A stretch of DNA of 54,479 nt from an uncultured Saprospiraceae bacterium (lineage in GTDB: Bacteria > Bacteroidota > Bacteroidia > Chitinophagales > Saprospiraceae). The first letter of the stretch is position 1; each line of letters begins with the position of its first letter. The notes below the pieces were generated by a model. That model was not told where the DNA came from. It did no database searches and worked only from the letters and a program-made list of their open reading frames with translations. Location: NCBI GenBank assembly GCA_964450465.1, contig CAYVDV010000001.1:1-54479 (forward strand), read 5' to 3'. Shown here in pieces: positions 1 through 54,479 of the stretch. Made by a program: the position numbers and the translations under genes.

Positions 1-1364
1 ATACGTTGGGGGCGGCCCGGTTGCAGTTGCAGTTTGTCCAATCCGGGATGCTCATTCCACTCGCCGTGGATCATGCGATCTCCAAAAGCATATTGTTCCC
101 GCGCTTTATGACATTCCCGGTAATAGGTTACCGCGGGCCAGGCTTCGTGGTACACATAAAGGATATCGTCCGGACGGAAATCCTCTCGGATCATTTCCAG
201 TACCGAACGAACCTCTTCAATGACCAGCGGCTCTGCCACATACCGCCAGCCTGTATGCAGGCCGGCGGTAGCCCCCCACAATACCACCCAAAGGATGCGC
301 AGATATCGATTGCCCTGCCCCCACCAGGCCTGCCAGCCCGTTGCCTGGACCAGCAACGCCAGCGGAAAAGCCCAAACGAGCATACGGGGGATCAGGGAAT
401 ATTGCCGGAAACCGGAGGCAAGTACACAAACCAGTACAGGCGCTGCGATCAGCAGAAAAAGTTCCTTCCGGGTGCGAAATAACAGCAGCAGGCCGGTCAG
501 TATCCCGGCGATCCCGGTCAGCTGGGCCAGCACGGTAAATCCCGCCGTATAATACGGAAAGGTCATGAGCAAGGCGCCGGCCTGGGCCCATTCGGCTTCG
601 CTGTGTGGCAGAAGGGGAAAAAACCAGGGTTGGTGATAACTGACCAGGGGCGTCACCGCCATGCTCGGTTGCAGGAGGAACCAGTAATATGCCCCAAAAC
701 TCAGGAGCCACGCGCTCACCGTTCCGGCCAATGCGATCAGAATACGGCGCTCACCGCCAGCCCGCGAGGTCTGGTAAAACCAATACAAACCCAACCCGAA
801 AAGGACAAAAACCGAAGGCATGGACAACCAAATGGCTACGGCGCCCAGCAATCCGGCCAATGCGAATGAAATCTGACGGCCGGAATTTCGCAACCCGAGA
901 GCCACCAGCCCCAGGGCTACCGCCAGGTCACAGGCATAGGGCTTGCCCTCTGCGGCATACCGCAAAAAGATATCATTGAAACTGAATATCCACACGGTTG
1001 CCACCAAAACCCAGGGATTCTCGATCAACTGCCCGCCGATCCGGTAAAAAAGCAACAGTGCGAGCAGGCTGCACAACAAGGGGAACAAACGCAGCGCATA
1101 CTCCTGCTGCCCCAACAGCAATACGCTGCTTTTTTGTACCAGCATAAACAGCGGTGGCGCGTACTGATCGTGGTCCAGGGGACGGAAAAAATCAAACAGG
1201 TCCCGCTCGCACAGGTTGCGCGCAAGATTAGCCTCATCGATGAAAAGCGCGTGGTTTTGTCCCCAGACAACCACACGCAGCACAGCCCCTGCCAGTACGA
1301 TCAGTAGCGGCAGCCAGCTGGCTCCTTTGGTCTCGAGCCATTCGGTAATGCGTCGCCCGTTCAT
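1..1364 (-). CDS. GT-C fold integral-membrane glycosyltransferase (ArnT/PMT-like, GT39/GT83-type), C-terminus cut by the window edge
   Basis: Absent from the supplied ORF track because it has no stop inside the window. The minus-strand frame from the ATG (complement of 1362-1364) stays open to position 3. Translation starts MNGRRITEWLETKGASWLPLLIVLAGAVLRVVVWGQNHALFIDEANLARN. Many hydrophobic spans follow, e.g. LFPLLCSLLALLLFY and GLLGAVAIWLSMPSVFVLFGLGLYWF. An acidic DE pair in the loop after TM1 is typical of GT-C enzymes. Family assignment is from memory only. Confidence 0.55.
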   Translation of the reverse strand, partial: MNGRRITEWLETKGASWLPLLIVLAGAVLRVVVWGQNHALFIDEANLARNLCERDLFDFFRPLDHDQYAPPLFMLVQKSSVLLLGQQEYALRLFPLLCSLLALLLFYRIGGQLIENPWVLVATVWIFSFNDIFLRYAAEGKPYACDLAVALGLVALGLRNSGRQISFALAGLLGAVAIWLSMPSVFVLFGLGLYWFYQTSRAGGERRILIALAGTVSAWLLSFGAYYWFLLQPSMAVTPLVSYHQPWFFPLLPHSEAEWAQAGALLMTFPYYTAGFTVLAQLTGIAGILTGLLLLFRTRKELFLLIAAPVLVCVLASGFRQYSLIPRMLVWAFPLALLVQATGWQAWWGQGNRYLRILWVVLWGATAGLHTGWRYVAEPLVIEEVRSVLEMIREDFRPDDILYVYHEAWPAVTYYRECHKAREQYAFGDRMIHGEWNEHPGLDKLQLQPGRPQR

Positions 1365-1585
1365 TTCAGCCGCTAAAGTAACGGGGTGTTTTTTTATTTC
1401 AGCCCCAACTGTACCGTTTACCCGGAAGTTTCTGCCATTCATCCAATCTTTTCCGGATACCCGCAACAACAGGCGAATTTTCCAGTCTCTTTTGCAGCTA
1501 TACCCCAAACAACACCATCTAACGATCTTGCCTGAAGTACCGAATAAAACACACGCATTACTTTTTTCATTCAAAACAACGTAGC

Positions 1586-4357
1586 ATGAAACGAATTTTC
1601 CTGCTGGCTCTGACAGCCTTTCTTCTTCAATCCGCCACCACTCTTCTGGCCCAACAAGACTACCCCAAATACAACCCGGATGAGATTGACATTCCCTATA
1701 AAAAATTTACCCTGCCCAACGGACTCACCCTCCTCGTACATGAAGACCACAAAGCACCCATCGCCGCAGTGAATGTCTGGTACCATGTGGGATCCAAGAA
1801 CGAAAAACCCGGTAAAAGCGGCTTTGCCCACCTGTTCGAACACCTGATGTTCAACGGTTCCGAAAACTTCAACACCGATTACTTCCAGGCCCTGGAAGCG
1901 ATCGGGGGCACCGACCTGAACGGCACCACCAACGAAGACCGCACCAACTATTTCCAGAATGTACCCGTCGGCGCGCTTGATCAGGTGCTCTGGCTCGAAA
2001 GCGACCGCATGGGGCACCTGATCGGCGCCATCGATCAGGCCAAACTGGACGAGCAACGCGGCGTGGTGCAAAATGAAAAACGCCAGGGTGAAAACCAGCC
2101 CTATTCCAAAGGCCAGGATATTATACAAAAGGAAATGTACCCCCCTTATCACCCCTATGGCCATACCGTGATCGGCGAAATGGAGGATCTCAACGCCGCC
2201 AGTCTCGACGATGTGCATGAATGGTTCAAATCCTACTACGGCGCCGCCAATGCGGTGGTGGTAGTTGCGGGTGATATCACGCCGGAAATGGCCTACGAAA
2301 AAGTATTCAAGTACTTCGGCAACATCCCGGCCGGCCCCACCATCGCCCGGCCGGGCGTCAATATTCCAGTACGCACTGCGGACACCCGCGCTACTTACCA
2401 GGACCGGGTTCCGGAAGCGCAGATCAACATGGTGTGGCACATGCCGCAATGGGGGACGCAGGAAACCGTATGGCTCGACCTGGCTTCCGACGTACTGGCT
2501 TCCGGAAAAAACAGCCGCCTGTACAAAAAGCTGGTTTATGAAAAGCAGATTTGCAGTTACGCCGTAGCATACACCAATCAGTCCGAGATATCCGGCGAGT
2601 TTACCATCCTTGCCAATGTAAAAAAAGGCAAATCGCTGGATGAAGTTGAAACCGCCATCAATGAAATCCTGAACGAATTCCTGGCCAATGGACCCACGGA
2701 AGAAGAGGTCAGCCGGGTAAAGGCCGCCTATTTTGCCAACTTTATCAAGGGCCTTGAACGCATCGGCGGATTCGGCGGCAAAAGCGATATCCTCGCCCAA
2801 AACGAGGTATTTGGCGGAAGCGCCGATTATTACAAAAAAGTTCTGCGCTGGTACCACGAAACCACTGCGCAAAACATCCATCAGGCTGCAAAAAAATGGC
2901 TGACCCGCGGGCGGTTCACCCTCACCTGCACGCCGTTCCCGGAATACGCAGTGTCCGGAAAGGAAGCGGATCGCAGCGCACCGCCGGCAGTGGATACCAA
3001 GGCGATTGCCCGGTTCCCCGACATTCAGCGCGCTACCCTCAGCAACGGAATGAAAGTGGTGCTTACCCGCCGCACGGAAAGCCCGACCATGGTGATGAAC
3101 ATGATGTTCAATGCCGGCTTTTGTACCGATAAAATGGGTGGAAAACCGGGACTTGCCAACCTTGCCATGAATATGCTCGACGAAGGCACTAAAAACCTGA
3201 GCAGCTTGCAAATCAATGAAAGACTCCAGATACTGGGCGCCTCCCTGGGCACGTCCAGCGATCTGGACTATTCCTATGTTTACCTGAACGCCCTCAAACA
3301 ATCTCTGGATCCCAGTCTCGACCTCATGGCTGATGTCGTTCTGAATCCGGCATTCCCGCAGGCAGATCTGGACCGCCTGAAAAACAAACAGATCAGCGAC
3401 ATTACCAATGAAAAAGCCAATCCGATTGGAATGCTCTTCCGGGTGATACCTGAACTGCTCTATGGCAAAGATCATCCCTACGGCATGCCCAAAAGCGGTA
3501 GCGGCGACGAGACCTCGGTAAACAGCATGACGCTGGAGGATATCCGCGGATTTTACAACACCTGGCTCAAGCCAAACAACGCCACTATCGTGGTCACCGG
3601 CGATATTACCATGCCCGAACTGGTAGAAAAACTGGAAAAACGCTTTGGCAAATGGGGGAAAGGCAATGTGCCCAGGAAAATGATCCCGGAAGTTGCCGGA
3701 GCAAATAAAAAGAAGATCTTCCTGATCGACCGGCCCGAAAGCCCGCAAAGCATGATCCTCGCCGCTTACCTGACCAAACCCTACGGTCAGATGGACGAAA
3801 CAGCCATTGAACAGATGAACAACGTGCTGGGCGGCGACTTCACCAGCCGGATCAATATGAACATCCGGGAAGACAAACACTGGGCATACGGCGCCCAATC
3901 GGGTATTATGAGCAGCGCCGGACAACGCCCCTTCTTCGTGTATGCACCGGTACAAACCGACAAAACGGCGGAAAGTATCCAGGAAATCCTAAAGGAAATG
4001 AACCAGTTTGTCGGCGACAAACCGATGACCCAGGCGGAGTTTGACAAAACCAAACAAAATACCATAATGGGCATGTCAGGTATGTGGGAAACCAATGGCG
4101 CCGTAAACGGCAGTACCGTAAACATGGTCAAATACAACCTGAAAGACGACTACTGGAAAACCTACAGCCAACGGGTGCAAAACCTGACGCTGAAGGATGT
4201 GCAAAGTGTAGCCCGGACAATCGTACAGCCCGGCGACCTCGGTTGGTTCCTGGCCGGCGATGCGGAAAAAGTCATGCCCGGCCTCGAAAAACTCGGTATG
4301 GAAGTCATCCAACTCGACGCAGATGGAAAGGTCGTGACGAAAAAGGCAAAACCGTAA
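1586..4357 (+). CDS. Secreted M16 (pitrilysin/insulinase) family zinc peptidase with fused active and inactive halves
   Basis: Signal peptide MKRIFLLALTAFLLQSATTLLAQ. HxxEH zinc motif in GFAHLFEHLMFNGS. At 923 aa it is long enough for two M16/M16_C halves. The second half (GLANLAMNMLDEGT) lacks HxxEH. Confidence 0.9.
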   Translation: MKRIFLLALTAFLLQSATTLLAQQDYPKYNPDEIDIPYKKFTLPNGLTLLVHEDHKAPIAAVNVWYHVGSKNEKPGKSGFAHLFEHLMFNGSENFNTDYFQALEAIGGTDLNGTTNEDRTNYFQNVPVGALDQVLWLESDRMGHLIGAIDQAKLDEQRGVVQNEKRQGENQPYSKGQDIIQKEMYPPYHPYGHTVIGEMEDLNAASLDDVHEWFKSYYGAANAVVVVAGDITPEMAYEKVFKYFGNIPAGPTIARPGVNIPVRTADTRATYQDRVPEAQINMVWHMPQWGTQETVWLDLASDVLASGKNSRLYKKLVYEKQICSYAVAYTNQSEISGEFTILANVKKGKSLDEVETAINEILNEFLANGPTEEEVSRVKAAYFANFIKGLERIGGFGGKSDILAQNEVFGGSADYYKKVLRWYHETTAQNIHQAAKKWLTRGRFTLTCTPFPEYAVSGKEADRSAPPAVDTKAIARFPDIQRATLSNGMKVVLTRRTESPTMVMNMMFNAGFCTDKMGGKPGLANLAMNMLDEGTKNLSSLQINERLQILGASLGTSSDLDYSYVYLNALKQSLDPSLDLMADVVLNPAFPQADLDRLKNKQISDITNEKANPIGMLFRVIPELLYGKDHPYGMPKSGSGDETSVNSMTLEDIRGFYNTWLKPNNATIVVTGDITMPELVEKLEKRFGKWGKGNVPRKMIPEVAGANKKKIFLIDRPESPQSMILAAYLTKPYGQMDETAIEQMNNVLGGDFTSRINMNIREDKHWAYGAQSGIMSSAGQRPFFVYAPVQTDKTAESIQEILKEMNQFVGDKPMTQAEFDKTKQNTIMGMSGMWETNGAVNGSTVNMVKYNLKDDYWKTYSQRVQNLTLKDVQSVARTIVQPGDLGWFLAGDAEKVMPGLEKLGMEVIQLDADGKVVTKKAKP

Positions 4358-4374
4358 GTGATGGAGGGAGAAGG

Positions 4375-4411
4375 CGGTGGACGGGATTACCTCAGTAAAG
4401 CCCGTCCACCG
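4375..4411. terminator. Bidirectional hairpin between convergent genes
   Basis: Perfect 11-bp inverted repeat: cggtggacggg (4375-4385) pairs with cccgtccaccg (4401-4411) around a 15-nt loop. It sits between the stop of the M16 gene (4357) and the stop of the minus-strand hydrolase gene (4419). No obvious U-tract on either side. Confidence 0.45.
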
Positions 4412-4418
4412 TCCACCC

Positions 4419-5810
4419 CTACTGAAACAAATCCCGGATAAGCGTCCGGAACGCCCCGGATTGATACATACTCTGGGCATCATGCCCGATACCCGGCACC
4501 AGCACTTTCCGGCTACGGTGAATACCGCTGTATCGGGCTTCCAACAAGGAATAAAAATACTCGCCGCGTTTAAACCGGTTGGGGCCGAGTAACACTGCAG
4601 CACAGTCCGTGGTATTCAGCGTGCCGGAAGTAATCGTATCGGCGTCCCCAAGCAGGTAGGTAATCTGGCGTTCGACAATCTGTTGGTCCACGGCAGCCTC
4701 CATCGTTCCGTTTAAATAGGCTGGTGGATTGATAAAGCCGAGGGGCCAGCGGTTAAAGGAAGTACAGCCGGCAGGAAGCACAAACTGACCGGTACTTTCC
4801 TGGTACCGAACATCATCCGGATAATAGAAATACTGACTGTTGGCAACAACGTACTGAAAATCAATATCCGGGTACAGCGCTTCCGCCTTGTTGGCTGCAG
4901 CATACACCTGGGTAAACAAAGCCCCGGAAGAATGCCCGGTCAGGACCAGGTTTTTCAGCACGGGGAAATGATCCTTATCGGCCAGCCTGGCGATAATCCG
5001 GTCAATTACCTCGAAAGCGCTGACATCACCATTGGGATTATCCGCATTCTGCCCTTCCCGCCAGCCGGAGTCGCTCCAATACAAATCGCCCGCCGTCGCA
5101 TCGGCATTGCTCTTAAAAAAAGGAGCGATCAGTATAGTATTCCCGTCCAGGCCTTCATTGCGCAGGGTAGTCATCAGATAGCTGAAATAATTATCTGCAT
5201 CCCGGTTTTGGCCATGTGTAACGATAACGGCATTTTCCAGCTTTTCCCAACGGGCATTGTCCAGATAGATGGGATAACTGCTGAAAAAATCAAAGTTGAA
5301 GGTAGTTCCGGCAGCATTAGTCAGCACCGCTGTTTGGAGACAAGGACTGGATGCCGATATACAAGGCGCCATTTCAGTGATCACACCTCCATCCGCCGTA
5401 GTAAAGTGAATGGATATTTCGCGGTCAAGCAGTTCTCCATTCCGCCCGATGGCCACCTTTTGAATTTTCAATTGATAGTCGGTATTGAATGCCAGACCAT
5501 TCACCGTTATTATGGCCTTGGACGATGCATTGGCGTAACTAAAACCGGGATTGACTGCCCCTGAACTGGATGTCAGAGAGAATGCAGTTTGAAATACCGG
5601 GATATCCAGAGCAGCTGAGAAGGTAAGTTCAAGGTTCAAATCTGTTGGTATATTGGTCGCGCCATCCGGCAAAATGCCGCTATTGGCAGTTATGCTCAAC
5701 AGGGAAATGGAGGCCCCTCCGTCCTTTTCCTTGCCACACGCGAAAAGCAGTGTTGCCAGGAAAAGGACTTGGAGGAGCCCTTGAAAACGAAAGCGGCTTG
5801 ATCTTGGCAT
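4419..5810 (-). CDS. Lipoprotein with an N-terminal Ig-like (SbsA/Big_5-type) domain and an alpha/beta-hydrolase serine esterase domain
   Basis: Lipobox in MPRSSRFRFQGLLQVLFLATLLFAC. GxSxG nucleophile elbow in LVLTGHSSGALF. Downstream LLGDAD and PGIGHD are candidate acid and His residues. The N-terminal roughly 100 aa are paralogous to the N-terminus of the neighbouring lipoprotein at 5829-7697. Confidence 0.65.
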   Translation of the reverse strand: MPRSSRFRFQGLLQVLFLATLLFACGKEKDGGASISLLSITANSGILPDGATNIPTDLNLELTFSAALDIPVFQTAFSLTSSSGAVNPGFSYANASSKAIITVNGLAFNTDYQLKIQKVAIGRNGELLDREISIHFTTADGGVITEMAPCISASSPCLQTAVLTNAAGTTFNFDFFSSYPIYLDNARWEKLENAVIVTHGQNRDADNYFSYLMTTLRNEGLDGNTILIAPFFKSNADATAGDLYWSDSGWREGQNADNPNGDVSAFEVIDRIIARLADKDHFPVLKNLVLTGHSSGALFTQVYAAANKAEALYPDIDFQYVVANSQYFYYPDDVRYQESTGQFVLPAGCTSFNRWPLGFINPPAYLNGTMEAAVDQQIVERQITYLLGDADTITSGTLNTTDCAAVLLGPNRFKRGEYFYSLLEARYSGIHRSRKVLVPGIGHDAQSMYQSGAFRTLIRDLFQ

Positions 5811-5828
5811 ATAATAATCCTTACCAAA

Positions 5829-7697
5829 TCAATAAAAATTGGAACCATCCGTGCGTGTGCCGGGCGAAAATGACAAGCCCGCATTAGCCGTGGTGTGCAG
5901 CATAAAGGCGCCATCTATATCCGGCGACCGCGTCACCGACTGATCGGCGCCGAAATCAAGCCCCGTACCGTCTGTTGCAGTATCGAAGGTCAAGAACACA
6001 TTGCCCTGGGTATCTTTTATCGTAATTATATCGCCCGCATTGGAGAGGTTCATGTCCCCCGTCGTGGTGGTACCTACCAGCGCACCGCCAAACCCGCCGG
6101 AGGGCATTCCACCGCCAAACAACACATAAACGCTCCTCGGAGGAATGACGGTGCCCTGCGGGAAGGTATGCCGGGGTACATCGTTGGTCAGACCCGTTTC
6201 GTCATACAAGTTGAAACCGCTCAGATCCACCGGCTGATCTGAATCATTTACGAATTCGATAAACTCATCTTCCGAAGCACTTCTCGTACCATCGCCATTC
6301 GCATCGCCGGCTGCGCCGGTCGGTGGATCAAACAGCACCTCATTAATGATAAAGCCTTTCCCCGGATCGATGTTGCCACCGAAGTTGGTGCCATCGGCCT
6401 TTTTACCGGGTGAGAATGCAAGCGCGCTATTCGCGGTAGTATGCAGGGTGAAATCGCCGTTAATATCCGGCCACCGCGTTACCGATTGATCGACACCGAA
6501 GTCAACCCCGGGCGCATCGTTTACCGAACTGAAGTTCAGAAAAACGTCGCCATTCAGGTCTTTAATGACAATGATATCCTCAGCATTGGATAAGTTCATG
6601 TTCCCGGATGTGGACACTCCGACGAGCGCATTGCCAAAATCACCCGTAGGAGAGCCGCCGCCGAAAAGGACATATACGCCGCCCGGCGGAATGACCGTGC
6701 CCGGCGGGAAGGTATGCCGGGGTGTATTAGTGGCCAGGTTCGTCTCATCGTACAAGGTAAAGCCGCTCAAATCCACCGGCTGATCCGAATCATTTACAAA
6801 TTCGATAAACTCATCCTGGGCAGCGTCCCGGGTACCGTCGCCATTGGCATCGCCGGCAAGCCCCGAAGGGGGATCGAACAGCGTTTCATTAATAATAAAT
6901 CCCTTATCCGGGAAGCCATCTCCATTACTGTCGATATCATCATCGACCAGTGTGATGGTGACTTTTTGCGGTGTCAGTTCAAGCGCATTTTCCAGGCTGG
7001 CAATCGTGATCTCAATCATTTCCGTGCCCTCAATGGCATTATCCTGAACCCCGCTTATCGTGATGGAAGCGGTAGTTTCCCCGGTTGGAATAACCACCGA
7101 GGATGCACTCGCAGCATAATCCGCGCCGCCTCCGGTAGCACTCCCGCCAAAAGCCAGGTTTACGGTTACGTTCTTGTCCACTTTTTCGCTGAGCGTGGCT
7201 GTCACCGTCGCCATGCCACCCGGTTCATCAATACTGGAAACATCGGAACTCAAAACCACATTCGCCGGCACAAATGGTTGTGTGGTAAAACTCAGGGTAA
7301 ATGCTTGTTTGAGGGTTTGACCGCCCGCCGCCAGGGCGCCGGGGGCTACCGAAATCGTGTAGGTAACTTCGTTATCCAACGGCGACGTATTGACCAGCGT
7401 GACCGTGGAATTCGTATTGGAATACGAAAGGTCATAAGCTACTGCACCCGAAGGGCCGCTGAACGAAAGTGCGGATTCAAAGTCAGCGGTCTTGAGCGTA
7501 TGGGAAAAGATCAGTTCGATCGTTACGGCAGTTTTGATGTTTGTAACGCCACTGTTGATCTGAACTCCGTTAATTTTTTGGGACAACACAGTCAGGGTGT
7601 CATCGATGACCGTATCCTCTTTTTTATTACAGGAAATGCCCAATGCAATCATGCACACAAGGGCAATAAGAAGTTTAGCAGGTTGTAAATGTTTCAT
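5829..7697 (-). CDS. Surface lipoprotein with an Ig-like domain, a Calx-beta domain and two tandem lamin-tail domains (LTD)
   Basis: The track start at 7736 is TTG. The ATG at 7697 gives the lipoprotein signal MKHLQPAKLLIALVCMIALGISC. Calx-beta-like stretch: VTVNLAFGGSATGGGADYAASASSVVIPTGETTASITISGVQDNAIEGTEMIEITI. Two LTD copies each begin KGFIINE(T/V)LFDPP..GDANGDGTR....DEFIEFVNDSDQPVDLSGF.LYDE. Confidence 0.75.
   Translation of the reverse strand: MKHLQPAKLLIALVCMIALGISCNKKEDTVIDDTLTVLSQKINGVQINSGVTNIKTAVTIELIFSHTLKTADFESALSFSGPSGAVAYDLSYSNTNSTVTLVNTSPLDNEVTYTISVAPGALAAGGQTLKQAFTLSFTTQPFVPANVVLSSDVSSIDEPGGMATVTATLSEKVDKNVTVNLAFGGSATGGGADYAASASSVVIPTGETTASITISGVQDNAIEGTEMIEITIASLENALELTPQKVTITLVDDDIDSNGDGFPDKGFIINETLFDPPSGLAGDANGDGTRDAAQDEFIEFVNDSDQPVDLSGFTLYDETNLATNTPRHTFPPGTVIPPGGVYVLFGGGSPTGDFGNALVGVSTSGNMNLSNAEDIIVIKDLNGDVFLNFSSVNDAPGVDFGVDQSVTRWPDINGDFTLHTTANSALAFSPGKKADGTNFGGNIDPGKGFIINEVLFDPPTGAAGDANGDGTRSASEDEFIEFVNDSDQPVDLSGFNLYDETGLTNDVPRHTFPQGTVIPPRSVYVLFGGGMPSGGFGGALVGTTTTGDMNLSNAGDIITIKDTQGNVFLTFDTATDGTGLDFGADQSVTRSPDIDGAFMLHTTANAGLSFSPGTRTDGSNFY
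5832..6905 (-). repeat. Intragenic tandem duplication with a 546-bp (182-codon) period, encoding the two LTD modules
   Basis: gaatcatttacgaattcgataaactcat at 6241 recurs as gaatcatttacaaattcgataaactcat at 6787, an offset of 546. Flanking stretches align with most positions identical. Copies span about 5832-6359 and 6360-6905. Confidence 0.8.
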
Positions 7698-7744
7698 ATT
7701 GTATTGTTTTGAAAAAGAAACAATAGTTGATTGCAAATCCCGGG

Positions 7745-8521
7745 TTATTTACCCGCCTCTGGAATCGATTTTCCCAGATCAAACTCCCCGACGCTTTGGC
7801 GCAAAAAACTGCCATCCTCGGGTAGTACAAACAGCAAATAGGTGTTTTCACCAAATTGATCCGTAGTGCTCAGCCGGTCGGGAATGCTTGACACAGACTG
7901 CCCGGTCAGCTTCCGGTAAAAAGCCAGGCCCGTCAGGTATGTACCCAACGGAGTTGGATGTTTGTCGTCAAAAAACAATTCCATGTCGGGCCGGAGCTGC
8001 CGCACGGAAGCCCATAGGGGACCCGCCGGCAGCAGGGCGGCCTGCATTTCCCGGGCGAGTTCGGCATATCCTGCGGTGATTGCCGGCTGCATCAGCGGAT
8101 TGGACTTGTATGCCCAGGTCGTGAAGTACAAGGGCTCTGCGCCGGCAGACCGGACCAACTCTCCGAATTTTTTCCCGTATTCCATGAAATTTTCCCGCGC
8201 GTCGATAGGGCGCTGGCTGTGATCCTGGAGTACGACATAGTCCCAGCCACCTGTTTCAATAAGCGCCCTGGTTTTCAGACCTTTTTCGCCCTTCCAGTGC
8301 TGCTCCAGGCTGGCGCCGCCAGCCGTGGATTGCCGGGTCAGGATAACCCTGCCCTGACTTTCAGCCATGGACTGGACCACCTGCGGGAGATTCCAGAAAT
8401 AGGTAAAACTATTACCTACGAAAAGCACCCGGAGGGTATCGGCCTGCTGGGCCTGCAGCAATGCCGGCAAAAGCAGTATGAGCCAGCAAAGGCGAAAGCG
8501 ATGTAGTTTAGGGCTGATCAT
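7745..8521 (-). CDS. Secreted SGNH/GDSL-type hydrolase (esterase)
   Basis: Signal peptide MISPKLHRFRLCWLILLLPALLQAQ. Block I-like VLFVGNSFTY with a Ser nucleophile. Block V-like DDKHPTPLG (DxxH). ATGA overlap with the stop of the upstream SusD gene. Confidence 0.6.
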   Translation of the reverse strand: MISPKLHRFRLCWLILLLPALLQAQQADTLRVLFVGNSFTYFWNLPQVVQSMAESQGRVILTRQSTAGGASLEQHWKGEKGLKTRALIETGGWDYVVLQDHSQRPIDARENFMEYGKKFGELVRSAGAEPLYFTTWAYKSNPLMQPAITAGYAELAREMQAALLPAGPLWASVRQLRPDMELFFDDKHPTPLGTYLTGLAFYRKLTGQSVSSIPDRLSTTDQFGENTYLLFVLPEDGSFLRQSVGEFDLGKSIPEAGK

Positions 8522-9951
8522 TTATTGACATCCGTTGGTTCAAAAAATCCGGGGATCGGGCTCGGTGTATTAAAGTTCCGGTCGATCTCGGTTTGCGGAT
8601 ACAGAAAGCGCTGGGGCAATTGCGAGCCGACATTCGGTTGGACCGGCACCCGCACGGAGGTTTCTTTTCCTGTTCGCCGGGTATCGTTAAAGCCTTCGAT
8701 TTGGCCAAAAAGCGTCACATAGCGCTCTTCCAGGATTTCGCGCAACAGCGCGTCATCGGCACTCAGGCCATCGGTATTCTCCATACCTCCGCTGGCAAAA
8801 TCGGCTGCGTCATATGCGTCGTATCGCAACTGGGCGGGGCTGGCATTTGTCAGATAGCCGCCGGCCGCCATATAGGCACGGAATTCGTTCAGGTGGTTCA
8901 AACCCGTATCGAATCCTTGGGAGCGAAAGCCGGCCTCAGCCAGGATCAACAGGTTTTCGGCATAGGTTACCATCGGCGCCGGCGCTGTCTGTGCAGCAAA
9001 ACCGTTCACTGTATTGGGTTGCACACCCACGCTGTTCGTCAGGAAGTAATAATTGAAGCGGCCGGTTTCGTCGGTTTTGGCATTGCCCCGGTAATTGTTG
9101 AAATCGGGGCTGACTGCCGGGTCCGGCTGGATGAGGCTGGTCATAAAATCGGACGTGACGACATCGGCGCCCCGCACTTCCACGGCAAAAAACAAATAGG
9201 TCAGGTTGGATTCTTCGTTGCCGGTACCGTGTGGTGCATACATGGCGTTGCTCTTCGAACGGATACCTTTGCTTGCGGCATCATAAGCCTTGGCGTAGGC
9301 TTTGGTGTGCATATAAAAGCGCGCCTTCAGGGTATAGGCGACCTCTATCCAGGGCGCCGGATTGCCGTCGAAATAGATTTCCGAACCGCCGGCCGGGCGT
9401 CCGGTACCGGTTTCCAGGTTTCGGATGGCTTCATCCAGCAACAGCTGTACCTTGTCGTACACAGCAGCCTGGTCTTCAAACCGAGGATTGTCGATCTCGA
9501 TCCTTCCTGCCTCTTCGAATGGAACATCGCCGTACAAGGCGGCTGCGGTTCCGATGGCCTGGGCTTGCAACACCTGGGTAATACCTTTGGTGATTCCGAC
9601 AATCCCGGCTTTTTCAGCAAAGGCTTCCGTTTCCAAAGCATTCCGGTACGTATCGACATAAACATCGTACCACAGGCTGTTAAAATCGCTGGTGTTCACC
9701 GAGTATTGGCTAAATCCCAGGTGCTGGCGGTCAATGCCGGTGTAATAACCGCAGAAAATGCCCGCCCTCCGGGCCGATTCACCGGTTTGCAAAATGATGT
9801 TCCCAACTTCAGCACCGGTCAGAATGTTTTGGTAGGAAGTACTGGTCGGATTATTGGGATCATCATTGATCCCATCGACCAGCTTGCCACAGGATGCGGC
9901 AAAAAGGGCAATAAAGCATACGTATATCAGGCGTTTCATAGTAATCTTCAT
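8518..9951 (-). CDS. susD: SusD/RagB family nutrient-binding outer-membrane lipoprotein
   Basis: Lipobox FIALFAASC. 477 aa, located directly downstream (9-nt gap) of a SusC-type gene. Helical TPR-like composition typical of the SusD-like_2 family. Confidence 0.85.
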   Translation of the reverse strand: MKITMKRLIYVCFIALFAASCGKLVDGINDDPNNPTSTSYQNILTGAEVGNIILQTGESARRAGIFCGYYTGIDRQHLGFSQYSVNTSDFNSLWYDVYVDTYRNALETEAFAEKAGIVGITKGITQVLQAQAIGTAAALYGDVPFEEAGRIEIDNPRFEDQAAVYDKVQLLLDEAIRNLETGTGRPAGGSEIYFDGNPAPWIEVAYTLKARFYMHTKAYAKAYDAASKGIRSKSNAMYAPHGTGNEESNLTYLFFAVEVRGADVVTSDFMTSLIQPDPAVSPDFNNYRGNAKTDETGRFNYYFLTNSVGVQPNTVNGFAAQTAPAPMVTYAENLLILAEAGFRSQGFDTGLNHLNEFRAYMAAGGYLTNASPAQLRYDAYDAADFASGGMENTDGLSADDALLREILEERYVTLFGQIEGFNDTRRTGKETSVRVPVQPNVGSQLPQRFLYPQTEIDRNFNTPSPIPGFFEPTDVNK

Positions 9952-9960
9952 TTTGTTAGG

Positions 9961-12900
9961 TTAAAAATTGAGCAACAGGCTGAACAAATAGGACTTTGTT
10001 CCCGGGTTATTGAAGTATTCGATTCCCCGGGCTACGCTGATACCGGAAAGGTTGGTATCCGGATCGTTGCCCTCAAAGGGTGTCCAAAGCGCCAGGTTTC
10101 GGCCGGTAGCCGTAAGTTCCAGAGACCCGAGACCCAATTTTTGCTTTAACCAATCGGAACGCAAGCGGTAGCTCAGGCTCACTTCGCGAATCCGGCTCCA
10201 GGATCCGTCTTCAATGTACAATTCATCGTTTCCATTGCTAAAGAACCCGCCGTCGCCGTTGTACCAGGCTTCTGTAAGCGCTACAGGGCCTGCACCGAAA
10301 TCGTACACCTTTCCCCGGAATGTTTCGCCGATATTGATAATGTTTCCATTAAACTCCTTGTAATTACGGGTGGCGGTAACTTCATTTCCCGAGTCTTCCC
10401 AGCGGCCGAGGTCGTACAGCACTGATTTTGTGCCTGCATAAATATCCGCGCCCTGATACGTTTCAAACAGAATATTCAATCTGAAATTCCTGAACTGAAA
10501 ACCGGTCATCAGGGATCCCTGCCAATCGGGGTTGGGATCGCCAATCACCCCTTCCACGGCATCCTGCTCCGGGAAGCCGTTTTCATCGAAAACAATAGAA
10601 CCGTCGGCATTTCGCAAAATGCGCGATCCCCACAAAACGCCCAGTGGTTTTCCTTCAACAGCCCGGGCATTGGTAGCCGCAAGACCGCCAAGATTAATGG
10701 ACTCTACACCCGCCAGATCAACCACTGTATTTTTAACCGTGGTAAACGTTCCGGTCACATCCCAGGTAAAGTCTTTTTTCCGGACTATTGTATAACCCAG
10801 GTCCAGTTCAGCCCCTTTATTCTCAATTTTAGCGCCATTGGTATAAACTACACTATACCCTCGGGAATTCGCTACGGGAAAATCGAGCAGTACGTCCTCC
10901 GTCATGTTATTGAAATAGGTTCCGCTAAACGACAGGCGATCGTTCAGAAACCGCAGGTCAACGCCGAGTTCCAGTTCTTTTTTTCGCTCGGGACGAAGCG
11001 CCGAGTTGCCGCGGTTTGCACTGGGTACAAAACCGCCGTTGCCGAACAAGCCAAGGTTAAGATTTCCACCATACTGGTCTGTAAAGCTCGGGGACACAAA
11101 CACATTGGATGTATTATAACGGGCGGGCTGAACGCCGACTTCTCCATACGAAAGGCGCAGCTTGCCAAAGGAAAAGACATCGCTTGCCAGATCACCCAGT
11201 TTGGAAAACTGCCAGGCCAGCGAAGTGGATGGGAACAAAAAAGTATTATTGGAGGCATCGCCAAAGGTTGAGGCGGACTCAACCCGGAGCGTGCTTGTCA
11301 GGTGCAGCATATCCCAACCCGACAGGCTGAGCGAGGAATAAACCCCCGCAGTGCGTTCGCGTCCCTGCGAACTGGCCGTTGTGACGTTTTCAGGCAGGGC
11401 ATTGTCTTTATCACGCACCACGCTCGCCACATCGGCAAATTGAATGAAATTCGTGGTTGAAACACCGTTAACTGTGAGGGACTTGCTGTTATAGTTAAAG
11501 CCAACCAATAAAGTCCCGTCCAGGGTTCTGCTCAGCCGCCTCGTAGCCCTGGCGATATAGTCCATGTTGAAAATCGTATTCGAAGCCAGGGATTGCTCGT
11601 AGTACCCGGACGCAAAGGCGCCGGATGCAGAACCCGGTGTGAAAAACTCATTCCGCTTTTCCGTGTAATGATCGATACCCACCCGGCCGATCAGGTCAAC
11701 CCAGGGTAGCGGCGACGCGGTGAGTTCAAAACTGCTGATGAAGCGATCGGTTTGGGCCCGGTCCTCCTGTTCGTTGATCGTCCAGCGGGGATTGTTGTAC
11801 ACTGGCGTATTATCGGCGCCCAATGATTCCCGGTAGGAACGGTGGCGGTTTGGTACAGGAGACGCATTCGGACCGGCATAAAAATCGCCCCGGTATCCGG
11901 AGTTATCGAAGTCGGGAGGCGTCCGTAACAGGCCGAGGTACAGGCCGGATGAGCTTGCGCCTTTCTGTATCCGGTTGGAGCCGGTACGCGAATAGGTGGC
12001 CGTCGTTTTCAATTTTAACCGGTCTGTCAGTAATTGCTTCGCATTGAAGCGGGCGGAAGTACGCCGGTAGTCCGAATTATTGACAATGATACCCTGCTGA
12101 TTCAAATCGCTCAGGCTGAAGAAGACGGCGCTCCGTTCGTTTCCACCGCTCAGGCTCAGGTTATTTTCAAGGAAATAGCCATTGTGAAAGATCTGATCGA
12201 AGTTGGCGTCATCATATATCGTTTGGGAATTCTTATTCAGGATCGGATAGTACACCGCTCCGTCCTGATCGACATAAAACTGACCGGAAGTATTGAACAC
12301 GTCCGTACCACCCGGGCGATCGGAGATCTTATCGCCCCAGGAATCGCGTGCCCGCTGATTATACACACCGTTGTCGCCCTGTCCGAACTTGGTTTGCAAG
12401 GGATATTTCAGGTTGATGACATCCATGGAATACGTCGATTTGAACGACACACTCAGCTTGCTCCCAAACTTGCCGCTTTTGGTCGTGATCAAAATAACCC
12501 CGCCCAGGGCCTGCGTGCCGTACAAAGCTGCTGCAGAAGCCCCTTTTAATATGGAAATACTTTCGATATCATTGGGGTTGAGGTCATTCAACCGGGACTC
12601 CTGATTCACGCCTCCGCTGTCGCTGTTACCGCGCACATCGTTGCTGATCGGAATCCCGTCCAGAATGATCAGAGGCTGATTGTTGCGCGTGATGGTGGAA
12701 ATGCCCCGGATCTGAATATACGCCCCTGCGCCCGGGTCACCGGAGTTTCGGCTAATCCGCACGCCGGATGATTTTCCGGAAAGAGAATTCAACACCGTAG
12801 CTTCCCCCGACCTCACCAGAGCTCCGCCTTTTACACCCGAGCTGGCATATCCGAGTTCATCCTTGTTTTCCTCAAAACCGAGCGCGGTGACGACTACTTC

Positions 12901-13209
12901 TTCCAGAAGATCCACTTTTTCCTGCAGGATAATGTCAATACGCTGATCGGCCCCTACCGGCCGGGCGACGGTCTGTCTGCCAAAATAACTAAAAACGAGG
13001 GTTGCATTTTCGTTCATAGTAGTAATCGAGTAGGTGCCGTCAATCGAAGTTTTAGTCCCATTTGAGGTGCCTTCCTCCAAAATGGTCACCCCAATGAGTG
13101 GAACGCCCGCTTCGTCCTGCACTACGCCGGTTATGGCTCTTTGGGCATGCACGGCCTGACTGAAAAAGGCAATCAGGGTGATCAGGATAACTTGTTGAAG
13201 TGTCTTCAT
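9961..13209 (-). CDS. susC: SusC/RagA family TonB-linked outer-membrane transporter
   Basis: 1082 aa with signal peptide. N-terminal carboxypeptidase-regulatory-like domain (ITGVVQDEAGVPLIGVTILEEGTSNGTKTSIDGTYSI). Plug region (VVVTALGFEENKDELGYASSGV ... IESISILKGASAAALYG). C-terminal aromatic residue (LLLNF). Confidence 0.9.
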   Translation of the reverse strand: MKTLQQVILITLIAFFSQAVHAQRAITGVVQDEAGVPLIGVTILEEGTSNGTKTSIDGTYSITTMNENATLVFSYFGRQTVARPVGADQRIDIILQEKVDLLEEVVVTALGFEENKDELGYASSGVKGGALVRSGEATVLNSLSGKSSGVRISRNSGDPGAGAYIQIRGISTITRNNQPLIILDGIPISNDVRGNSDSGGVNQESRLNDLNPNDIESISILKGASAAALYGTQALGGVILITTKSGKFGSKLSVSFKSTYSMDVINLKYPLQTKFGQGDNGVYNQRARDSWGDKISDRPGGTDVFNTSGQFYVDQDGAVYYPILNKNSQTIYDDANFDQIFHNGYFLENNLSLSGGNERSAVFFSLSDLNQQGIIVNNSDYRRTSARFNAKQLLTDRLKLKTTATYSRTGSNRIQKGASSSGLYLGLLRTPPDFDNSGYRGDFYAGPNASPVPNRHRSYRESLGADNTPVYNNPRWTINEQEDRAQTDRFISSFELTASPLPWVDLIGRVGIDHYTEKRNEFFTPGSASGAFASGYYEQSLASNTIFNMDYIARATRRLSRTLDGTLLVGFNYNSKSLTVNGVSTTNFIQFADVASVVRDKDNALPENVTTASSQGRERTAGVYSSLSLSGWDMLHLTSTLRVESASTFGDASNNTFLFPSTSLAWQFSKLGDLASDVFSFGKLRLSYGEVGVQPARYNTSNVFVSPSFTDQYGGNLNLGLFGNGGFVPSANRGNSALRPERKKELELGVDLRFLNDRLSFSGTYFNNMTEDVLLDFPVANSRGYSVVYTNGAKIENKGAELDLGYTIVRKKDFTWDVTGTFTTVKNTVVDLAGVESINLGGLAATNARAVEGKPLGVLWGSRILRNADGSIVFDENGFPEQDAVEGVIGDPNPDWQGSLMTGFQFRNFRLNILFETYQGADIYAGTKSVLYDLGRWEDSGNEVTATRNYKEFNGNIINIGETFRGKVYDFGAGPVALTEAWYNGDGGFFSNGNDELYIEDGSWSRIREVSLSYRLRSDWLKQKLGLGSLELTATGRNLALWTPFEGNDPDTNLSGISVARGIEYFNNPGTKSYLFSLLLNF

Positions 13210-13235
13210 GATATAAGGTGTTAATTCAACGAATG

Positions 13236-14726
13236 CTATTTTTTCAATCCGATTGGGAAGGTATTTAAGTCAAATCCCCACAAGTGGGGCAATACGAAAT
13301 AAACCAGTATGGTCAGGCAAACGATGGATATGACGTTGAGCCGGAACCCTGCCCGGACCATATCGGGTATGGTCAAATAACCAGACGCAAACACCACAGC
13401 ATTGGGCGGGGTCGCCACAGGCAACATAAAAGCACAGGAAGCAGCAACAGCCGCGCCAACCATCAGTGTGAACGGATGCACGTCGATGACCAGAGCCAGC
13501 GGCGCCAGAATGGGCAAAACCATGGCTGTGGTGGCGAGATTGGAGGTGATTTCCGTCAGGAAATTGACTGCAGTAACAACGACGAGCAGTAATACAAGCA
13601 GCGATACGCCATCCAACAACGCAAGTTGTTGTCCGATAAAACCAGCAAGTCCGCTGTTTTTAAAACCTTCCGCCAGGGCAAGGCCTCCGCCAAAGAGTAA
13701 CAGGATACCCCAGGGCAACCGAACAGCCTCCTCCCAGTTGACCAATGCCCGTTTCTCCTTTTTCGATGCCGGAATCGTAAAAAGCAGGACGGCCGCCGCG
13801 ACCGCAATGATCGTATCGTCCAGCGCAGGAATGAACCGGTTTAGAAAAGAGCGGCTGATCCAGGTTACTGCGGTGATGACAAAAATACCCAGCACCATTT
13901 TTTCTTCGTAGGAAATTTTGCCCAGCGCCTGAAGTTGCCGCCGGATCTCCCCTTTCCCATCCGGGAAAGATTGCTGCTCGAACCGGTAAGCATAACTCGT
14001 CAGGTACTTCCAACAGATCAGGAGCAGGCTGACGGAAATGGGCAGACCAAAAATAAGCCACTTGGAGAAGGTGACCTCGAAGCCATATAACTCCTGAACG
14101 ATACCGGCAAATACCAGATTCGGAGGCGTGCCGATCAGCGTGGCGATCCCGCCGATTGTTGCGCTGTATGCGATAGCCAGCATCAGCGCTTTGCCAAAGA
14201 TAAGATTCTCGTCCTCCTTGGTTTTCGGATTATCCTTTAACTGGGTGATGATAGCCATGCCGATCGGCAGCATCATCACAGCTGTTGCGGTATTCGATAT
14301 CCACATAGACAGAAAGGCCGTAGCGACCATGAACCCCAGAATAATGCTTTTCAGATTGGTACCGATAATACTGATGATCATCAGTGAAATCCGTTTATGC
14401 AGATTCCAGCGTTCAATGGCTATGGCCAGGATAAACCCGCCTATGTACAGAAAGATATACCGGTGACCAAAGGATGCCGTCGTCTCTTCGAGCGACATGC
14501 CGCCGGTCAGCGGAAAAAGCACAATCGGTAAAATAGAAGTTATGGCAAGCGGGATACAATCGGTGATCCACCAGGCTGCCACCCATACCGTACTGGCCAG
14601 GACAGCATTCCCCTGATCGGACAAACCCTCCGGGTGAAAGAAGGCGATTACCAACCCGAACAAGGCCGGGCCAAGTAATAATTTAAATCCTCTTGATTGG
14701 GTCAGGTATCGTGGATGAAAGCTCAT
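13236..14726 (-). CDS. DASS/SLC13 family sodium-coupled anion (di/tricarboxylate, sulfate or phosphate) symporter
   Basis: 496 aa polytopic membrane protein. SLC13-like repeated hairpin motifs (MWISNTATAVMMLPI and FLTEITSNLATTAMVLPI). 26-nt gap to susC on the same strand. Confidence 0.8.
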   Translation of the reverse strand: MSFHPRYLTQSRGFKLLLGPALFGLVIAFFHPEGLSDQGNAVLASTVWVAAWWITDCIPLAITSILPIVLFPLTGGMSLEETTASFGHRYIFLYIGGFILAIAIERWNLHKRISLMIISIIGTNLKSIILGFMVATAFLSMWISNTATAVMMLPIGMAIITQLKDNPKTKEDENLIFGKALMLAIAYSATIGGIATLIGTPPNLVFAGIVQELYGFEVTFSKWLIFGLPISVSLLLICWKYLTSYAYRFEQQSFPDGKGEIRRQLQALGKISYEEKMVLGIFVITAVTWISRSFLNRFIPALDDTIIAVAAAVLLFTIPASKKEKRALVNWEEAVRLPWGILLLFGGGLALAEGFKNSGLAGFIGQQLALLDGVSLLVLLLVVVTAVNFLTEITSNLATTAMVLPILAPLALVIDVHPFTLMVGAAVAASCAFMLPVATPPNAVVFASGYLTIPDMVRAGFRLNVISIVCLTILVYFVLPHLWGFDLNTFPIGLKK

Positions 14727-14956
14727 TTCTTGGTGTGATTAAATGGTATCCGGATATTGCGCACTTGAATATGTTGGGGCATTGGGTTCGCCGTCTGGTT
14801 TTTTTCATTACTTTTGAAAGTCTCCCGTGGAATTTAACAGGCGATTGCACCGCAAACATATTTTGCAAATATCTTAGAGCAAAACATTTTATTGTATAAA
14901 TAAATGATTTCATAGTATTTTATACCGTTTTACACTTTTTTACACTTTGCAAATAC

Positions 14957-16153
14957 ATGGAATCTGACCTGCATCAAAAATTTCTGGAGGCCCTGGAGCG
15001 GAAATATGGCCCCAGAGATTTGCTGACATCGAAATTTGGCACTTCGTCTTTTGGCGATATCGCAAAAGACCTTTGCATTAGTGCAAGCCAGTTTAGCAAA
15101 CTGATTTCCGGTACGGCTACCCAGGGCATGTACATGCGCTCGATCGACAATATTGCCCTGCTTGAAAAACTGGATAAACTGGAAGTGGAAACCGTGGTTC
15201 TGCAGTCGGACACGACCAGACTTAGGGCAGAATTGGCCAGCACAAGTGCGCTGTTTGACCGGAAGGCTAATAAAAAAGCCGTATGGTATGGCCTTTTCGC
15301 TTTTCTTTTGGGGGTTGCCCTGGCCTTGCTCCTGGTGTTCCTGAGCAGCTTGAGGGATACCGAAGTAACAACGCAGCTAAAGCACCCCTTGTCCAGATAT
15401 TTCGATGGCGATTTCAATTCCGCATACGACTCGCCCTATCTGGATGAATCCGAGGTTCAGTCATTTTGCCCATGTAGTGCCTTCGAAGGTACCTGGGCGC
15501 TAAATGCCGAATACAAGCTGCCCCTTCCGGGAAACAAGCGTCCCGGCGTGTACTATCTGGCTAAAAGCGCCGATGTGCGCATGAAGTGTTCCCGGCGGCA
15601 AAAAAATATTACCGGATCCGGAAACCACTTGCTGGGGTACGAATACCTGATCAATGAAATCTGGGTGGATACCGAAGAAACGCCTTTATCGCCGAAGTAC
15701 TTCGACAAAGAGACGAAAACGTTTACCGATGCCTATGAGCAACTCGATTTTGCCTCGAACCCGAAATTCAAAAAACTGGCGACCATTCACTCCTTCTTCA
15801 TCAACGATTTTACCATTTACCCGGACAGTATCGTGCGAAGAGGAGAACCCTGCGGGCGATTTGCGACGGACGTCGATTGGGCACTGGCTAAAAAATATGA
15901 AATTGACCCCAAGCACATTCTGGAAAATGTGCTGGCGGATCTGACTACGACAGATTGCAATACCACTTCCAACCCCTACTGCGACCCTAATGACCTTAAG
16001 GAGGGCGAAAGTGTGATCGGTTTTGATTGCTACTATACGATCAGCACCGAAAACCTTGGCATGGGAAGAGGATACCCTTACCGGAAGGCGTTTAAACTGA
16101 TCAAACAAAACTACTCGGATAATTTACTCTGCGGCTGTAATGGCGGACGATAA
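14957..16153 (+). CDS. Hypothetical membrane-anchored protein with an N-terminal HTH-like segment, a coiled coil, one TM helix and a Cys-rich extracytoplasmic domain
   Basis: FGDIAKDLCISASQFSKLISG resembles an XRE-type helix-turn-helix. Heptad-like stretch IALLEKLDKLEVETVVLQSDTTRLRAEL. TM helix AVWYGLFAFLLGVALALLLVFLSSL. The C-terminal domain is roughly 265 aa with about 10 Cys. I recognise no family; the function is inferred. Confidence 0.55.
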   Translation: MESDLHQKFLEALERKYGPRDLLTSKFGTSSFGDIAKDLCISASQFSKLISGTATQGMYMRSIDNIALLEKLDKLEVETVVLQSDTTRLRAELASTSALFDRKANKKAVWYGLFAFLLGVALALLLVFLSSLRDTEVTTQLKHPLSRYFDGDFNSAYDSPYLDESEVQSFCPCSAFEGTWALNAEYKLPLPGNKRPGVYYLAKSADVRMKCSRRQKNITGSGNHLLGYEYLINEIWVDTEETPLSPKYFDKETKTFTDAYEQLDFASNPKFKKLATIHSFFINDFTIYPDSIVRRGEPCGRFATDVDWALAKKYEIDPKHILENVLADLTTTDCNTTSNPYCDPNDLKEGESVIGFDCYYTISTENLGMGRGYPYRKAFKLIKQNYSDNLLCGCNGGR

Positions 16154-16182
16154 ATGGTTTCTGGAAAACCGTCCACCGCCCA

Positions 16183-16683
16183 CTATTGCCGCCGCCGCCG
16201 CAACACCAGGCTATCCGCCGGATATTGCGCTTTGATCGAGTCCATGGTGGTTTGCGCCCAGGCAATGAGGGCGTTTTTTTGCGGATCGGAAAGCACGGCA
16301 TCGCGGTGTATCCAGGTATAGGAAGGCAGGGGCATTTCGCCTTCGCGGACCATTTCGATCAGCTCCTCCAGTTTGTGGTTCTGTATAGCGATGCGGCGGG
16401 TGGTAAGGCTGGAAAAATTCAGTTCCTGTTTCCCCTCATCCACGTGGTGCGCAATCCAGGCCGCAAAGGGTTGCACATTCGCATACCAGGGGTAGCGCGT
16501 GAGATTGCTGTGGCAATCATAGCAGGCTATATCCAGAATAGCCTCCACTGAATCCGGGATAGGATAGTGGGTGCGGAGGTGATTGGTCTGATCATTCGAA
16601 AGGTTTCGTTCCGGCCGGATAAACTGGCCCAGCACAAACAGGCCAAGCAGTGCCCATAGGGCGGGTTTCAGGTACTTTTTCAT
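16183..16683 (-). CDS. Haem-binding domain-containing protein (Haem_bd-type, CxxCH)
   Basis: N-terminal anchor MKKYLKPALWALLGLFVLGQ. CYDCHSNLTRYPWYANVQPFAAWIAHHVDEGKQELNFS matches my memory of the small haem-binding domain family (PF14376-like). Confidence 0.65.
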   Translation of the reverse strand: MKKYLKPALWALLGLFVLGQFIRPERNLSNDQTNHLRTHYPIPDSVEAILDIACYDCHSNLTRYPWYANVQPFAAWIAHHVDEGKQELNFSSLTTRRIAIQNHKLEELIEMVREGEMPLPSYTWIHRDAVLSDPQKNALIAWAQTTMDSIKAQYPADSLVLRRRRQ

Positions 16684-16725
16684 GTTTTTGATTTGTTGAA
16701 CTGATTTTTTGCAAAGAAACGAAAA

Positions 16726-19188
16726 TCAAAATTCCATTCCGCCACCTTCGCCGCCACCGCCGTTTTCCATATCCCGTTTTTGCTCCTTGTTCCGGTTGAT
16801 CCGGTAGTTAAACGTCAGGGAAATCTGCCGTGCGCGCCACTGAAAATCACCTTCCGTATAAAAATCCGCGCCCTGGGTGACATAACGCCAACGCCGGGAA
16901 TTGAACACATCGCGCACACTAAGCGTCAGGGTGCCTTTGGACTGCAAGACATCCATACTCATTCCCAGATCGGCGTGGTACATAGCCTTGGATCTTCCCT
17001 GGGTATTGTTTTGCGGTGCCCGGTAATGAAAGGTCGTCTGTACATCGAGTTTTTTCCACAAGGTAAGGCGCGAGGATACGCGCCCGGTCCAGCTGTAGGC
17101 ATCGGCATGGAACACCTGCCCTTCATAGCTGCCATCCGTGATCGAACGGAAGAAATTCAGGTTTCCGTTGATCTTCCAGATTTCATAGGGTTCAAAAGAT
17201 CCGGTAAATTCCAGGCCGAAATCATTCCGGGTGGAAAGGTTGACCGGGAAGCTCCGGGAGGACGTATCGGAAAGCTGAATGCGGATGCGTTCGATCACGC
17301 CGTCCGTGTGCCGGTAATACAGCGCAGACGTCATGGTCCCTTTTTCCCAGCGCTTGAGGTGGCTGATCTCGTAAGCATCGGTGAATTCCGGGCTCAGATT
17401 GGGATTCCCGCTCCGGAAGTTCCGAGCATCGCTGTAGGTAAAAAACGGGTTGAGATCCCAGAACCGGGGACGGCGGATGCGGCGGCTGTAGCTCAACTGA
17501 ACGGAATGCCCGGCCGGGAGTTCATAGCCGACATGCGCACTGGGAAACAGATTGGCATACACCGGGCGATCATTGACTTCCTGGGTTTGCACGAGTTCGG
17601 TTTTAATATCCGAAACCTCGGCGCGAAGCCCGCCCTGCCAGCTAAACTGGCGCACTTTGTTGCCCAGGATTGCGTATGCTGCGTGAATATTTTCGTCGTA
17701 CTGTAATTCATTGGTCAGACCCGGCAAAACAGTCCAGATCTGGTCGGCCAGTTCTTCCACACGAAAAGTGTTGCGGATATCGCGAAGGCCTCCGCGGTAT
17801 CCTGCCTCAAATTTGCCGTCTTTGCCAAAAGGCTGCACATAATCGACCTGAAGGATGATGTTGCGTTCGGCTTCTTTGTTTGCGGAACGCTGAATAAAAT
17901 CTGCCTTGCCGGAAGGCGACCCGTCCGGCTCAAACGATTGCTCCCGGAAATCGGAATTCTCCCGCTCCACATTGTCCTGAAAGCGAAAGTCAGCCGTCAG
18001 TTCGTGGCCTTCGCGGGCAAAAAGCTTTTTATAGTTCAGGGAGTATTCCAGATTAGGCTCTGTTTGTTTTTCATCGTCGGTACGGCGCACAGTGCCCGTG
18101 GGATTAGTCAAACTGTTGAGAAAATCGCGGTATTCGATGGTGCTGAAATTATCCTCATTGCTGTAGCGCCAGGAAAAAGATGTCGTCAGACTGTTTTGCG
18201 GATTCAAAAGATAATCTGCGCCAAAACGCAGGGTATTCGACCAGCCCTTGCGCTCCCGGTCCCGGGAGAGTTCCGTGATAAATGTAGTGTCACCGGCATA
18301 AAACTCCTGATACTGGCTACCCACTCCCGGGCGTTTGTTGTAGCGCAAGCCATAGTTGGAAAACAGGTTAAAGCGGTTTTTCCGGTAGTTAAAACTTAAG
18401 GAGGCGCCGTATTCGTCGGGCTGTCCGACGGTAAGATCGATAGCGCCGTTCATGCCCTCGGAATGTTCTTTTTTCAGCACAATATTGATAATACCCGCCA
18501 TTCCCTCCGCTTCATAACGCGCCGAAGGATTGGTGATCACTTCCACCCGGTCGATCATGTTGGCCGGGAGTTGGCGCAAACCGTTGGTATTGCTGATCCC
18601 GATCAGGCCGGACGGTTTCCCGTCGATCAGGATACGGACGTTCTCGCTGCCGCGCAGGCTGACCCCGCCTTCCACATCCACGTTTACGGAGGGAACATTG
18701 TCGAGAATATCCGCTGCTGTGCCGCCGCGGTTGGCCAGGTCTTTTCCGACATTGAACACCCGTTTGTCCAGGGATAGCTGCATCTGGCTCTTTTCGGCCC
18801 GCACCACCACTTCATCCAGGGTATTGGCGGCCGGTTCAAGGGAAATTGTCCCGAGATCGGCCTCCGGGTTTGCCTTATTCAATTCAATAGCAGGGACAAA
18901 CCGGGTTTTATAAGCCAGGAAATCGAGCCGGAGGTAATATTTGCCCGGGCGGGCCTGCAGCGCGAATACGCCGTTAACATCGGTGAGGCAGCCATTCACA
19001 ACACTGCTGTCCGTCTGGCTAAACAAGGTTGCCGTGGCAAATTCCAACGCTGTTCCAGTATTGGAATCCACGACTTTACCCCGTACCTGCATGGGCTGTT
19101 CCGGCAAAACCGGAGCCTGCGCATGCAGAAGGGATGGAATGAAAAACAGGCAAAAAAACAGTTGCTTTAACAAGGAGGATGGTATCAT
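16726..19188 (-). CDS. TonB-dependent outer-membrane receptor (carboxypeptidase-regulatory-like domain, plug and barrel)
   Basis: The track ORF starts at 19335, but the internal ATG at 19188 gives the signal peptide MIPSSLLKQLFFCLFFIPSLLHAQ. VRGKVVDSNTGTALEFATATLF is CarbopepD_reg-like. Plug motif IDRVEVITNPSARYEAEGMAGIINIVLK. Terminal residue is F. Confidence 0.85.
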   Translation of the reverse strand: MIPSSLLKQLFFCLFFIPSLLHAQAPVLPEQPMQVRGKVVDSNTGTALEFATATLFSQTDSSVVNGCLTDVNGVFALQARPGKYYLRLDFLAYKTRFVPAIELNKANPEADLGTISLEPAANTLDEVVVRAEKSQMQLSLDKRVFNVGKDLANRGGTAADILDNVPSVNVDVEGGVSLRGSENVRILIDGKPSGLIGISNTNGLRQLPANMIDRVEVITNPSARYEAEGMAGIINIVLKKEHSEGMNGAIDLTVGQPDEYGASLSFNYRKNRFNLFSNYGLRYNKRPGVGSQYQEFYAGDTTFITELSRDRERKGWSNTLRFGADYLLNPQNSLTTSFSWRYSNEDNFSTIEYRDFLNSLTNPTGTVRRTDDEKQTEPNLEYSLNYKKLFAREGHELTADFRFQDNVERENSDFREQSFEPDGSPSGKADFIQRSANKEAERNIILQVDYVQPFGKDGKFEAGYRGGLRDIRNTFRVEELADQIWTVLPGLTNELQYDENIHAAYAILGNKVRQFSWQGGLRAEVSDIKTELVQTQEVNDRPVYANLFPSAHVGYELPAGHSVQLSYSRRIRRPRFWDLNPFFTYSDARNFRSGNPNLSPEFTDAYEISHLKRWEKGTMTSALYYRHTDGVIERIRIQLSDTSSRSFPVNLSTRNDFGLEFTGSFEPYEIWKINGNLNFFRSITDGSYEGQVFHADAYSWTGRVSSRLTLWKKLDVQTTFHYRAPQNNTQGRSKAMYHADLGMSMDVLQSKGTLTLSVRDVFNSRRWRYVTQGADFYTEGDFQWRARQISLTFNYRINRNKEQKRDMENGGGGEGGGMEF

Positions 19189-19438
19189 TTCGATGGGATG
19201 GATTAAGATAAGCGAATGAAAATAACGGAAACCGGGGGTATAACAAGGTTTTTTCCAAAAGGTTAGGTCGTTGGGTTTTGGATCAATGATCCTGAACTCC
19301 GCTTCCTTTTGAAACCGGGCGCAAAGTTCCGGCAATCCCGGATACTGGAAAATTTAATCAATGAAACCGGGAAAAAGATCAATCAACCCTGCGTCTGCGC
19401 GACTCAAGGTCAAGCCTTTCTCAACAGCCCTGAAGTAC

Positions 19439-21061
19439 TTAAACCCGGATCTCGCGTTGAAATACCTGCCCGCTGGCCAGCAGCCGGTACTGATAAGTGC
19501 CGGGAGGCAGGTACCAATCGGCGGGCCGGAACAGAAAACTGTGACTGCCTTTCGGCATAAAATCGCTGATCAGCGTGCGCAGCATGTGCCCTGCTTTGTC
19601 GAGTAATTGCAGGCGCACAGCAGTGCCTTGCATAATGGAGAATTTGATCTCAAAAGCGCCGGCCATGACCGGATGCGGATTGTGGCCCAGCAAGGCGCAC
19701 AGGCCATTGTCGCCGGATGCCGGGGCTATGGACGGCACCAGGCCGCTGATCGGAGGGAAGGGCCGGCCCAGCACATACCGAACCAGCTCGGGCGGGTTTC
19801 CCAGCCAGTCCTGCAAAACGGAGGCATATACCTCGCGAAAATCGACGCTGAAAGGCGGGTCTCCGACCGGATCGGGATTACTCATGTCCTGATATTGACC
19901 GACAAAGCCATTGCCGATTTCGCCGCCGAACATCAGCGTATGGGTGCCCGCGCCGTGGTCGGTGCCCCGGGAGCCGTTTTCATAAATCGAGCGGCCGAAT
20001 TCGGAGAAAGTCATCGTCAGTACTTTCTTTTCTAATCCGCTGTTGCCCGACGACAGGTCATCATAAAATGCGCGCACCGACGAAGCGACCTGTTTGAGCA
20101 GATTCATGTGATTTCCGGCCTGGTTGACATGGGTATCAAAATCGGCAATATCAACCATGAAAATCCGGGTGCCCAGGTTTCCTTTGATCACCCGGGCAAT
20201 GATTGCCATGGGTTCGGAAAGGTCATTGGCGCTGGGGTAAGTCACTGCGTTTTTACCGGTGTTAAAAGCCTGTTGGATCGTTTCGGCATAACGGAAGGCG
20301 GCGTTGGCGGTTTGCCGCACATAGGCCAGTTCGAGTTCGCGGTTTGTATTTCCAAGCGAAGCCGTTTCATACAGTTGGCCGGTTTGGGCGATCTGGTAGA
20401 ACTCCTGCGGGCTGCTGACCGCCAGCGCCATATTGGCTTCCTCGGCTTTAAAGAGCAGGTTAGCCTGCACGCCGATCTGAAGTGCGGGCGGGACTGAAGG
20501 GGGCGCTTCCAGAAAAGCGGCATACTCATTTTCGAGAAAACGACCGAGCCACCCGGTTTCCAGGACCTCATCCCGGTCGCTGGCGGAAGCGATGATATCA
20601 GAAGATCGAAAATGACTGTAGTTGGGTTGCGGGTAGCCAACATTAAAAATGACCTTCATCATGCCCTCTGACCACAAGGGTTGCAAAGGATTGGTGATCA
20701 ATGGCATCCCGTATTCATTGCTGAGTGCCCAGAGTTGGTTGTCCGGTATGCCCAGTGTGGGACGCAGATTGTAATAGTAGGAGCTGCCGCGCTCGATCAC
20801 GGTATTCAGGCCGTCGTTGCCGCCGTCGAGCCGGATCAGTACGAGAACCCGGTCGTTGGTGCCTCCGGCTGCGGCCATTGCAGCCAACAGCGGGGTTGGC
20901 TGAAAGGCCCGGACCATCCGGTTCCCCAGAAGCATGCTTCCGGCGCCCAGCAAACCGGAAGCCGACAGGAAGTCCCTGCGTGACCAAAGCCGGTGTTCCC
21001 GGGTATGCGCTTCCCCGTGCTCCAATGCGGCCCCAAGGCGTTGTTTGTGTTTTTTATCCAT
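19439..21061 (-). CDS. DUF1501 (sulfatase/phosphatase-superfamily-like) protein with a twin-arginine signal and a T9SS C-terminal sorting domain
   Basis: Tat motif in LWSRRDFLSASGLLGAGSMLL. DUF1501-like core (RLDGGNDGLN, DTHVNQ, EFGRS..ENGSRGTDHG). The C-terminal roughly 85 aa resemble a Por_Secre_tail domain: LLGHNPHPVMAGAFEIKFSI..AVRLQLLDKAGHMLRTL..GSHSFLF....LPPGTYQYRL. Confidence 0.8.
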   Translation of the reverse strand: MDKKHKQRLGAALEHGEAHTREHRLWSRRDFLSASGLLGAGSMLLGNRMVRAFQPTPLLAAMAAAGGTNDRVLVLIRLDGGNDGLNTVIERGSSYYYNLRPTLGIPDNQLWALSNEYGMPLITNPLQPLWSEGMMKVIFNVGYPQPNYSHFRSSDIIASASDRDEVLETGWLGRFLENEYAAFLEAPPSVPPALQIGVQANLLFKAEEANMALAVSSPQEFYQIAQTGQLYETASLGNTNRELELAYVRQTANAAFRYAETIQQAFNTGKNAVTYPSANDLSEPMAIIARVIKGNLGTRIFMVDIADFDTHVNQAGNHMNLLKQVASSVRAFYDDLSSGNSGLEKKVLTMTFSEFGRSIYENGSRGTDHGAGTHTLMFGGEIGNGFVGQYQDMSNPDPVGDPPFSVDFREVYASVLQDWLGNPPELVRYVLGRPFPPISGLVPSIAPASGDNGLCALLGHNPHPVMAGAFEIKFSIMQGTAVRLQLLDKAGHMLRTLISDFMPKGSHSFLFRPADWYLPPGTYQYRLLASGQVFQREIRV

Positions 21062-21080
21062 ACCGTGTTGATTTCAATGA

Positions 21081-22586
21081 TTAACTCAGTTGGTATTCCG
21101 GAAGTTTAAACAGATACTTTAAGAGGTTGACGATCTGACCGGGCACTTCGTCCCAGCTTAGATTCCAGGAACCATCGGTAAAATAGCCCTCGGGAATGCC
21201 GGACTTGAAATAGCCGGTGGCTGCATCGAGGTAGATGGGGTCCAGGGTTTGCCCGGTAAAAAAGTCGACGAGCGCGCCGGTGATAAGTACCGGGTCTTTG
21301 CTGTCGTTGGTCAGCGTTTGCGCGATCGCCCGGAGGTTTTCGCCCAGCTGGTCATTTTTTGAAAGAAAATTGGCCACCAGAGCTGCGTAGTTCCAACGGC
21401 TGGCCAGCGTACTTTCATTGATCCAGGCCCGGTTTCCGGGCCATCCGGCTACGTTGGGCGGGTCAAAGATTATTTGGCCCAGCCGGCCGGAGAAAAAAGC
21501 GATATCATCCCACCAGGCGGGCAGAATATGGTCTGAGGACTTGGCGCCGGCCATTTTCAGCACCGGGATCAGGGCTTCCAGCGGACTTTTGAGGCGGGCG
21601 TTCAGGAAACGCGCTTCGAAGAAATGTTCACTTTTAAACAGTTGCCGGAGCACTGGCAGCAATTCCCAGTTGTTGTCGCGGAATGTAGTAGCAAGGCCCT
21701 CGATGATCTGAGGGTCGACGGTTTGGTACACATAGTTCCGGTAGATCTTGGCGGTAATAAATTGGGATACCTGCATCGGGCGTTCCTGGAAGATCAGGAG
21801 GTGAGCCGAGGTGAAATCGAAGGTGTCGGTTACCCCAAAAATCGTTTTCGGGGCATCGTCAAATTTCGCAGGATCAAAGAACGGCGCCGTACAATCGTTG
21901 AAGGATGCTTTCCAGCCGGTGAGCGCCCGCGACATTTCTACCACGTCCAGCTGGGTGTATCCATTGCTTTCACCCATGGTAAAAAGTTCCATGAGTTCGC
22001 GGGCATAATTTTCGTTGGGTTCGCCGACTTCGTTTACGTTTCCGTTCAGGAACACCAGCATGGCAGGATTTTTGCCCATGGCAACCACAAAATCCCGGAA
22101 GTTGCCGAATGCATATTCATGCAACAGCGAATAATAGCTCCACATGTAGGCATTACAGCCATAAACCAGCTGTCGTGTGACAAAGTGATTGTGCCAGAAC
22201 AGGGCCATTTTAGCCCGGGCGCCTTCATCGAGCATCTCGGAAAGCCAGCGGTTGCGCAGCGCACGGCGGTTCGAATCAATCAGGACATTATTGCCGGCGT
22301 AATCAGCCGTAGTCCAGTTGGCCCAAACCGGCGGAGCGGGCGGCCCGAGGGAAGCGGCAGCATCGAGCAGTTGATCCACCAGGTCGGCAGGATCCATAAG
22401 CAAGCCCTGCTGGATCTGTTCGATGGTAGCCCCAAAGCCCAAACGACGGTATAGATGGGCCACCCGGCGGGCATTCCAGGGTTTTGCAAGGGAAGGAACA
22501 TAAGGGTCCAGAGAATCGACTACTAGAGAAGCCTGGCCGGCCGAAGTTTGTTTTTTTTCAGGGGAAACGTTTACGTGGGACGACAT
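21081..22586 (-). CDS. DUF1800 domain-containing protein, the usual partner of DUF1501
   Basis: Motifs FWHNHF, ARELMELFTMG and FDPPNVAGWPG are typical of DUF1800 as I recall it. The track start at 22619 is TTG; the first ATG is at 22586. Neither start gives a recognisable signal peptide. 19-nt gap to the DUF1501 gene. Confidence 0.8.
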   Translation of the reverse strand: MSSHVNVSPEKKQTSAGQASLVVDSLDPYVPSLAKPWNARRVAHLYRRLGFGATIEQIQQGLLMDPADLVDQLLDAAASLGPPAPPVWANWTTADYAGNNVLIDSNRRALRNRWLSEMLDEGARAKMALFWHNHFVTRQLVYGCNAYMWSYYSLLHEYAFGNFRDFVVAMGKNPAMLVFLNGNVNEVGEPNENYARELMELFTMGESNGYTQLDVVEMSRALTGWKASFNDCTAPFFDPAKFDDAPKTIFGVTDTFDFTSAHLLIFQERPMQVSQFITAKIYRNYVYQTVDPQIIEGLATTFRDNNWELLPVLRQLFKSEHFFEARFLNARLKSPLEALIPVLKMAGAKSSDHILPAWWDDIAFFSGRLGQIIFDPPNVAGWPGNRAWINESTLASRWNYAALVANFLSKNDQLGENLRAIAQTLTNDSKDPVLITGALVDFFTGQTLDPIYLDAATGYFKSGIPEGYFTDGSWNLSWDEVPGQIVNLLKYLFKLPEYQLS

Positions 22587-22823
22587 AACAGATAAAAATG
22601 GTTGAGCAATATTCGGCAATTTATACCTTACCTGGCTTTTTATCCTTCTACCTTGTCAGATATTTTCAAACTTGTAACTTAACAAACCTCTTTCAAAACC
22701 AATTCTGCCGAACCGCCTTATCTTTAGTTCTCCAACCGAAGTGACAGCGGTTTCAGGCCGGAAAAGGTAAATTCCTGCTGATTTTCACCCCAAATGGACC
22801 GGATCCAATCCAAACCAGATACT

Positions 22824-25800
22824 ATGCGTTTTTTAATACCTATTTGTATTGCCCTGCTCCCGGTCTTTGGCCTCTTCCGCCTGAATGCACAAACTACAGT
22901 GTTTGAAGAGCGTTTCGACAACTGTGCATTGCCTGCCAGCTGGCAGGTAAACCTGAGTGGCAACCCGAATGCGAAATGGCTTGTGGGCTTCGCCCAAAAC
23001 AGCGTCGTACCGGGCCAGAGCATCGACAGCACCTGCTGCCTCTTCATCGATGATTATGCCACCGGAAACAATACCCCGGGCTACATCCTTGAGTTCGTCT
23101 CCCCGGCGTTTAATATCGCGGGCTATCAGACTGCCGAGCTCAGTATGGATGTACATTACCGGCACAACAACAGCACGGACCAGTATTTCGATGTGCTGAT
23201 TACCGACGGAACCACCGAGCAACTGATCACCCGCTTCAACAGCGGACACAGCAATGAGGCCAATTCCAGTGTCAGCAAGCATTTTTCACTCCGCTTCGAT
23301 CTGGCCCTGCTCACCAAAAAAACGGGGACACGGTTGATTTTCCGATACAATGACAGCGCCGGTGAATGGGGCTGGTGGGCCGGTATTGACAATATTCGGG
23401 TAGTCGGCTCCGGCACCGGCACCAATGTGCTAACCGAAGCCTTCAATAATTGCGCTCAGCCGGCCGGCTGGACCACCGAAATACTTACCGGAAACAACAA
23501 CTGGTCCTTTGGCCTCGTCCCCTTCGGTTCTTCAGCCTACTACGGCGGCACTTCGATGGATGGCTCCTGTTTTGCATTTTTTGACGACAATAAAGCCGGC
23601 GAAAACACCCCCCCCTCCAAAATCCGATTGCTTTCCCCCTGGTTTTCCGGCACGGAGTTTTTCCGCTATGAATTGGCTTTTGATCTTATCATGCGTTACT
23701 CCGGCGATGCCTTTCAGGTTTTTGTGGAAAATGACAAGGGAGATAAATTTCCATTGTTGCAAAAGGAAGCCCAGATTGGCGGGCCTTTTTTCCCCAACTA
23801 TATCCATTACAAGTTCGATCTCACGCCGTACCGTTCCGGGCAATTGCGTATCGGGTTCGAATACGATGACAAGGGCTTATGGGGGTATTGGAACGGACTG
23901 GATAATGTCAAGGTAACGGGAGCAGCCGCTGCGCTGGACTTTTGCGCCCAGGCGGAAACGCTGCTCACCGGCGATCCCTGCCACCCCGCCGAAAACCGCA
24001 CTGCCCTGTTCAATGGACCGGCGCCGGATTGTTCCGGTCGCGTGGCGGGCGGATTGTGGTTTCAATGGCTGGCGGATTTTACCGGAATTGCACAATTGGT
24101 CACGAATGCTACTTTCAACGACGTGGTATCGGTGTATACCGGCGACTGCGCTGCGTTGCAACCGGTCCTGTGCAACAACCGCGACGAGCACGGATTCACC
24201 GGGGAAACCACCTACATTCCGGTTCAGGAAGGCACCCGGTACTATTTTCACATCAGCGGACAGGAAGACGGCTTCGGCATTTCACGCGGGGATGTCTGTG
24301 TCGGTATTGATCAAGCGGGGGGCTATCCACCGCGTCCGGTCAATGACGATTGTGCTACAGCCCTGCCGCTCCCACAGGATGGCAGCTGCATTCCGGGCAA
24401 CAACCACAACGCCTTGATGTCTTCGGTTTTGCCTTCAGGCAACCAACTGGCCCGCGCCGATGTATGGTACTCGTTCACAGCCGGAAACCCGGCGCCGGGC
24501 GAAGTTCAGGTCCTGGAAAGCAACGCCAATTTCTCCGATATCATCACCCTGTATGAAGGGACCTGTAATGCGCTTACAGAACTGGCGTGCAACCACAAGG
24601 GCGGTTCGCTATCCTTGCCAGCATTAAGTGCCGGGGAAACGTATTATGTTCAAATAGCCGGCACTTTTGCAAGTGTGGAAGGCCAGCTTTGCCCGCGACT
24701 TTCTGTTGTACAACCCACAACACCGCCAAACGATGATTGCTTCCATGCCGAGGAAATAGTTCTGGGAGGAAACTGTGTGGCTGCCAATAATACGGGGGCT
24801 AGCTTTTCCGGGCTCCAACCCGCTTGCGCCGTTTCCGTGGATCACGACATCTGGTTCAAATTCACAGCCCCGGCCTTCGGCGCCGTCCGGATCAACACCG
24901 GCGCTTCATTCGAACACACACTCAGCGTCTGGCGCGGCCCATGCGACAGCCTGAAGTCGTTTTTCTGTACACTTAACCCCCTTCGTTGCGACGGCTACGT
25001 CACCGTTGGCAGCCTTACCCCAGGTGAAACCTACTATTTGCAGATCGCCTCCTGGAATGGCCCTGGCGGGATCCGCAGCGGTAATATGTGCGTAAAGATC
25101 CTGGATGGTCAATCGGCACCTGATTTTACCCCGCTTCATCTCGAAGTCCTGCAACCTTGCATCGGCACGGACAGCGCCCGTTTGTATATTACCGCCAGTG
25201 GAGGCCTTCCACCGTACACCTTCCTGGCAGATACCAGTGGACAGATCGTCCTGAGCGGCCAACCCTTCGCCGTGATCGTGTCGGACCTTATGGGCTGCGA
25301 AACTGAAGTTTTCGACAGCATTGAACCCTGCGCATCCAATACCTGTACGGCTAAAGTAACCCTTACCCCTACCCTTCCCACCTGTTTTGGCGACAGTGAC
25401 GGCATTGTGAAAGCCGAGGTAAACGGCAATGGCGGTCCCTTGTTCTTCAAATGGTCAAACAACACATTTACATCAACCAACATGGGGCTGGCAGCAGGCA
25501 CTTACACCTTGACGATCACAGAACTCTCTGGTTGTGTGTATGTTGCCTCGATAGTCTTACCGCAACCTGATGCCATACAGATCCAGGCTGATAGCATCCG
25601 GCAACCGGTACAAGGGCAAAACGACGGGGCCATTTCCGTCACGGTGACGGGAGCGACAGCCCCCTTGACCTACTACTGGGTCCGGGATGGCCTTCTGTTC
25701 GCACAGGATACCGAGGACCTGGACAATCTCGCAGGTGGCACGTACGAACTTCTGGTAACCGACAGCTCCGGTTGCACCGGCACCTTTTCCGCCCAGCTCA

Positions 25801-26084
25801 CGGAGACCGTCGGGACCGATGCGCCGAAGGAGCCTTTTCGCGCTGCGCTTTACCCCAATCCAGCCAACAAGGAAACCATATTATCGGTCTCGCTTCCGGC
25901 ACCGGAAAAGTTGTACATTTCCCTGACGGACGCATTGGGGCGGCTTGTGCTGAACCGGGAGATTGGAAATATACGCCAGCAGCAGATCAGTCTGGATGTG
26001 CAGGCACTTCCACCCGGGGTTTACCGGGTGCAGGTCCGCACAGCGCAGCATAGTCTTGCACGGAACCTGATCGTGTGGCGGTGA
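22824..26084 (+). CDS. Large modular T9SS-secreted adhesin-like protein with 2 MAM-like modules, 3 Cys-rich modules, SprB-type repeats and a T9SS C-terminal domain
   Basis: The ATG at 22824 gives the signal MRFLIPICIALLPVFGLFRLNAQ (an alternative ATG lies at 22794). Two modules start F.E.F(D/N)NCA.PA.W. Three modules start (L/N)D(F/D)C..A. and contain (L/V/I)W(F/Y).(W/F). SprB-like PTCFGDSDGIVKAEVNGNGGPLFFKWSNN. C-terminus ALYPNPANKETILSVSL...LPPGVYRVQV. Confidence 0.8.
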   Translation: MRFLIPICIALLPVFGLFRLNAQTTVFEERFDNCALPASWQVNLSGNPNAKWLVGFAQNSVVPGQSIDSTCCLFIDDYATGNNTPGYILEFVSPAFNIAGYQTAELSMDVHYRHNNSTDQYFDVLITDGTTEQLITRFNSGHSNEANSSVSKHFSLRFDLALLTKKTGTRLIFRYNDSAGEWGWWAGIDNIRVVGSGTGTNVLTEAFNNCAQPAGWTTEILTGNNNWSFGLVPFGSSAYYGGTSMDGSCFAFFDDNKAGENTPPSKIRLLSPWFSGTEFFRYELAFDLIMRYSGDAFQVFVENDKGDKFPLLQKEAQIGGPFFPNYIHYKFDLTPYRSGQLRIGFEYDDKGLWGYWNGLDNVKVTGAAAALDFCAQAETLLTGDPCHPAENRTALFNGPAPDCSGRVAGGLWFQWLADFTGIAQLVTNATFNDVVSVYTGDCAALQPVLCNNRDEHGFTGETTYIPVQEGTRYYFHISGQEDGFGISRGDVCVGIDQAGGYPPRPVNDDCATALPLPQDGSCIPGNNHNALMSSVLPSGNQLARADVWYSFTAGNPAPGEVQVLESNANFSDIITLYEGTCNALTELACNHKGGSLSLPALSAGETYYVQIAGTFASVEGQLCPRLSVVQPTTPPNDDCFHAEEIVLGGNCVAANNTGASFSGLQPACAVSVDHDIWFKFTAPAFGAVRINTGASFEHTLSVWRGPCDSLKSFFCTLNPLRCDGYVTVGSLTPGETYYLQIASWNGPGGIRSGNMCVKILDGQSAPDFTPLHLEVLQPCIGTDSARLYITASGGLPPYTFLADTSGQIVLSGQPFAVIVSDLMGCETEVFDSIEPCASNTCTAKVTLTPTLPTCFGDSDGIVKAEVNGNGGPLFFKWSNNTFTSTNMGLAAGTYTLTITELSGCVYVASIVLPQPDAIQIQADSIRQPVQGQNDGAISVTVTGATAPLTYYWVRDGLLFAQDTEDLDNLAGGTYELLVTDSSGCTGTFSAQLTETVGTDAPKEPFRAALYPNPANKETILSVSLPAPEKLYISLTDALGRLVLNREIGNIRQQQISLDVQALPPGVYRVQVRTAQHSLARNLIVWR

Positions 26085-26144
26085 AAGCAGCAGGGCTGCG
26101 GAGGGCAGTATCCTGCAAATAAGATATAAATCTTTAATTCGTTT

Positions 26145-26174
26145 TTTGCCATTTCTTTTTTTCGTCTAACTTTG
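26145..26174 (+). promoter_or_regulatory. Candidate Bacteroidota-type promoter (-33 TTTG, -7 TAnnTTTG) for the polysaccharide locus
   Basis: TTTG at 26145-26148, an 18-nt spacer, then TAACTTTG at 26167-26174. This matches the Bacteroides sigma-A consensus as I remember it. It would leave a roughly 260-nt leader before the first CDS. Confidence 0.3.
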
Positions 26175-26282
26175 GGCGGCCTTTCGGCCCCCTTATTGCC
26201 CGCAATAAACCCTCTTCCCGCCTAATTGATTGGCACGACTTTTGTCTTCCTTGACATCGTAATCTGTATTGGTTATCAACTA

Positions 26283-26323
26283 ATTGTACGATTTTCTAAT
26301 ATGTGAAAATCATAATGTACAAT
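26283..26323. repeat. AT-rich imperfect inverted repeat in the leader of the polysaccharide locus
   Basis: attgtac-gattttc (26283-26296), loop taatatgt, gaaaatc (26305-26311), ataat, gtacaat (26317-26323). Two 7-bp perfect arms are separated by a 5-nt asymmetric bulge. Confidence 0.7.
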
Positions 26324-26440
26324 GCATTGATCACCCAGCCTATTCTCCTCGATATTGCCTGTTCCGGGGAAACAAACACCTTCCGGGCATACCCTTTGGC
26401 GGTCTGCTGTGGAAATTATATATATTGAAACAACCAAAAC

Positions 26441-27043
26441 TTGCACACTTTGGAAAAAAACTATTACGCACATCCTTCCGCTGTTGTTGACAACGGCAGT
26501 GAAATAGGCGAGGGTACGAAGATCTGGCACTTCTGCCATGTGATGGCGGACGCACGGATCGGGAAGAACTGCTCACTCGGGCAGAATGTATTTGTTGCCA
26601 ATGGAGTTACCCTCGGCCATAACGTGAAGGTGCAAAACAACGTCTCCATTTACACCGGGGTTTTTTGTGAAGATGATGTGTTTTTGGGCCCTTCCATGGT
26701 ATTTACGAACGTGATCAATCCGCGCAGTGCAGTAAACCGAAAGGGGGAGTATCAAAAAACCCATGTCGGTCGCGGTGTAACGATTGGCGCCAATGCCACC
26801 ATCGTGTGCGGCACACAGCTTGGCGCTTTTGCATTTATAGGGGCAGGAGCGGTAGTAACACGGGATGTGCCGCCGTATTCCCTGGTTGTTGGAAACCCGG
26901 GACGGGTGATCGGCTGGATGAGTGAACACGGCGAGCGCCTGCATTTCGACAAAAACGGGGTTGCCATTTGCCCGGGCAGCGGGGAGGAATACCGGTTGAC
27001 GGACGGGCAGGTACAAAAATCAACGAGCACAGCATTAACGTAA
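26441..27043 (+). CDS. wbpD: UDP-2-acetamido-3-amino-2,3-dideoxy-glucuronate N-acetyltransferase (WbpD/WlbB-type hexapeptide transferase)
   Basis: YYAHPSAVVDNGSEIGEGTKIWHFCHV...GQNVFV...VQNNVSIY..V..ED.VF.GPSMVFTNV.NPRS....K.EY..T.V..G.TIGANATIVCG closely follows the P. aeruginosa WbpD sequence as I recall it. The frame opens at 26429 after a TGA, and the only starts are TTG 26441 or TTG 26450. Confidence 0.85.
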   Translation: MHTLEKNYYAHPSAVVDNGSEIGEGTKIWHFCHVMADARIGKNCSLGQNVFVANGVTLGHNVKVQNNVSIYTGVFCEDDVFLGPSMVFTNVINPRSAVNRKGEYQKTHVGRGVTIGANATIVCGTQLGAFAFIGAGAVVTRDVPPYSLVVGNPGRVIGWMSEHGERLHFDKNGVAICPGSGEEYRLTDGQVQKSTSTALT

Positions 27044-27087
27044 ATTCACAAACAATCTTCAGGCTAATCCACTGAATTAAAGCGAAA

Positions 27088-28056
27088 ATGAAAAGATTTG
27101 TACTTATCGGCGCCGCCGGTTTTGTCGCCCCCCGCCACATGCGCGCGATCAAAGATACCGGGAATACCCTGGTTGCGGCCCTTGACCCCAATGACTCTGT
27201 CGGGACCATTGACAGTTTTTTCCCGGACTCCGCCTTCTTCACTGAATTTGAGCGATTTGACCGCCATGTCAGCAAGTTAAAGCGCAACGGCGAACCCATT
27301 GATTACGTCAGCGTTTGTTCGCCCAATTACCTGCACGATGCCCATATCCGCTTCGGGTTGCGCAATGGCGCCAATGTAATCTGCGAAAAACCACTTGTGC
27401 TCAACCCCTGGAATGTGGACGGACTTCTGGACATTGAGCAGGAAACAGGGCACCGCGTTTACACCATTCTTCAATTGCGGCTCCATCCGGCTATTATTGA
27501 ACTCAAGCGCCAGGTGGAAAATTCTCCGCCGGACAAGGTCTTCGATGTCAACCTGACTTATATTACATCCCGGGGAAACTGGTATTACGCCAGTTGGAAG
27601 GGTGAAAAGGAAAAATCGGGAGGGATCGCCACCAACATCGGCATCCACTTTTTTGATATGCTGCACTGGATCTTCGGCGACGTGCAGGAAAATATTGTAT
27701 TCGTACACAACCATGACCGCGCTGCCGGCTATCTGGGTTTGAAAAAAGCCCGCGTTCATTGGTTTCTCAGCATCAATTATCATACGATTCCGGAATCTGT
27801 AAAAAATAACGGCATGCGGACCTACCGCTCAATCACCGTGGAAGGCAAGGAGATTGAGTTCAGTGACGGATTTACCGATCTGCACACCATCAGTTACCAG
27901 GATGTTATGGATGGAAAAGGGTTTGGACTCGAAACTGCGGCACATGCCGTGGAAATTGCCCATACCATTCGCAATGCCAAACCAGTTGGGCTGCAACACG
28001 AACACCATCCGCTGGCGGCATTGCCCTACAGCCCGCATCCGTTTGAGTGGGACTAG
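27088..28056 (+). CDS. wbpB: UDP-N-acetyl-glucosaminuronate 3-dehydrogenase (WbpB/WlbA-type Gfo/Idh/MocA oxidoreductase)
   Basis: MKRFVLIGAAGFVAPRHMRAIKDTGNTLVAALDPNDSVG, SPNYLHDAHI, ICEKPLV, LTYITSRGNWY.SWKG and TNIGIHFFDMLHWIFG track the WbpB sequence as I recall it. Confidence 0.85.
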   Translation: MKRFVLIGAAGFVAPRHMRAIKDTGNTLVAALDPNDSVGTIDSFFPDSAFFTEFERFDRHVSKLKRNGEPIDYVSVCSPNYLHDAHIRFGLRNGANVICEKPLVLNPWNVDGLLDIEQETGHRVYTILQLRLHPAIIELKRQVENSPPDKVFDVNLTYITSRGNWYYASWKGEKEKSGGIATNIGIHFFDMLHWIFGDVQENIVFVHNHDRAAGYLGLKKARVHWFLSINYHTIPESVKNNGMRTYRSITVEGKEIEFSDGFTDLHTISYQDVMDGKGFGLETAAHAVEIAHTIRNAKPVGLQHEHHPLAALPYSPHPFEWD

Positions 28057-28156
28057 GCAAGCGGCAGCTTATACTTTTCGTACCGGGTCAGGCGGGCGTA
28101 GGGGCGCCCGTATGATCAGTTAAACAAGATTGACAAGCGTCAAAATCAATACTATT

Positions 28157-30520
28157 ATGGGAGAGAAACAAATTAACTTAAAGCAAATATTGTTCAAGGG
28201 CCTGCGCTATTGGTACCTGTTTGTAATTGCCCTGGCCCTAACCCTGTCCGGAGCATACTTTTATCTTCAGTACACTATGCCGATCTATGAGTCGGAAGCC
28301 ATGCTGCTGATAAAGGACGATGAGAACTCCGGACAACCCAACGAGGAGATCTTCTTCACCGAACTGGGAATGGGTAAAAAGAACAAGACACTCGAAAATG
28401 AAACGCTGGTCCTGAAGTCCACGCCGCTCATGGCCGAAGTGGTCAAAAAACTCGAGCTCAACTACCAGTACACCAGCGTTGACGGGTTGAAAAAGCGCTA
28501 TCTGTACAAGGATTCGCCGATCCAGGTGGCCTCCTGGCATCCGATCAATGAATTTGCCAGCGTAGAAGGCATACTGACGGATAATGGTCGTGGCGGATAC
28601 CAGTTGGAAATCGAAAAGCAGACGTTCAACGGCGAATTTGGAAAGGAGATGGAATTGCCTATGGGTACGCTGACGCTTTCCCATAAACCCGGCGAGTATG
28701 CCAACACACAGATTGGACTGTCCATCGTTCCGGTTCGCGACATGGCCATCGCTTTGTCCGGCGACCTCAAGGTGGAGATCATGGGCGAATTGTCCAGCAC
28801 GCTGAAACTTTCCATCAAGGACCGTTCACCGGAACGCGCACGGGATATTATCAGCGAGTTGCTGGAAGTGTACAACGAGAACAGCGTTTCCATTAAAAAC
28901 CGCGCGTATGAAAATACGATCGAAATGGTGAATGAACGCATCCGCCTGATCGCGGAAAACCTCTCGGAAGCAGAACGCAACCTGGAAGCCTACCGGCGGA
29001 ATAACAGCATTGTGGAACTCGGCGCCGAAGGGACACAGCTCATGACGGAAATGTCTTCCTACAATAAAGAAGTCACCGCCAACGATGTCCAGCTCGAAAT
29101 CCTGAACTCTGTCGAGGCATTTCTGGTTAAAAACCGGAGCAATTTTGAGTTCGTCCCGACCAACCTGAACCTCAACAACCTGACCCTCTCCAACCAGCTC
29201 GAGCGCTTTAATCAATTATTGATCGAGCGCGAGAAGATGGAAAGTAACCTCGGACCGGCGCACCCGGACATTCTGCTTACGCAAAAGGAATTGCAAAACC
29301 TGCGGCAAACGATCATCGACAACATCCGCAGCATAAAGAACGACCTGATCATCGCCAGCAACGCCACCAAGGGCACCCGCTCCAACCTGGAGAGCCGCCT
29401 GTACAGCCTGCCCCGGCGTCAGCGCGAATTGCTGGAGATCGAGCGCCAGAAGGATGTAAAGGAAAACCTGTATTTGTACCTGTTGCAGAAACGGGAGGAA
29501 GCCGCCGTCTCACTGGCCGTCACGGCCGCCAAAGGCCGGCTTGTGGAACCCGCAGCAGCGGTTTACAACCCGCTCAGCCCCAAGCGATCGCAGATATGGC
29601 TAATCGCCCTGTTCCTGGGCTTTGCCCTGCCAATTGGCCTGATCTTCTTTTTCGAGAGCCTGAACGACAAAGTTCAATCGGAAAACGATATCACCAGCGA
29701 AACCGTCGTACCTATTGGGGGCACACTGGGATTGAGCGGCAGCTCGGAAAAAGTAGTGGTTCGGGAAAACACCCGGACGGCCATCGCCGAAATGTTCCGC
29801 CTCCTGCGCGCCAACCTGGCATACATCACACCCGGGCTACCCATGCGAAGCCTGCTGGTCACTTCCAGTACTTCCGGAGAAGGGAAATCCTTTATTGCCC
29901 TGAATTTGGGCATGAGCCTTGCACTTTCCGGAAAAAAAGTACTGATCCTGGAACTCGACCTGCGCAAACCCAAACAAGAGGTGTACATGAGCATAGAACC
30001 GGCGGAGGAAGGGATCGTCAACTACCTGATCGATACGAATATACCCGCTTCCCGGATCATCCGCAATACCGGCCTGCATCTCAATCTCGACTTCATAGGC
30101 AGTGGCCCTACCCCACCCAACCCGGGTGAGCTGATCCTCTCAACCCGCCTGCGGGAACTGCTGAGCGAAATGCGGGAGCGCTATGACTTTGTCATCCTCG
30201 ATGCCCCGCCGGTTGGCCGGGTAGCCGACGCCCTGCAAATGAAAGACCTGGCCGATGCAACCATGTATGTGGTTCGGACAAACTACACCCATAAAGGGCA
30301 ACTCCAGATCGTGGAAGATATCGCTCAAAAGGAAAAACTTCCGCACCCCTTTATCGTGCTCAACGGTGTTCCGGTCAATAAGCCGGGTTATGGAGGCAGT
30401 TATACCTATGGCTACGGATACGGCAGCAACGGCAGCGGGTACTACGATTCGGAAAAAAGCGCAAAAAGCAAAAACAAAAATAAAGTCAAACCCAAGGCCA
30501 AGGCCATTAATCTGAATTGA
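28157..30520 (+). CDS. wzc: Polysaccharide co-polymerase / tyrosine autokinase (Wzc/GumC-type, PCP-2a)
   Basis: The track start at 28130 is TTG; the ATG at 28157 gives MGEKQINLKQILFKGLRYWYLFVIALAL (TM1). Long coiled-coil periplasmic region, then a second TM (IWLIALFLGFALPIGLIFFF). Walker A SSTSGEGKSF. Walker B DFVILDAPPV. C-terminal Tyr cluster YGGSYTYGYGYGSNGSGYY followed by a Lys-rich tail. Confidence 0.9.
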   Translation: MGEKQINLKQILFKGLRYWYLFVIALALTLSGAYFYLQYTMPIYESEAMLLIKDDENSGQPNEEIFFTELGMGKKNKTLENETLVLKSTPLMAEVVKKLELNYQYTSVDGLKKRYLYKDSPIQVASWHPINEFASVEGILTDNGRGGYQLEIEKQTFNGEFGKEMELPMGTLTLSHKPGEYANTQIGLSIVPVRDMAIALSGDLKVEIMGELSSTLKLSIKDRSPERARDIISELLEVYNENSVSIKNRAYENTIEMVNERIRLIAENLSEAERNLEAYRRNNSIVELGAEGTQLMTEMSSYNKEVTANDVQLEILNSVEAFLVKNRSNFEFVPTNLNLNNLTLSNQLERFNQLLIEREKMESNLGPAHPDILLTQKELQNLRQTIIDNIRSIKNDLIIASNATKGTRSNLESRLYSLPRRQRELLEIERQKDVKENLYLYLLQKREEAAVSLAVTAAKGRLVEPAAAVYNPLSPKRSQIWLIALFLGFALPIGLIFFFESLNDKVQSENDITSETVVPIGGTLGLSGSSEKVVVRENTRTAIAEMFRLLRANLAYITPGLPMRSLLVTSSTSGEGKSFIALNLGMSLALSGKKVLILELDLRKPKQEVYMSIEPAEEGIVNYLIDTNIPASRIIRNTGLHLNLDFIGSGPTPPNPGELILSTRLRELLSEMRERYDFVILDAPPVGRVADALQMKDLADATMYVVRTNYTHKGQLQIVEDIAQKEKLPHPFIVLNGVPVNKPGYGGSYTYGYGYGSNGSGYYDSEKSAKSKNKNKVKPKAKAINLN

Positions 30521-30527
30521 ACGCCCA

Positions 30528-31988
30528 ATGTCAAAAAGCCTGAGTGAACGATCGCTGTCAGCCATTGTCTGGGTGTTGCTGGATAAGCTGGGCGGTAGCG
30601 TCATGAACTTTGTCGTGACGATCATACTCGCCCGGCTGCTTTCTCCGGAGGATTTTGGCGTGGTGGCTATGGTAATGGTGTTCTTTGAATTTTCATCTAT
30701 TTTCGTGGAAAGCGGGTTTTCGACCGCGCTGATCCGGGAAAAGACGATCTCCGAAGCGGACAAATCGACCACCTTTATCTTCAACCTGATCGCTTCGTTC
30801 ATCATGTACGGGGTGCTGTTTGTCAGCGCCCCGGCGATCGCCGCGTTCTTTGCCCAGCCTCTGCTGGTCTGGATCGTCCGGATCATGGGGCTTAGCCTGA
30901 TCATCAATGCGTTGTCGATCGTTCAGCGTACGATCCTGATCCAGCAAATCGACTTCAAGGCCATGACGATCGTGCGGTTTATCGCTGTAGCGGTTTCCGG
31001 CGGCGCCGCCGTGATCCTGGCCTACAGCGGCTGGGGGGTATGGAGCCTGGTGGTCCGTTTTGGGTTAATGGACCTGCTGAGCACTATTTTCCTGTGGTTT
31101 CTGAACCGCTGGTCTCCTTCATTTCAATTCAGCAAGGCCTCGTTCCACAAACTCTTCGGTTTCGGTTCGAAGATCCTGGCCGCGGCCATGCTCGACAAGT
31201 TCTACCTGCATATTTACAAACTGCTGATCGGGAAATTCTTTGCAGCCGCCACCCTTGGTTTTTATACCCAGGCGAACAACTTCACCAATATGGTGATCAA
31301 TACCTTGTTCCGGACGGTCCAGAATGTTACCTATCCGGTATTGTCGAAACTGCAGGACGATCAGGAAAAACTAAAGGCAGGCTACCGCAAAATACTGAAA
31401 CTGAGTTCCTTTATCATTATTCCGGCCATGGTTGTGCTGGGTGTGCTCGCCAAACCCATCATCGTCACCCTGGTTGGGGAAAAGTGGTTGCCCTCCGTAC
31501 CGATGCTCCAGCTGCTGTGCCTTTCCGGGCTCACTTATCATTTCAGCTCCATTAACCTGAACATGCTCCTGGTGCTCGGCCGCTCCGATCTGAGCCTGAA
31601 ACTGGAGGTGATCAAAAAAGTGAACATTACCCTGGCCATTGTGATCGGGCTCCAGTTTGGAATTTACGGGCTGATCATCGGAGAGGTCATTACCGCTTAT
31701 GTCAACCTCTTTATAAACGCCTACTATTCGCGCAAATTTCTGAATTACGCGCTGAACGACCAGTTTGTGGACGTACTGCCCACCATGGCCTTCAGCGCTC
31801 TGATCGGCGGTTTGCTGTTTTTCCTGAAGGATTATCCAATTTTTCCGGGCATCGGCTACATTATCCTGATCTCGGCGATCGGCGGCGGCATTTATCTGGC
31901 GCTTCACCTTCTGGCTAAAACCGAGGAAATGCAACTCCTCCGCCACATGATCATCCCCAAAACCCTGAAACTGATCACAAGAAGTTAA
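30528..31988 (+). CDS. wzx: Wzx-type oligosaccharide flippase (MOP/PST superfamily)
   Basis: 486 aa with about 12-14 TM spans. The N-terminal WVLLDKLGGSVMNFVVTIILARLLSPEDFG motif is typical of the polysaccharide biosynthesis protein family. Confidence 0.8.
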   Translation: MSKSLSERSLSAIVWVLLDKLGGSVMNFVVTIILARLLSPEDFGVVAMVMVFFEFSSIFVESGFSTALIREKTISEADKSTTFIFNLIASFIMYGVLFVSAPAIAAFFAQPLLVWIVRIMGLSLIINALSIVQRTILIQQIDFKAMTIVRFIAVAVSGGAAVILAYSGWGVWSLVVRFGLMDLLSTIFLWFLNRWSPSFQFSKASFHKLFGFGSKILAAAMLDKFYLHIYKLLIGKFFAAATLGFYTQANNFTNMVINTLFRTVQNVTYPVLSKLQDDQEKLKAGYRKILKLSSFIIIPAMVVLGVLAKPIIVTLVGEKWLPSVPMLQLLCLSGLTYHFSSINLNMLLVLGRSDLSLKLEVIKKVNITLAIVIGLQFGIYGLIIGEVITAYVNLFINAYYSRKFLNYALNDQFVDVLPTMAFSALIGGLLFFLKDYPIFPGIGYIILISAIGGGIYLALHLLAKTEEMQLLRHMIIPKTLKLITRS

Positions 31989-32002
31989 TATACCTTTTAA
32001 TC

Positions 32003-32998
32003 ATGAAAAAACAGGATATCCAGGATACGCCCCTGGTGAGCGTACTGATGCTGGCCTATAATGTCGGGCCCTATATCAGCGACGCGATTGAAGGGGTTTT
32101 GCGGCAGGATACCGGATTTGCCTTCGAACTGGTTATCGGGGAGGACTGCTCTACCGATAATACCAGGCAACTATGCGCCGCCTATGCGGAACAGTATCCC
32201 GGCAAAATTGTGCTGCCGCCCTCCGATACCAACCTGGGCATTGCCGGCAATGCCGCCCGCACGCTTCCCTGGTGCCGGGGCAAATACATTGCCGTATGCG
32301 ATGGCGACGATATTTGGACGGACCCGCACAAACTCCGCGAGCAGGTGCGGTTTCTGGAGCAAAACCCCGACTACGGCGTGTCCTATACCGATGTAGCCAC
32401 CATTTCCGAAAAGGGAACGCCCATTCCCGATCCGGAACACGATGCCTTGCGGCCTTTTTATGCGCAAGGCCAGGTCTTCACCCGCTTGCTGCGCGGCAAT
32501 TTCATCAACAATTCCACCGCGGTGTTCCGGCGCACCCTGATCGCCGACCACGAAATTGACCGGGACCGGAATTACTATATCCACGACTATCTGATGTGGC
32601 TGCATATCGCCATGCGCAGCAAAGTCCATTTCCTCAACGCGCCTACCACCGCCTACCGGAAACACTCCGGCGGCGTGACCAATTCGGAGTCCAAGGCCCG
32701 GAACAACAGCCTCAAACTCCGGAAAAGTATGTTCCGCATCCTTTCGGAATTTCGACAGCAACATACCGGAAACCTGGCCGAAGCAGAAAAAGCCGTTATC
32801 TTCCGCAAACTCCTGTCGCTGCTGTACCGAAACCCCGGCACGATGCAGGAAAAACTGGGGACATTCCGCTTGCTCTGGCATTACTTCCCCGGAATAGCGG
32901 GCTTGTGGTCTATCGCCGCGAACAAGATCCGGAAACGCTTGCCCCTTGCACGCAAAAACGATGAAATAATAACAAATCTGAAAGAATCCAACACATGA
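32003..32998 (+). CDS. Family 2 glycosyltransferase
   Basis: [24 protein letters not shown]...[13 protein letters not shown] and a DxD motif in VCDGDDIW. Confidence 0.85.
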
Positions 32999-33774
32999 AA
33001 GTTCTAATCCTGGCCGGAGGTTATGGTTCCCGCCTCAGTGAAGAAACCGGCGTTCGACCCAAACCGATGGTAGAGATCGGCGGCAAGCCCATTCTCTGGC
33101 ACATTATGAAGATTTACGCGCACTACGGGTTCGCCGACTTCATCATTCTATGTGGGTACAAAGCATACGTGATCAAGGAGTATTTCGCACAATATTTTCT
33201 GCACCACTCGGATGTGACCTTTGACCTGGCCAATAACAAAATGGAAGTGCACAACAATGTAAGCGAACCCTGGAAAGTCACCCTGCTTGATACCGGGCTG
33301 GACACTATGACCGGCGGGCGGGTGCTGCGGGCCAAACCCTTTCTCCAGCCGGATGAGCCCTTTATGCTGACCTATGGCGACGGGGTTTCCAATGTGGACA
33401 TTGGCGCTCTGGTCCGCTTCCACCAAAGCCACGGAAAAGCCATTACCATGACCGCTTCACAACCGGAAGGCCGATTTGGCGCCCTCGACATTCAGGACGG
33501 CGGTCAGGTGAGCAAATTCGTGGAAAAACCCAAAGGCGAAGGCGGCTGGATCAATGCCGGTTTCTTTGTCTGCGAACACAAGGTATTCGATTATATCACG
33601 GAGGGCGACGACACGATCTTCGAACGGAAACCCCTGGAAAAACTCGCTTCCGACGGCGAATTATTTTCGTATAAACACCAGGGCTTCTGGCACCCCATGG
33701 ATACCCTGCGCGATAAAATGACGCTCGACAAATTGTGGCAACAAGGCGAAGCAAAATGGAAACTTTGGCCTTAG
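32995..33774 (+). CDS. rfbF: Glucose-1-phosphate cytidylyltransferase
   Basis: [63 protein letters not shown] and [14 protein letters not shown] closely follow Salmonella RfbF as I recall it. ATGA overlap with the GT2 stop. Confidence 0.92.
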
Positions 33775-33788
33775 CAGATCTGTAATAC

Positions 33789-34877
33789 ATGAACTTCTCT
33801 GTCTTTAAACATAAAAAAGTCCTCGTCACCGGCCATACCGGCTTTAAAGGCGCCTGGCTCAGCATCTGGTTGGAAACACTGGGCGCCGAAGTCGCCGGAC
33901 TTGCGCTCGATCCACGCAGCGACAAAGACGTATTCGTCCGGAGCGGAATTGGCCGCCGCATGCGGGATCACCGCGGGGATATCCGCGACCTCGAAACGGT
34001 CCTGCGCATATTTGCCGAAGAAAAACCGGATATCGTTTTTCACCTGGCCGCACAACCTCTGGTTCTGGACAGCTATACGGATCCCGTGGGAACCTTCGCC
34101 ACCAATACCCAGGGGACGGCCCATGTCCTCGAAGCGATTCGCCAAACGCCCTCCGTCCGGGCCGCAGTGATGGTCACGACCGATAAATGCTACGAAAACC
34201 AGGAATGGGTATATGGCTACCGCGAATCGGACCCCATGGGCGGGCACGACCCCTACAGCGCCAGCAAGGGGGCAGCCGAACTGGTCATCGCATCCTTCCG
34301 GCGTTCCTTTTTTTCCACCGAAAATACCGCCGCGATCGCCTCTGCACGAGCCGGCAATGTGATCGGCGGTGGCGATTGGTCGGATTTTCGCCTGGTACCC
34401 GATATTATCCGGGCCATCGAAAACGGTAAAACGCTGGAGATCCGAAGCCCTGCCGCCGTACGTCCCTGGCAGCATGTGGCGGAACCCCTCGGGGGCTACC
34501 TGATGCTGGCTGCCAAATTGCTGGAAGCCCCGGCGCGTTACGCCGGCGGCTGGAACTTCGGCCCGCTGCCCCACAGCGTTTTCTCTGTGGGTAAAGTCGT
34601 GGAGGCCTTTTTTCAGTATTTCCGCGACCAAACCGGCACTACGGCCAGCTGGCTGGACACATCCAACCCAAACCAACCACACGAAGCAGGCCTGCTGATG
34701 CTGGATATCAGCAAGGCCATCCAACAACTCGGCTGGAAACCGGTGCTGAATTTTGAAGAAACCGTGCGCCTCACAGCCGACTGGTATGTCCGGTACCCGC
34801 ACACCGATGTATTAACCCTTTGTCAGGAACAACTCAAACAATATCAGGAATTGTGGAAATCACGGAACGAAAACTAA
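33789..34877 (+). CDS. rfbG: CDP-glucose 4,6-dehydratase
   Basis: KKVLVTGHTGFKGAWLSIWLETLGAEV Rossmann motif. DKCYENQEW. YSASKGAAEL (YxxxK). Length and position directly after rfbF also fit. Confidence 0.9.
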   Translation: MNFSVFKHKKVLVTGHTGFKGAWLSIWLETLGAEVAGLALDPRSDKDVFVRSGIGRRMRDHRGDIRDLETVLRIFAEEKPDIVFHLAAQPLVLDSYTDPVGTFATNTQGTAHVLEAIRQTPSVRAAVMVTTDKCYENQEWVYGYRESDPMGGHDPYSASKGAAELVIASFRRSFFSTENTAAIASARAGNVIGGGDWSDFRLVPDIIRAIENGKTLEIRSPAAVRPWQHVAEPLGGYLMLAAKLLEAPARYAGGWNFGPLPHSVFSVGKVVEAFFQYFRDQTGTTASWLDTSNPNQPHEAGLLMLDISKAIQQLGWKPVLNFEETVRLTADWYVRYPHTDVLTLCQEQLKQYQELWKSRNEN

Positions 34878-35413
34878 ACGGTGTCTTCGAGATCCAACTC
34901 AGGCCCATCCGGGACGAACGCGGCTTTTTCATGCGCAGTTTCGATACTGCCCTGTTTGAAAAAGCCGGGCTTGCCCGCACCTGGCTTCAGGAAAACCACT
35001 CCCGCAGCGAACGGAAAGGCATCATTCGCGGCCTCCATTTTCAGTTTCCTCCCTTTGCCGAAACCAAACTGGTCCGCTGCATACGGGGCGCCGTGCTGGA
35101 TGTCTTTGTTGATTTAAGGCTAAACTCTCCTACCTTCGGGCAATGGGATGCGCTGGAACTCTCCGAAGAGAACAAAAAAATGGTGTTTATCCCGCGCGGA
35201 TTCGCACACGGCTTCTGCACCCTGACCCCGGAAAGCGAGGTGCTGTACAAGGTCGATAATGTGTATAACCGGGAACACGAAGGCGGTTTGCTCTGGTCGG
35301 ATCCCGATCTGGGTATCGACTGGCCTGAAACAAATCCCATCCTTTCGGAAAAGGATAACCGCAATATGACTTTCGCACAATTCGTCGAAACCCATCAATC
35401 CATCGCGCTCTGA
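34820..35413 (+). CDS. RmlC-like cupin sugar-nucleotide 3,5-epimerase family protein
   Basis: RDERGFFMRSF, IIRGLHFQ and FIPRGFAHGF are RmlC-family signatures. The track start at 34820 is TTG; an in-frame GTG at 34853 is an alternative. Either start overlaps the rfbG 3-prime end, by 58 or 25 nt. Confidence 0.75.
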   Translation: MSGTTQTISGIVEITERKLNGVFEIQLRPIRDERGFFMRSFDTALFEKAGLARTWLQENHSRSERKGIIRGLHFQFPPFAETKLVRCIRGAVLDVFVDLRLNSPTFGQWDALELSEENKKMVFIPRGFAHGFCTLTPESEVLYKVDNVYNREHEGGLLWSDPDLGIDWPETNPILSEKDNRNMTFAQFVETHQSIAL

Positions 35414-35443
35414 TCCAATCGTAAATCGTAAAGCATAAATCAT

Positions 35444-36586
35444 ATGAACGTCCGTCTATTCAAACCTTCCGTCGGAGAAGAGGAACTGCAAATGATCCGG
35501 GAAGCATTCGAACGCTCCTGGATTGGGCTGGGGCCCAACGTCAACCAGTTTGAACTGGAATGGCAACAATTCACCGGCTCGGCCATGGCCGTCGGAGTCA
35601 ACTCCGCAACTGCGGCCCTGCACCTTGCTCTTGCAGTGTTCCGGTTCCCCGAAGGGAAAAAAGTGCTGGTGCCTTCCCTGACGTTCGCCGCCACCGCCAC
35701 CGCTATTCTGTACAACCGCCTGGAACCCGTCTTCGTCGACAGCGACCCCGATACCCTGGGCATGGACCTGGCGGACCTGGAACGCAAATACGACAAAGAC
35801 TGCGTGGCGGTTATGCCGGTACACTATGCCGGGCATCCGGTGCCGATGGACCGGCTTATGCCCTGGGCACGCGAACGCGGCCTGAAAGTAATTGAAGACT
35901 GCGCACACACTGCCGGCGCCCTCTATCAGGGCAAAATGCTGGGCACCTGGGGCGACATCGGTTGTTACAGCTTTGAGGAGAAAAAACTCATGACTACCGG
36001 TGACGGCGGCATGATGGTGACCGACGATCCGGACCTGTTCCATGATGTAAAAGCGATGCGCTGGGTGGGGATCGACAAAGACAACTGGAAAACCGCACAG
36101 GCCTATACCACGGCCAACCGCGATGCCATGCACTGGTTTTACGAGATCGCCGTGCTGGGCTATAAGTACAATATGAATGACCTGGCGGCAGCCATTGGCC
36201 TGGCCCAGCTCAAAAAGTTGCCGGCCATGAGCGCGCATCGCTCGCGGGTGATCCGGCAATATCTCAATGGCCTTGAGGGCGTACCCGGAATAAGGCCCCT
36301 GCTTCCTTTTGAACCGGAGCAATACTGCTATCAAATGTTTGGGGTCCGCGCGGAACAACGGGACGAGCTGATGATCCATTTGAAATCCAAAGGGATTGCA
36401 ACCGGCTGTCATTACACACCGCTCAGCATCCAGCCCCTTTTCGCACCCTGGGGGCATACCTGTCCCTTCGTGGAGGCGGAACACGAACGGTTTGTCACGC
36501 TGCCGCTCCACGCTGACCTCACAGAAGAAGAGGTCAATTACGTCATCGACGGTATAAAAGTTTTCCATGCCCAAACTGTTGCCTGA
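35444..36586 (+). CDS. DegT/DnrJ/EryC1/StrS family PLP-dependent sugar aminotransferase
   Basis: Fold-type I sugar aminotransferase layout: NSATAALHLAL, VIEDCAHTAGA, and the predicted PLP-Lys region SFEEKKLMTTGDGGMM. Confidence 0.85.
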   Translation: MNVRLFKPSVGEEELQMIREAFERSWIGLGPNVNQFELEWQQFTGSAMAVGVNSATAALHLALAVFRFPEGKKVLVPSLTFAATATAILYNRLEPVFVDSDPDTLGMDLADLERKYDKDCVAVMPVHYAGHPVPMDRLMPWARERGLKVIEDCAHTAGALYQGKMLGTWGDIGCYSFEEKKLMTTGDGGMMVTDDPDLFHDVKAMRWVGIDKDNWKTAQAYTTANRDAMHWFYEIAVLGYKYNMNDLAAAIGLAQLKKLPAMSAHRSRVIRQYLNGLEGVPGIRPLLPFEPEQYCYQMFGVRAEQRDELMIHLKSKGIATGCHYTPLSIQPLFAPWGHTCPFVEAEHERFVTLPLHADLTEEEVNYVIDGIKVFHAQTVA

Positions 36587-37244
36587 ACTGATCGTCTGGG
36601 GCGGGACCGGCAATTTCAAGGTGTTGTGCGAACTACTGGAGGAAAGCTACTCTATCACCGGCTTCTTCGACAACAACCCTGCCCTGCCGCCTGAATACCG
36701 GGGTATTCCGCACCTCGGGAATCGCGATGCCTTTATGGCCTGGGCAGCCCGGCTGGGCGCAGCAAACAAACCCCATTTTATCGTGAGCATCGGACCCGGG
36801 CACGGCGGCGTACGGCTCTGGATCCACGAAGACTTGAAAAATCACGGCCTGCAACCCATCACAGCGGTACACCGAACGGCCTTTGTGGCCTCCAATGCCG
36901 TTCTGGGTGAGGGCAGCCAGGTGTATGCCAACGCTACGGTTTGCGTGGACGCGCAAATCGGCAAAGCCTGCATCATCAATACCCGCGCCTCGGTTGACCA
37001 CGAATGTGTGCTGGAAGACGGCGCCACGGTCGGGCCCGGCGCTACGCTGGCCGGACTCGTCCATGTCGGTAAAAACGTCGATATCTACACCGGGGCAATC
37101 ATTCTTCCCCGGGTGCGTATTGGAGCCGGCGCAGTGGTTGGCGCCGGGGCTGTAGTGCTGAATGATGTGCCGGACAACGCCATCGTCGTAGGCAATCCGG
37201 CCCGGATATTGCGCTACAAGGGCGACTCAAGCAGTAAAAAATAA
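36567..37244 (+). CDS. NeuD/PglD/VioB-type sugar N-acetyltransferase (N-terminal Rossmann-like domain plus left-handed beta-helix)
   Basis: LIVWGGTGNFKVLCELLEE N-domain. Hexapeptide repeats (VGPGATLAGLVHVGKNVDIYTGAIILPRVRIGAGAVVGAGAVV). 20-nt overlap with the aminotransferase gene. Confidence 0.8.
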   Translation: MPKLLPELIVWGGTGNFKVLCELLEESYSITGFFDNNPALPPEYRGIPHLGNRDAFMAWAARLGAANKPHFIVSIGPGHGGVRLWIHEDLKNHGLQPITAVHRTAFVASNAVLGEGSQVYANATVCVDAQIGKACIINTRASVDHECVLEDGATVGPGATLAGLVHVGKNVDIYTGAIILPRVRIGAGAVVGAGAVVLNDVPDNAIVVGNPARILRYKGDSSSKK

Positions 37245-37264
37245 TTTGGAAAAAACGTACGACT

Positions 37265-38308
37265 ATGAAGTGTCTTTTTCTGGCCCCCCTGCGATATCCT
37301 TTTATCAACTCTATCCTTTCGGGAATGGAGGCACAGGGCATGGAAATAAAAGCCGCCGATTATCAGGATTTTTTTTCCGCACGAACCAACCGCTGGTACA
37401 ACAATTACAGTGCCCTTCCCCGCAAGATCCGGAATACCTGGGAGGAACCGTATGTCAAAAAGGCCAATGCACGGTATCTGGAACTATTCCGCGAATTCAA
37501 ACCCGACTTGGTTTTTATCTATAACAACCAGTTGGTACTACCCGAATTACTGGAGGAGTTTCGGAAAACAGCCCGCATCGCTTTTATGCTGGGCGATAAC
37601 CCCTTGTACACCCCCACCAGCATTTATAACCTGCATATCCTGTTTTATGCCGATTACGTGATCAGCCCGGACAGCATGTGGCGCGACCAGCTGCTACAAT
37701 TGGGGGTAAAAAACGTCGTTTTCGATTGCTTCGGCTTTAATAGTGCCGTATATTACCCCATGGAAGTTGCGGAGGCGGAGCGGAAGCAGTACCAGTCTGA
37801 CCTTATTTATGTCGGAAGTGCCAGTAAAACGAACTGGGGATATAAACGGATCCTTTTTTTGAGTCTGTTTAAAAACCTGGATCTCAAGGCGTATATCAGC
37901 GGAAGCGGCATGGAGCGTTGGCACGCCTTTTTCCCGGGGGTGGATTCCAAGATCATTCCCCACGACCGCTTCGATGCCGGGTTTAATAATCTGGTATATA
38001 ATAGCAGCAAAATCGCCCCGGTAGAGTTGGTGCCCTCTCTGTTCAAGGGTATCCATGTGCGGGTATTTGATATCCTGGGTGCCGGCATACTTCCCTTGTG
38101 TGAGTACAGCAGCGATCTGTACACGGTTTTTGAGGGAATGGAGCTACCGGTTATAAAAAATTATCCGGAGGCCGAGGAAATGGCCCGGTTTTGGTTAGAT
38201 AACGAAGATAAAAGACGGGAGTGTGTGCAGGCCATGCGTCAGCGCGTTTTGGAACGCTACACCCCCCAAATGGTGATCCAACGGATGTCGGATCATCTTT
38301 TCCAATAA
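37265..38308 (+). CDS. CgeB-family / Glyco_trans_1_2-type glycosyltransferase-like protein
   Basis: DLIYVGS... and the C-terminal HVRVFDILGAGILPLCEYSSDLYTVF resemble the CgeB/DUF3880-type GT-B proteins I remember. Weak, memory-based assignment. Confidence 0.5.
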   Translation: MKCLFLAPLRYPFINSILSGMEAQGMEIKAADYQDFFSARTNRWYNNYSALPRKIRNTWEEPYVKKANARYLELFREFKPDLVFIYNNQLVLPELLEEFRKTARIAFMLGDNPLYTPTSIYNLHILFYADYVISPDSMWRDQLLQLGVKNVVFDCFGFNSAVYYPMEVAEAERKQYQSDLIYVGSASKTNWGYKRILFLSLFKNLDLKAYISGSGMERWHAFFPGVDSKIIPHDRFDAGFNNLVYNSSKIAPVELVPSLFKGIHVRVFDILGAGILPLCEYSSDLYTVFEGMELPVIKNYPEAEEMARFWLDNEDKRRECVQAMRQRVLERYTPQMVIQRMSDHLFQ

Positions 38309-38370
38309 TCCACACTCCCCCGCCCCAGCCCGGCTTTGGGTAATCATCCGCAAACCGATCGAACCGTATC

Positions 38371-39834
38371 ATGCTTAGGAAACTTGCAGTTTTTTTTGCG
38401 CTGCTGGGGGTAGTCATATTGGCTACCTACTATGCGCCGGCAGCCGTAAAAACGCCATTCTATATTCTGCTCCTGGCCGCCTACCTGCGGTCGAAGAACG
38501 AGGGAATGTGGCTGGTGCTTTTCCTGACCATCTCCGATGGCTTCTGGGGGTATTTTAGTGCCTATGAGGTAGTATTGAAACTGATTCCCGGTCTTCCGCC
38601 AATCGAGGTGGGGCACTTGTATGTCGCGCTTACGCTGGTCAAAGCCTCCAACCGGGAGAGCCCGGGCGCATTCTTCCACGACAATTTCCTGAAAGTGATC
38701 ATGGTCTATATCGGCTTTCTGATCTTTCAGGGTTATTTCCTGGGCCTGAGCCCGCAAATGAACGTACAATTCAGGCTGATCAAATTCCTCTTCCCGCTTG
38801 CCCTGTTCGTTTCCGTACCCCGGTTATTCCGCACAGAGGAGGATTTTCGCGAAGTCTTTGTCTACTTATTCCCCATGGTCTTCCTGGCTCTGTTCGCCCA
38901 GGTTTTCACGATAACCACCGGACACACACCGTCCCAGTATTTGGGGGTGTACAAGAAGTTCTGGTTCACAGTGGATGTCGCCAAAGGCAAAACCTACCGC
39001 GGTTTTTACAGCAGCGGGACCGTGCTTATCTCCTATTTCGGCGCCTTCTATTACCTGGCGCGCAAGGAGAACTATTTCAACTATATGTACCTGTTTTCCA
39101 TCGTGGCGGCAGGATTGCTCTGTGTTATACTTTCCGCCACCCGCGGATGGCTGATCGGCTTCTCTCTAAGCCTGTTCCTGTTTCTCCTTTTCGTGCTCCG
39201 GCTCAATACCAAACGCCTGGCGACGGTACTGCTCACCGGCGGGCTGCTGGTGGTGGGACTGCTTATGATCCCGGTTGTAGCCAAACAGTTTGGAAATGCC
39301 TTTAAACGATTTACCACACTGGAGAAGCTGGCCGGTGGCGACGTCACCGCCGGCGGCACGCTGGAGCGGATCGACAAACGGAGCCCGAGGGTCATGGACA
39401 AGTGGAGCGAAGCCCCGCTCACCGGCTGGGGATTCTCCGATACTTTTTTCAAATATGCCGACTTCCACGTAGCCAATCAAAATGTATTGCTGCACTCCGG
39501 AATCCTTGGCCTGACCCTGATGGTCCTCTTTTTTATCTACTACCACGGCATGTTGCTGTCCAGATATCTTGAACTCCCACGGGGACGACCATTCAAAGAT
39601 CCAATGCTGGTTTTCGTGCTGTTTTTCCCGGGTTGGTATATGATCCACTCCTCTTCCGGGCAGCATTTCAGTTTCTACCAGGACCCCTGCGGCGGGATCA
39701 TAACCGCCTTCTACTTTTCCTTTGGCGCGTTCACCTTTAAAAAGTCTTTTATCCCTAAAACCCGTTCCGCCCCCCCGGCAATTCAGCCATCGCATGAACC
39801 GGAAACTTCGGCTCTTTCACAGCCGGATCCATAA
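38371..39834 (+). CDS. wzy: O-antigen polymerase/ligase family protein (Wzy_C-type)
   Basis: 487 aa with at least 10 TM spans. LSATRGWLIGFSLSLFLFLL followed by a large loop (FTTLEKLAGGDVTAGGTLERIDKRSPRV) is typical of Wzy/WaaL-like proteins. Confidence 0.7.
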   Translation: MLRKLAVFFALLGVVILATYYAPAAVKTPFYILLLAAYLRSKNEGMWLVLFLTISDGFWGYFSAYEVVLKLIPGLPPIEVGHLYVALTLVKASNRESPGAFFHDNFLKVIMVYIGFLIFQGYFLGLSPQMNVQFRLIKFLFPLALFVSVPRLFRTEEDFREVFVYLFPMVFLALFAQVFTITTGHTPSQYLGVYKKFWFTVDVAKGKTYRGFYSSGTVLISYFGAFYYLARKENYFNYMYLFSIVAAGLLCVILSATRGWLIGFSLSLFLFLLFVLRLNTKRLATVLLTGGLLVVGLLMIPVVAKQFGNAFKRFTTLEKLAGGDVTAGGTLERIDKRSPRVMDKWSEAPLTGWGFSDTFFKYADFHVANQNVLLHSGILGLTLMVLFFIYYHGMLLSRYLELPRGRPFKDPMLVFVLFFPGWYMIHSSSGQHFSFYQDPCGGIITAFYFSFGAFTFKKSFIPKTRSAPPAIQPSHEPETSALSQPDP

Positions 39835-39861
39835 CCGGGATTTGAAAACATCGATTTGAAA

Positions 39862-40977
39862 ATGAAAAAACAAATACTTCCTGCCCCCGTACATTATGTG
39901 GTATGGCGGTCCGATCCGGGCGGAGCGGAATCCTATATCAGCCATTACGTCCGGCATTTTGCCGGCCGGCGGGAGCGTCATATTTGCAGCCTGCGTTCGG
40001 CGGACAATGGGCTGAGCACGGACCCGGAAGTGTATTTCCACCCGGGCGGCGGAAACAGCCTGCAGTGCTATACCCGGTATTTCGGCTATTGCCGCCGGCA
40101 CCGGCAGGATTTGTTTCACCTGATGAGCGTGGGACCTGTGATCCTGTTGCTCACGCTCCTGGCGGGCGTCCGCAATCCGGTGTACCATATCCACGGTACG
40201 ATTTACTGGAAAAAGACGCTGGACCGGATCTACTTGAAAACAGCCTGGTGGCTGAGTTCCTTTTTTCGGGTGCGTTTTATCGCCAACTCCAAATACAGTG
40301 CGGCTATTTTTCATAAAAAAGTGCTGCCGGTCTGGCCAAAAGTGATCTATAACGGTTTCGAAATGGATCGCTTTTTGGAAAAACGAACCCTGCGCCCCGA
40401 CCTGCGCCGCATGGCCTATGCCGGCCGCCTGCATACGGGCAAGAATGTCGATCTGGTGATCCGGCTTTTTGAAGAGATCGCGGGAGAAATGCCGGAACTG
40501 GAACTGCATATTGCCGGCGACGGCATGCTGCGTCCGGCACTGGAAGAACAGGCCCGGCAAAGCCCCTTTGGAAAGCGGATCATTTTCCACGGCTGGGTAC
40601 AGGATGTACCTTCCTTTTACAGATCTGTTGACCTGTTTGTCTTCCTGAGCGCCTACGAATCCTTTGGAAACGTATTGCTGGAAGCCCTCCTGACCGGCCT
40701 GCCCATCCTGACCAGCGACGTGCCGGTCTTCGAGGAAATCCACGGCGGGGAGTCCGCTTTTTGCCTGGGCAACCCGGAATTCTATCCCGGCCTGGCTGCT
40801 GCGTTCCGGCAAGCCATTTCGCACTACCCCGCCCTTGCTGAAAAGGCTTTTGCCACAGGGGAGCGACTCCGTAAAACCTTTAGCCTGGAAAAACACCTGA
40901 CTGAAATTGAGCACATCTATGAAAAAACTGAGTCCACCGGTCATCTACTACCACTCCGTAGCGCCGAAGCTGTTTGA
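39862..40977 (+). CDS. Family 4 (GT-B) glycosyltransferase
   Basis: The track start at 39856 is TTG; an ATG lies at 39862. ExxxxxxxE motif in YESFGNVLLEALLTGLPILTSD. GRLHTGKNVDLVI. Confidence 0.85.
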   Translation: MKKQILPAPVHYVVWRSDPGGAESYISHYVRHFAGRRERHICSLRSADNGLSTDPEVYFHPGGGNSLQCYTRYFGYCRRHRQDLFHLMSVGPVILLLTLLAGVRNPVYHIHGTIYWKKTLDRIYLKTAWWLSSFFRVRFIANSKYSAAIFHKKVLPVWPKVIYNGFEMDRFLEKRTLRPDLRRMAYAGRLHTGKNVDLVIRLFEEIAGEMPELELHIAGDGMLRPALEEQARQSPFGKRIIFHGWVQDVPSFYRSVDLFVFLSAYESFGNVLLEALLTGLPILTSDVPVFEEIHGGESAFCLGNPEFYPGLAAAFRQAISHYPALAEKAFATGERLRKTFSLEKHLTEIEHIYEKTESTGHLLPLRSAEAV

Positions 40978-42076
40978 AGGTTGGGTGCTGAAGTTCCTGA
41001 CCCTCCAGCTGGAAACATTTGAGGATCAAATGGCCTATCTACAACAGAAAGGCTACCGGGCTGTCTTTTTTGACGAATGGCTGGCCATCCGCAGCGGCCG
41101 GCAGGCAAGCACCGGCCGGGAGGTAACGATCAGCTTCGACGACGGCCTGCTTGACAACTGGGTGTACGCTTTCCCTGTAGCCAAAAAATACGGCATGCGC
41201 TTTACCCTCTTCGTTTCGCCGGAATGCGTCGATCCCCGCGACATCGTCCGGCCTACGCTGGAGGATGTCTGGCAGGGCCGCTGCCGCAAAGCCGATCTCC
41301 AGGGGCTCGGCTATCTGTCCTGGCGGGAATTGAAACAAATGCAGGAATCCGGTTTCGTCGATATTCAATCGCACACCATGTCGCACACGAAATACATCAT
41401 TTCGGGCGACATCGACCGCTTTTACTACGGCGGCTTCCGGGGCATGTACCCCATCTGGAATGCCCGGCCGGAAACCAAACCGTTCTATGCAGAGGATCCG
41501 GATTTTGAGCAAAGGCTTCACCTGGGTGCACCGCTGTTCCGGGAAGCATCCGCCGTAGTGGCCCGAAAACACGACATCAATCCCGGATTTCTTGATGAAA
41601 TCGCCGCCCTTGCGGAGAAATACGACCTGAATATCCCCGAACACCGGCTCCCGTATGAGGCCAAAGCCCGGGAAATACACGCCAACTACCAATCCCAAAA
41701 CAAACTGATTACCGGGGTGGAAAGTGAAAGCGATTATCAGGCACGCCTGCGCTACGAAATTATCGACTCCAAAACAATTATTGAGGAAAAACTGGGCAAG
41801 CCTGTTCAGTTTCTGTGCTGGCCGCATGGCGACAACACCGCAGAAGCCCATGCACTGGCAAAAGCAAACGGTTATCTGGCCACCACCGCCGGAAAAATGA
41901 CCGGAGAGGCCAATCAAACAGATCGCATTCCCCGGATCGGCACCTCCTTCGAACTCAGCGCCTGGCTAAACCGGCAAAAATTTCACTATAAAATGGCCAG
42001 CCATTACCACCGGCAACCCTATTACGCCATTTGGCTGGCCAATGAATATAAAAACAAGATCCTGCAACGCAGCTGA
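40919..42076 (+). CDS. Polysaccharide deacetylase (CE4/NodB-homology) family protein
   Basis: ATG at 40919 (track TTG at 40907). ISFDDGLLDNW (motif 1), QSHTMSH (motif 2), FLCWPHGD. 59-nt overlap with the preceding GT4 gene. The stop overlaps the next ATG (TGATG). Confidence 0.75.
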   Translation: MKKLSPPVIYYHSVAPKLFEGWVLKFLTLQLETFEDQMAYLQQKGYRAVFFDEWLAIRSGRQASTGREVTISFDDGLLDNWVYAFPVAKKYGMRFTLFVSPECVDPRDIVRPTLEDVWQGRCRKADLQGLGYLSWRELKQMQESGFVDIQSHTMSHTKYIISGDIDRFYYGGFRGMYPIWNARPETKPFYAEDPDFEQRLHLGAPLFREASAVVARKHDINPGFLDEIAALAEKYDLNIPEHRLPYEAKAREIHANYQSQNKLITGVESESDYQARLRYEIIDSKTIIEEKLGKPVQFLCWPHGDNTAEAHALAKANGYLATTAGKMTGEANQTDRIPRIGTSFELSAWLNRQKFHYKMASHYHRQPYYAIWLANEYKNKILQRS

Positions 42077-43866
42077 TGTTCTTCTATCTGAAATATCGAT
42101 TGGCGCCCGACGCCGGCCCGCTTGCGGTGCAACTGCTCGATGCAGCAGACCAGCCTTGTGCTGCGGGAAACACCCTGTATGTCCATACCGGGCATCAGCG
42201 CATGGTTACGGCAGAGCTGCCCGGCGGGCGACTGCTCCTGTTGGGCGACCCCATCCATCCGGATTGGAAATCGCTGGGCGCCACAATTCCCGTTCGCGAC
42301 GGCGCCCCGGATGAAACTGCGCTGTATGAGCAGGTCCGGGGACACTACTACTGGTTTTTCCTGCATACCGGGGGCATTTGTTGCGGCAATTCTTTTGGGG
42401 CGATCTATCCCGTTTATTACCACATTGGAGCACAGTACTGCAGCGTTTCTTCCGCCTCATTTGCGCTCGCTGCAAAAACGGACGCAACGGAATCCGACCG
42501 GCGGAATCTGTTGGAGCGACTGCTGTTCAACTACCCGTTCTTTGACTCCACCTGGTGGAAAGGCATCCGGTTGCTGGATGCGCATGCCCGGCTGGAAATG
42601 TCCGGTGCTCAGGTACAGATCAAACAGCGCTTCCGGCTTGAGCAACACTTCGGCGACGGCGCCGACCACTCCCCGGGCAGCCTGCTGCGACTTGCCGAAT
42701 CCTTCCAGGCAGAAACCGGTCTTTTCCTGCCCGACCGGCCCTTTGGCATTTCGTTCACAGGCGGCTTCGACGGACGCACCCTGCTCGCCGCTGCCCGCAA
42801 GGCAGGTCGAAGCAACTTCCTGACTTATAGCTTCGGGCGCCCGGGCGCTTCCGACGTCAGCTTCCCGGAAGCCCAAACCCGCCGGCTGGGCATCCCGTAC
42901 ACTCCCATTCTGCTCGACGAAAAATACCTGGAACAGGATGCGCTGAGATCCGCCGGTGAATTCATGCGGCTTACAGAATTCAACGGGAATTACGGAAGGC
43001 CGCACTACCACTTTGCCGCGCAAAAACTTGCCGGCAGGACGGGCTACCTGCTGACCGGCAATTTCGGCAGCGAGTTGTTCCGGGCCCTGCACCAGCCGGG
43101 GGTCATGATGAGCGGACAGTTGATCCGGATCTTTTCAGCAGCGGATCAATCCTGGAAAGATCAGCTGGTCCGGGGAACGGTTTCCTGGAACAAAACGGCC
43201 TTTCGGGATGAACTTGACGCCCTGATCGCCGATCTGGAAAACTACCTGGCGCCTATGCAATCCTGGGAGCCCAACCATAAGTTCTACTATTTTGTGATTA
43301 ACGAGATCTTCCGCAAGTACTTCGGTCCGGAACTGGTAATGCAAAGCCATTTTCTGAATAACCGCACTCCGTTTCTTTCCCTCCGCTTTTTCCGCGAACT
43401 GAACGGCACCATCTGGTCGGGCGTGCATTCCCGCCTGTTTGAAAAAATGAAAAACAAGCGCCTCAAAGGCCAGCAGTTTTATTCCGCCTTTATCCGGCAG
43501 GCCGACCCGCAACTCTACCGCCTGAAGACCAACAAGGGTTACAGCCCCGTCGATGTTCTGGAACCGCTCCGGCGCCCCCTGCTGCTCGGACGGGTGGCCG
43601 TGCAAAAGTTCATCCGAAAAGATGAACCGGACTCCAACTCCGTAGATGCCTTTTTTCAACAAAACCGGGACTACCTGCACCGGCAAATCGACCCCGATGG
43701 CAATACAGACCTGCGGCATACTGGTCTGAATACCCTGTTGCAACAACCCGATGCCGGACTGGAAGAAACCATAAAATATTTTTCCATTGCCGCAGGTTGG
43801 GTCGCAGCGCAACAGATCGTTGCCCCTGCAGCAGGACTACTGACGAACATTGCAAACCTGAAATAA
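42076..43866 (+). CDS. Asparagine-synthase-family homolog lacking the N-terminal Cys nucleophile and with an altered PP-loop
   Basis: Begins MFFYLKY, with no Cys2. GHYYWFFLHTGGICCGNSFGAIYPVYYH resembles the AsnB Ntn-domain core (F.F...D......ARD..G..PLYY). ISFTGGFDGRTLL stands in place of the SGGLDSS PP-loop. Confidence 0.5.
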   Translation: MFFYLKYRLAPDAGPLAVQLLDAADQPCAAGNTLYVHTGHQRMVTAELPGGRLLLLGDPIHPDWKSLGATIPVRDGAPDETALYEQVRGHYYWFFLHTGGICCGNSFGAIYPVYYHIGAQYCSVSSASFALAAKTDATESDRRNLLERLLFNYPFFDSTWWKGIRLLDAHARLEMSGAQVQIKQRFRLEQHFGDGADHSPGSLLRLAESFQAETGLFLPDRPFGISFTGGFDGRTLLAAARKAGRSNFLTYSFGRPGASDVSFPEAQTRRLGIPYTPILLDEKYLEQDALRSAGEFMRLTEFNGNYGRPHYHFAAQKLAGRTGYLLTGNFGSELFRALHQPGVMMSGQLIRIFSAADQSWKDQLVRGTVSWNKTAFRDELDALIADLENYLAPMQSWEPNHKFYYFVINEIFRKYFGPELVMQSHFLNNRTPFLSLRFFRELNGTIWSGVHSRLFEKMKNKRLKGQQFYSAFIRQADPQLYRLKTNKGYSPVDVLEPLRRPLLLGRVAVQKFIRKDEPDSNSVDAFFQQNRDYLHRQIDPDGNTDLRHTGLNTLLQQPDAGLEETIKYFSIAAGWVAAQQIVAPAAGLLTNIANLK

Positions 43867-43912
43867 TATATAAAATTATATAGGCCAAGCATTAATACAA
43901 TAATATCCGACA

Positions 43913-45010
43913 ATGGAGACGATAATTAGCTATACACGACCCGATCGGGATTTTTGGTCGCAATACACCGAGCTGTGGCGAAACAGCCAGGGGCGCTCCC
44001 CCTTCCAGTCGCCCGGTATCCTGCAGTATTTCGCCGGGCGGGCGGAAGATCAGATTGCAACGGTAAGTTGCCGCAAAGAGGGGATGCTTCTGGGGGCTGC
44101 TTTGTTCCAAAAAGAGAGCGGCAGGTACACTTTCCTAAGCGATATGAAGACCGACGCCAATTTTTTTGTGTTGCATCACGATTGTACCCCAGCCCTGCAA
44201 CAACAATTTTTTGAACAGTTTCTGGAGGCGATCAAACGCGACAACTGGTCGCTGACGCTCAACAATCAACCCGGGTGGGCAGGCTACATGGCCCGCTTTG
44301 AAGCAGCCGGGCAGGCCAGCAAACTGTTTTGGATGAATATGAAGTATTCCGTTTGCCCCGTGGCGGAAGCGGAAACGCCCGATGCCCTCTTTCAGCGGAT
44401 CAATGGCTCGCGTGAGCTCCGTTACCGGGTAAACAAACTTAAAAACCAGGAAAATGCCGAATTCGAAGTCCTGACCGACGGAACGGATATCGACCATTGG
44501 GCAGATGAATTTTGCGATGCCCACATCCTGCGTTGGGCCGACACCCCCACTCCATCGTCGTATCGCGACCCTGCGCGCCGGCAATTTCTCAAAGATTGTC
44601 TGCATGCCTGGAACTCCGACGGCATTTTGGTACGATTTTCCGTAAGAGTAAAACAGAGCAGGGTTGGTTTCGTCGTGGGGCTTCTGGAGGAGAACTCGCT
44701 GATCCACCACTCCACGACCTTCCACCCCGACTATTGGAAGTTCAGCCCGGGCAAGGCGCTTATCCACTTCATGACCCAATGGATGAAGGGACAAAACATG
44801 CGGGCGCTGGATTTTGGCGACGGCGACGAACCGTACAAGTTCACCGTGGCCAATGTGGAACACGCCCTGCACCGGATCTTTATTTCCAGCCCCGGAAACC
44901 TTCCCTTTATTCTTAAAACCAGAGCGATCAAAGTCGTTCGCGACAATCCGAAATTCTATGATTTCTATCGGGAAAAAATAAAGCGGCTAAAACAGCGCAT
45001 ATCACTATGA
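43913..45010 (+). CDS. FemAB-related / CelD(BcsL)-type GNAT-fold acyltransferase (Acetyltransf_6-like)
   Basis: SPFQSPGILQYF near the N-terminus. C-terminal FHPDYWKFSPGKALIHFMTQWMKGQNMRALDFGDGDEPYKF is typical of the CelD/BioF2-like GNAT family as I recall it. Confidence 0.6.
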   Translation: METIISYTRPDRDFWSQYTELWRNSQGRSPFQSPGILQYFAGRAEDQIATVSCRKEGMLLGAALFQKESGRYTFLSDMKTDANFFVLHHDCTPALQQQFFEQFLEAIKRDNWSLTLNNQPGWAGYMARFEAAGQASKLFWMNMKYSVCPVAEAETPDALFQRINGSRELRYRVNKLKNQENAEFEVLTDGTDIDHWADEFCDAHILRWADTPTPSSYRDPARRQFLKDCLHAWNSDGILVRFSVRVKQSRVGFVVGLLEENSLIHHSTTFHPDYWKFSPGKALIHFMTQWMKGQNMRALDFGDGDEPYKFTVANVEHALHRIFISSPGNLPFILKTRAIKVVRDNPKFYDFYREKIKRLKQRISL

Positions 45011-46083
45011 GAAAACTAAAACTGGCTATTCTGAAGAATGAAGTAGCCGAAGATCACCTGCTTTGGCTGGAAGCCTGCCAAGAAATGAAGGATCGCATCG
45101 AATGGGACGTGGTCGATCTGACCCGACACGACTGGCTGGAACGAATCGAAGAAAAATCCTATGACGGGCTGCTGGCTTCCCCACCGGGATGGACCACCCC
45201 ATTCAAAACCATGTTTGACGAACGAATCAGCATTCTCGATACGGCGCTGCATATCCCGCTGTATCCTTCCGTAGAAGAGATCCTGATCTATGAAAACAAA
45301 AAATACCTTTCGTACTGGCTGACTGCCAACAACGTGCCGCATCCCCGGACCTGGGTATTTTACTACGAGGACGAGGCGCAGGCCTTTCTGGAAAAAGCGC
45401 AACTGCCGCTGGTCGGCAAATCCAGCATTGGCGGCTCGGGCAGCGGGGTGTTTATCCTGAAATCCCAAAAGGCTGCCCAGGAATACATCGATCATATCTT
45501 CTCCGGCAAGGGCGCCCCGCTCACGGTAGGTCCAAAATGGCGAAAAAAAGGCTTTATGGGCCGGGTACTGAAGCGGCTTATGCATCCGGCGGATTTCCGG
45601 ACCAAAATCAAGCAATACCGGCACCAGCGATCGGAAGTACAGAAGGATTTTGTCATTTTGCAGGAGTTCATACCGCATAGTTTTGAATGGCGCTGCGTGC
45701 GGATCGGCGACTCGTTTTTCGCCCATAAAAAACTGGTCAAAGGCGACAAGGCCAGCGGAAGCCTGTTGAAGGGTTACGAAAACCCGCCGTTCCGGCTGCT
45801 GGATTTCGTCAAGGACATAACGGATCGCAGGCACTTCCTCTCGCAGTCGGTGGATATTTTTGAAACCGCCGACGGCCGCTATCTGGTCAACGAAATGCAG
45901 TGCATTTTCGGCCAGTCCGATCCCTACCAAATGCTGGTGGACGGCCATCCGGGCCGCTACCGGCTGATTGATGGACAATGGACCTTTGAAGCCGGTGATT
46001 TTAACCGCTATGAATCATATCTGCTCCGGCTGGAGCATTTCCTGGAAATACTAACTGAAAAACAACTGGAGGTAACAGCGTGA
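45007..46083 (+). CDS. ATP-grasp (RimK-like) ligase
   Basis: LPLVGKSSIGGSGSGVFILKSQKAAQEY (P-loop-like Gly-rich lid). ILQEFIP. YLVNEMQCIFGQSD (Mg-binding E/N region). ATGA overlap upstream and GTGA overlap downstream. Confidence 0.7.
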   Translation: MRKLKLAILKNEVAEDHLLWLEACQEMKDRIEWDVVDLTRHDWLERIEEKSYDGLLASPPGWTTPFKTMFDERISILDTALHIPLYPSVEEILIYENKKYLSYWLTANNVPHPRTWVFYYEDEAQAFLEKAQLPLVGKSSIGGSGSGVFILKSQKAAQEYIDHIFSGKGAPLTVGPKWRKKGFMGRVLKRLMHPADFRTKIKQYRHQRSEVQKDFVILQEFIPHSFEWRCVRIGDSFFAHKKLVKGDKASGSLLKGYENPPFRLLDFVKDITDRRHFLSQSVDIFETADGRYLVNEMQCIFGQSDPYQMLVDGHPGRYRLIDGQWTFEAGDFNRYESYLLRLEHFLEILTEKQLEVTA

Positions 46084-47117
46084 AAGTTTTATTTGTATTC
46101 AGCGGCAATTCCCGGCAATTCCCGATCTCTCCGTTTACCAAGGCACAGGCCGATTCGCTGCGCGCATTAGGCGTGGAGGTTGATTACTTTCCCATTCAGG
46201 GAAAAGGCGCTATGAATTACCTGAAAAACGTAGGTCCGCTGCGCCAACACCTGAAGGCAAACCGCTACGACCTGATCCACGCCCATTACTCATTGTGCGG
46301 TTGGGTGGCGGTACTTGCTTCACTGGGGCGTTTACCCGTAGTATTGTCGCTTATGGGCGATGATGCGCAGGGTACCTTTACCGGAAATAACCGGATCGAC
46401 TTGAAAAGCCGCTACCTCATCTTTCTGACCCGGCTGATCCAGCCTTTTGTACAGGCCATCATTTCCAAATCTGCCAACCTGGAAAAAGCCGTGTATCGCA
46501 AGCGAATTTCTTATGTGATCCCCAATGGCGTGCGATTTGACCAGTTTCAACTTTACCCCAATGGCTGCCGGGAGGAGCTTGGCCTGAAAAAAGACCGGCA
46601 ATACGTGCTTTTCCTGGGAAATCCGCAAGACACGAACAAGAATTTTGCGCTGGTACAATCAGCCGTTGCCCTGCTGGGGCGTCCGGATGTGGAACTACTC
46701 AGCGTGTACCCCGTCACACACGATCAGGTAGTCAAGTACCTTAACTCGGTCGATGTATTTACCCTCTGTTCTTTTGGCGAAGGCTCCCCGAATGTCGTGA
46801 AGGAAGCCATGACCTGCAATTGCCCCCTGGTGGTCACCCCGGCCGGCGATGCCGCCTGGGTGGTCAGTGAAACGGAGGGTTGCCATGTAGCGGGTTATAC
46901 CCCGGAGGATTTTGCCGAAAAACTTGGTGCTGCACTCGAGTTTGCCCGGCAAAAAGGCCGGACCAGCGGACGGCAACGCATGCTTGATCTCGGCCTGGAT
47001 TCCCAGGCTGTGGCGATGAAGATCCTGAATATTTACAGCAAGTTGACGGACAAGGCTGCCCCCGGGCTGGCGCCGCCCGCGACCCGCCGGGAAGTAGCCG
47101 GCGCAGAAACCAACTGA
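46080..47117 (+). CDS. Family 4 (GT-B) glycosyltransferase
   Basis: GTG start overlapping the ATP-grasp stop. ExxxxxxxE in FGEGSPNVVKEAMTCNCPLVVT. Confidence 0.85.
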   Translation: MKVLFVFSGNSRQFPISPFTKAQADSLRALGVEVDYFPIQGKGAMNYLKNVGPLRQHLKANRYDLIHAHYSLCGWVAVLASLGRLPVVLSLMGDDAQGTFTGNNRIDLKSRYLIFLTRLIQPFVQAIISKSANLEKAVYRKRISYVIPNGVRFDQFQLYPNGCREELGLKKDRQYVLFLGNPQDTNKNFALVQSAVALLGRPDVELLSVYPVTHDQVVKYLNSVDVFTLCSFGEGSPNVVKEAMTCNCPLVVTPAGDAAWVVSETEGCHVAGYTPEDFAEKLGAALEFARQKGRTSGRQRMLDLGLDSQAVAMKILNIYSKLTDKAAPGLAPPATRREVAGAETN

Positions 47118-47201
47118 TTCTATTTGAAAACAAACGGACAGAAAAGGGGTATTGCTTCCCGCCTGCCGGAATAATAAACACCTTCGAACAACACTAAAAT
47201 T

Positions 47202-49052
47202 ATGTGCGGAATATCCGGAATAATCCATCTCGACGGCCAGCCAGTGCCCGAATCCCAGTTGTCTGCCATGATGCGGGCAATGAAGCATCGCGGCCCGAAC
47301 GACGACGGCATGTACGCCGAAGGCGGGGTGGGACTTGGATTTGTGCGCCTGAGTATTCTCGACCTGAGCCCGGCCGGACACCAGCCCATGTTCTCGGCCG
47401 ACGAGCGCTACGTACTGATTTTTAACGGGGAAGTTTTCAACTATATCGAACTCCGGGAAGAGCTGATGGCCAAGGGGCACCGGTTCCGCACTCAAACCGA
47501 TTCGGAAGTGCTGCTGGCGGCTTATGTGGAATGGGGCGAAGCCATGCTGCACCGCATGAACGGGATGTGGGCTTTTGTGATCTACGACCGCCGCGACAAG
47601 ACGATCTTCGGCGCGCGCGACCGCTACGGCGTCAAACCCTTCTTTTACTGTCTCGATGGGCAACGGTTCCTGTTTGGTTCCGACATCCGGTCGATTACTG
47701 CCGTACTGGGCCGCAAACCCACGCCGGATTCCGAAAGCCTGTTCAATTTCCTGGCTTTCAACCGCACCGATCAGAACGACGGCACCTTCCTGAAGGAAGT
47801 CAAAAAACTCGACCACGGGCATTGCTTCAAGATCCGGGTCGGCGGGGAATCCGGTGGAGCGCCTGTATTCCGTCCGCAAAAATGGTACGATATCCGGAAA
47901 GAGCTCAAGGAGCCGTTTAAAAGCCCGGAGGAATACCGGGAAATGTTCAACTCCTCCGTCGGCCTGCGTCTGCGCAGCGATGTGCCCGTTGGCGTTTGCC
48001 TGAGCGGCGGGCTGGATTCGTCGAGCATTGTATCCGTGCTGTTGCAAAATTTTCAGAAAAAAGACCTGAATACATTTTCCGCCGTGTATGGCAGCGGGCA
48101 AAAAGGCGATGAATCTTCTTTCATCGACTTGTACAAGGGCCAGTTGACCAATATGTATTTCACCCGGCCGGAAGCCGCCGACCTGCTTGCCGATCTTGAT
48201 GATCTGGCGCGGGCGCAATACGAGCCGGTCCCCAGCACCTCAACCTATGCGCAATACCGCGTCATGAAGCTGGCCAGGGAGCACGTGGTAGTGACACTGG
48301 ATGGCCAGGGCGCCGACGAAGCCTTGGCCGGATACCACTATTTCTTTGGGTTTCATTTCAAAAACCTGCTGCGCAGGGGCCGGCTCGGCGCACTGACCTC
48401 CGAGATGGGCCATTACTACGACAAACACCGCTCCTTGTACGGGATCAAAAGTCTCGTGTTCTTCCTGTTGCCGGCTTTTCTACGCACCCAGGTCCGGGTG
48501 ATGGAAAAAGGCTACCTGGACCCCGACTTTTTCCAGGCCAATGCGCAGGGCACCAATATTATCACCGGCGAGCTGTACGGCTCCAATTCCTTGCAGGAGG
48601 CCCTGATCAACCACTTCGAATACAAACTGGAACACCTGCTGAAGTGGGAAGACCGCAACTCTATGTGGTTCTCCCTCGAAGCGCGCGTCCCCTTCCTCGA
48701 TTACCGGCTGGTGGAACGCACCCTGACCATACCCGATGACATGATCATCCGAAAAGGCATGACCAAGCATATCCTGCGCGAAGCCATGAAGGGCACCCTG
48801 CCGGAAGCCATCCGGATGCGCCGCGACAAGGTGGGTTTTGAAACCCCCGAGGCGGAATGGTTCCGTACCCCGGCTTTCCAGACGTACATACGGGATATGA
48901 TCAACTCCGCGCCTTTCACCACCCGCGGCATCATGGATCTGAAAAAAGTACAGTCTATTTATGAAAAACACCTCAACCGGGAAGGTAACTACTCCAGGGA
49001 AATCTGGAAATGGATACACCTGGAAAAATGGTACAATCAATTTATCGATTAA
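47202..49052 (+). CDS. asnB: Asparagine synthase (glutamine-hydrolysing) family amidotransferase
   Basis: MCGISGIIHLDG with the Cys2 nucleophile. RGPDD-like RGPNDDG. ARDRYGVKPFFY. PP-loop VGVCLSGGLDSSSIV. 616 aa. Confidence 0.9.
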   Translation: MCGISGIIHLDGQPVPESQLSAMMRAMKHRGPNDDGMYAEGGVGLGFVRLSILDLSPAGHQPMFSADERYVLIFNGEVFNYIELREELMAKGHRFRTQTDSEVLLAAYVEWGEAMLHRMNGMWAFVIYDRRDKTIFGARDRYGVKPFFYCLDGQRFLFGSDIRSITAVLGRKPTPDSESLFNFLAFNRTDQNDGTFLKEVKKLDHGHCFKIRVGGESGGAPVFRPQKWYDIRKELKEPFKSPEEYREMFNSSVGLRLRSDVPVGVCLSGGLDSSSIVSVLLQNFQKKDLNTFSAVYGSGQKGDESSFIDLYKGQLTNMYFTRPEAADLLADLDDLARAQYEPVPSTSTYAQYRVMKLAREHVVVTLDGQGADEALAGYHYFFGFHFKNLLRRGRLGALTSEMGHYYDKHRSLYGIKSLVFFLLPAFLRTQVRVMEKGYLDPDFFQANAQGTNIITGELYGSNSLQEALINHFEYKLEHLLKWEDRNSMWFSLEARVPFLDYRLVERTLTIPDDMIIRKGMTKHILREAMKGTLPEAIRMRRDKVGFETPEAEWFRTPAFQTYIRDMINSAPFTTRGIMDLKKVQSIYEKHLNREGNYSREIWKWIHLEKWYNQFID

Positions 49053-49054
49053 TC

Positions 49055-50062
49055 ATGCGAAAACTTCGAAATCTCTTCTTCCTCCTGATGCGGTATTCCG
49101 GCATGCCTTTTCTTATCCGGGAATTGTTCCAGCGCCGCAGAGTAACGATCGTCATGCTGCATGACCCGGCTCCGGATGTTGCGGAAAAAACCTTTGCATA
49201 TCTGGCCAGCCGTTACCATATCATCGATCTGAATACGTTTCTGGAGGCGCGTCGCAGGGGCGACAGCCGCGCGCTGCCGCCAAAAGCCATGATCATCACG
49301 ATGGACGACGGGCATATTCGCAATTACCAGCTCCTTCCAATCATCAAAAAGCTAAACATCCCCATTACCATTTTCCTGTGCGCAGGCATCATCAATACCA
49401 ACCGCCACTACTGGTTCAAGTTCAAGCACCCCGACCTGTTCAAGCCGGCACTGAAACAAATGCCGACCCGGGAGAAACTGGAATGGCTTGCAGAAGCCGG
49501 ATTTTGGCCGGAAAAAGAGTTTCCCAACCCTCTGGCCCTGACGAAGGATCAGATCCGGGAAATGAAACCGCATGTCAATTTCCAGGGGCACACCTCCTTC
49601 CATCCCTGTCTCCCGAGATGCACCAGACAGGCAGCCTGGGAAGAAATCGCCGGATCAAAACAGATCCTGGAGCAGGATTTCGGCCTGCCGGTCAATGCCA
49701 TCGCTTTCCCGAACGGCGACTATTCGGAGCGGGACATAGAACTCGTCAAGGCTGCCGGTTACTCCTGCGCTATCACGGTCGATTTCGGCTTCAATACCAT
49801 CCATACCGACCCTTTCCGGCTCAAACGCCTCAGTATTGACGATGCCGACAACGTGGATACGGTTTGTGTCAAGGCCAGCGGTATCTGGACCCTGTTGTTG
49901 CATTGGCTTGGGAAACGCCGTTTCTCTGGGAAAATGGCCCCTCTTCCGCAGAAGGCCGTCGCGGGCGCCAAAGCGCTGAAACAAACCGTACCGGTGATCG
50001 CCCTGTCGTTTCTGAGCAAAGCAGACCTTATCACAGAAGCAATTTGCAGTACGCTGAACTAA
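49055..50062 (+). CDS. Polysaccharide deacetylase (CE4/NodB-homology) family protein
   Basis: An ATG at 49055, 2 nt after the asnB stop, gives MRKLRNLFFLLMRYSG (track start 49010 overlaps asnB). ITMDDGHIRNY (motif 1), QGHTSFH (motif 2), IAFPNGDYS. Confidence 0.75.
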   Translation: MRKLRNLFFLLMRYSGMPFLIRELFQRRRVTIVMLHDPAPDVAEKTFAYLASRYHIIDLNTFLEARRRGDSRALPPKAMIITMDDGHIRNYQLLPIIKKLNIPITIFLCAGIINTNRHYWFKFKHPDLFKPALKQMPTREKLEWLAEAGFWPEKEFPNPLALTKDQIREMKPHVNFQGHTSFHPCLPRCTRQAAWEEIAGSKQILEQDFGLPVNAIAFPNGDYSERDIELVKAAGYSCAITVDFGFNTIHTDPFRLKRLSIDDADNVDTVCVKASGIWTLLLHWLGKRRFSGKMAPLPQKAVAGAKALKQTVPVIALSFLSKADLITEAICSTLN

Positions 50063-50080
50063 TCATAAAACAACGAAATA

Positions 50081-51112
50081 ATGCAAATAGAACTTTATAC
50101 GAAGGCAGAACAGCTGGACCAAAGCCCCTATGAGGCGGCATTTGGGCAATTCCTGGCCCAGGCGCCCACTGCGAACTATTTCCAAAGCCCCGATTTTTTG
50201 CGGTTTATTCAGACCGTCGGCGGCTACAAACCTTTTCTATTCCTGGCCGTAACCGATTCCGGCGCCATAGCAGGCTCGCTGTTAGGCGTCATTCAATCGG
50301 ACGGCAAAGGCTTGAAATCCTGGTTCTCCCGGCGGCTCATCGTATGGGGTGGGCCCATTTTACCCGATAATTCGAACCGGGAGGGGCAAGAAGTGGCAAG
50401 AAAGTTGCTAAGTGCTCTGAAGAAGCACGCGCAGGGAAAGGCAATTTTTATCGAATTCCGGAATTTCTTCGATTGCTCGGACCTGCAGCCGGTATTTGAA
50501 GCCAGCGGTTTCCATTTCCGCCCGCACCTGAATTTTCTGGTCAATACGGATGATGAAGCCGCCGCGCGCGCGCGCTTGAGCAGCAACCGCAGACGGCAGA
50601 TCAAGACTACGCTGGCCGCCGGCGCCACGGTATCCGAAGCGGAATCAGAGGCAGATGTGATAGAGCTGTACGAACTGCTCGACAAACTGTATAAAGAAAA
50701 AGTCAAAAAGCCCTTGCCTGGCCCTGATCTGTTTGTCAATCTCTGGAAATCGCCGCAAGGCAAGGTTTTCGTGGTCAAACTGGACGGCAAGGTAATCGGG
50801 GGCAGTGTAGGGCCGGTGTACGGCAATAAAGTGATCTACCAATGGTATGTATGCGGTGAAAACGGGGTAGTCAGCGGCGTACACCCCAGCGTGCTGGCCT
50901 CCTGGGCGCCCATCGAATATGCCGCCCGCAACGGGTTTGCCCGCTTCGATTTTATGGGAGCCGGGCGCCCCGACGATGAATACGGCGTCCGCGAATTCAA
51001 GGCCCGTTTTGGCGGAGAGCAGGTTGCATACGGCCGCTTTGAAAAGGTACTCAGCCGTTCCCTGTACCGGGTCGGAAAATTGGGATTAAAAGTTTATCAA
51101 ACCATACGATAA
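50081..51112 (+). CDS. FemAB-family / Acetyltransf_6-type GNAT-fold acyl(aminoacyl)transferase
   Basis: NYFQSPDFLRFIQ, SSNRRRQIKT and FARFDFMGAGRPDDEYGVREFKARFGG resemble lipid II:glycine glycyltransferase / FemAB-like proteins as I recall them. Confidence 0.6.
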   Translation: MQIELYTKAEQLDQSPYEAAFGQFLAQAPTANYFQSPDFLRFIQTVGGYKPFLFLAVTDSGAIAGSLLGVIQSDGKGLKSWFSRRLIVWGGPILPDNSNREGQEVARKLLSALKKHAQGKAIFIEFRNFFDCSDLQPVFEASGFHFRPHLNFLVNTDDEAAARARLSSNRRRQIKTTLAAGATVSEAESEADVIELYELLDKLYKEKVKKPLPGPDLFVNLWKSPQGKVFVVKLDGKVIGGSVGPVYGNKVIYQWYVCGENGVVSGVHPSVLASWAPIEYAARNGFARFDFMGAGRPDDEYGVREFKARFGGEQVAYGRFEKVLSRSLYRVGKLGLKVYQTIR

Positions 51113-52170
51113 TGAGAATAATCTTTGACATTGGACATCCTGCACACGTGCATTTGTTCAAACATTTGGCCCGCTTGCTGATGCAGAATGGCTCCGAAGT
51201 GCTGTTTACTGCGCGCGACAAGGAATTTGAACTGGACCTGCTGGAAGCAGAAGGTTTCCCTTATGTTTGTTTTGGCAAGCATTACCGCAGCCTCCCGGGC
51301 AAATTATGGGGTCTGATCCAGTACGACGTACAAATGTTCCTGACCGGCCTGCGCTTTAAGCCGGATTTGTTTATCAGCCACGGTACGCCCTATGCCGCAC
51401 ACGCCGCATTCCTGCTTGGGGCCAAAAACCTCGCTATTGAAGATACCGGCAATATGGAACAGGTAATCCTGTACCGGCCGTTTACCGATGCGATCCTTAC
51501 GCCCGATGTTTTACCGAAAGACCTGGGACCCAAGCAGATCCGCTACAACGGCTACCATGAAATCGCCTACCTGCATCCGGAATTTTTCACCCCCGACCCC
51601 TCTATTCAAAAATGGCTGGGCGTGGAAGAGGGCGAGGATTATGCGATTATCCGTTTTATTTCCTGGAATGCCACACACGACGTCGGGCACAAGGGCATGT
51701 CTGCGGAGGACAAAGTCAGGCTGGTAAAAAAACTGTCGGAGCGCATGAAAGTATTCATTACCTCGGAACGAGGAGTTTCCGAAGAATTGAAACCCTTCGT
51801 CCTGCGCATGCCGCCGGATAAATTCCACCATGTACTGAACTACGCGACTATCGTCATCAGCGAAGGAACGACCACAGCTGTGGAAGCCGGTATTCTGGGC
51901 ACACCTTGTGTGTACATCAGTACGTTCGTCGATCCCAACTGCCAGGAGATGGAACAATTCGGCCTGGTATTCAACACCTCCGAATCCGGCAAAGTCTTTG
52001 ATATGGTAGATCGCGTGTTAGACGAGAACCGGGAAGTTTACCGGGAACGGAGCAAAACCTTCCTGGACACGAAAGTAAATGCTACCCGGTATTACTATGA
52101 TTTTATCGTTGACCGGTATCAAAAAAACAGTGCACCAATAAAAAATCCATCATGGAAATCAACTTACTGA
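51112..52170 (+). CDS. DUF354 domain protein (predicted GT-B fold, function unknown)
   Basis: MRIIFDIGHPAHVHLFKHLARLLMQNGSEVLFTARDKE matches the characteristic DUF354 N-terminus (D..HP.HVH.FK). TAATG overlap with the upstream stop. Confidence 0.75.
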   Translation: MRIIFDIGHPAHVHLFKHLARLLMQNGSEVLFTARDKEFELDLLEAEGFPYVCFGKHYRSLPGKLWGLIQYDVQMFLTGLRFKPDLFISHGTPYAAHAAFLLGAKNLAIEDTGNMEQVILYRPFTDAILTPDVLPKDLGPKQIRYNGYHEIAYLHPEFFTPDPSIQKWLGVEEGEDYAIIRFISWNATHDVGHKGMSAEDKVRLVKKLSERMKVFITSERGVSEELKPFVLRMPPDKFHHVLNYATIVISEGTTTAVEAGILGTPCVYISTFVDPNCQEMEQFGLVFNTSESGKVFDMVDRVLDENREVYRERSKTFLDTKVNATRYYYDFIVDRYQKNSAPIKNPSWKSTY

Positions 52171-53123
52171 TCACCGGAGGCGCCGGCTTTATCGGCTCCA
52201 ATCTGGTGGAAAAATACCTCAACGACGAGCGCGTCGGGTTGGTCCGCGTAGTGGACGATCTCTCCAATGGGTATTATGAAAATATCGCCGAGTTTGAATC
52301 GCATCCGAAGTTTGAGTTTATCAAAGGCGATATCTGCGACTATTCCGTATGCACCCGGGCAATGCGCGGGATAAACAAGGTAACCCATCAGGCCGCGCTG
52401 GGCTCGGTGCCCCGTTCCATTGAAAACCCGGCACGCACCAACGAGGTGAATGTGGGCGGCACCGTCAACATCCTGCACGCCGCCAAGGAAGCCGGTGTGG
52501 AGCGTATCGTGCTCGCTTTCTCTTCCAGTACCTATGGCGACAGCGCCGAACTGCCTAAAGTGGAAGAACGCATCGGCAGGCCTTTATCGCCTTATGCGGT
52601 GAGCAAATACGCCGCCGAGCTCTATGCCGAAGTCTTTGCCCGCACCTACGGCCTTCCTTTTGTCGGCCTTCGGTATTTCAATATTTTCGGCCCCCGCCAG
52701 AACGCCGACAACCCCTATGCCGCCGTGATCCCTATTTTCTGTAAAGCCTTTATCGAGGACAAACAACCGCGGATCCATGGTGACGGTACCACCAGCCGGG
52801 ATTTTACCTATGTGGCCAATGCCCTGCACGCCAACGACCTCGCCCTGTTTACCGACAACCGGGAGGCCCTGAACCAGGTGTATAACGTAGCCTGCGGCGA
52901 ACAGGTTGACCTGAATGAAATGGTCGATATGCTCCGGCAAATCACCGGCAAGGATATTCAACCCCTGTATGGTCCAGAACGCCCGGGCGACGTCAAACAC
53001 TCCAAGGCGGATATTTCAAAAATACGCCGGCACTTGGGCTATACGCCGCAAGTGCGTATGCTGGAAGGCCTGAAGCGGGTTTATCAGTACAATCTGGATA
53101 AATACATGGCCAACGTCCTGTAA
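52152..53123 (+). CDS. NAD-dependent UDP-GlcNAc/UDP-GlcNAcA C4-epimerase (WbpP/TviC-like extended SDR)
   Basis: LITGGAGFIGSNL, HQAALGSVPRSIENP, SSSTYGD, YAVSKYAAELY (YxxxK), RYFNIFGPRQ. 19-nt overlap with the DUF354 gene. Confidence 0.85.
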   Translation: MEINLLITGGAGFIGSNLVEKYLNDERVGLVRVVDDLSNGYYENIAEFESHPKFEFIKGDICDYSVCTRAMRGINKVTHQAALGSVPRSIENPARTNEVNVGGTVNILHAAKEAGVERIVLAFSSSTYGDSAELPKVEERIGRPLSPYAVSKYAAELYAEVFARTYGLPFVGLRYFNIFGPRQNADNPYAAVIPIFCKAFIEDKQPRIHGDGTTSRDFTYVANALHANDLALFTDNREALNQVYNVACGEQVDLNEMVDMLRQITGKDIQPLYGPERPGDVKHSKADISKIRRHLGYTPQVRMLEGLKRVYQYNLDKYMANVL

Positions 53124-53164
53124 ACACACATGCCTTTTTAATCTACGCTTAAAACCACGTACTT

Positions 53165-53947
53165 ATGCGCGATTTTACGCTCTCCATTTACCGGGAACTG
53201 CTCGATGAACTTAAACGGGCGGGTTACCGCTTTCAAACGTTCAATGACTTCCTCTCTCAGCCACAGGAGCGGGTGATCCTGCTCCGCCACGACGTGGACG
53301 ACCGCAAACTGCACAGCCTGGAATTTGCCCGGATACAAAATGAAAAAGGCATTGTAGGCAGCTACTACTTCCGCATGGTCCCGCAAAGCTTTGATGAAAC
53401 AGTCATCCGGGAAGTCTATGACCTGGGACATGAGGTCGGCTACCACTATGAAGACATGGATTTCGCAAAGGGGGACCCCCATAAGGCCATCCAGTTGTTT
53501 GAGCAACACCTGGCCAAACTACGCGCTGTAGTACCGGTTTCGACGATCTGCATGCACGGAAGCCCGCGCTCGCCTTTCGACAATAAAGATGTATGGAAAC
53601 ACTATCAATACCGCAATTATGGTATTACAGGAGAACCATACTTTGATATCGATTTTAACCAGGTATTCTATCTTACAGACACCGGCCGGCGCTGGGATGG
53701 CGGTTCCGTAAGTGTGCGCGATAAAGTCAACACCCGCTTCCGGTTGCATTTCCGGACTACTCAGGATATCATCGGAGCCATCCGGAGTGGGGAATTTCCC
53801 AATCAGGTTATGATCAACTTTCATCCGCAACGCTGGACGGATAATCCGCGACTGTGGTGGACGGACAAATACCAACAGCAGGTTAAAAACGCCGCAAAGT
53901 ACTGGTTAATTAAAATGCGATCCGGAAAATCGGCCGTTGATAATTGA
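53165..53947 (+). CDS. Divergent CE4-like (polysaccharide deacetylase-type) protein / hypothetical
   Basis: ILLRHDVDD (Asp-Asp motif 1-like) and LGHEVGYHYE (His-containing motif 2-like) suggest a NodB-type metal site. The assignment is weak. Confidence 0.45.
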   Translation: MRDFTLSIYRELLDELKRAGYRFQTFNDFLSQPQERVILLRHDVDDRKLHSLEFARIQNEKGIVGSYYFRMVPQSFDETVIREVYDLGHEVGYHYEDMDFAKGDPHKAIQLFEQHLAKLRAVVPVSTICMHGSPRSPFDNKDVWKHYQYRNYGITGEPYFDIDFNQVFYLTDTGRRWDGGSVSVRDKVNTRFRLHFRTTQDIIGAIRSGEFPNQVMINFHPQRWTDNPRLWWTDKYQQQVKNAAKYWLIKMRSGKSAVDN

Positions 53948-54479
53948 GTATTGGCATAGTTTTGGCTGCTTAAAGAGCCGGTGAATAAAAAATAAAACTA
54001 TTCATCAATCTATACTTATTTATTTTAATACATAAAGCCTTATTAAAAAACAATACTATTCAATATGAATTGACTTACACACCATTTCAACGCAGTTGCT
54101 GCCCAAAACATCCTTAATTTATGCACAACCGCGTAACTCAAGCATATCCAGCCTGTTTTGCTCATAATAGATATCTGACCATTTCGCTTCAATCCCTGTG
54201 TGGTTATTCCCTCCCCCCCTTCGAAGGCCGCACGAACCCATGAGCATCTTAATCTACTGAATATCAGGCGCTTCCCCCTCGTAATCAATACGCTTTTGAT
54301 CCTGGTCGTATCCTGCTGTGAGATGATCGGGAAGTTGGTCGCCTGTGAATACCATCGGATAATATCCAACTGGAATAGTGTGGGTTCTTATACCTGTATC
54401 CATACGGTTTTACTCGGCGCTTGCAAATGCCGGATGTAGTATAAACTTTAATCTGTTGCGCAGCGATGCAATAATCCCC

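Follow-up and report, generated by a model that had tools for sequence, protein, structure and literature searches.

A conserved Bacteroidota polysaccharide cassette appears to be an expanded relative of the Wbp/Vim pathway

The Wbp/Vim pathway of Porphyromonas gingivalis and Tannerella forsythia leads to 2-N-seryl-3-N-acetylglucuronamide (Veith 2020, PMC7468200). De-N-acetylation, aminoacyl re-acylation and amidation of the uronic carboxylate were demonstrated or deduced, with VimE assigned as a CE4 enzyme, VimA as a match to TIGR03019 and WbpS as a member of the AsnB family (PMC7468200). Veith et al. noted the same triad beside exosortases and proposed an amino acid-modified sugar for those loci (PMC7468200). 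A first-pass annotation of the DNA analyzed here, a 54,479-nucleotide window from an uncultured Saprospiraceae bacterium, had described such a set of genes and held that the chemistry of the triad was not worked out; the assignments of VimE, VimA and WbpS make that statement out of date. As a CE4 enzyme, a Fem-like transferase and an AsnB-family protein beside Wbp enzymes have published precedent, the chemical logic it proposed (de-N-acetylation, re-acylation and amidation) is plausible and matches that of Wbp/Vim, and the module need not be called unresolved.

The 11-gene block at 40919-53947 is part of an operon-like array of 24 co-directional genes (26441-53947, gaps of at most 84 nt), the first two of which are clear WbpD and WbpB homologues, as had been claimed (Table 1). 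The polysaccharide locus extends from 26441 to beyond the window end, where the array runs on into a phosphoglycosyl-transferase gene. All 11 ORFs of the block, from PDA1 to X53165, exist on the + strand as described, with intergenic gaps of -59 to +84 nt. Pfam and NCBIfam profile searches bore out the family calls for 10 of them, including the WbpP/TviC-type epimerase, for which TviC is the best match; the exception is X53165. Neither a UDP-sugar 6-dehydrogenase (WbpA) nor a clear WbpE was found in the window, a point against the pathway proposed below, and so the uronic acid substrate relies on genes elsewhere. The CDP-sugar sub-cluster, predicted to yield an N-acetylated amino-dideoxyhexose, is carried by only a subset of related loci. 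The position of the epimerase is variable, with an MBOAT gene there instead in loci L001 and L002.

Table 1. Features of the array, with their database matches and their occurrence in related loci.
Feature	Coordinates	Strand	Matches and properties	Loci
WbpD/WlbB-type UDP-2-acetamido-3-amino-uronic acid N-acetyltransferase	26441..27043	+	First array gene; PDB 3mqg (WlbB) E=3.2e-72, 246 bits, near full length; Hexapep repeats	
WbpB-type UDP-GlcNAcA 3-dehydrogenase	27088..28056	+	PDB 3oa2 (WbpB) E=1.9e-116, 392 bits, residues 1-311; GFO_IDH_MocA domains	
Wzc-type chain-length / tyrosine-kinase co-polymerase	28130..30520	+	Wzz, GNVR, AAA_31 domains; 2 TM-like segments	
Wzx flippase	30528..31988	+	PF13440 309 bits; 10 TM-like segments	
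GT2 glycosyltransferase	32003..32998	+	PF00535 83 bits; in variable part of locus	
CDP-sugar sub-cluster	32995..37244	+	Glucose-1-P cytidylyltransferase, CDP-glucose 4,6-dehydratase, RmlC-like epimerase, DegT aminotransferase, NeuD/PglB/VioB-type N-acetyltransferase; scores over cutoffs TIGR02623 407>300, TIGR02622 472>278, TIGR01221 203>156, TIGR03570 189>161; PF01041 327 bits	
GT1_2 (CgeB-like) glycosyltransferase	37265..38308	+	PF13524 57 bits; first gene of cassette	49/51 evaluable Saprospiraceae-type
Wzy-type polymerase (Wzy_C / O-antigen-ligase family membrane protein)	38371..39834	+	PF04932 33 bits; multi-TM	51/51
GT4 glycosyltransferase	39856..40977	+	PF13692 91 bits	48/51
PDA1, CE4 de-N-acetylase, PgaB/BpsB-like	40919..42076	+	PF01522 63 bits; PDB BpsB 5bu6 E=6e-9	51/51
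ASN1, glutaminase-dead two-domain AsnB-fold protein	42076..43866	+	AF2 model and Foldseek; PF00733 20.7 bits	
FEM1, CelD/Fem-type double-GNAT-like transferase	43913..45010	+	PF13480 82 bits	46/50 Saprospiraceae-type
ATP-grasp ligase	45007..46083	+	RimK/LysX/PurD-like nucleotide-binding region, divergent C-terminal half; PF08443 22.7 bits (marginal)	50/50 Saprospiraceae-type
GT4b glycosyltransferase	46080..47117	+	GT4 domains	50/50 and 15/17
ASN2, canonical glutamine-dependent AsnB-family amidotransferase	47202..49052	+	PF00733 241 bits and GATase domains; TIGR01536 440 vs cutoff 267	30/44
PDA2, second CE4 de-N-acetylase	49055..50062	+	PF01522 56 bits; PDB 6dq3 E=7e-9	34/44
FEM2, FemABX / pepcterm_femAB-like transferase	50081..51112	+	PF13480 50 bits; PF02388 29.9 vs cutoff 24	
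DUF354 protein	51112..52170	+	PF04007 47 bits vs cutoff 22	30/44 and 10/12
WbpP/TviC-type UDP-HexNAc(A) 4-epimerase	52152..53123	+	NF011728 TviC 302 bits, below cutoff 760	
X53165	53165..53947	+	Large, highly conserved, unannotated family; weakly CE4-like by predicted fold	

A gene-neighborhood survey, as the first-pass annotation had suggested, matched 134 of 185,579 species genomes. Synteny of the cassette GT-Wzy-GT4-PDA1-ASN1-FEM1-ATPgrasp-GT4, which ASN2-PDA2-FEM2-DUF354-X may follow, is conserved in 80 species genomes. These are all MAGs of the FCB group: Saprospiraceae/Lewinellaceae, Flavobacteriales, Bacteroidales, and one Caldithrix. Gene order persists even where ASN1 identity drops to 32%, which argues for more than chance. 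PDA1, ASN1, the ATP-grasp ligase and GT4b are found in 50-51 of 50-51 Saprospiraceae-type loci. Across genomes a first module, GT1_2-Wzy-GT4-PDA1-ASN1-FEM1-ATPgrasp-GT4b, is near-invariant while a second, ASN2-PDA2-FEM2-DUF354, is facultative. These natural units replace the earlier parse into two consecutive sets, and the block as first delimited splits a conserved unit that starts at 37265 at the latest. Nor are the sets duplicates in origin: by BLASTP, PDA1 and PDA2 are 29% identical over 99 aa (E=1e-5), ASN1 and ASN2 have no significant pairwise similarity (E=0.1), and FEM1 and FEM2 do not match.

From the genes present, their families and folds, the active-site motifs, the synteny and the modular structure, all of them observed, we read the region as the core of tailoring and assembly in a Wzx/Wzy-dependent surface polysaccharide locus, in which amino sugars are probably de-N-acetylated before amino acids and amides are attached (probability about 0.6). 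A sequence scan found no TM segment or signal peptide in the tailoring enzymes and they should therefore act in the cytoplasm. The substrates, order of steps and assignment of enzymes to bonds we infer as follows. WbpB and WbpD from this locus, with WbpA and WbpE from elsewhere, would provide a 2,3-diacetamido uronic acid and the CDP sub-cluster its N-acetylated sugar, with tailoring on nucleotide-sugars or on the undecaprenyl-PP-linked repeat unit prior to Wzx flipping. PDA1, PDA2 and possibly X would take off specific N-acetyl groups, and FEM1 and FEM2 would place amino acids on the exposed amines, in the manner of P. gingivalis VimE and VimA. Further ATP-dependent amide bonds, made by the ATP-grasp ligase and the Cys-less ASN1, could lengthen a peptide or couple a carboxylate with the amine of a sugar or with an amino acid. 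ASN2 would convert a carboxylate, most likely that of the uronic acid, to the amide as WbpS does. GT1_2, GT4, GT4b and the DUF354 protein, a probable fourth glycosyltransferase, would assemble the repeat unit for polymerization by Wzy.

Both PDA1 (FDDG and HTMSH) and PDA2 (MDDG and HTSFH) retain the Asp-Asp and His-x3-His metal/base motifs. Their nearest solved relatives are the PNAG de-N-acetylases PgaB, IcaB and BpsB (E ~1e-8 to 1e-9), with the same CE4 metal and base motifs. Those relatives work on the completed polymer, outside the cytoplasm, whereas PDA1 and PDA2 have no export signal (PDA1 has neither a signal peptide nor a TM segment) and their translation is coupled to that of ATP- or tRNA-dependent enzymes; the 3' end of PDA1 overlaps the ASN1 start by 1 nt. 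The product of X53165, taken earlier for a third CE4 deacetylase, has no Pfam, NCBIfam or PDB-sequence match and no profile similarity to PDA1 or PDA2. What remains is a weak likeness in fold: its AF2 model (pLDDT 86) has CE4 structures as best Foldseek matches (E=2e-3, TM 0.4-0.54). Relatives are plentiful (7938 of 8000 scored candidates at E<=1e-3, the best 120 at least 65% identical), and X is found in 11 of 12 Bacteroidales-type loci.

ASN1 had been called degenerate, in agreement with a PF00733 score just below the gathering score of 21 and no GATase domain. Its AF2 model (pLDDT 86, pTM 0.89) matches TsnB9 (1.8e-13), carbapenam and beta-lactam synthetases, and AsnB in Foldseek. Cys2 is absent and an invariant TGGFDGRT takes the place of SGGxDS, while distant members of the family, which comprises 359 representative clusters at E<=1e-30, start MSGLFGI or MAGIFGI. 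About 90 residues are invariant among proteins 43-61% identical. The N-terminal Cys nucleophile is missing, as in beta-lactam synthetase and CarA, which suggests that a carboxylate is adenylated and then attacked by a nitrogen not derived from glutamine; the predicted activity of ASN1 is that of an ATP-dependent amide ligase that adenylates a carboxylate. The two-domain fold is common to the Cys-less amide-bond formers (beta-lactam synthetase, carbapenam synthetase CarA, TsnB9 and lasso-peptide cyclases; Foldseek E ~1e-13 to 1e-12), but identity is ~12%, their PP-loop is SGGLDS, and they belong to antibiotic or RiPP biosynthesis rather than polysaccharide assembly. As its TGNFGSE motif and PP-loop deviate from catalytic AsnB residues, ASN1 could have an activity different from that of AsnB or a non-catalytic role; we know of no activity for any member of the family. 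ASN2 has the MCGI start (Cys2) and a SGGLDSS PP-loop, and TIGR03108, the WbpS-type model, gives it a higher score (404 bits) than the housekeeping AsnB model PRK09431 does (250), consistent with a WbpS-like role.

FEM1 is absent from Bacteroidales-type loci; Saprospiraceae-type loci have 0-4 paralogues in tandem, mostly 1 or 2, that are 30-55% identical to one another (median 43%). This copy number and old divergence resemble FemX/A/B and speak for diversifying specificity. FEM2 aligns with TIGR03019 over residues 20-314 (E=2e-7) and in the PDB with the aminoacyl-tRNA-dependent peptide synthase 9wqy (E=6e-4) and FemA (E=0.05). The ATP-grasp protein also matches TIGR00768 (46 bits, under its cutoff) and GARS_A (18.7 bits). 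To our knowledge the founders of PF13480, CelD and BcsL, have no established activity. The locus might instead make an ordinary heteropolysaccharide free of amino acids, with the PF13480 proteins as acyl-CoA N-acyltransferases adding non-acetyl acyl groups after CE4 action, ASN2 forming a uronamide and ASN1 a non-catalytic or regulatory relic. FEM1 matches only the GNAT-type PF13480, with no PDB or NCBIfam match, and VimA itself was initially annotated as an acetyl-CoA transferase (PMC7468200). ASN1 also lacks the Cys, the canonical SGGxDS and E/D residues, and the ATP-grasp match is marginal. However, FEM2 passes PF02388 and has the PDB relatives given above, the ATP-grasp gene is in every Saprospiraceae-type locus scored, and three separate types of carboxylate- or amine-activating enzyme are hard to account for if acyl-CoA chemistry is all that operates; the invariant residues of ASN1 and its presence in every locus are not the pattern of a relic. 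We regard such a locus as rather unlikely and favor amino acid attachment.

It is also conceivable, though quite doubtful, that the cassette makes a T9SS cargo-anchoring glycan whose aminoacyl linking sugar would present the PorU sortase with a free alpha-amine, as P. gingivalis A-LPS does. This is a biological role and is compatible with the proposed chemistry. The enzyme logic is that of Wbp/Vim, from which P. gingivalis and T. forsythia obtain their linking sugars. The linker of P. intermedia is a different one, a partly methylated N-alanyl-deoxyhexose of unknown biosynthesis, and several linking-sugar pathways are expected across Bacteroidota (PMC11969387); in 13 loci a methyltransferase gene lies between FEM1 copies. 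Nine Bacteroidales-type cassettes encode a conserved protein of ~400 aa that bears a type-A T9SS C-terminal domain, but in Saprospiraceae-type loci no cargo gene was found within the cassette. Within the window, 357 nt separate the end of a gene for a 1096-aa T9SS cargo from the first operon gene downstream, which is weak evidence as cargo genes are numerous in these genomes. Against such a role, the genomes matched in the survey are far fewer than the T9SS-bearing species, and Wzc in the locus and Wza in L002 point to capsule/EPS-type export, not the WaaL-dependent LPS route. A PEP-CTERM/exosortase-type EPS module (XrtA-associated FemAB, deacetylase and amidotransferase families) moved into Bacteroidota is highly improbable: the same three superfamilies occur together, but the matches of FEM2 to TIGR03019 (30 bits vs 260), ASN2 to TIGR03108 (404 vs 817) and the GT4 at 39856 to the PEP-CTERM glycosyltransferase model TIGR03088 (83 vs 409) all fall far under the curated cutoffs, contradicting membership in families to which the first-pass annotation had looked, while PDA1 and PDA2 match only PgaB/IcaB/PdaB-type NCBIfam models (E<=0.01) and none associated with PEP-CTERM, the window ORFs include no exosortase, as reported before, and the carriers are FCB-group MAGs only.

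Among known systems, the PEP-CTERM/XrtA triad (TIGR03019 FemAB-like protein, TIGR03108 amidotransferase and polysaccharide deacetylase family) has these superfamilies adjacent in an EPS locus, but in another phylum and without ASN1, ATP-grasp, DUF354 or X. The tailoring of lipid II by FemXAB, MurT-GatD and AsnB1-LtsA is likewise cytoplasmic chemistry on a lipid-linked intermediate, in which Fem paralogues add amino acids in succession from aminoacyl-tRNA and amidotransferases amidate carboxylates before flipping; the acceptor there is the peptidoglycan stem peptide, in contrast to the sugar amine of a Wzy-dependent repeat unit. Wbp/Vim (WbpA/B/E/D, VimE, VimA, WbpS and VimF) is, as here, from T9SS-bearing Bacteroidota. 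A CE4 deacetylase, a Fem/TIGR03019-like transferase, an AsnB-family amidotransferase and GT4s are common to both, with likeness to VimA, VimE, VimF and WbpS only at the family level and WbpB and WbpD homologues here in the same operon. The predicted product, as in Wbp/Vim, is an N-aminoacyl, N-acetyl hexuronamide-type sugar. Unlike in P. gingivalis, whose genes for the pathway lie scattered and yield a single linking sugar on LPS, the genes here are joined in one syntenic cassette that has its own Wzy and lies within a Wzc-type locus, with two to three deacetylase-like proteins, two Fem-like families, a glutaminase-dead AsnB-fold protein and DUF354. The cassette is real and conserved. It appears to be an expanded relative of a type of pathway already known from Wbp/Vim, to which it adds the ASN1 family, an obligatory ATP-grasp partner, 0-4 FEM1 paralogues and family X.

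The eleven closely packed ORFs called on the + strand between 40919 and 53947 start exactly where the first-pass annotation had placed them, and HMM searches agree with ten of its eleven family calls, the exception being the gene at 53165. The block is part of a co-directional array of 24 genes (26441-53947) in which no gap exceeds 84 nt. After the WbpD/WlbB and WbpB homologues, the array continues with Wzc, Wzx, GT2, a CDP-sugar sub-cluster, GT1_2, Wzy and GT4 before it enters the block. The sub-cluster is complete and its gene content predicts a CDP-linked N-acetylated amino-dideoxyhexose, a type of sugar for which CDP activation is unusual. Neither a signal peptide nor a TM segment was found in any of the tailoring proteins. 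On the same strand, a gene for a T9SS cargo protein lies upstream of the operon, separated from its first gene by 357 nt; L046, one of the related loci, has a CHU_C/SprB-repeat protein at a similar position.

Positions of features in the window and in related loci (L labels), with the fraction of evaluable Saprospiraceae-type loci that carry each cassette gene
Feature	Position	Strand	Match or content	Module and evaluable loci
SusC/SusD-like pair	8518-13209	-
DUF4886 and surface proteins	4419-8521		DUF4886; Big_5/LTD/Calx-beta
398-aa ORF	14957-16153	+	no Pfam match
TonB-dependent receptor	16726-19335	-	OMP_b-brl_3
DUF1501/DUF1800 pair	19439-22619	-
T9SS cargo, 1096 aa	22794-26084	+	GBD_T9SS_assoc, SprB repeat, Por_Secre_tail
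WbpD/WlbB homologue, array start	26441-27043	+	PDB 3mqg WlbB, E=3.2e-72
WbpB homologue	27088-28056	+	PDB 3oa2 WbpB, E=1.9e-116
CDP-sugar sub-cluster	32995-37244	+	RfbF, RfbG, RmlC-like, DegT, NeuD/PglB/VioB acetyltransferase
GT1_2	from 37265	+		first, 49/51
Wzy	from 38371	+		first, 51/51
GT4	from 39856	+		first, 48/51
PDA1	from 40919	+	PF01522	first, 51/51
ASN1	from 42076	+		first, 58/58 (scan anchor)
FEM1	from 43913	+	PF13480	first, 46/50
ATP-grasp	from 45007	+		first, 50/50
GT4b	from 46080	+		first, 50/50
ASN2	from 47202	+	TIGR01536	facultative second, 30/44
PDA2	from 49055	+	PF01522	facultative second, 34/44
FEM2	from 50081	+	PF13480	facultative second, 32/44
DUF354	from 51112	+	PF04007	facultative second, 30/44
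Epimerase	from 52152	+	TviC-like
X53165	53165-53947	+
Spacer	53948-54479		no + strand ORF
Phosphoglycosyl-transferase	~54538 onward (L086)		Bac_transf type
Methyltransferase	L018, L027, L033, L034, L036, L038, L041 (13162-13947), L043, L044, L046, L047, L054, among others		class-I SAM
~400-aa secreted protein	L064, L066, L070 (15610-16815), L072, L073, L074, L075, L078, L081		T9SS domain, PF18962
380-aa PP-loop protein	L070:16822-17964; homologues in L073, L075, L080		no Pfam match
MBOAT acyltransferase	L001:20972-21773; L002:19846-21255		AlgI/DltB type

X53165, the last gene of the block, has exact matches in four short contigs that are 99.1-99.4% identical to the window end. One of these metagenomic contigs (L086, 99.4% identical) reaches ~1 kb beyond it, and there the next gene begins ~59 nt past the end and codes for a phosphoglycosyl-transferase that shares 65% identity with a PF02397 protein. 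The ~530 nt following X53165 in the window are AT-rich in their first part. Several related contigs have a comparable spacer of ~590 nt between X53165 and the phosphoglycosyl-transferase gene, and the spacer may contain an internal promoter or regulatory element.

Outside the array, the SusC/SusD-like pair, with the DUF4886 and surface proteins that follow it, has the appearance of a polysaccharide-utilisation-type locus and no relation to the tailoring cassette. The OMP_b-brl_3 receptor is separate from it, the neighbouring DUF1501/DUF1800 pair appears unrelated to the cassette, and one further ORF encodes a 398-aa protein.

PDA1 and PDA2 score 63 and 56 bits against PF01522 (threshold 23.1) and carry the CE4 Asp-Asp and His-x3-His motifs (FDDG/HTMSH and MDDG/HTSFH), by which they are predicted CE4 carbohydrate esterases. 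By sequence ASN2 is a canonical glutamine-hydrolysing AsnB, with the N-terminal Cys (MCGI start), a GATase domain (PF13537, 148 bits), an SGGxDS-type PP-loop (SGGLDSS) and 440 bits on TIGR01536 (cutoff 267). Both FEM1 and FEM2 pass PF13480, the sole match for FEM1. FEM2 also matches PF02388 over its C-terminal part only (29.9 against 24) and aligns in the PDB with the aminoacyl-tRNA-dependent peptide synthase 9wqy and with FemA. The ATP-grasp protein matches the RimK domain PF08443 marginally (22.7 bits) and in the nucleotide-binding part only; at 46 bits against the TIGR00768 cutoff of 143, it belongs to the ATP-grasp superfamily and not to the RimK family. The earlier calls of DUF354 (PF04007, 47.4 against a gathering score of 22), GT4b and a TviC-like epimerase stand. 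A literature search on DUF354 returned only unrelated DUF35xx papers.

ASN1 had been called a degenerate AsnB-family protein. PF00733 is matched at only 20.7 bits, just under the threshold of 21, and the searches gave no GATase domain, yet the fold is AsnB-like. The sequence begins MFFYL, and neither the N-terminal Cys nucleophile nor the canonical PP-loop is present. Cys2 is missing throughout its family, whose distant members start MSGLFGI or MAGIFGI, equivalent to the AsnB "MCGI" start with its nucleophile exchanged. The PP-loop TGGFDGRT is invariant in 18 sequences, as are many further residues. Aligned with ASN2 by hhalign, the ASN1 profile reached a probability of only 27%, with the PP-loops nevertheless aligned, so a fold search was required to place it. 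The AF2 model (pLDDT 86, pTM 0.89) has the whole two-domain AsnB fold and matches TsnB9 (1.8e-13) as well as carbapenam synthetase, beta-lactam synthetase and AsnB (~1e-12); the top PDB sequence match of the profile is CarA, around the PP-loop. ASN1 is best read as a glutaminase-dead, ATP-dependent amide-bond former, with beta-lactam synthetase and CarA as models for its proposed mode of action. An exact-match look-up found no record of the window ASN1. Its homologues form a distinct family, with 230 matches in a word-indexed search, the named sources all being Saprospiraceae or Lewinellaceae MAGs, and, in a search of 1.84 billion representatives, 359 representative clusters at E<=1e-30.

X53165, annotated at first pass as a third CE4 deacetylase, is not supported by sequence or profile tests as a bona fide member of that family. 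Searches of Pfam, NCBIfam and PDB sequences gave no match, one of 25 homologues reached E=0.067, and hhalign against PDA1 and PDA2 gave probabilities <1%. A confident AF2 model (pLDDT 86) has only CE4 structures as top Foldseek matches, all of them weak (E=2e-3, TM 0.4-0.54), and with such scores we tentatively call the protein CE4-like. Its invariant residues are H42, D43, D45 and H89-x4-H94; the canonical DD and HxxxH are not kept. The family has no Pfam domain and is very large: 7938 of 8000 scored candidates have E<=1e-3, and top matches are 65-82% identical.

We scanned one genome per GTDB species with ASN1 as the anchor and found carriers in 134 species genomes. The best 80 of these 134, all MAGs, are from Saprospiraceae/Lewinellaceae, Flavobacteriales, Bacteroidales/Rikenellaceae/Lentimicrobiaceae and Sphingobacteriales, with one Caldithrix. 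Their flanks were annotated with the window proteins, and counts refer to evaluable loci only. In Saprospiraceae-type loci the first module, from GT1_2 to GT4b, is near-invariant. The second is facultative, and certain loci stop directly after GT4b. Bacteroidales-type loci are without FEM1 and PDA2 and retain PDA1, ASN1, ATP-grasp, GT4b, FEM2, DUF354 and X53165 (the last in 11 of 12). FEM1 occurs in zero to four tandem copies per locus with a mutual identity of 30-55%. Three contigs with independent gene calls and Pfam annotation had an identical gene order. Synteny is far beyond chance, and its retention down to 32% ASN1 identity argues for one functional unit.

Several loci carry additional or substituted genes. 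A class-I SAM methyltransferase gene, not found in the window, lies between tandem FEM1 paralogues in 13 Saprospiraceae-type loci. Some Bacteroidales-type cassettes encode a 380-aa protein whose N-terminal part carries CxxC...CxxC and whose PP-loop reads "SGGKDS"; the protein presumably resembles WbpG/PseA-type N-acetyl-sugar amidotransferases. In two loci an MBOAT membrane acyltransferase takes the place of the epimerase after DUF354, suggesting O-acylation or a D-alanylation-like decoration as an alternative.

The cassette is real and strongly conserved. It enlarges on a type of pathway that is already known, and two of its protein families, ASN1 and X53165, are uncharacterised. The first-pass annotation had proposed de-N-acetylation of amino sugars, their re-acylation and amidation of uronic acids, with the premise that such chemistry had not been worked out. 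That premise is outdated, since essentially the same chemistry had been deduced for the Wbp/Vim pathway. T9SS cargo is deduced to be amide-bonded to a 2-N-seryl-3-N-acetylglucuronamide in Porphyromonas gingivalis, and a 2-N-glycyl mannuronic acid analogue to be the cargo linker in Tannerella forsythia (Veith et al. 2020, PMC7468200). Wbp enzymes are deduced to make the di-N-acetyl uronic acid and VimE, a CE4 protein, to take off the 2-N-acetyl group; amino acid addition by VimA, which matches TIGR03019, was shown by swapping vimA between the two species, and uronamide formation by the AsnB-family protein WbpS by deletion (PMC7468200). The authors also pointed to these three protein types beside exosortases. 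Our literature search found no biochemical proof that VimA works with aminoacyl-tRNA.

Like this pathway, the window array encodes WbpB (3-dehydrogenase) and WbpD (3-N-acetyltransferase), and the parallel gains weight because the two share the operon. Otherwise the likeness is at family level only, with PF01522 in PDA1 and PDA2 and a TIGR03019 match in FEM2 as reported for VimA. ASN2 is a candidate for the WbpS role, scoring more on TIGR03108 (404 bits) than on the housekeeping AsnB model (250 bits). Among the window ORFs there was no dehydrogenase family match for WbpA (UDP-GlcNAc 6-dehydrogenase) and no clear WbpE (3-aminotransferase); the only DegT gene (35444) lies within the CDP-sugar sub-cluster and has PseC/ArnB/LegC-type top models. 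The WbpA and WbpE genes may be elsewhere in the genome, as in P. gingivalis.

We propose that tailoring is cytoplasmic and acts on nucleotide-sugars or a lipid-linked repeat unit. The CE4 enzymes would expose amines, which the Fem-type enzymes would aminoacylate; the ATP-grasp ligase and ASN1 would form more amide bonds, and ASN2 would amidate a carboxylate. Four glycosyltransferases would build the unit and Wzy would polymerise it. The steps and substrates are inferred; we put the probability of the general scheme at about 0.6 and hold the individual enzyme assignments with much lower confidence.

The cassette could make a T9SS anchoring glycan. Amino-acid-modified sugars are the chemical handle that fastens secreted proteins to the surface in P. 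gingivalis and T. forsythia (PMC7468200) and in Prevotella intermedia, whose linker is a partly methylated N-alanyl-deoxyhexose of unknown biosynthesis; the 2025 study of P. intermedia concluded that further, unknown pathways to such sugars must exist in Bacteroidota (PMC11969387). The cassette would then be a third, independent route to a linking glycan, either a polymer or an oligosaccharide, whose amino sugars bear N-aminoacyl or peptidyl groups. In environmental Bacteroidota a PorU-type sortase would attach cargo to the free amine of these groups, with the Cys-less ASN1 and the ATP-grasp ligase as a new sugar-peptide ligase pair. Consistent with this, nine Bacteroidales-type cassettes have, between DUF354 and the X53165 homologue, a conserved gene whose secreted product of ~400 aa carries a type-A T9SS C-terminal sorting domain (26-52 bits) and would be a dedicated client, and a cargo gene lies just upstream of the operon in the window. 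The amino-dideoxyhexose pathway of the cassette loci and the methyltransferase between FEM1 copies also recall the P. intermedia linker. Against this, few of the species with a T9SS have the cassette, and it lies within a Wzc-type capsule/EPS locus; we consider an anchoring role unlikely.

Membership in the PEP-CTERM-associated TIGRFAMs is ruled out on curated cutoffs. FEM2 scores 30 bits on TIGR03019 (E=2e-7, cutoff 260), and ASN2 scores 404 on TIGR03108, above its 250 on the housekeeping AsnB model but below the cutoff of 817. At E<=0.01, PDA1 and PDA2 match only PgaB/IcaB/PdaB-type models in NCBIfam, none of them PEP-CTERM-associated, and domain searches of the window ORFs agree with the earlier reading that no exosortase is present. 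A possible link to the sheath polymers of Haliscomenobacter and other sheathed bacteria was dropped, as a literature search gave no usable account of the chemistry or genes of sheaths. A recent tandem duplication of the three-gene set, read at first pass from its two successive sets, is excluded by pairwise BLASTP (PDA1 and PDA2, 29% identity across 99 residues; ASN1 and ASN2, E=0.1; FEM1 and FEM2, no match) and by the separation of FEM1 and FEM2 into two distinct families among 129 Fem-like ORFs of related loci; superfamilies recur here, not copies.

The tailoring cassette is a conserved, self-contained candidate for elaborated amino-acid-sugar chemistry in Saprospiraceae of wastewater and aquatic habitats, which are abundant yet uncultured, and also in Bacteroidales. 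It brings into view ASN1, a glutaminase-dead AsnB-fold family of ~360 clusters regularly flanked by a CE4 deacetylase as well as an ATP-grasp/Fem-like pair, and X53165, an unannotated family usually ahead of the initiating phosphoglycosyl-transferase. Should the proposed biochemistry prove right, the Wbp/Vim paradigm would widen from the attachment of one seryl or glycyl group to peptide-like decoration of Wzy-dependent glycans in several steps, and the chemistry of PEP-CTERM EPS loci would be informed as well.
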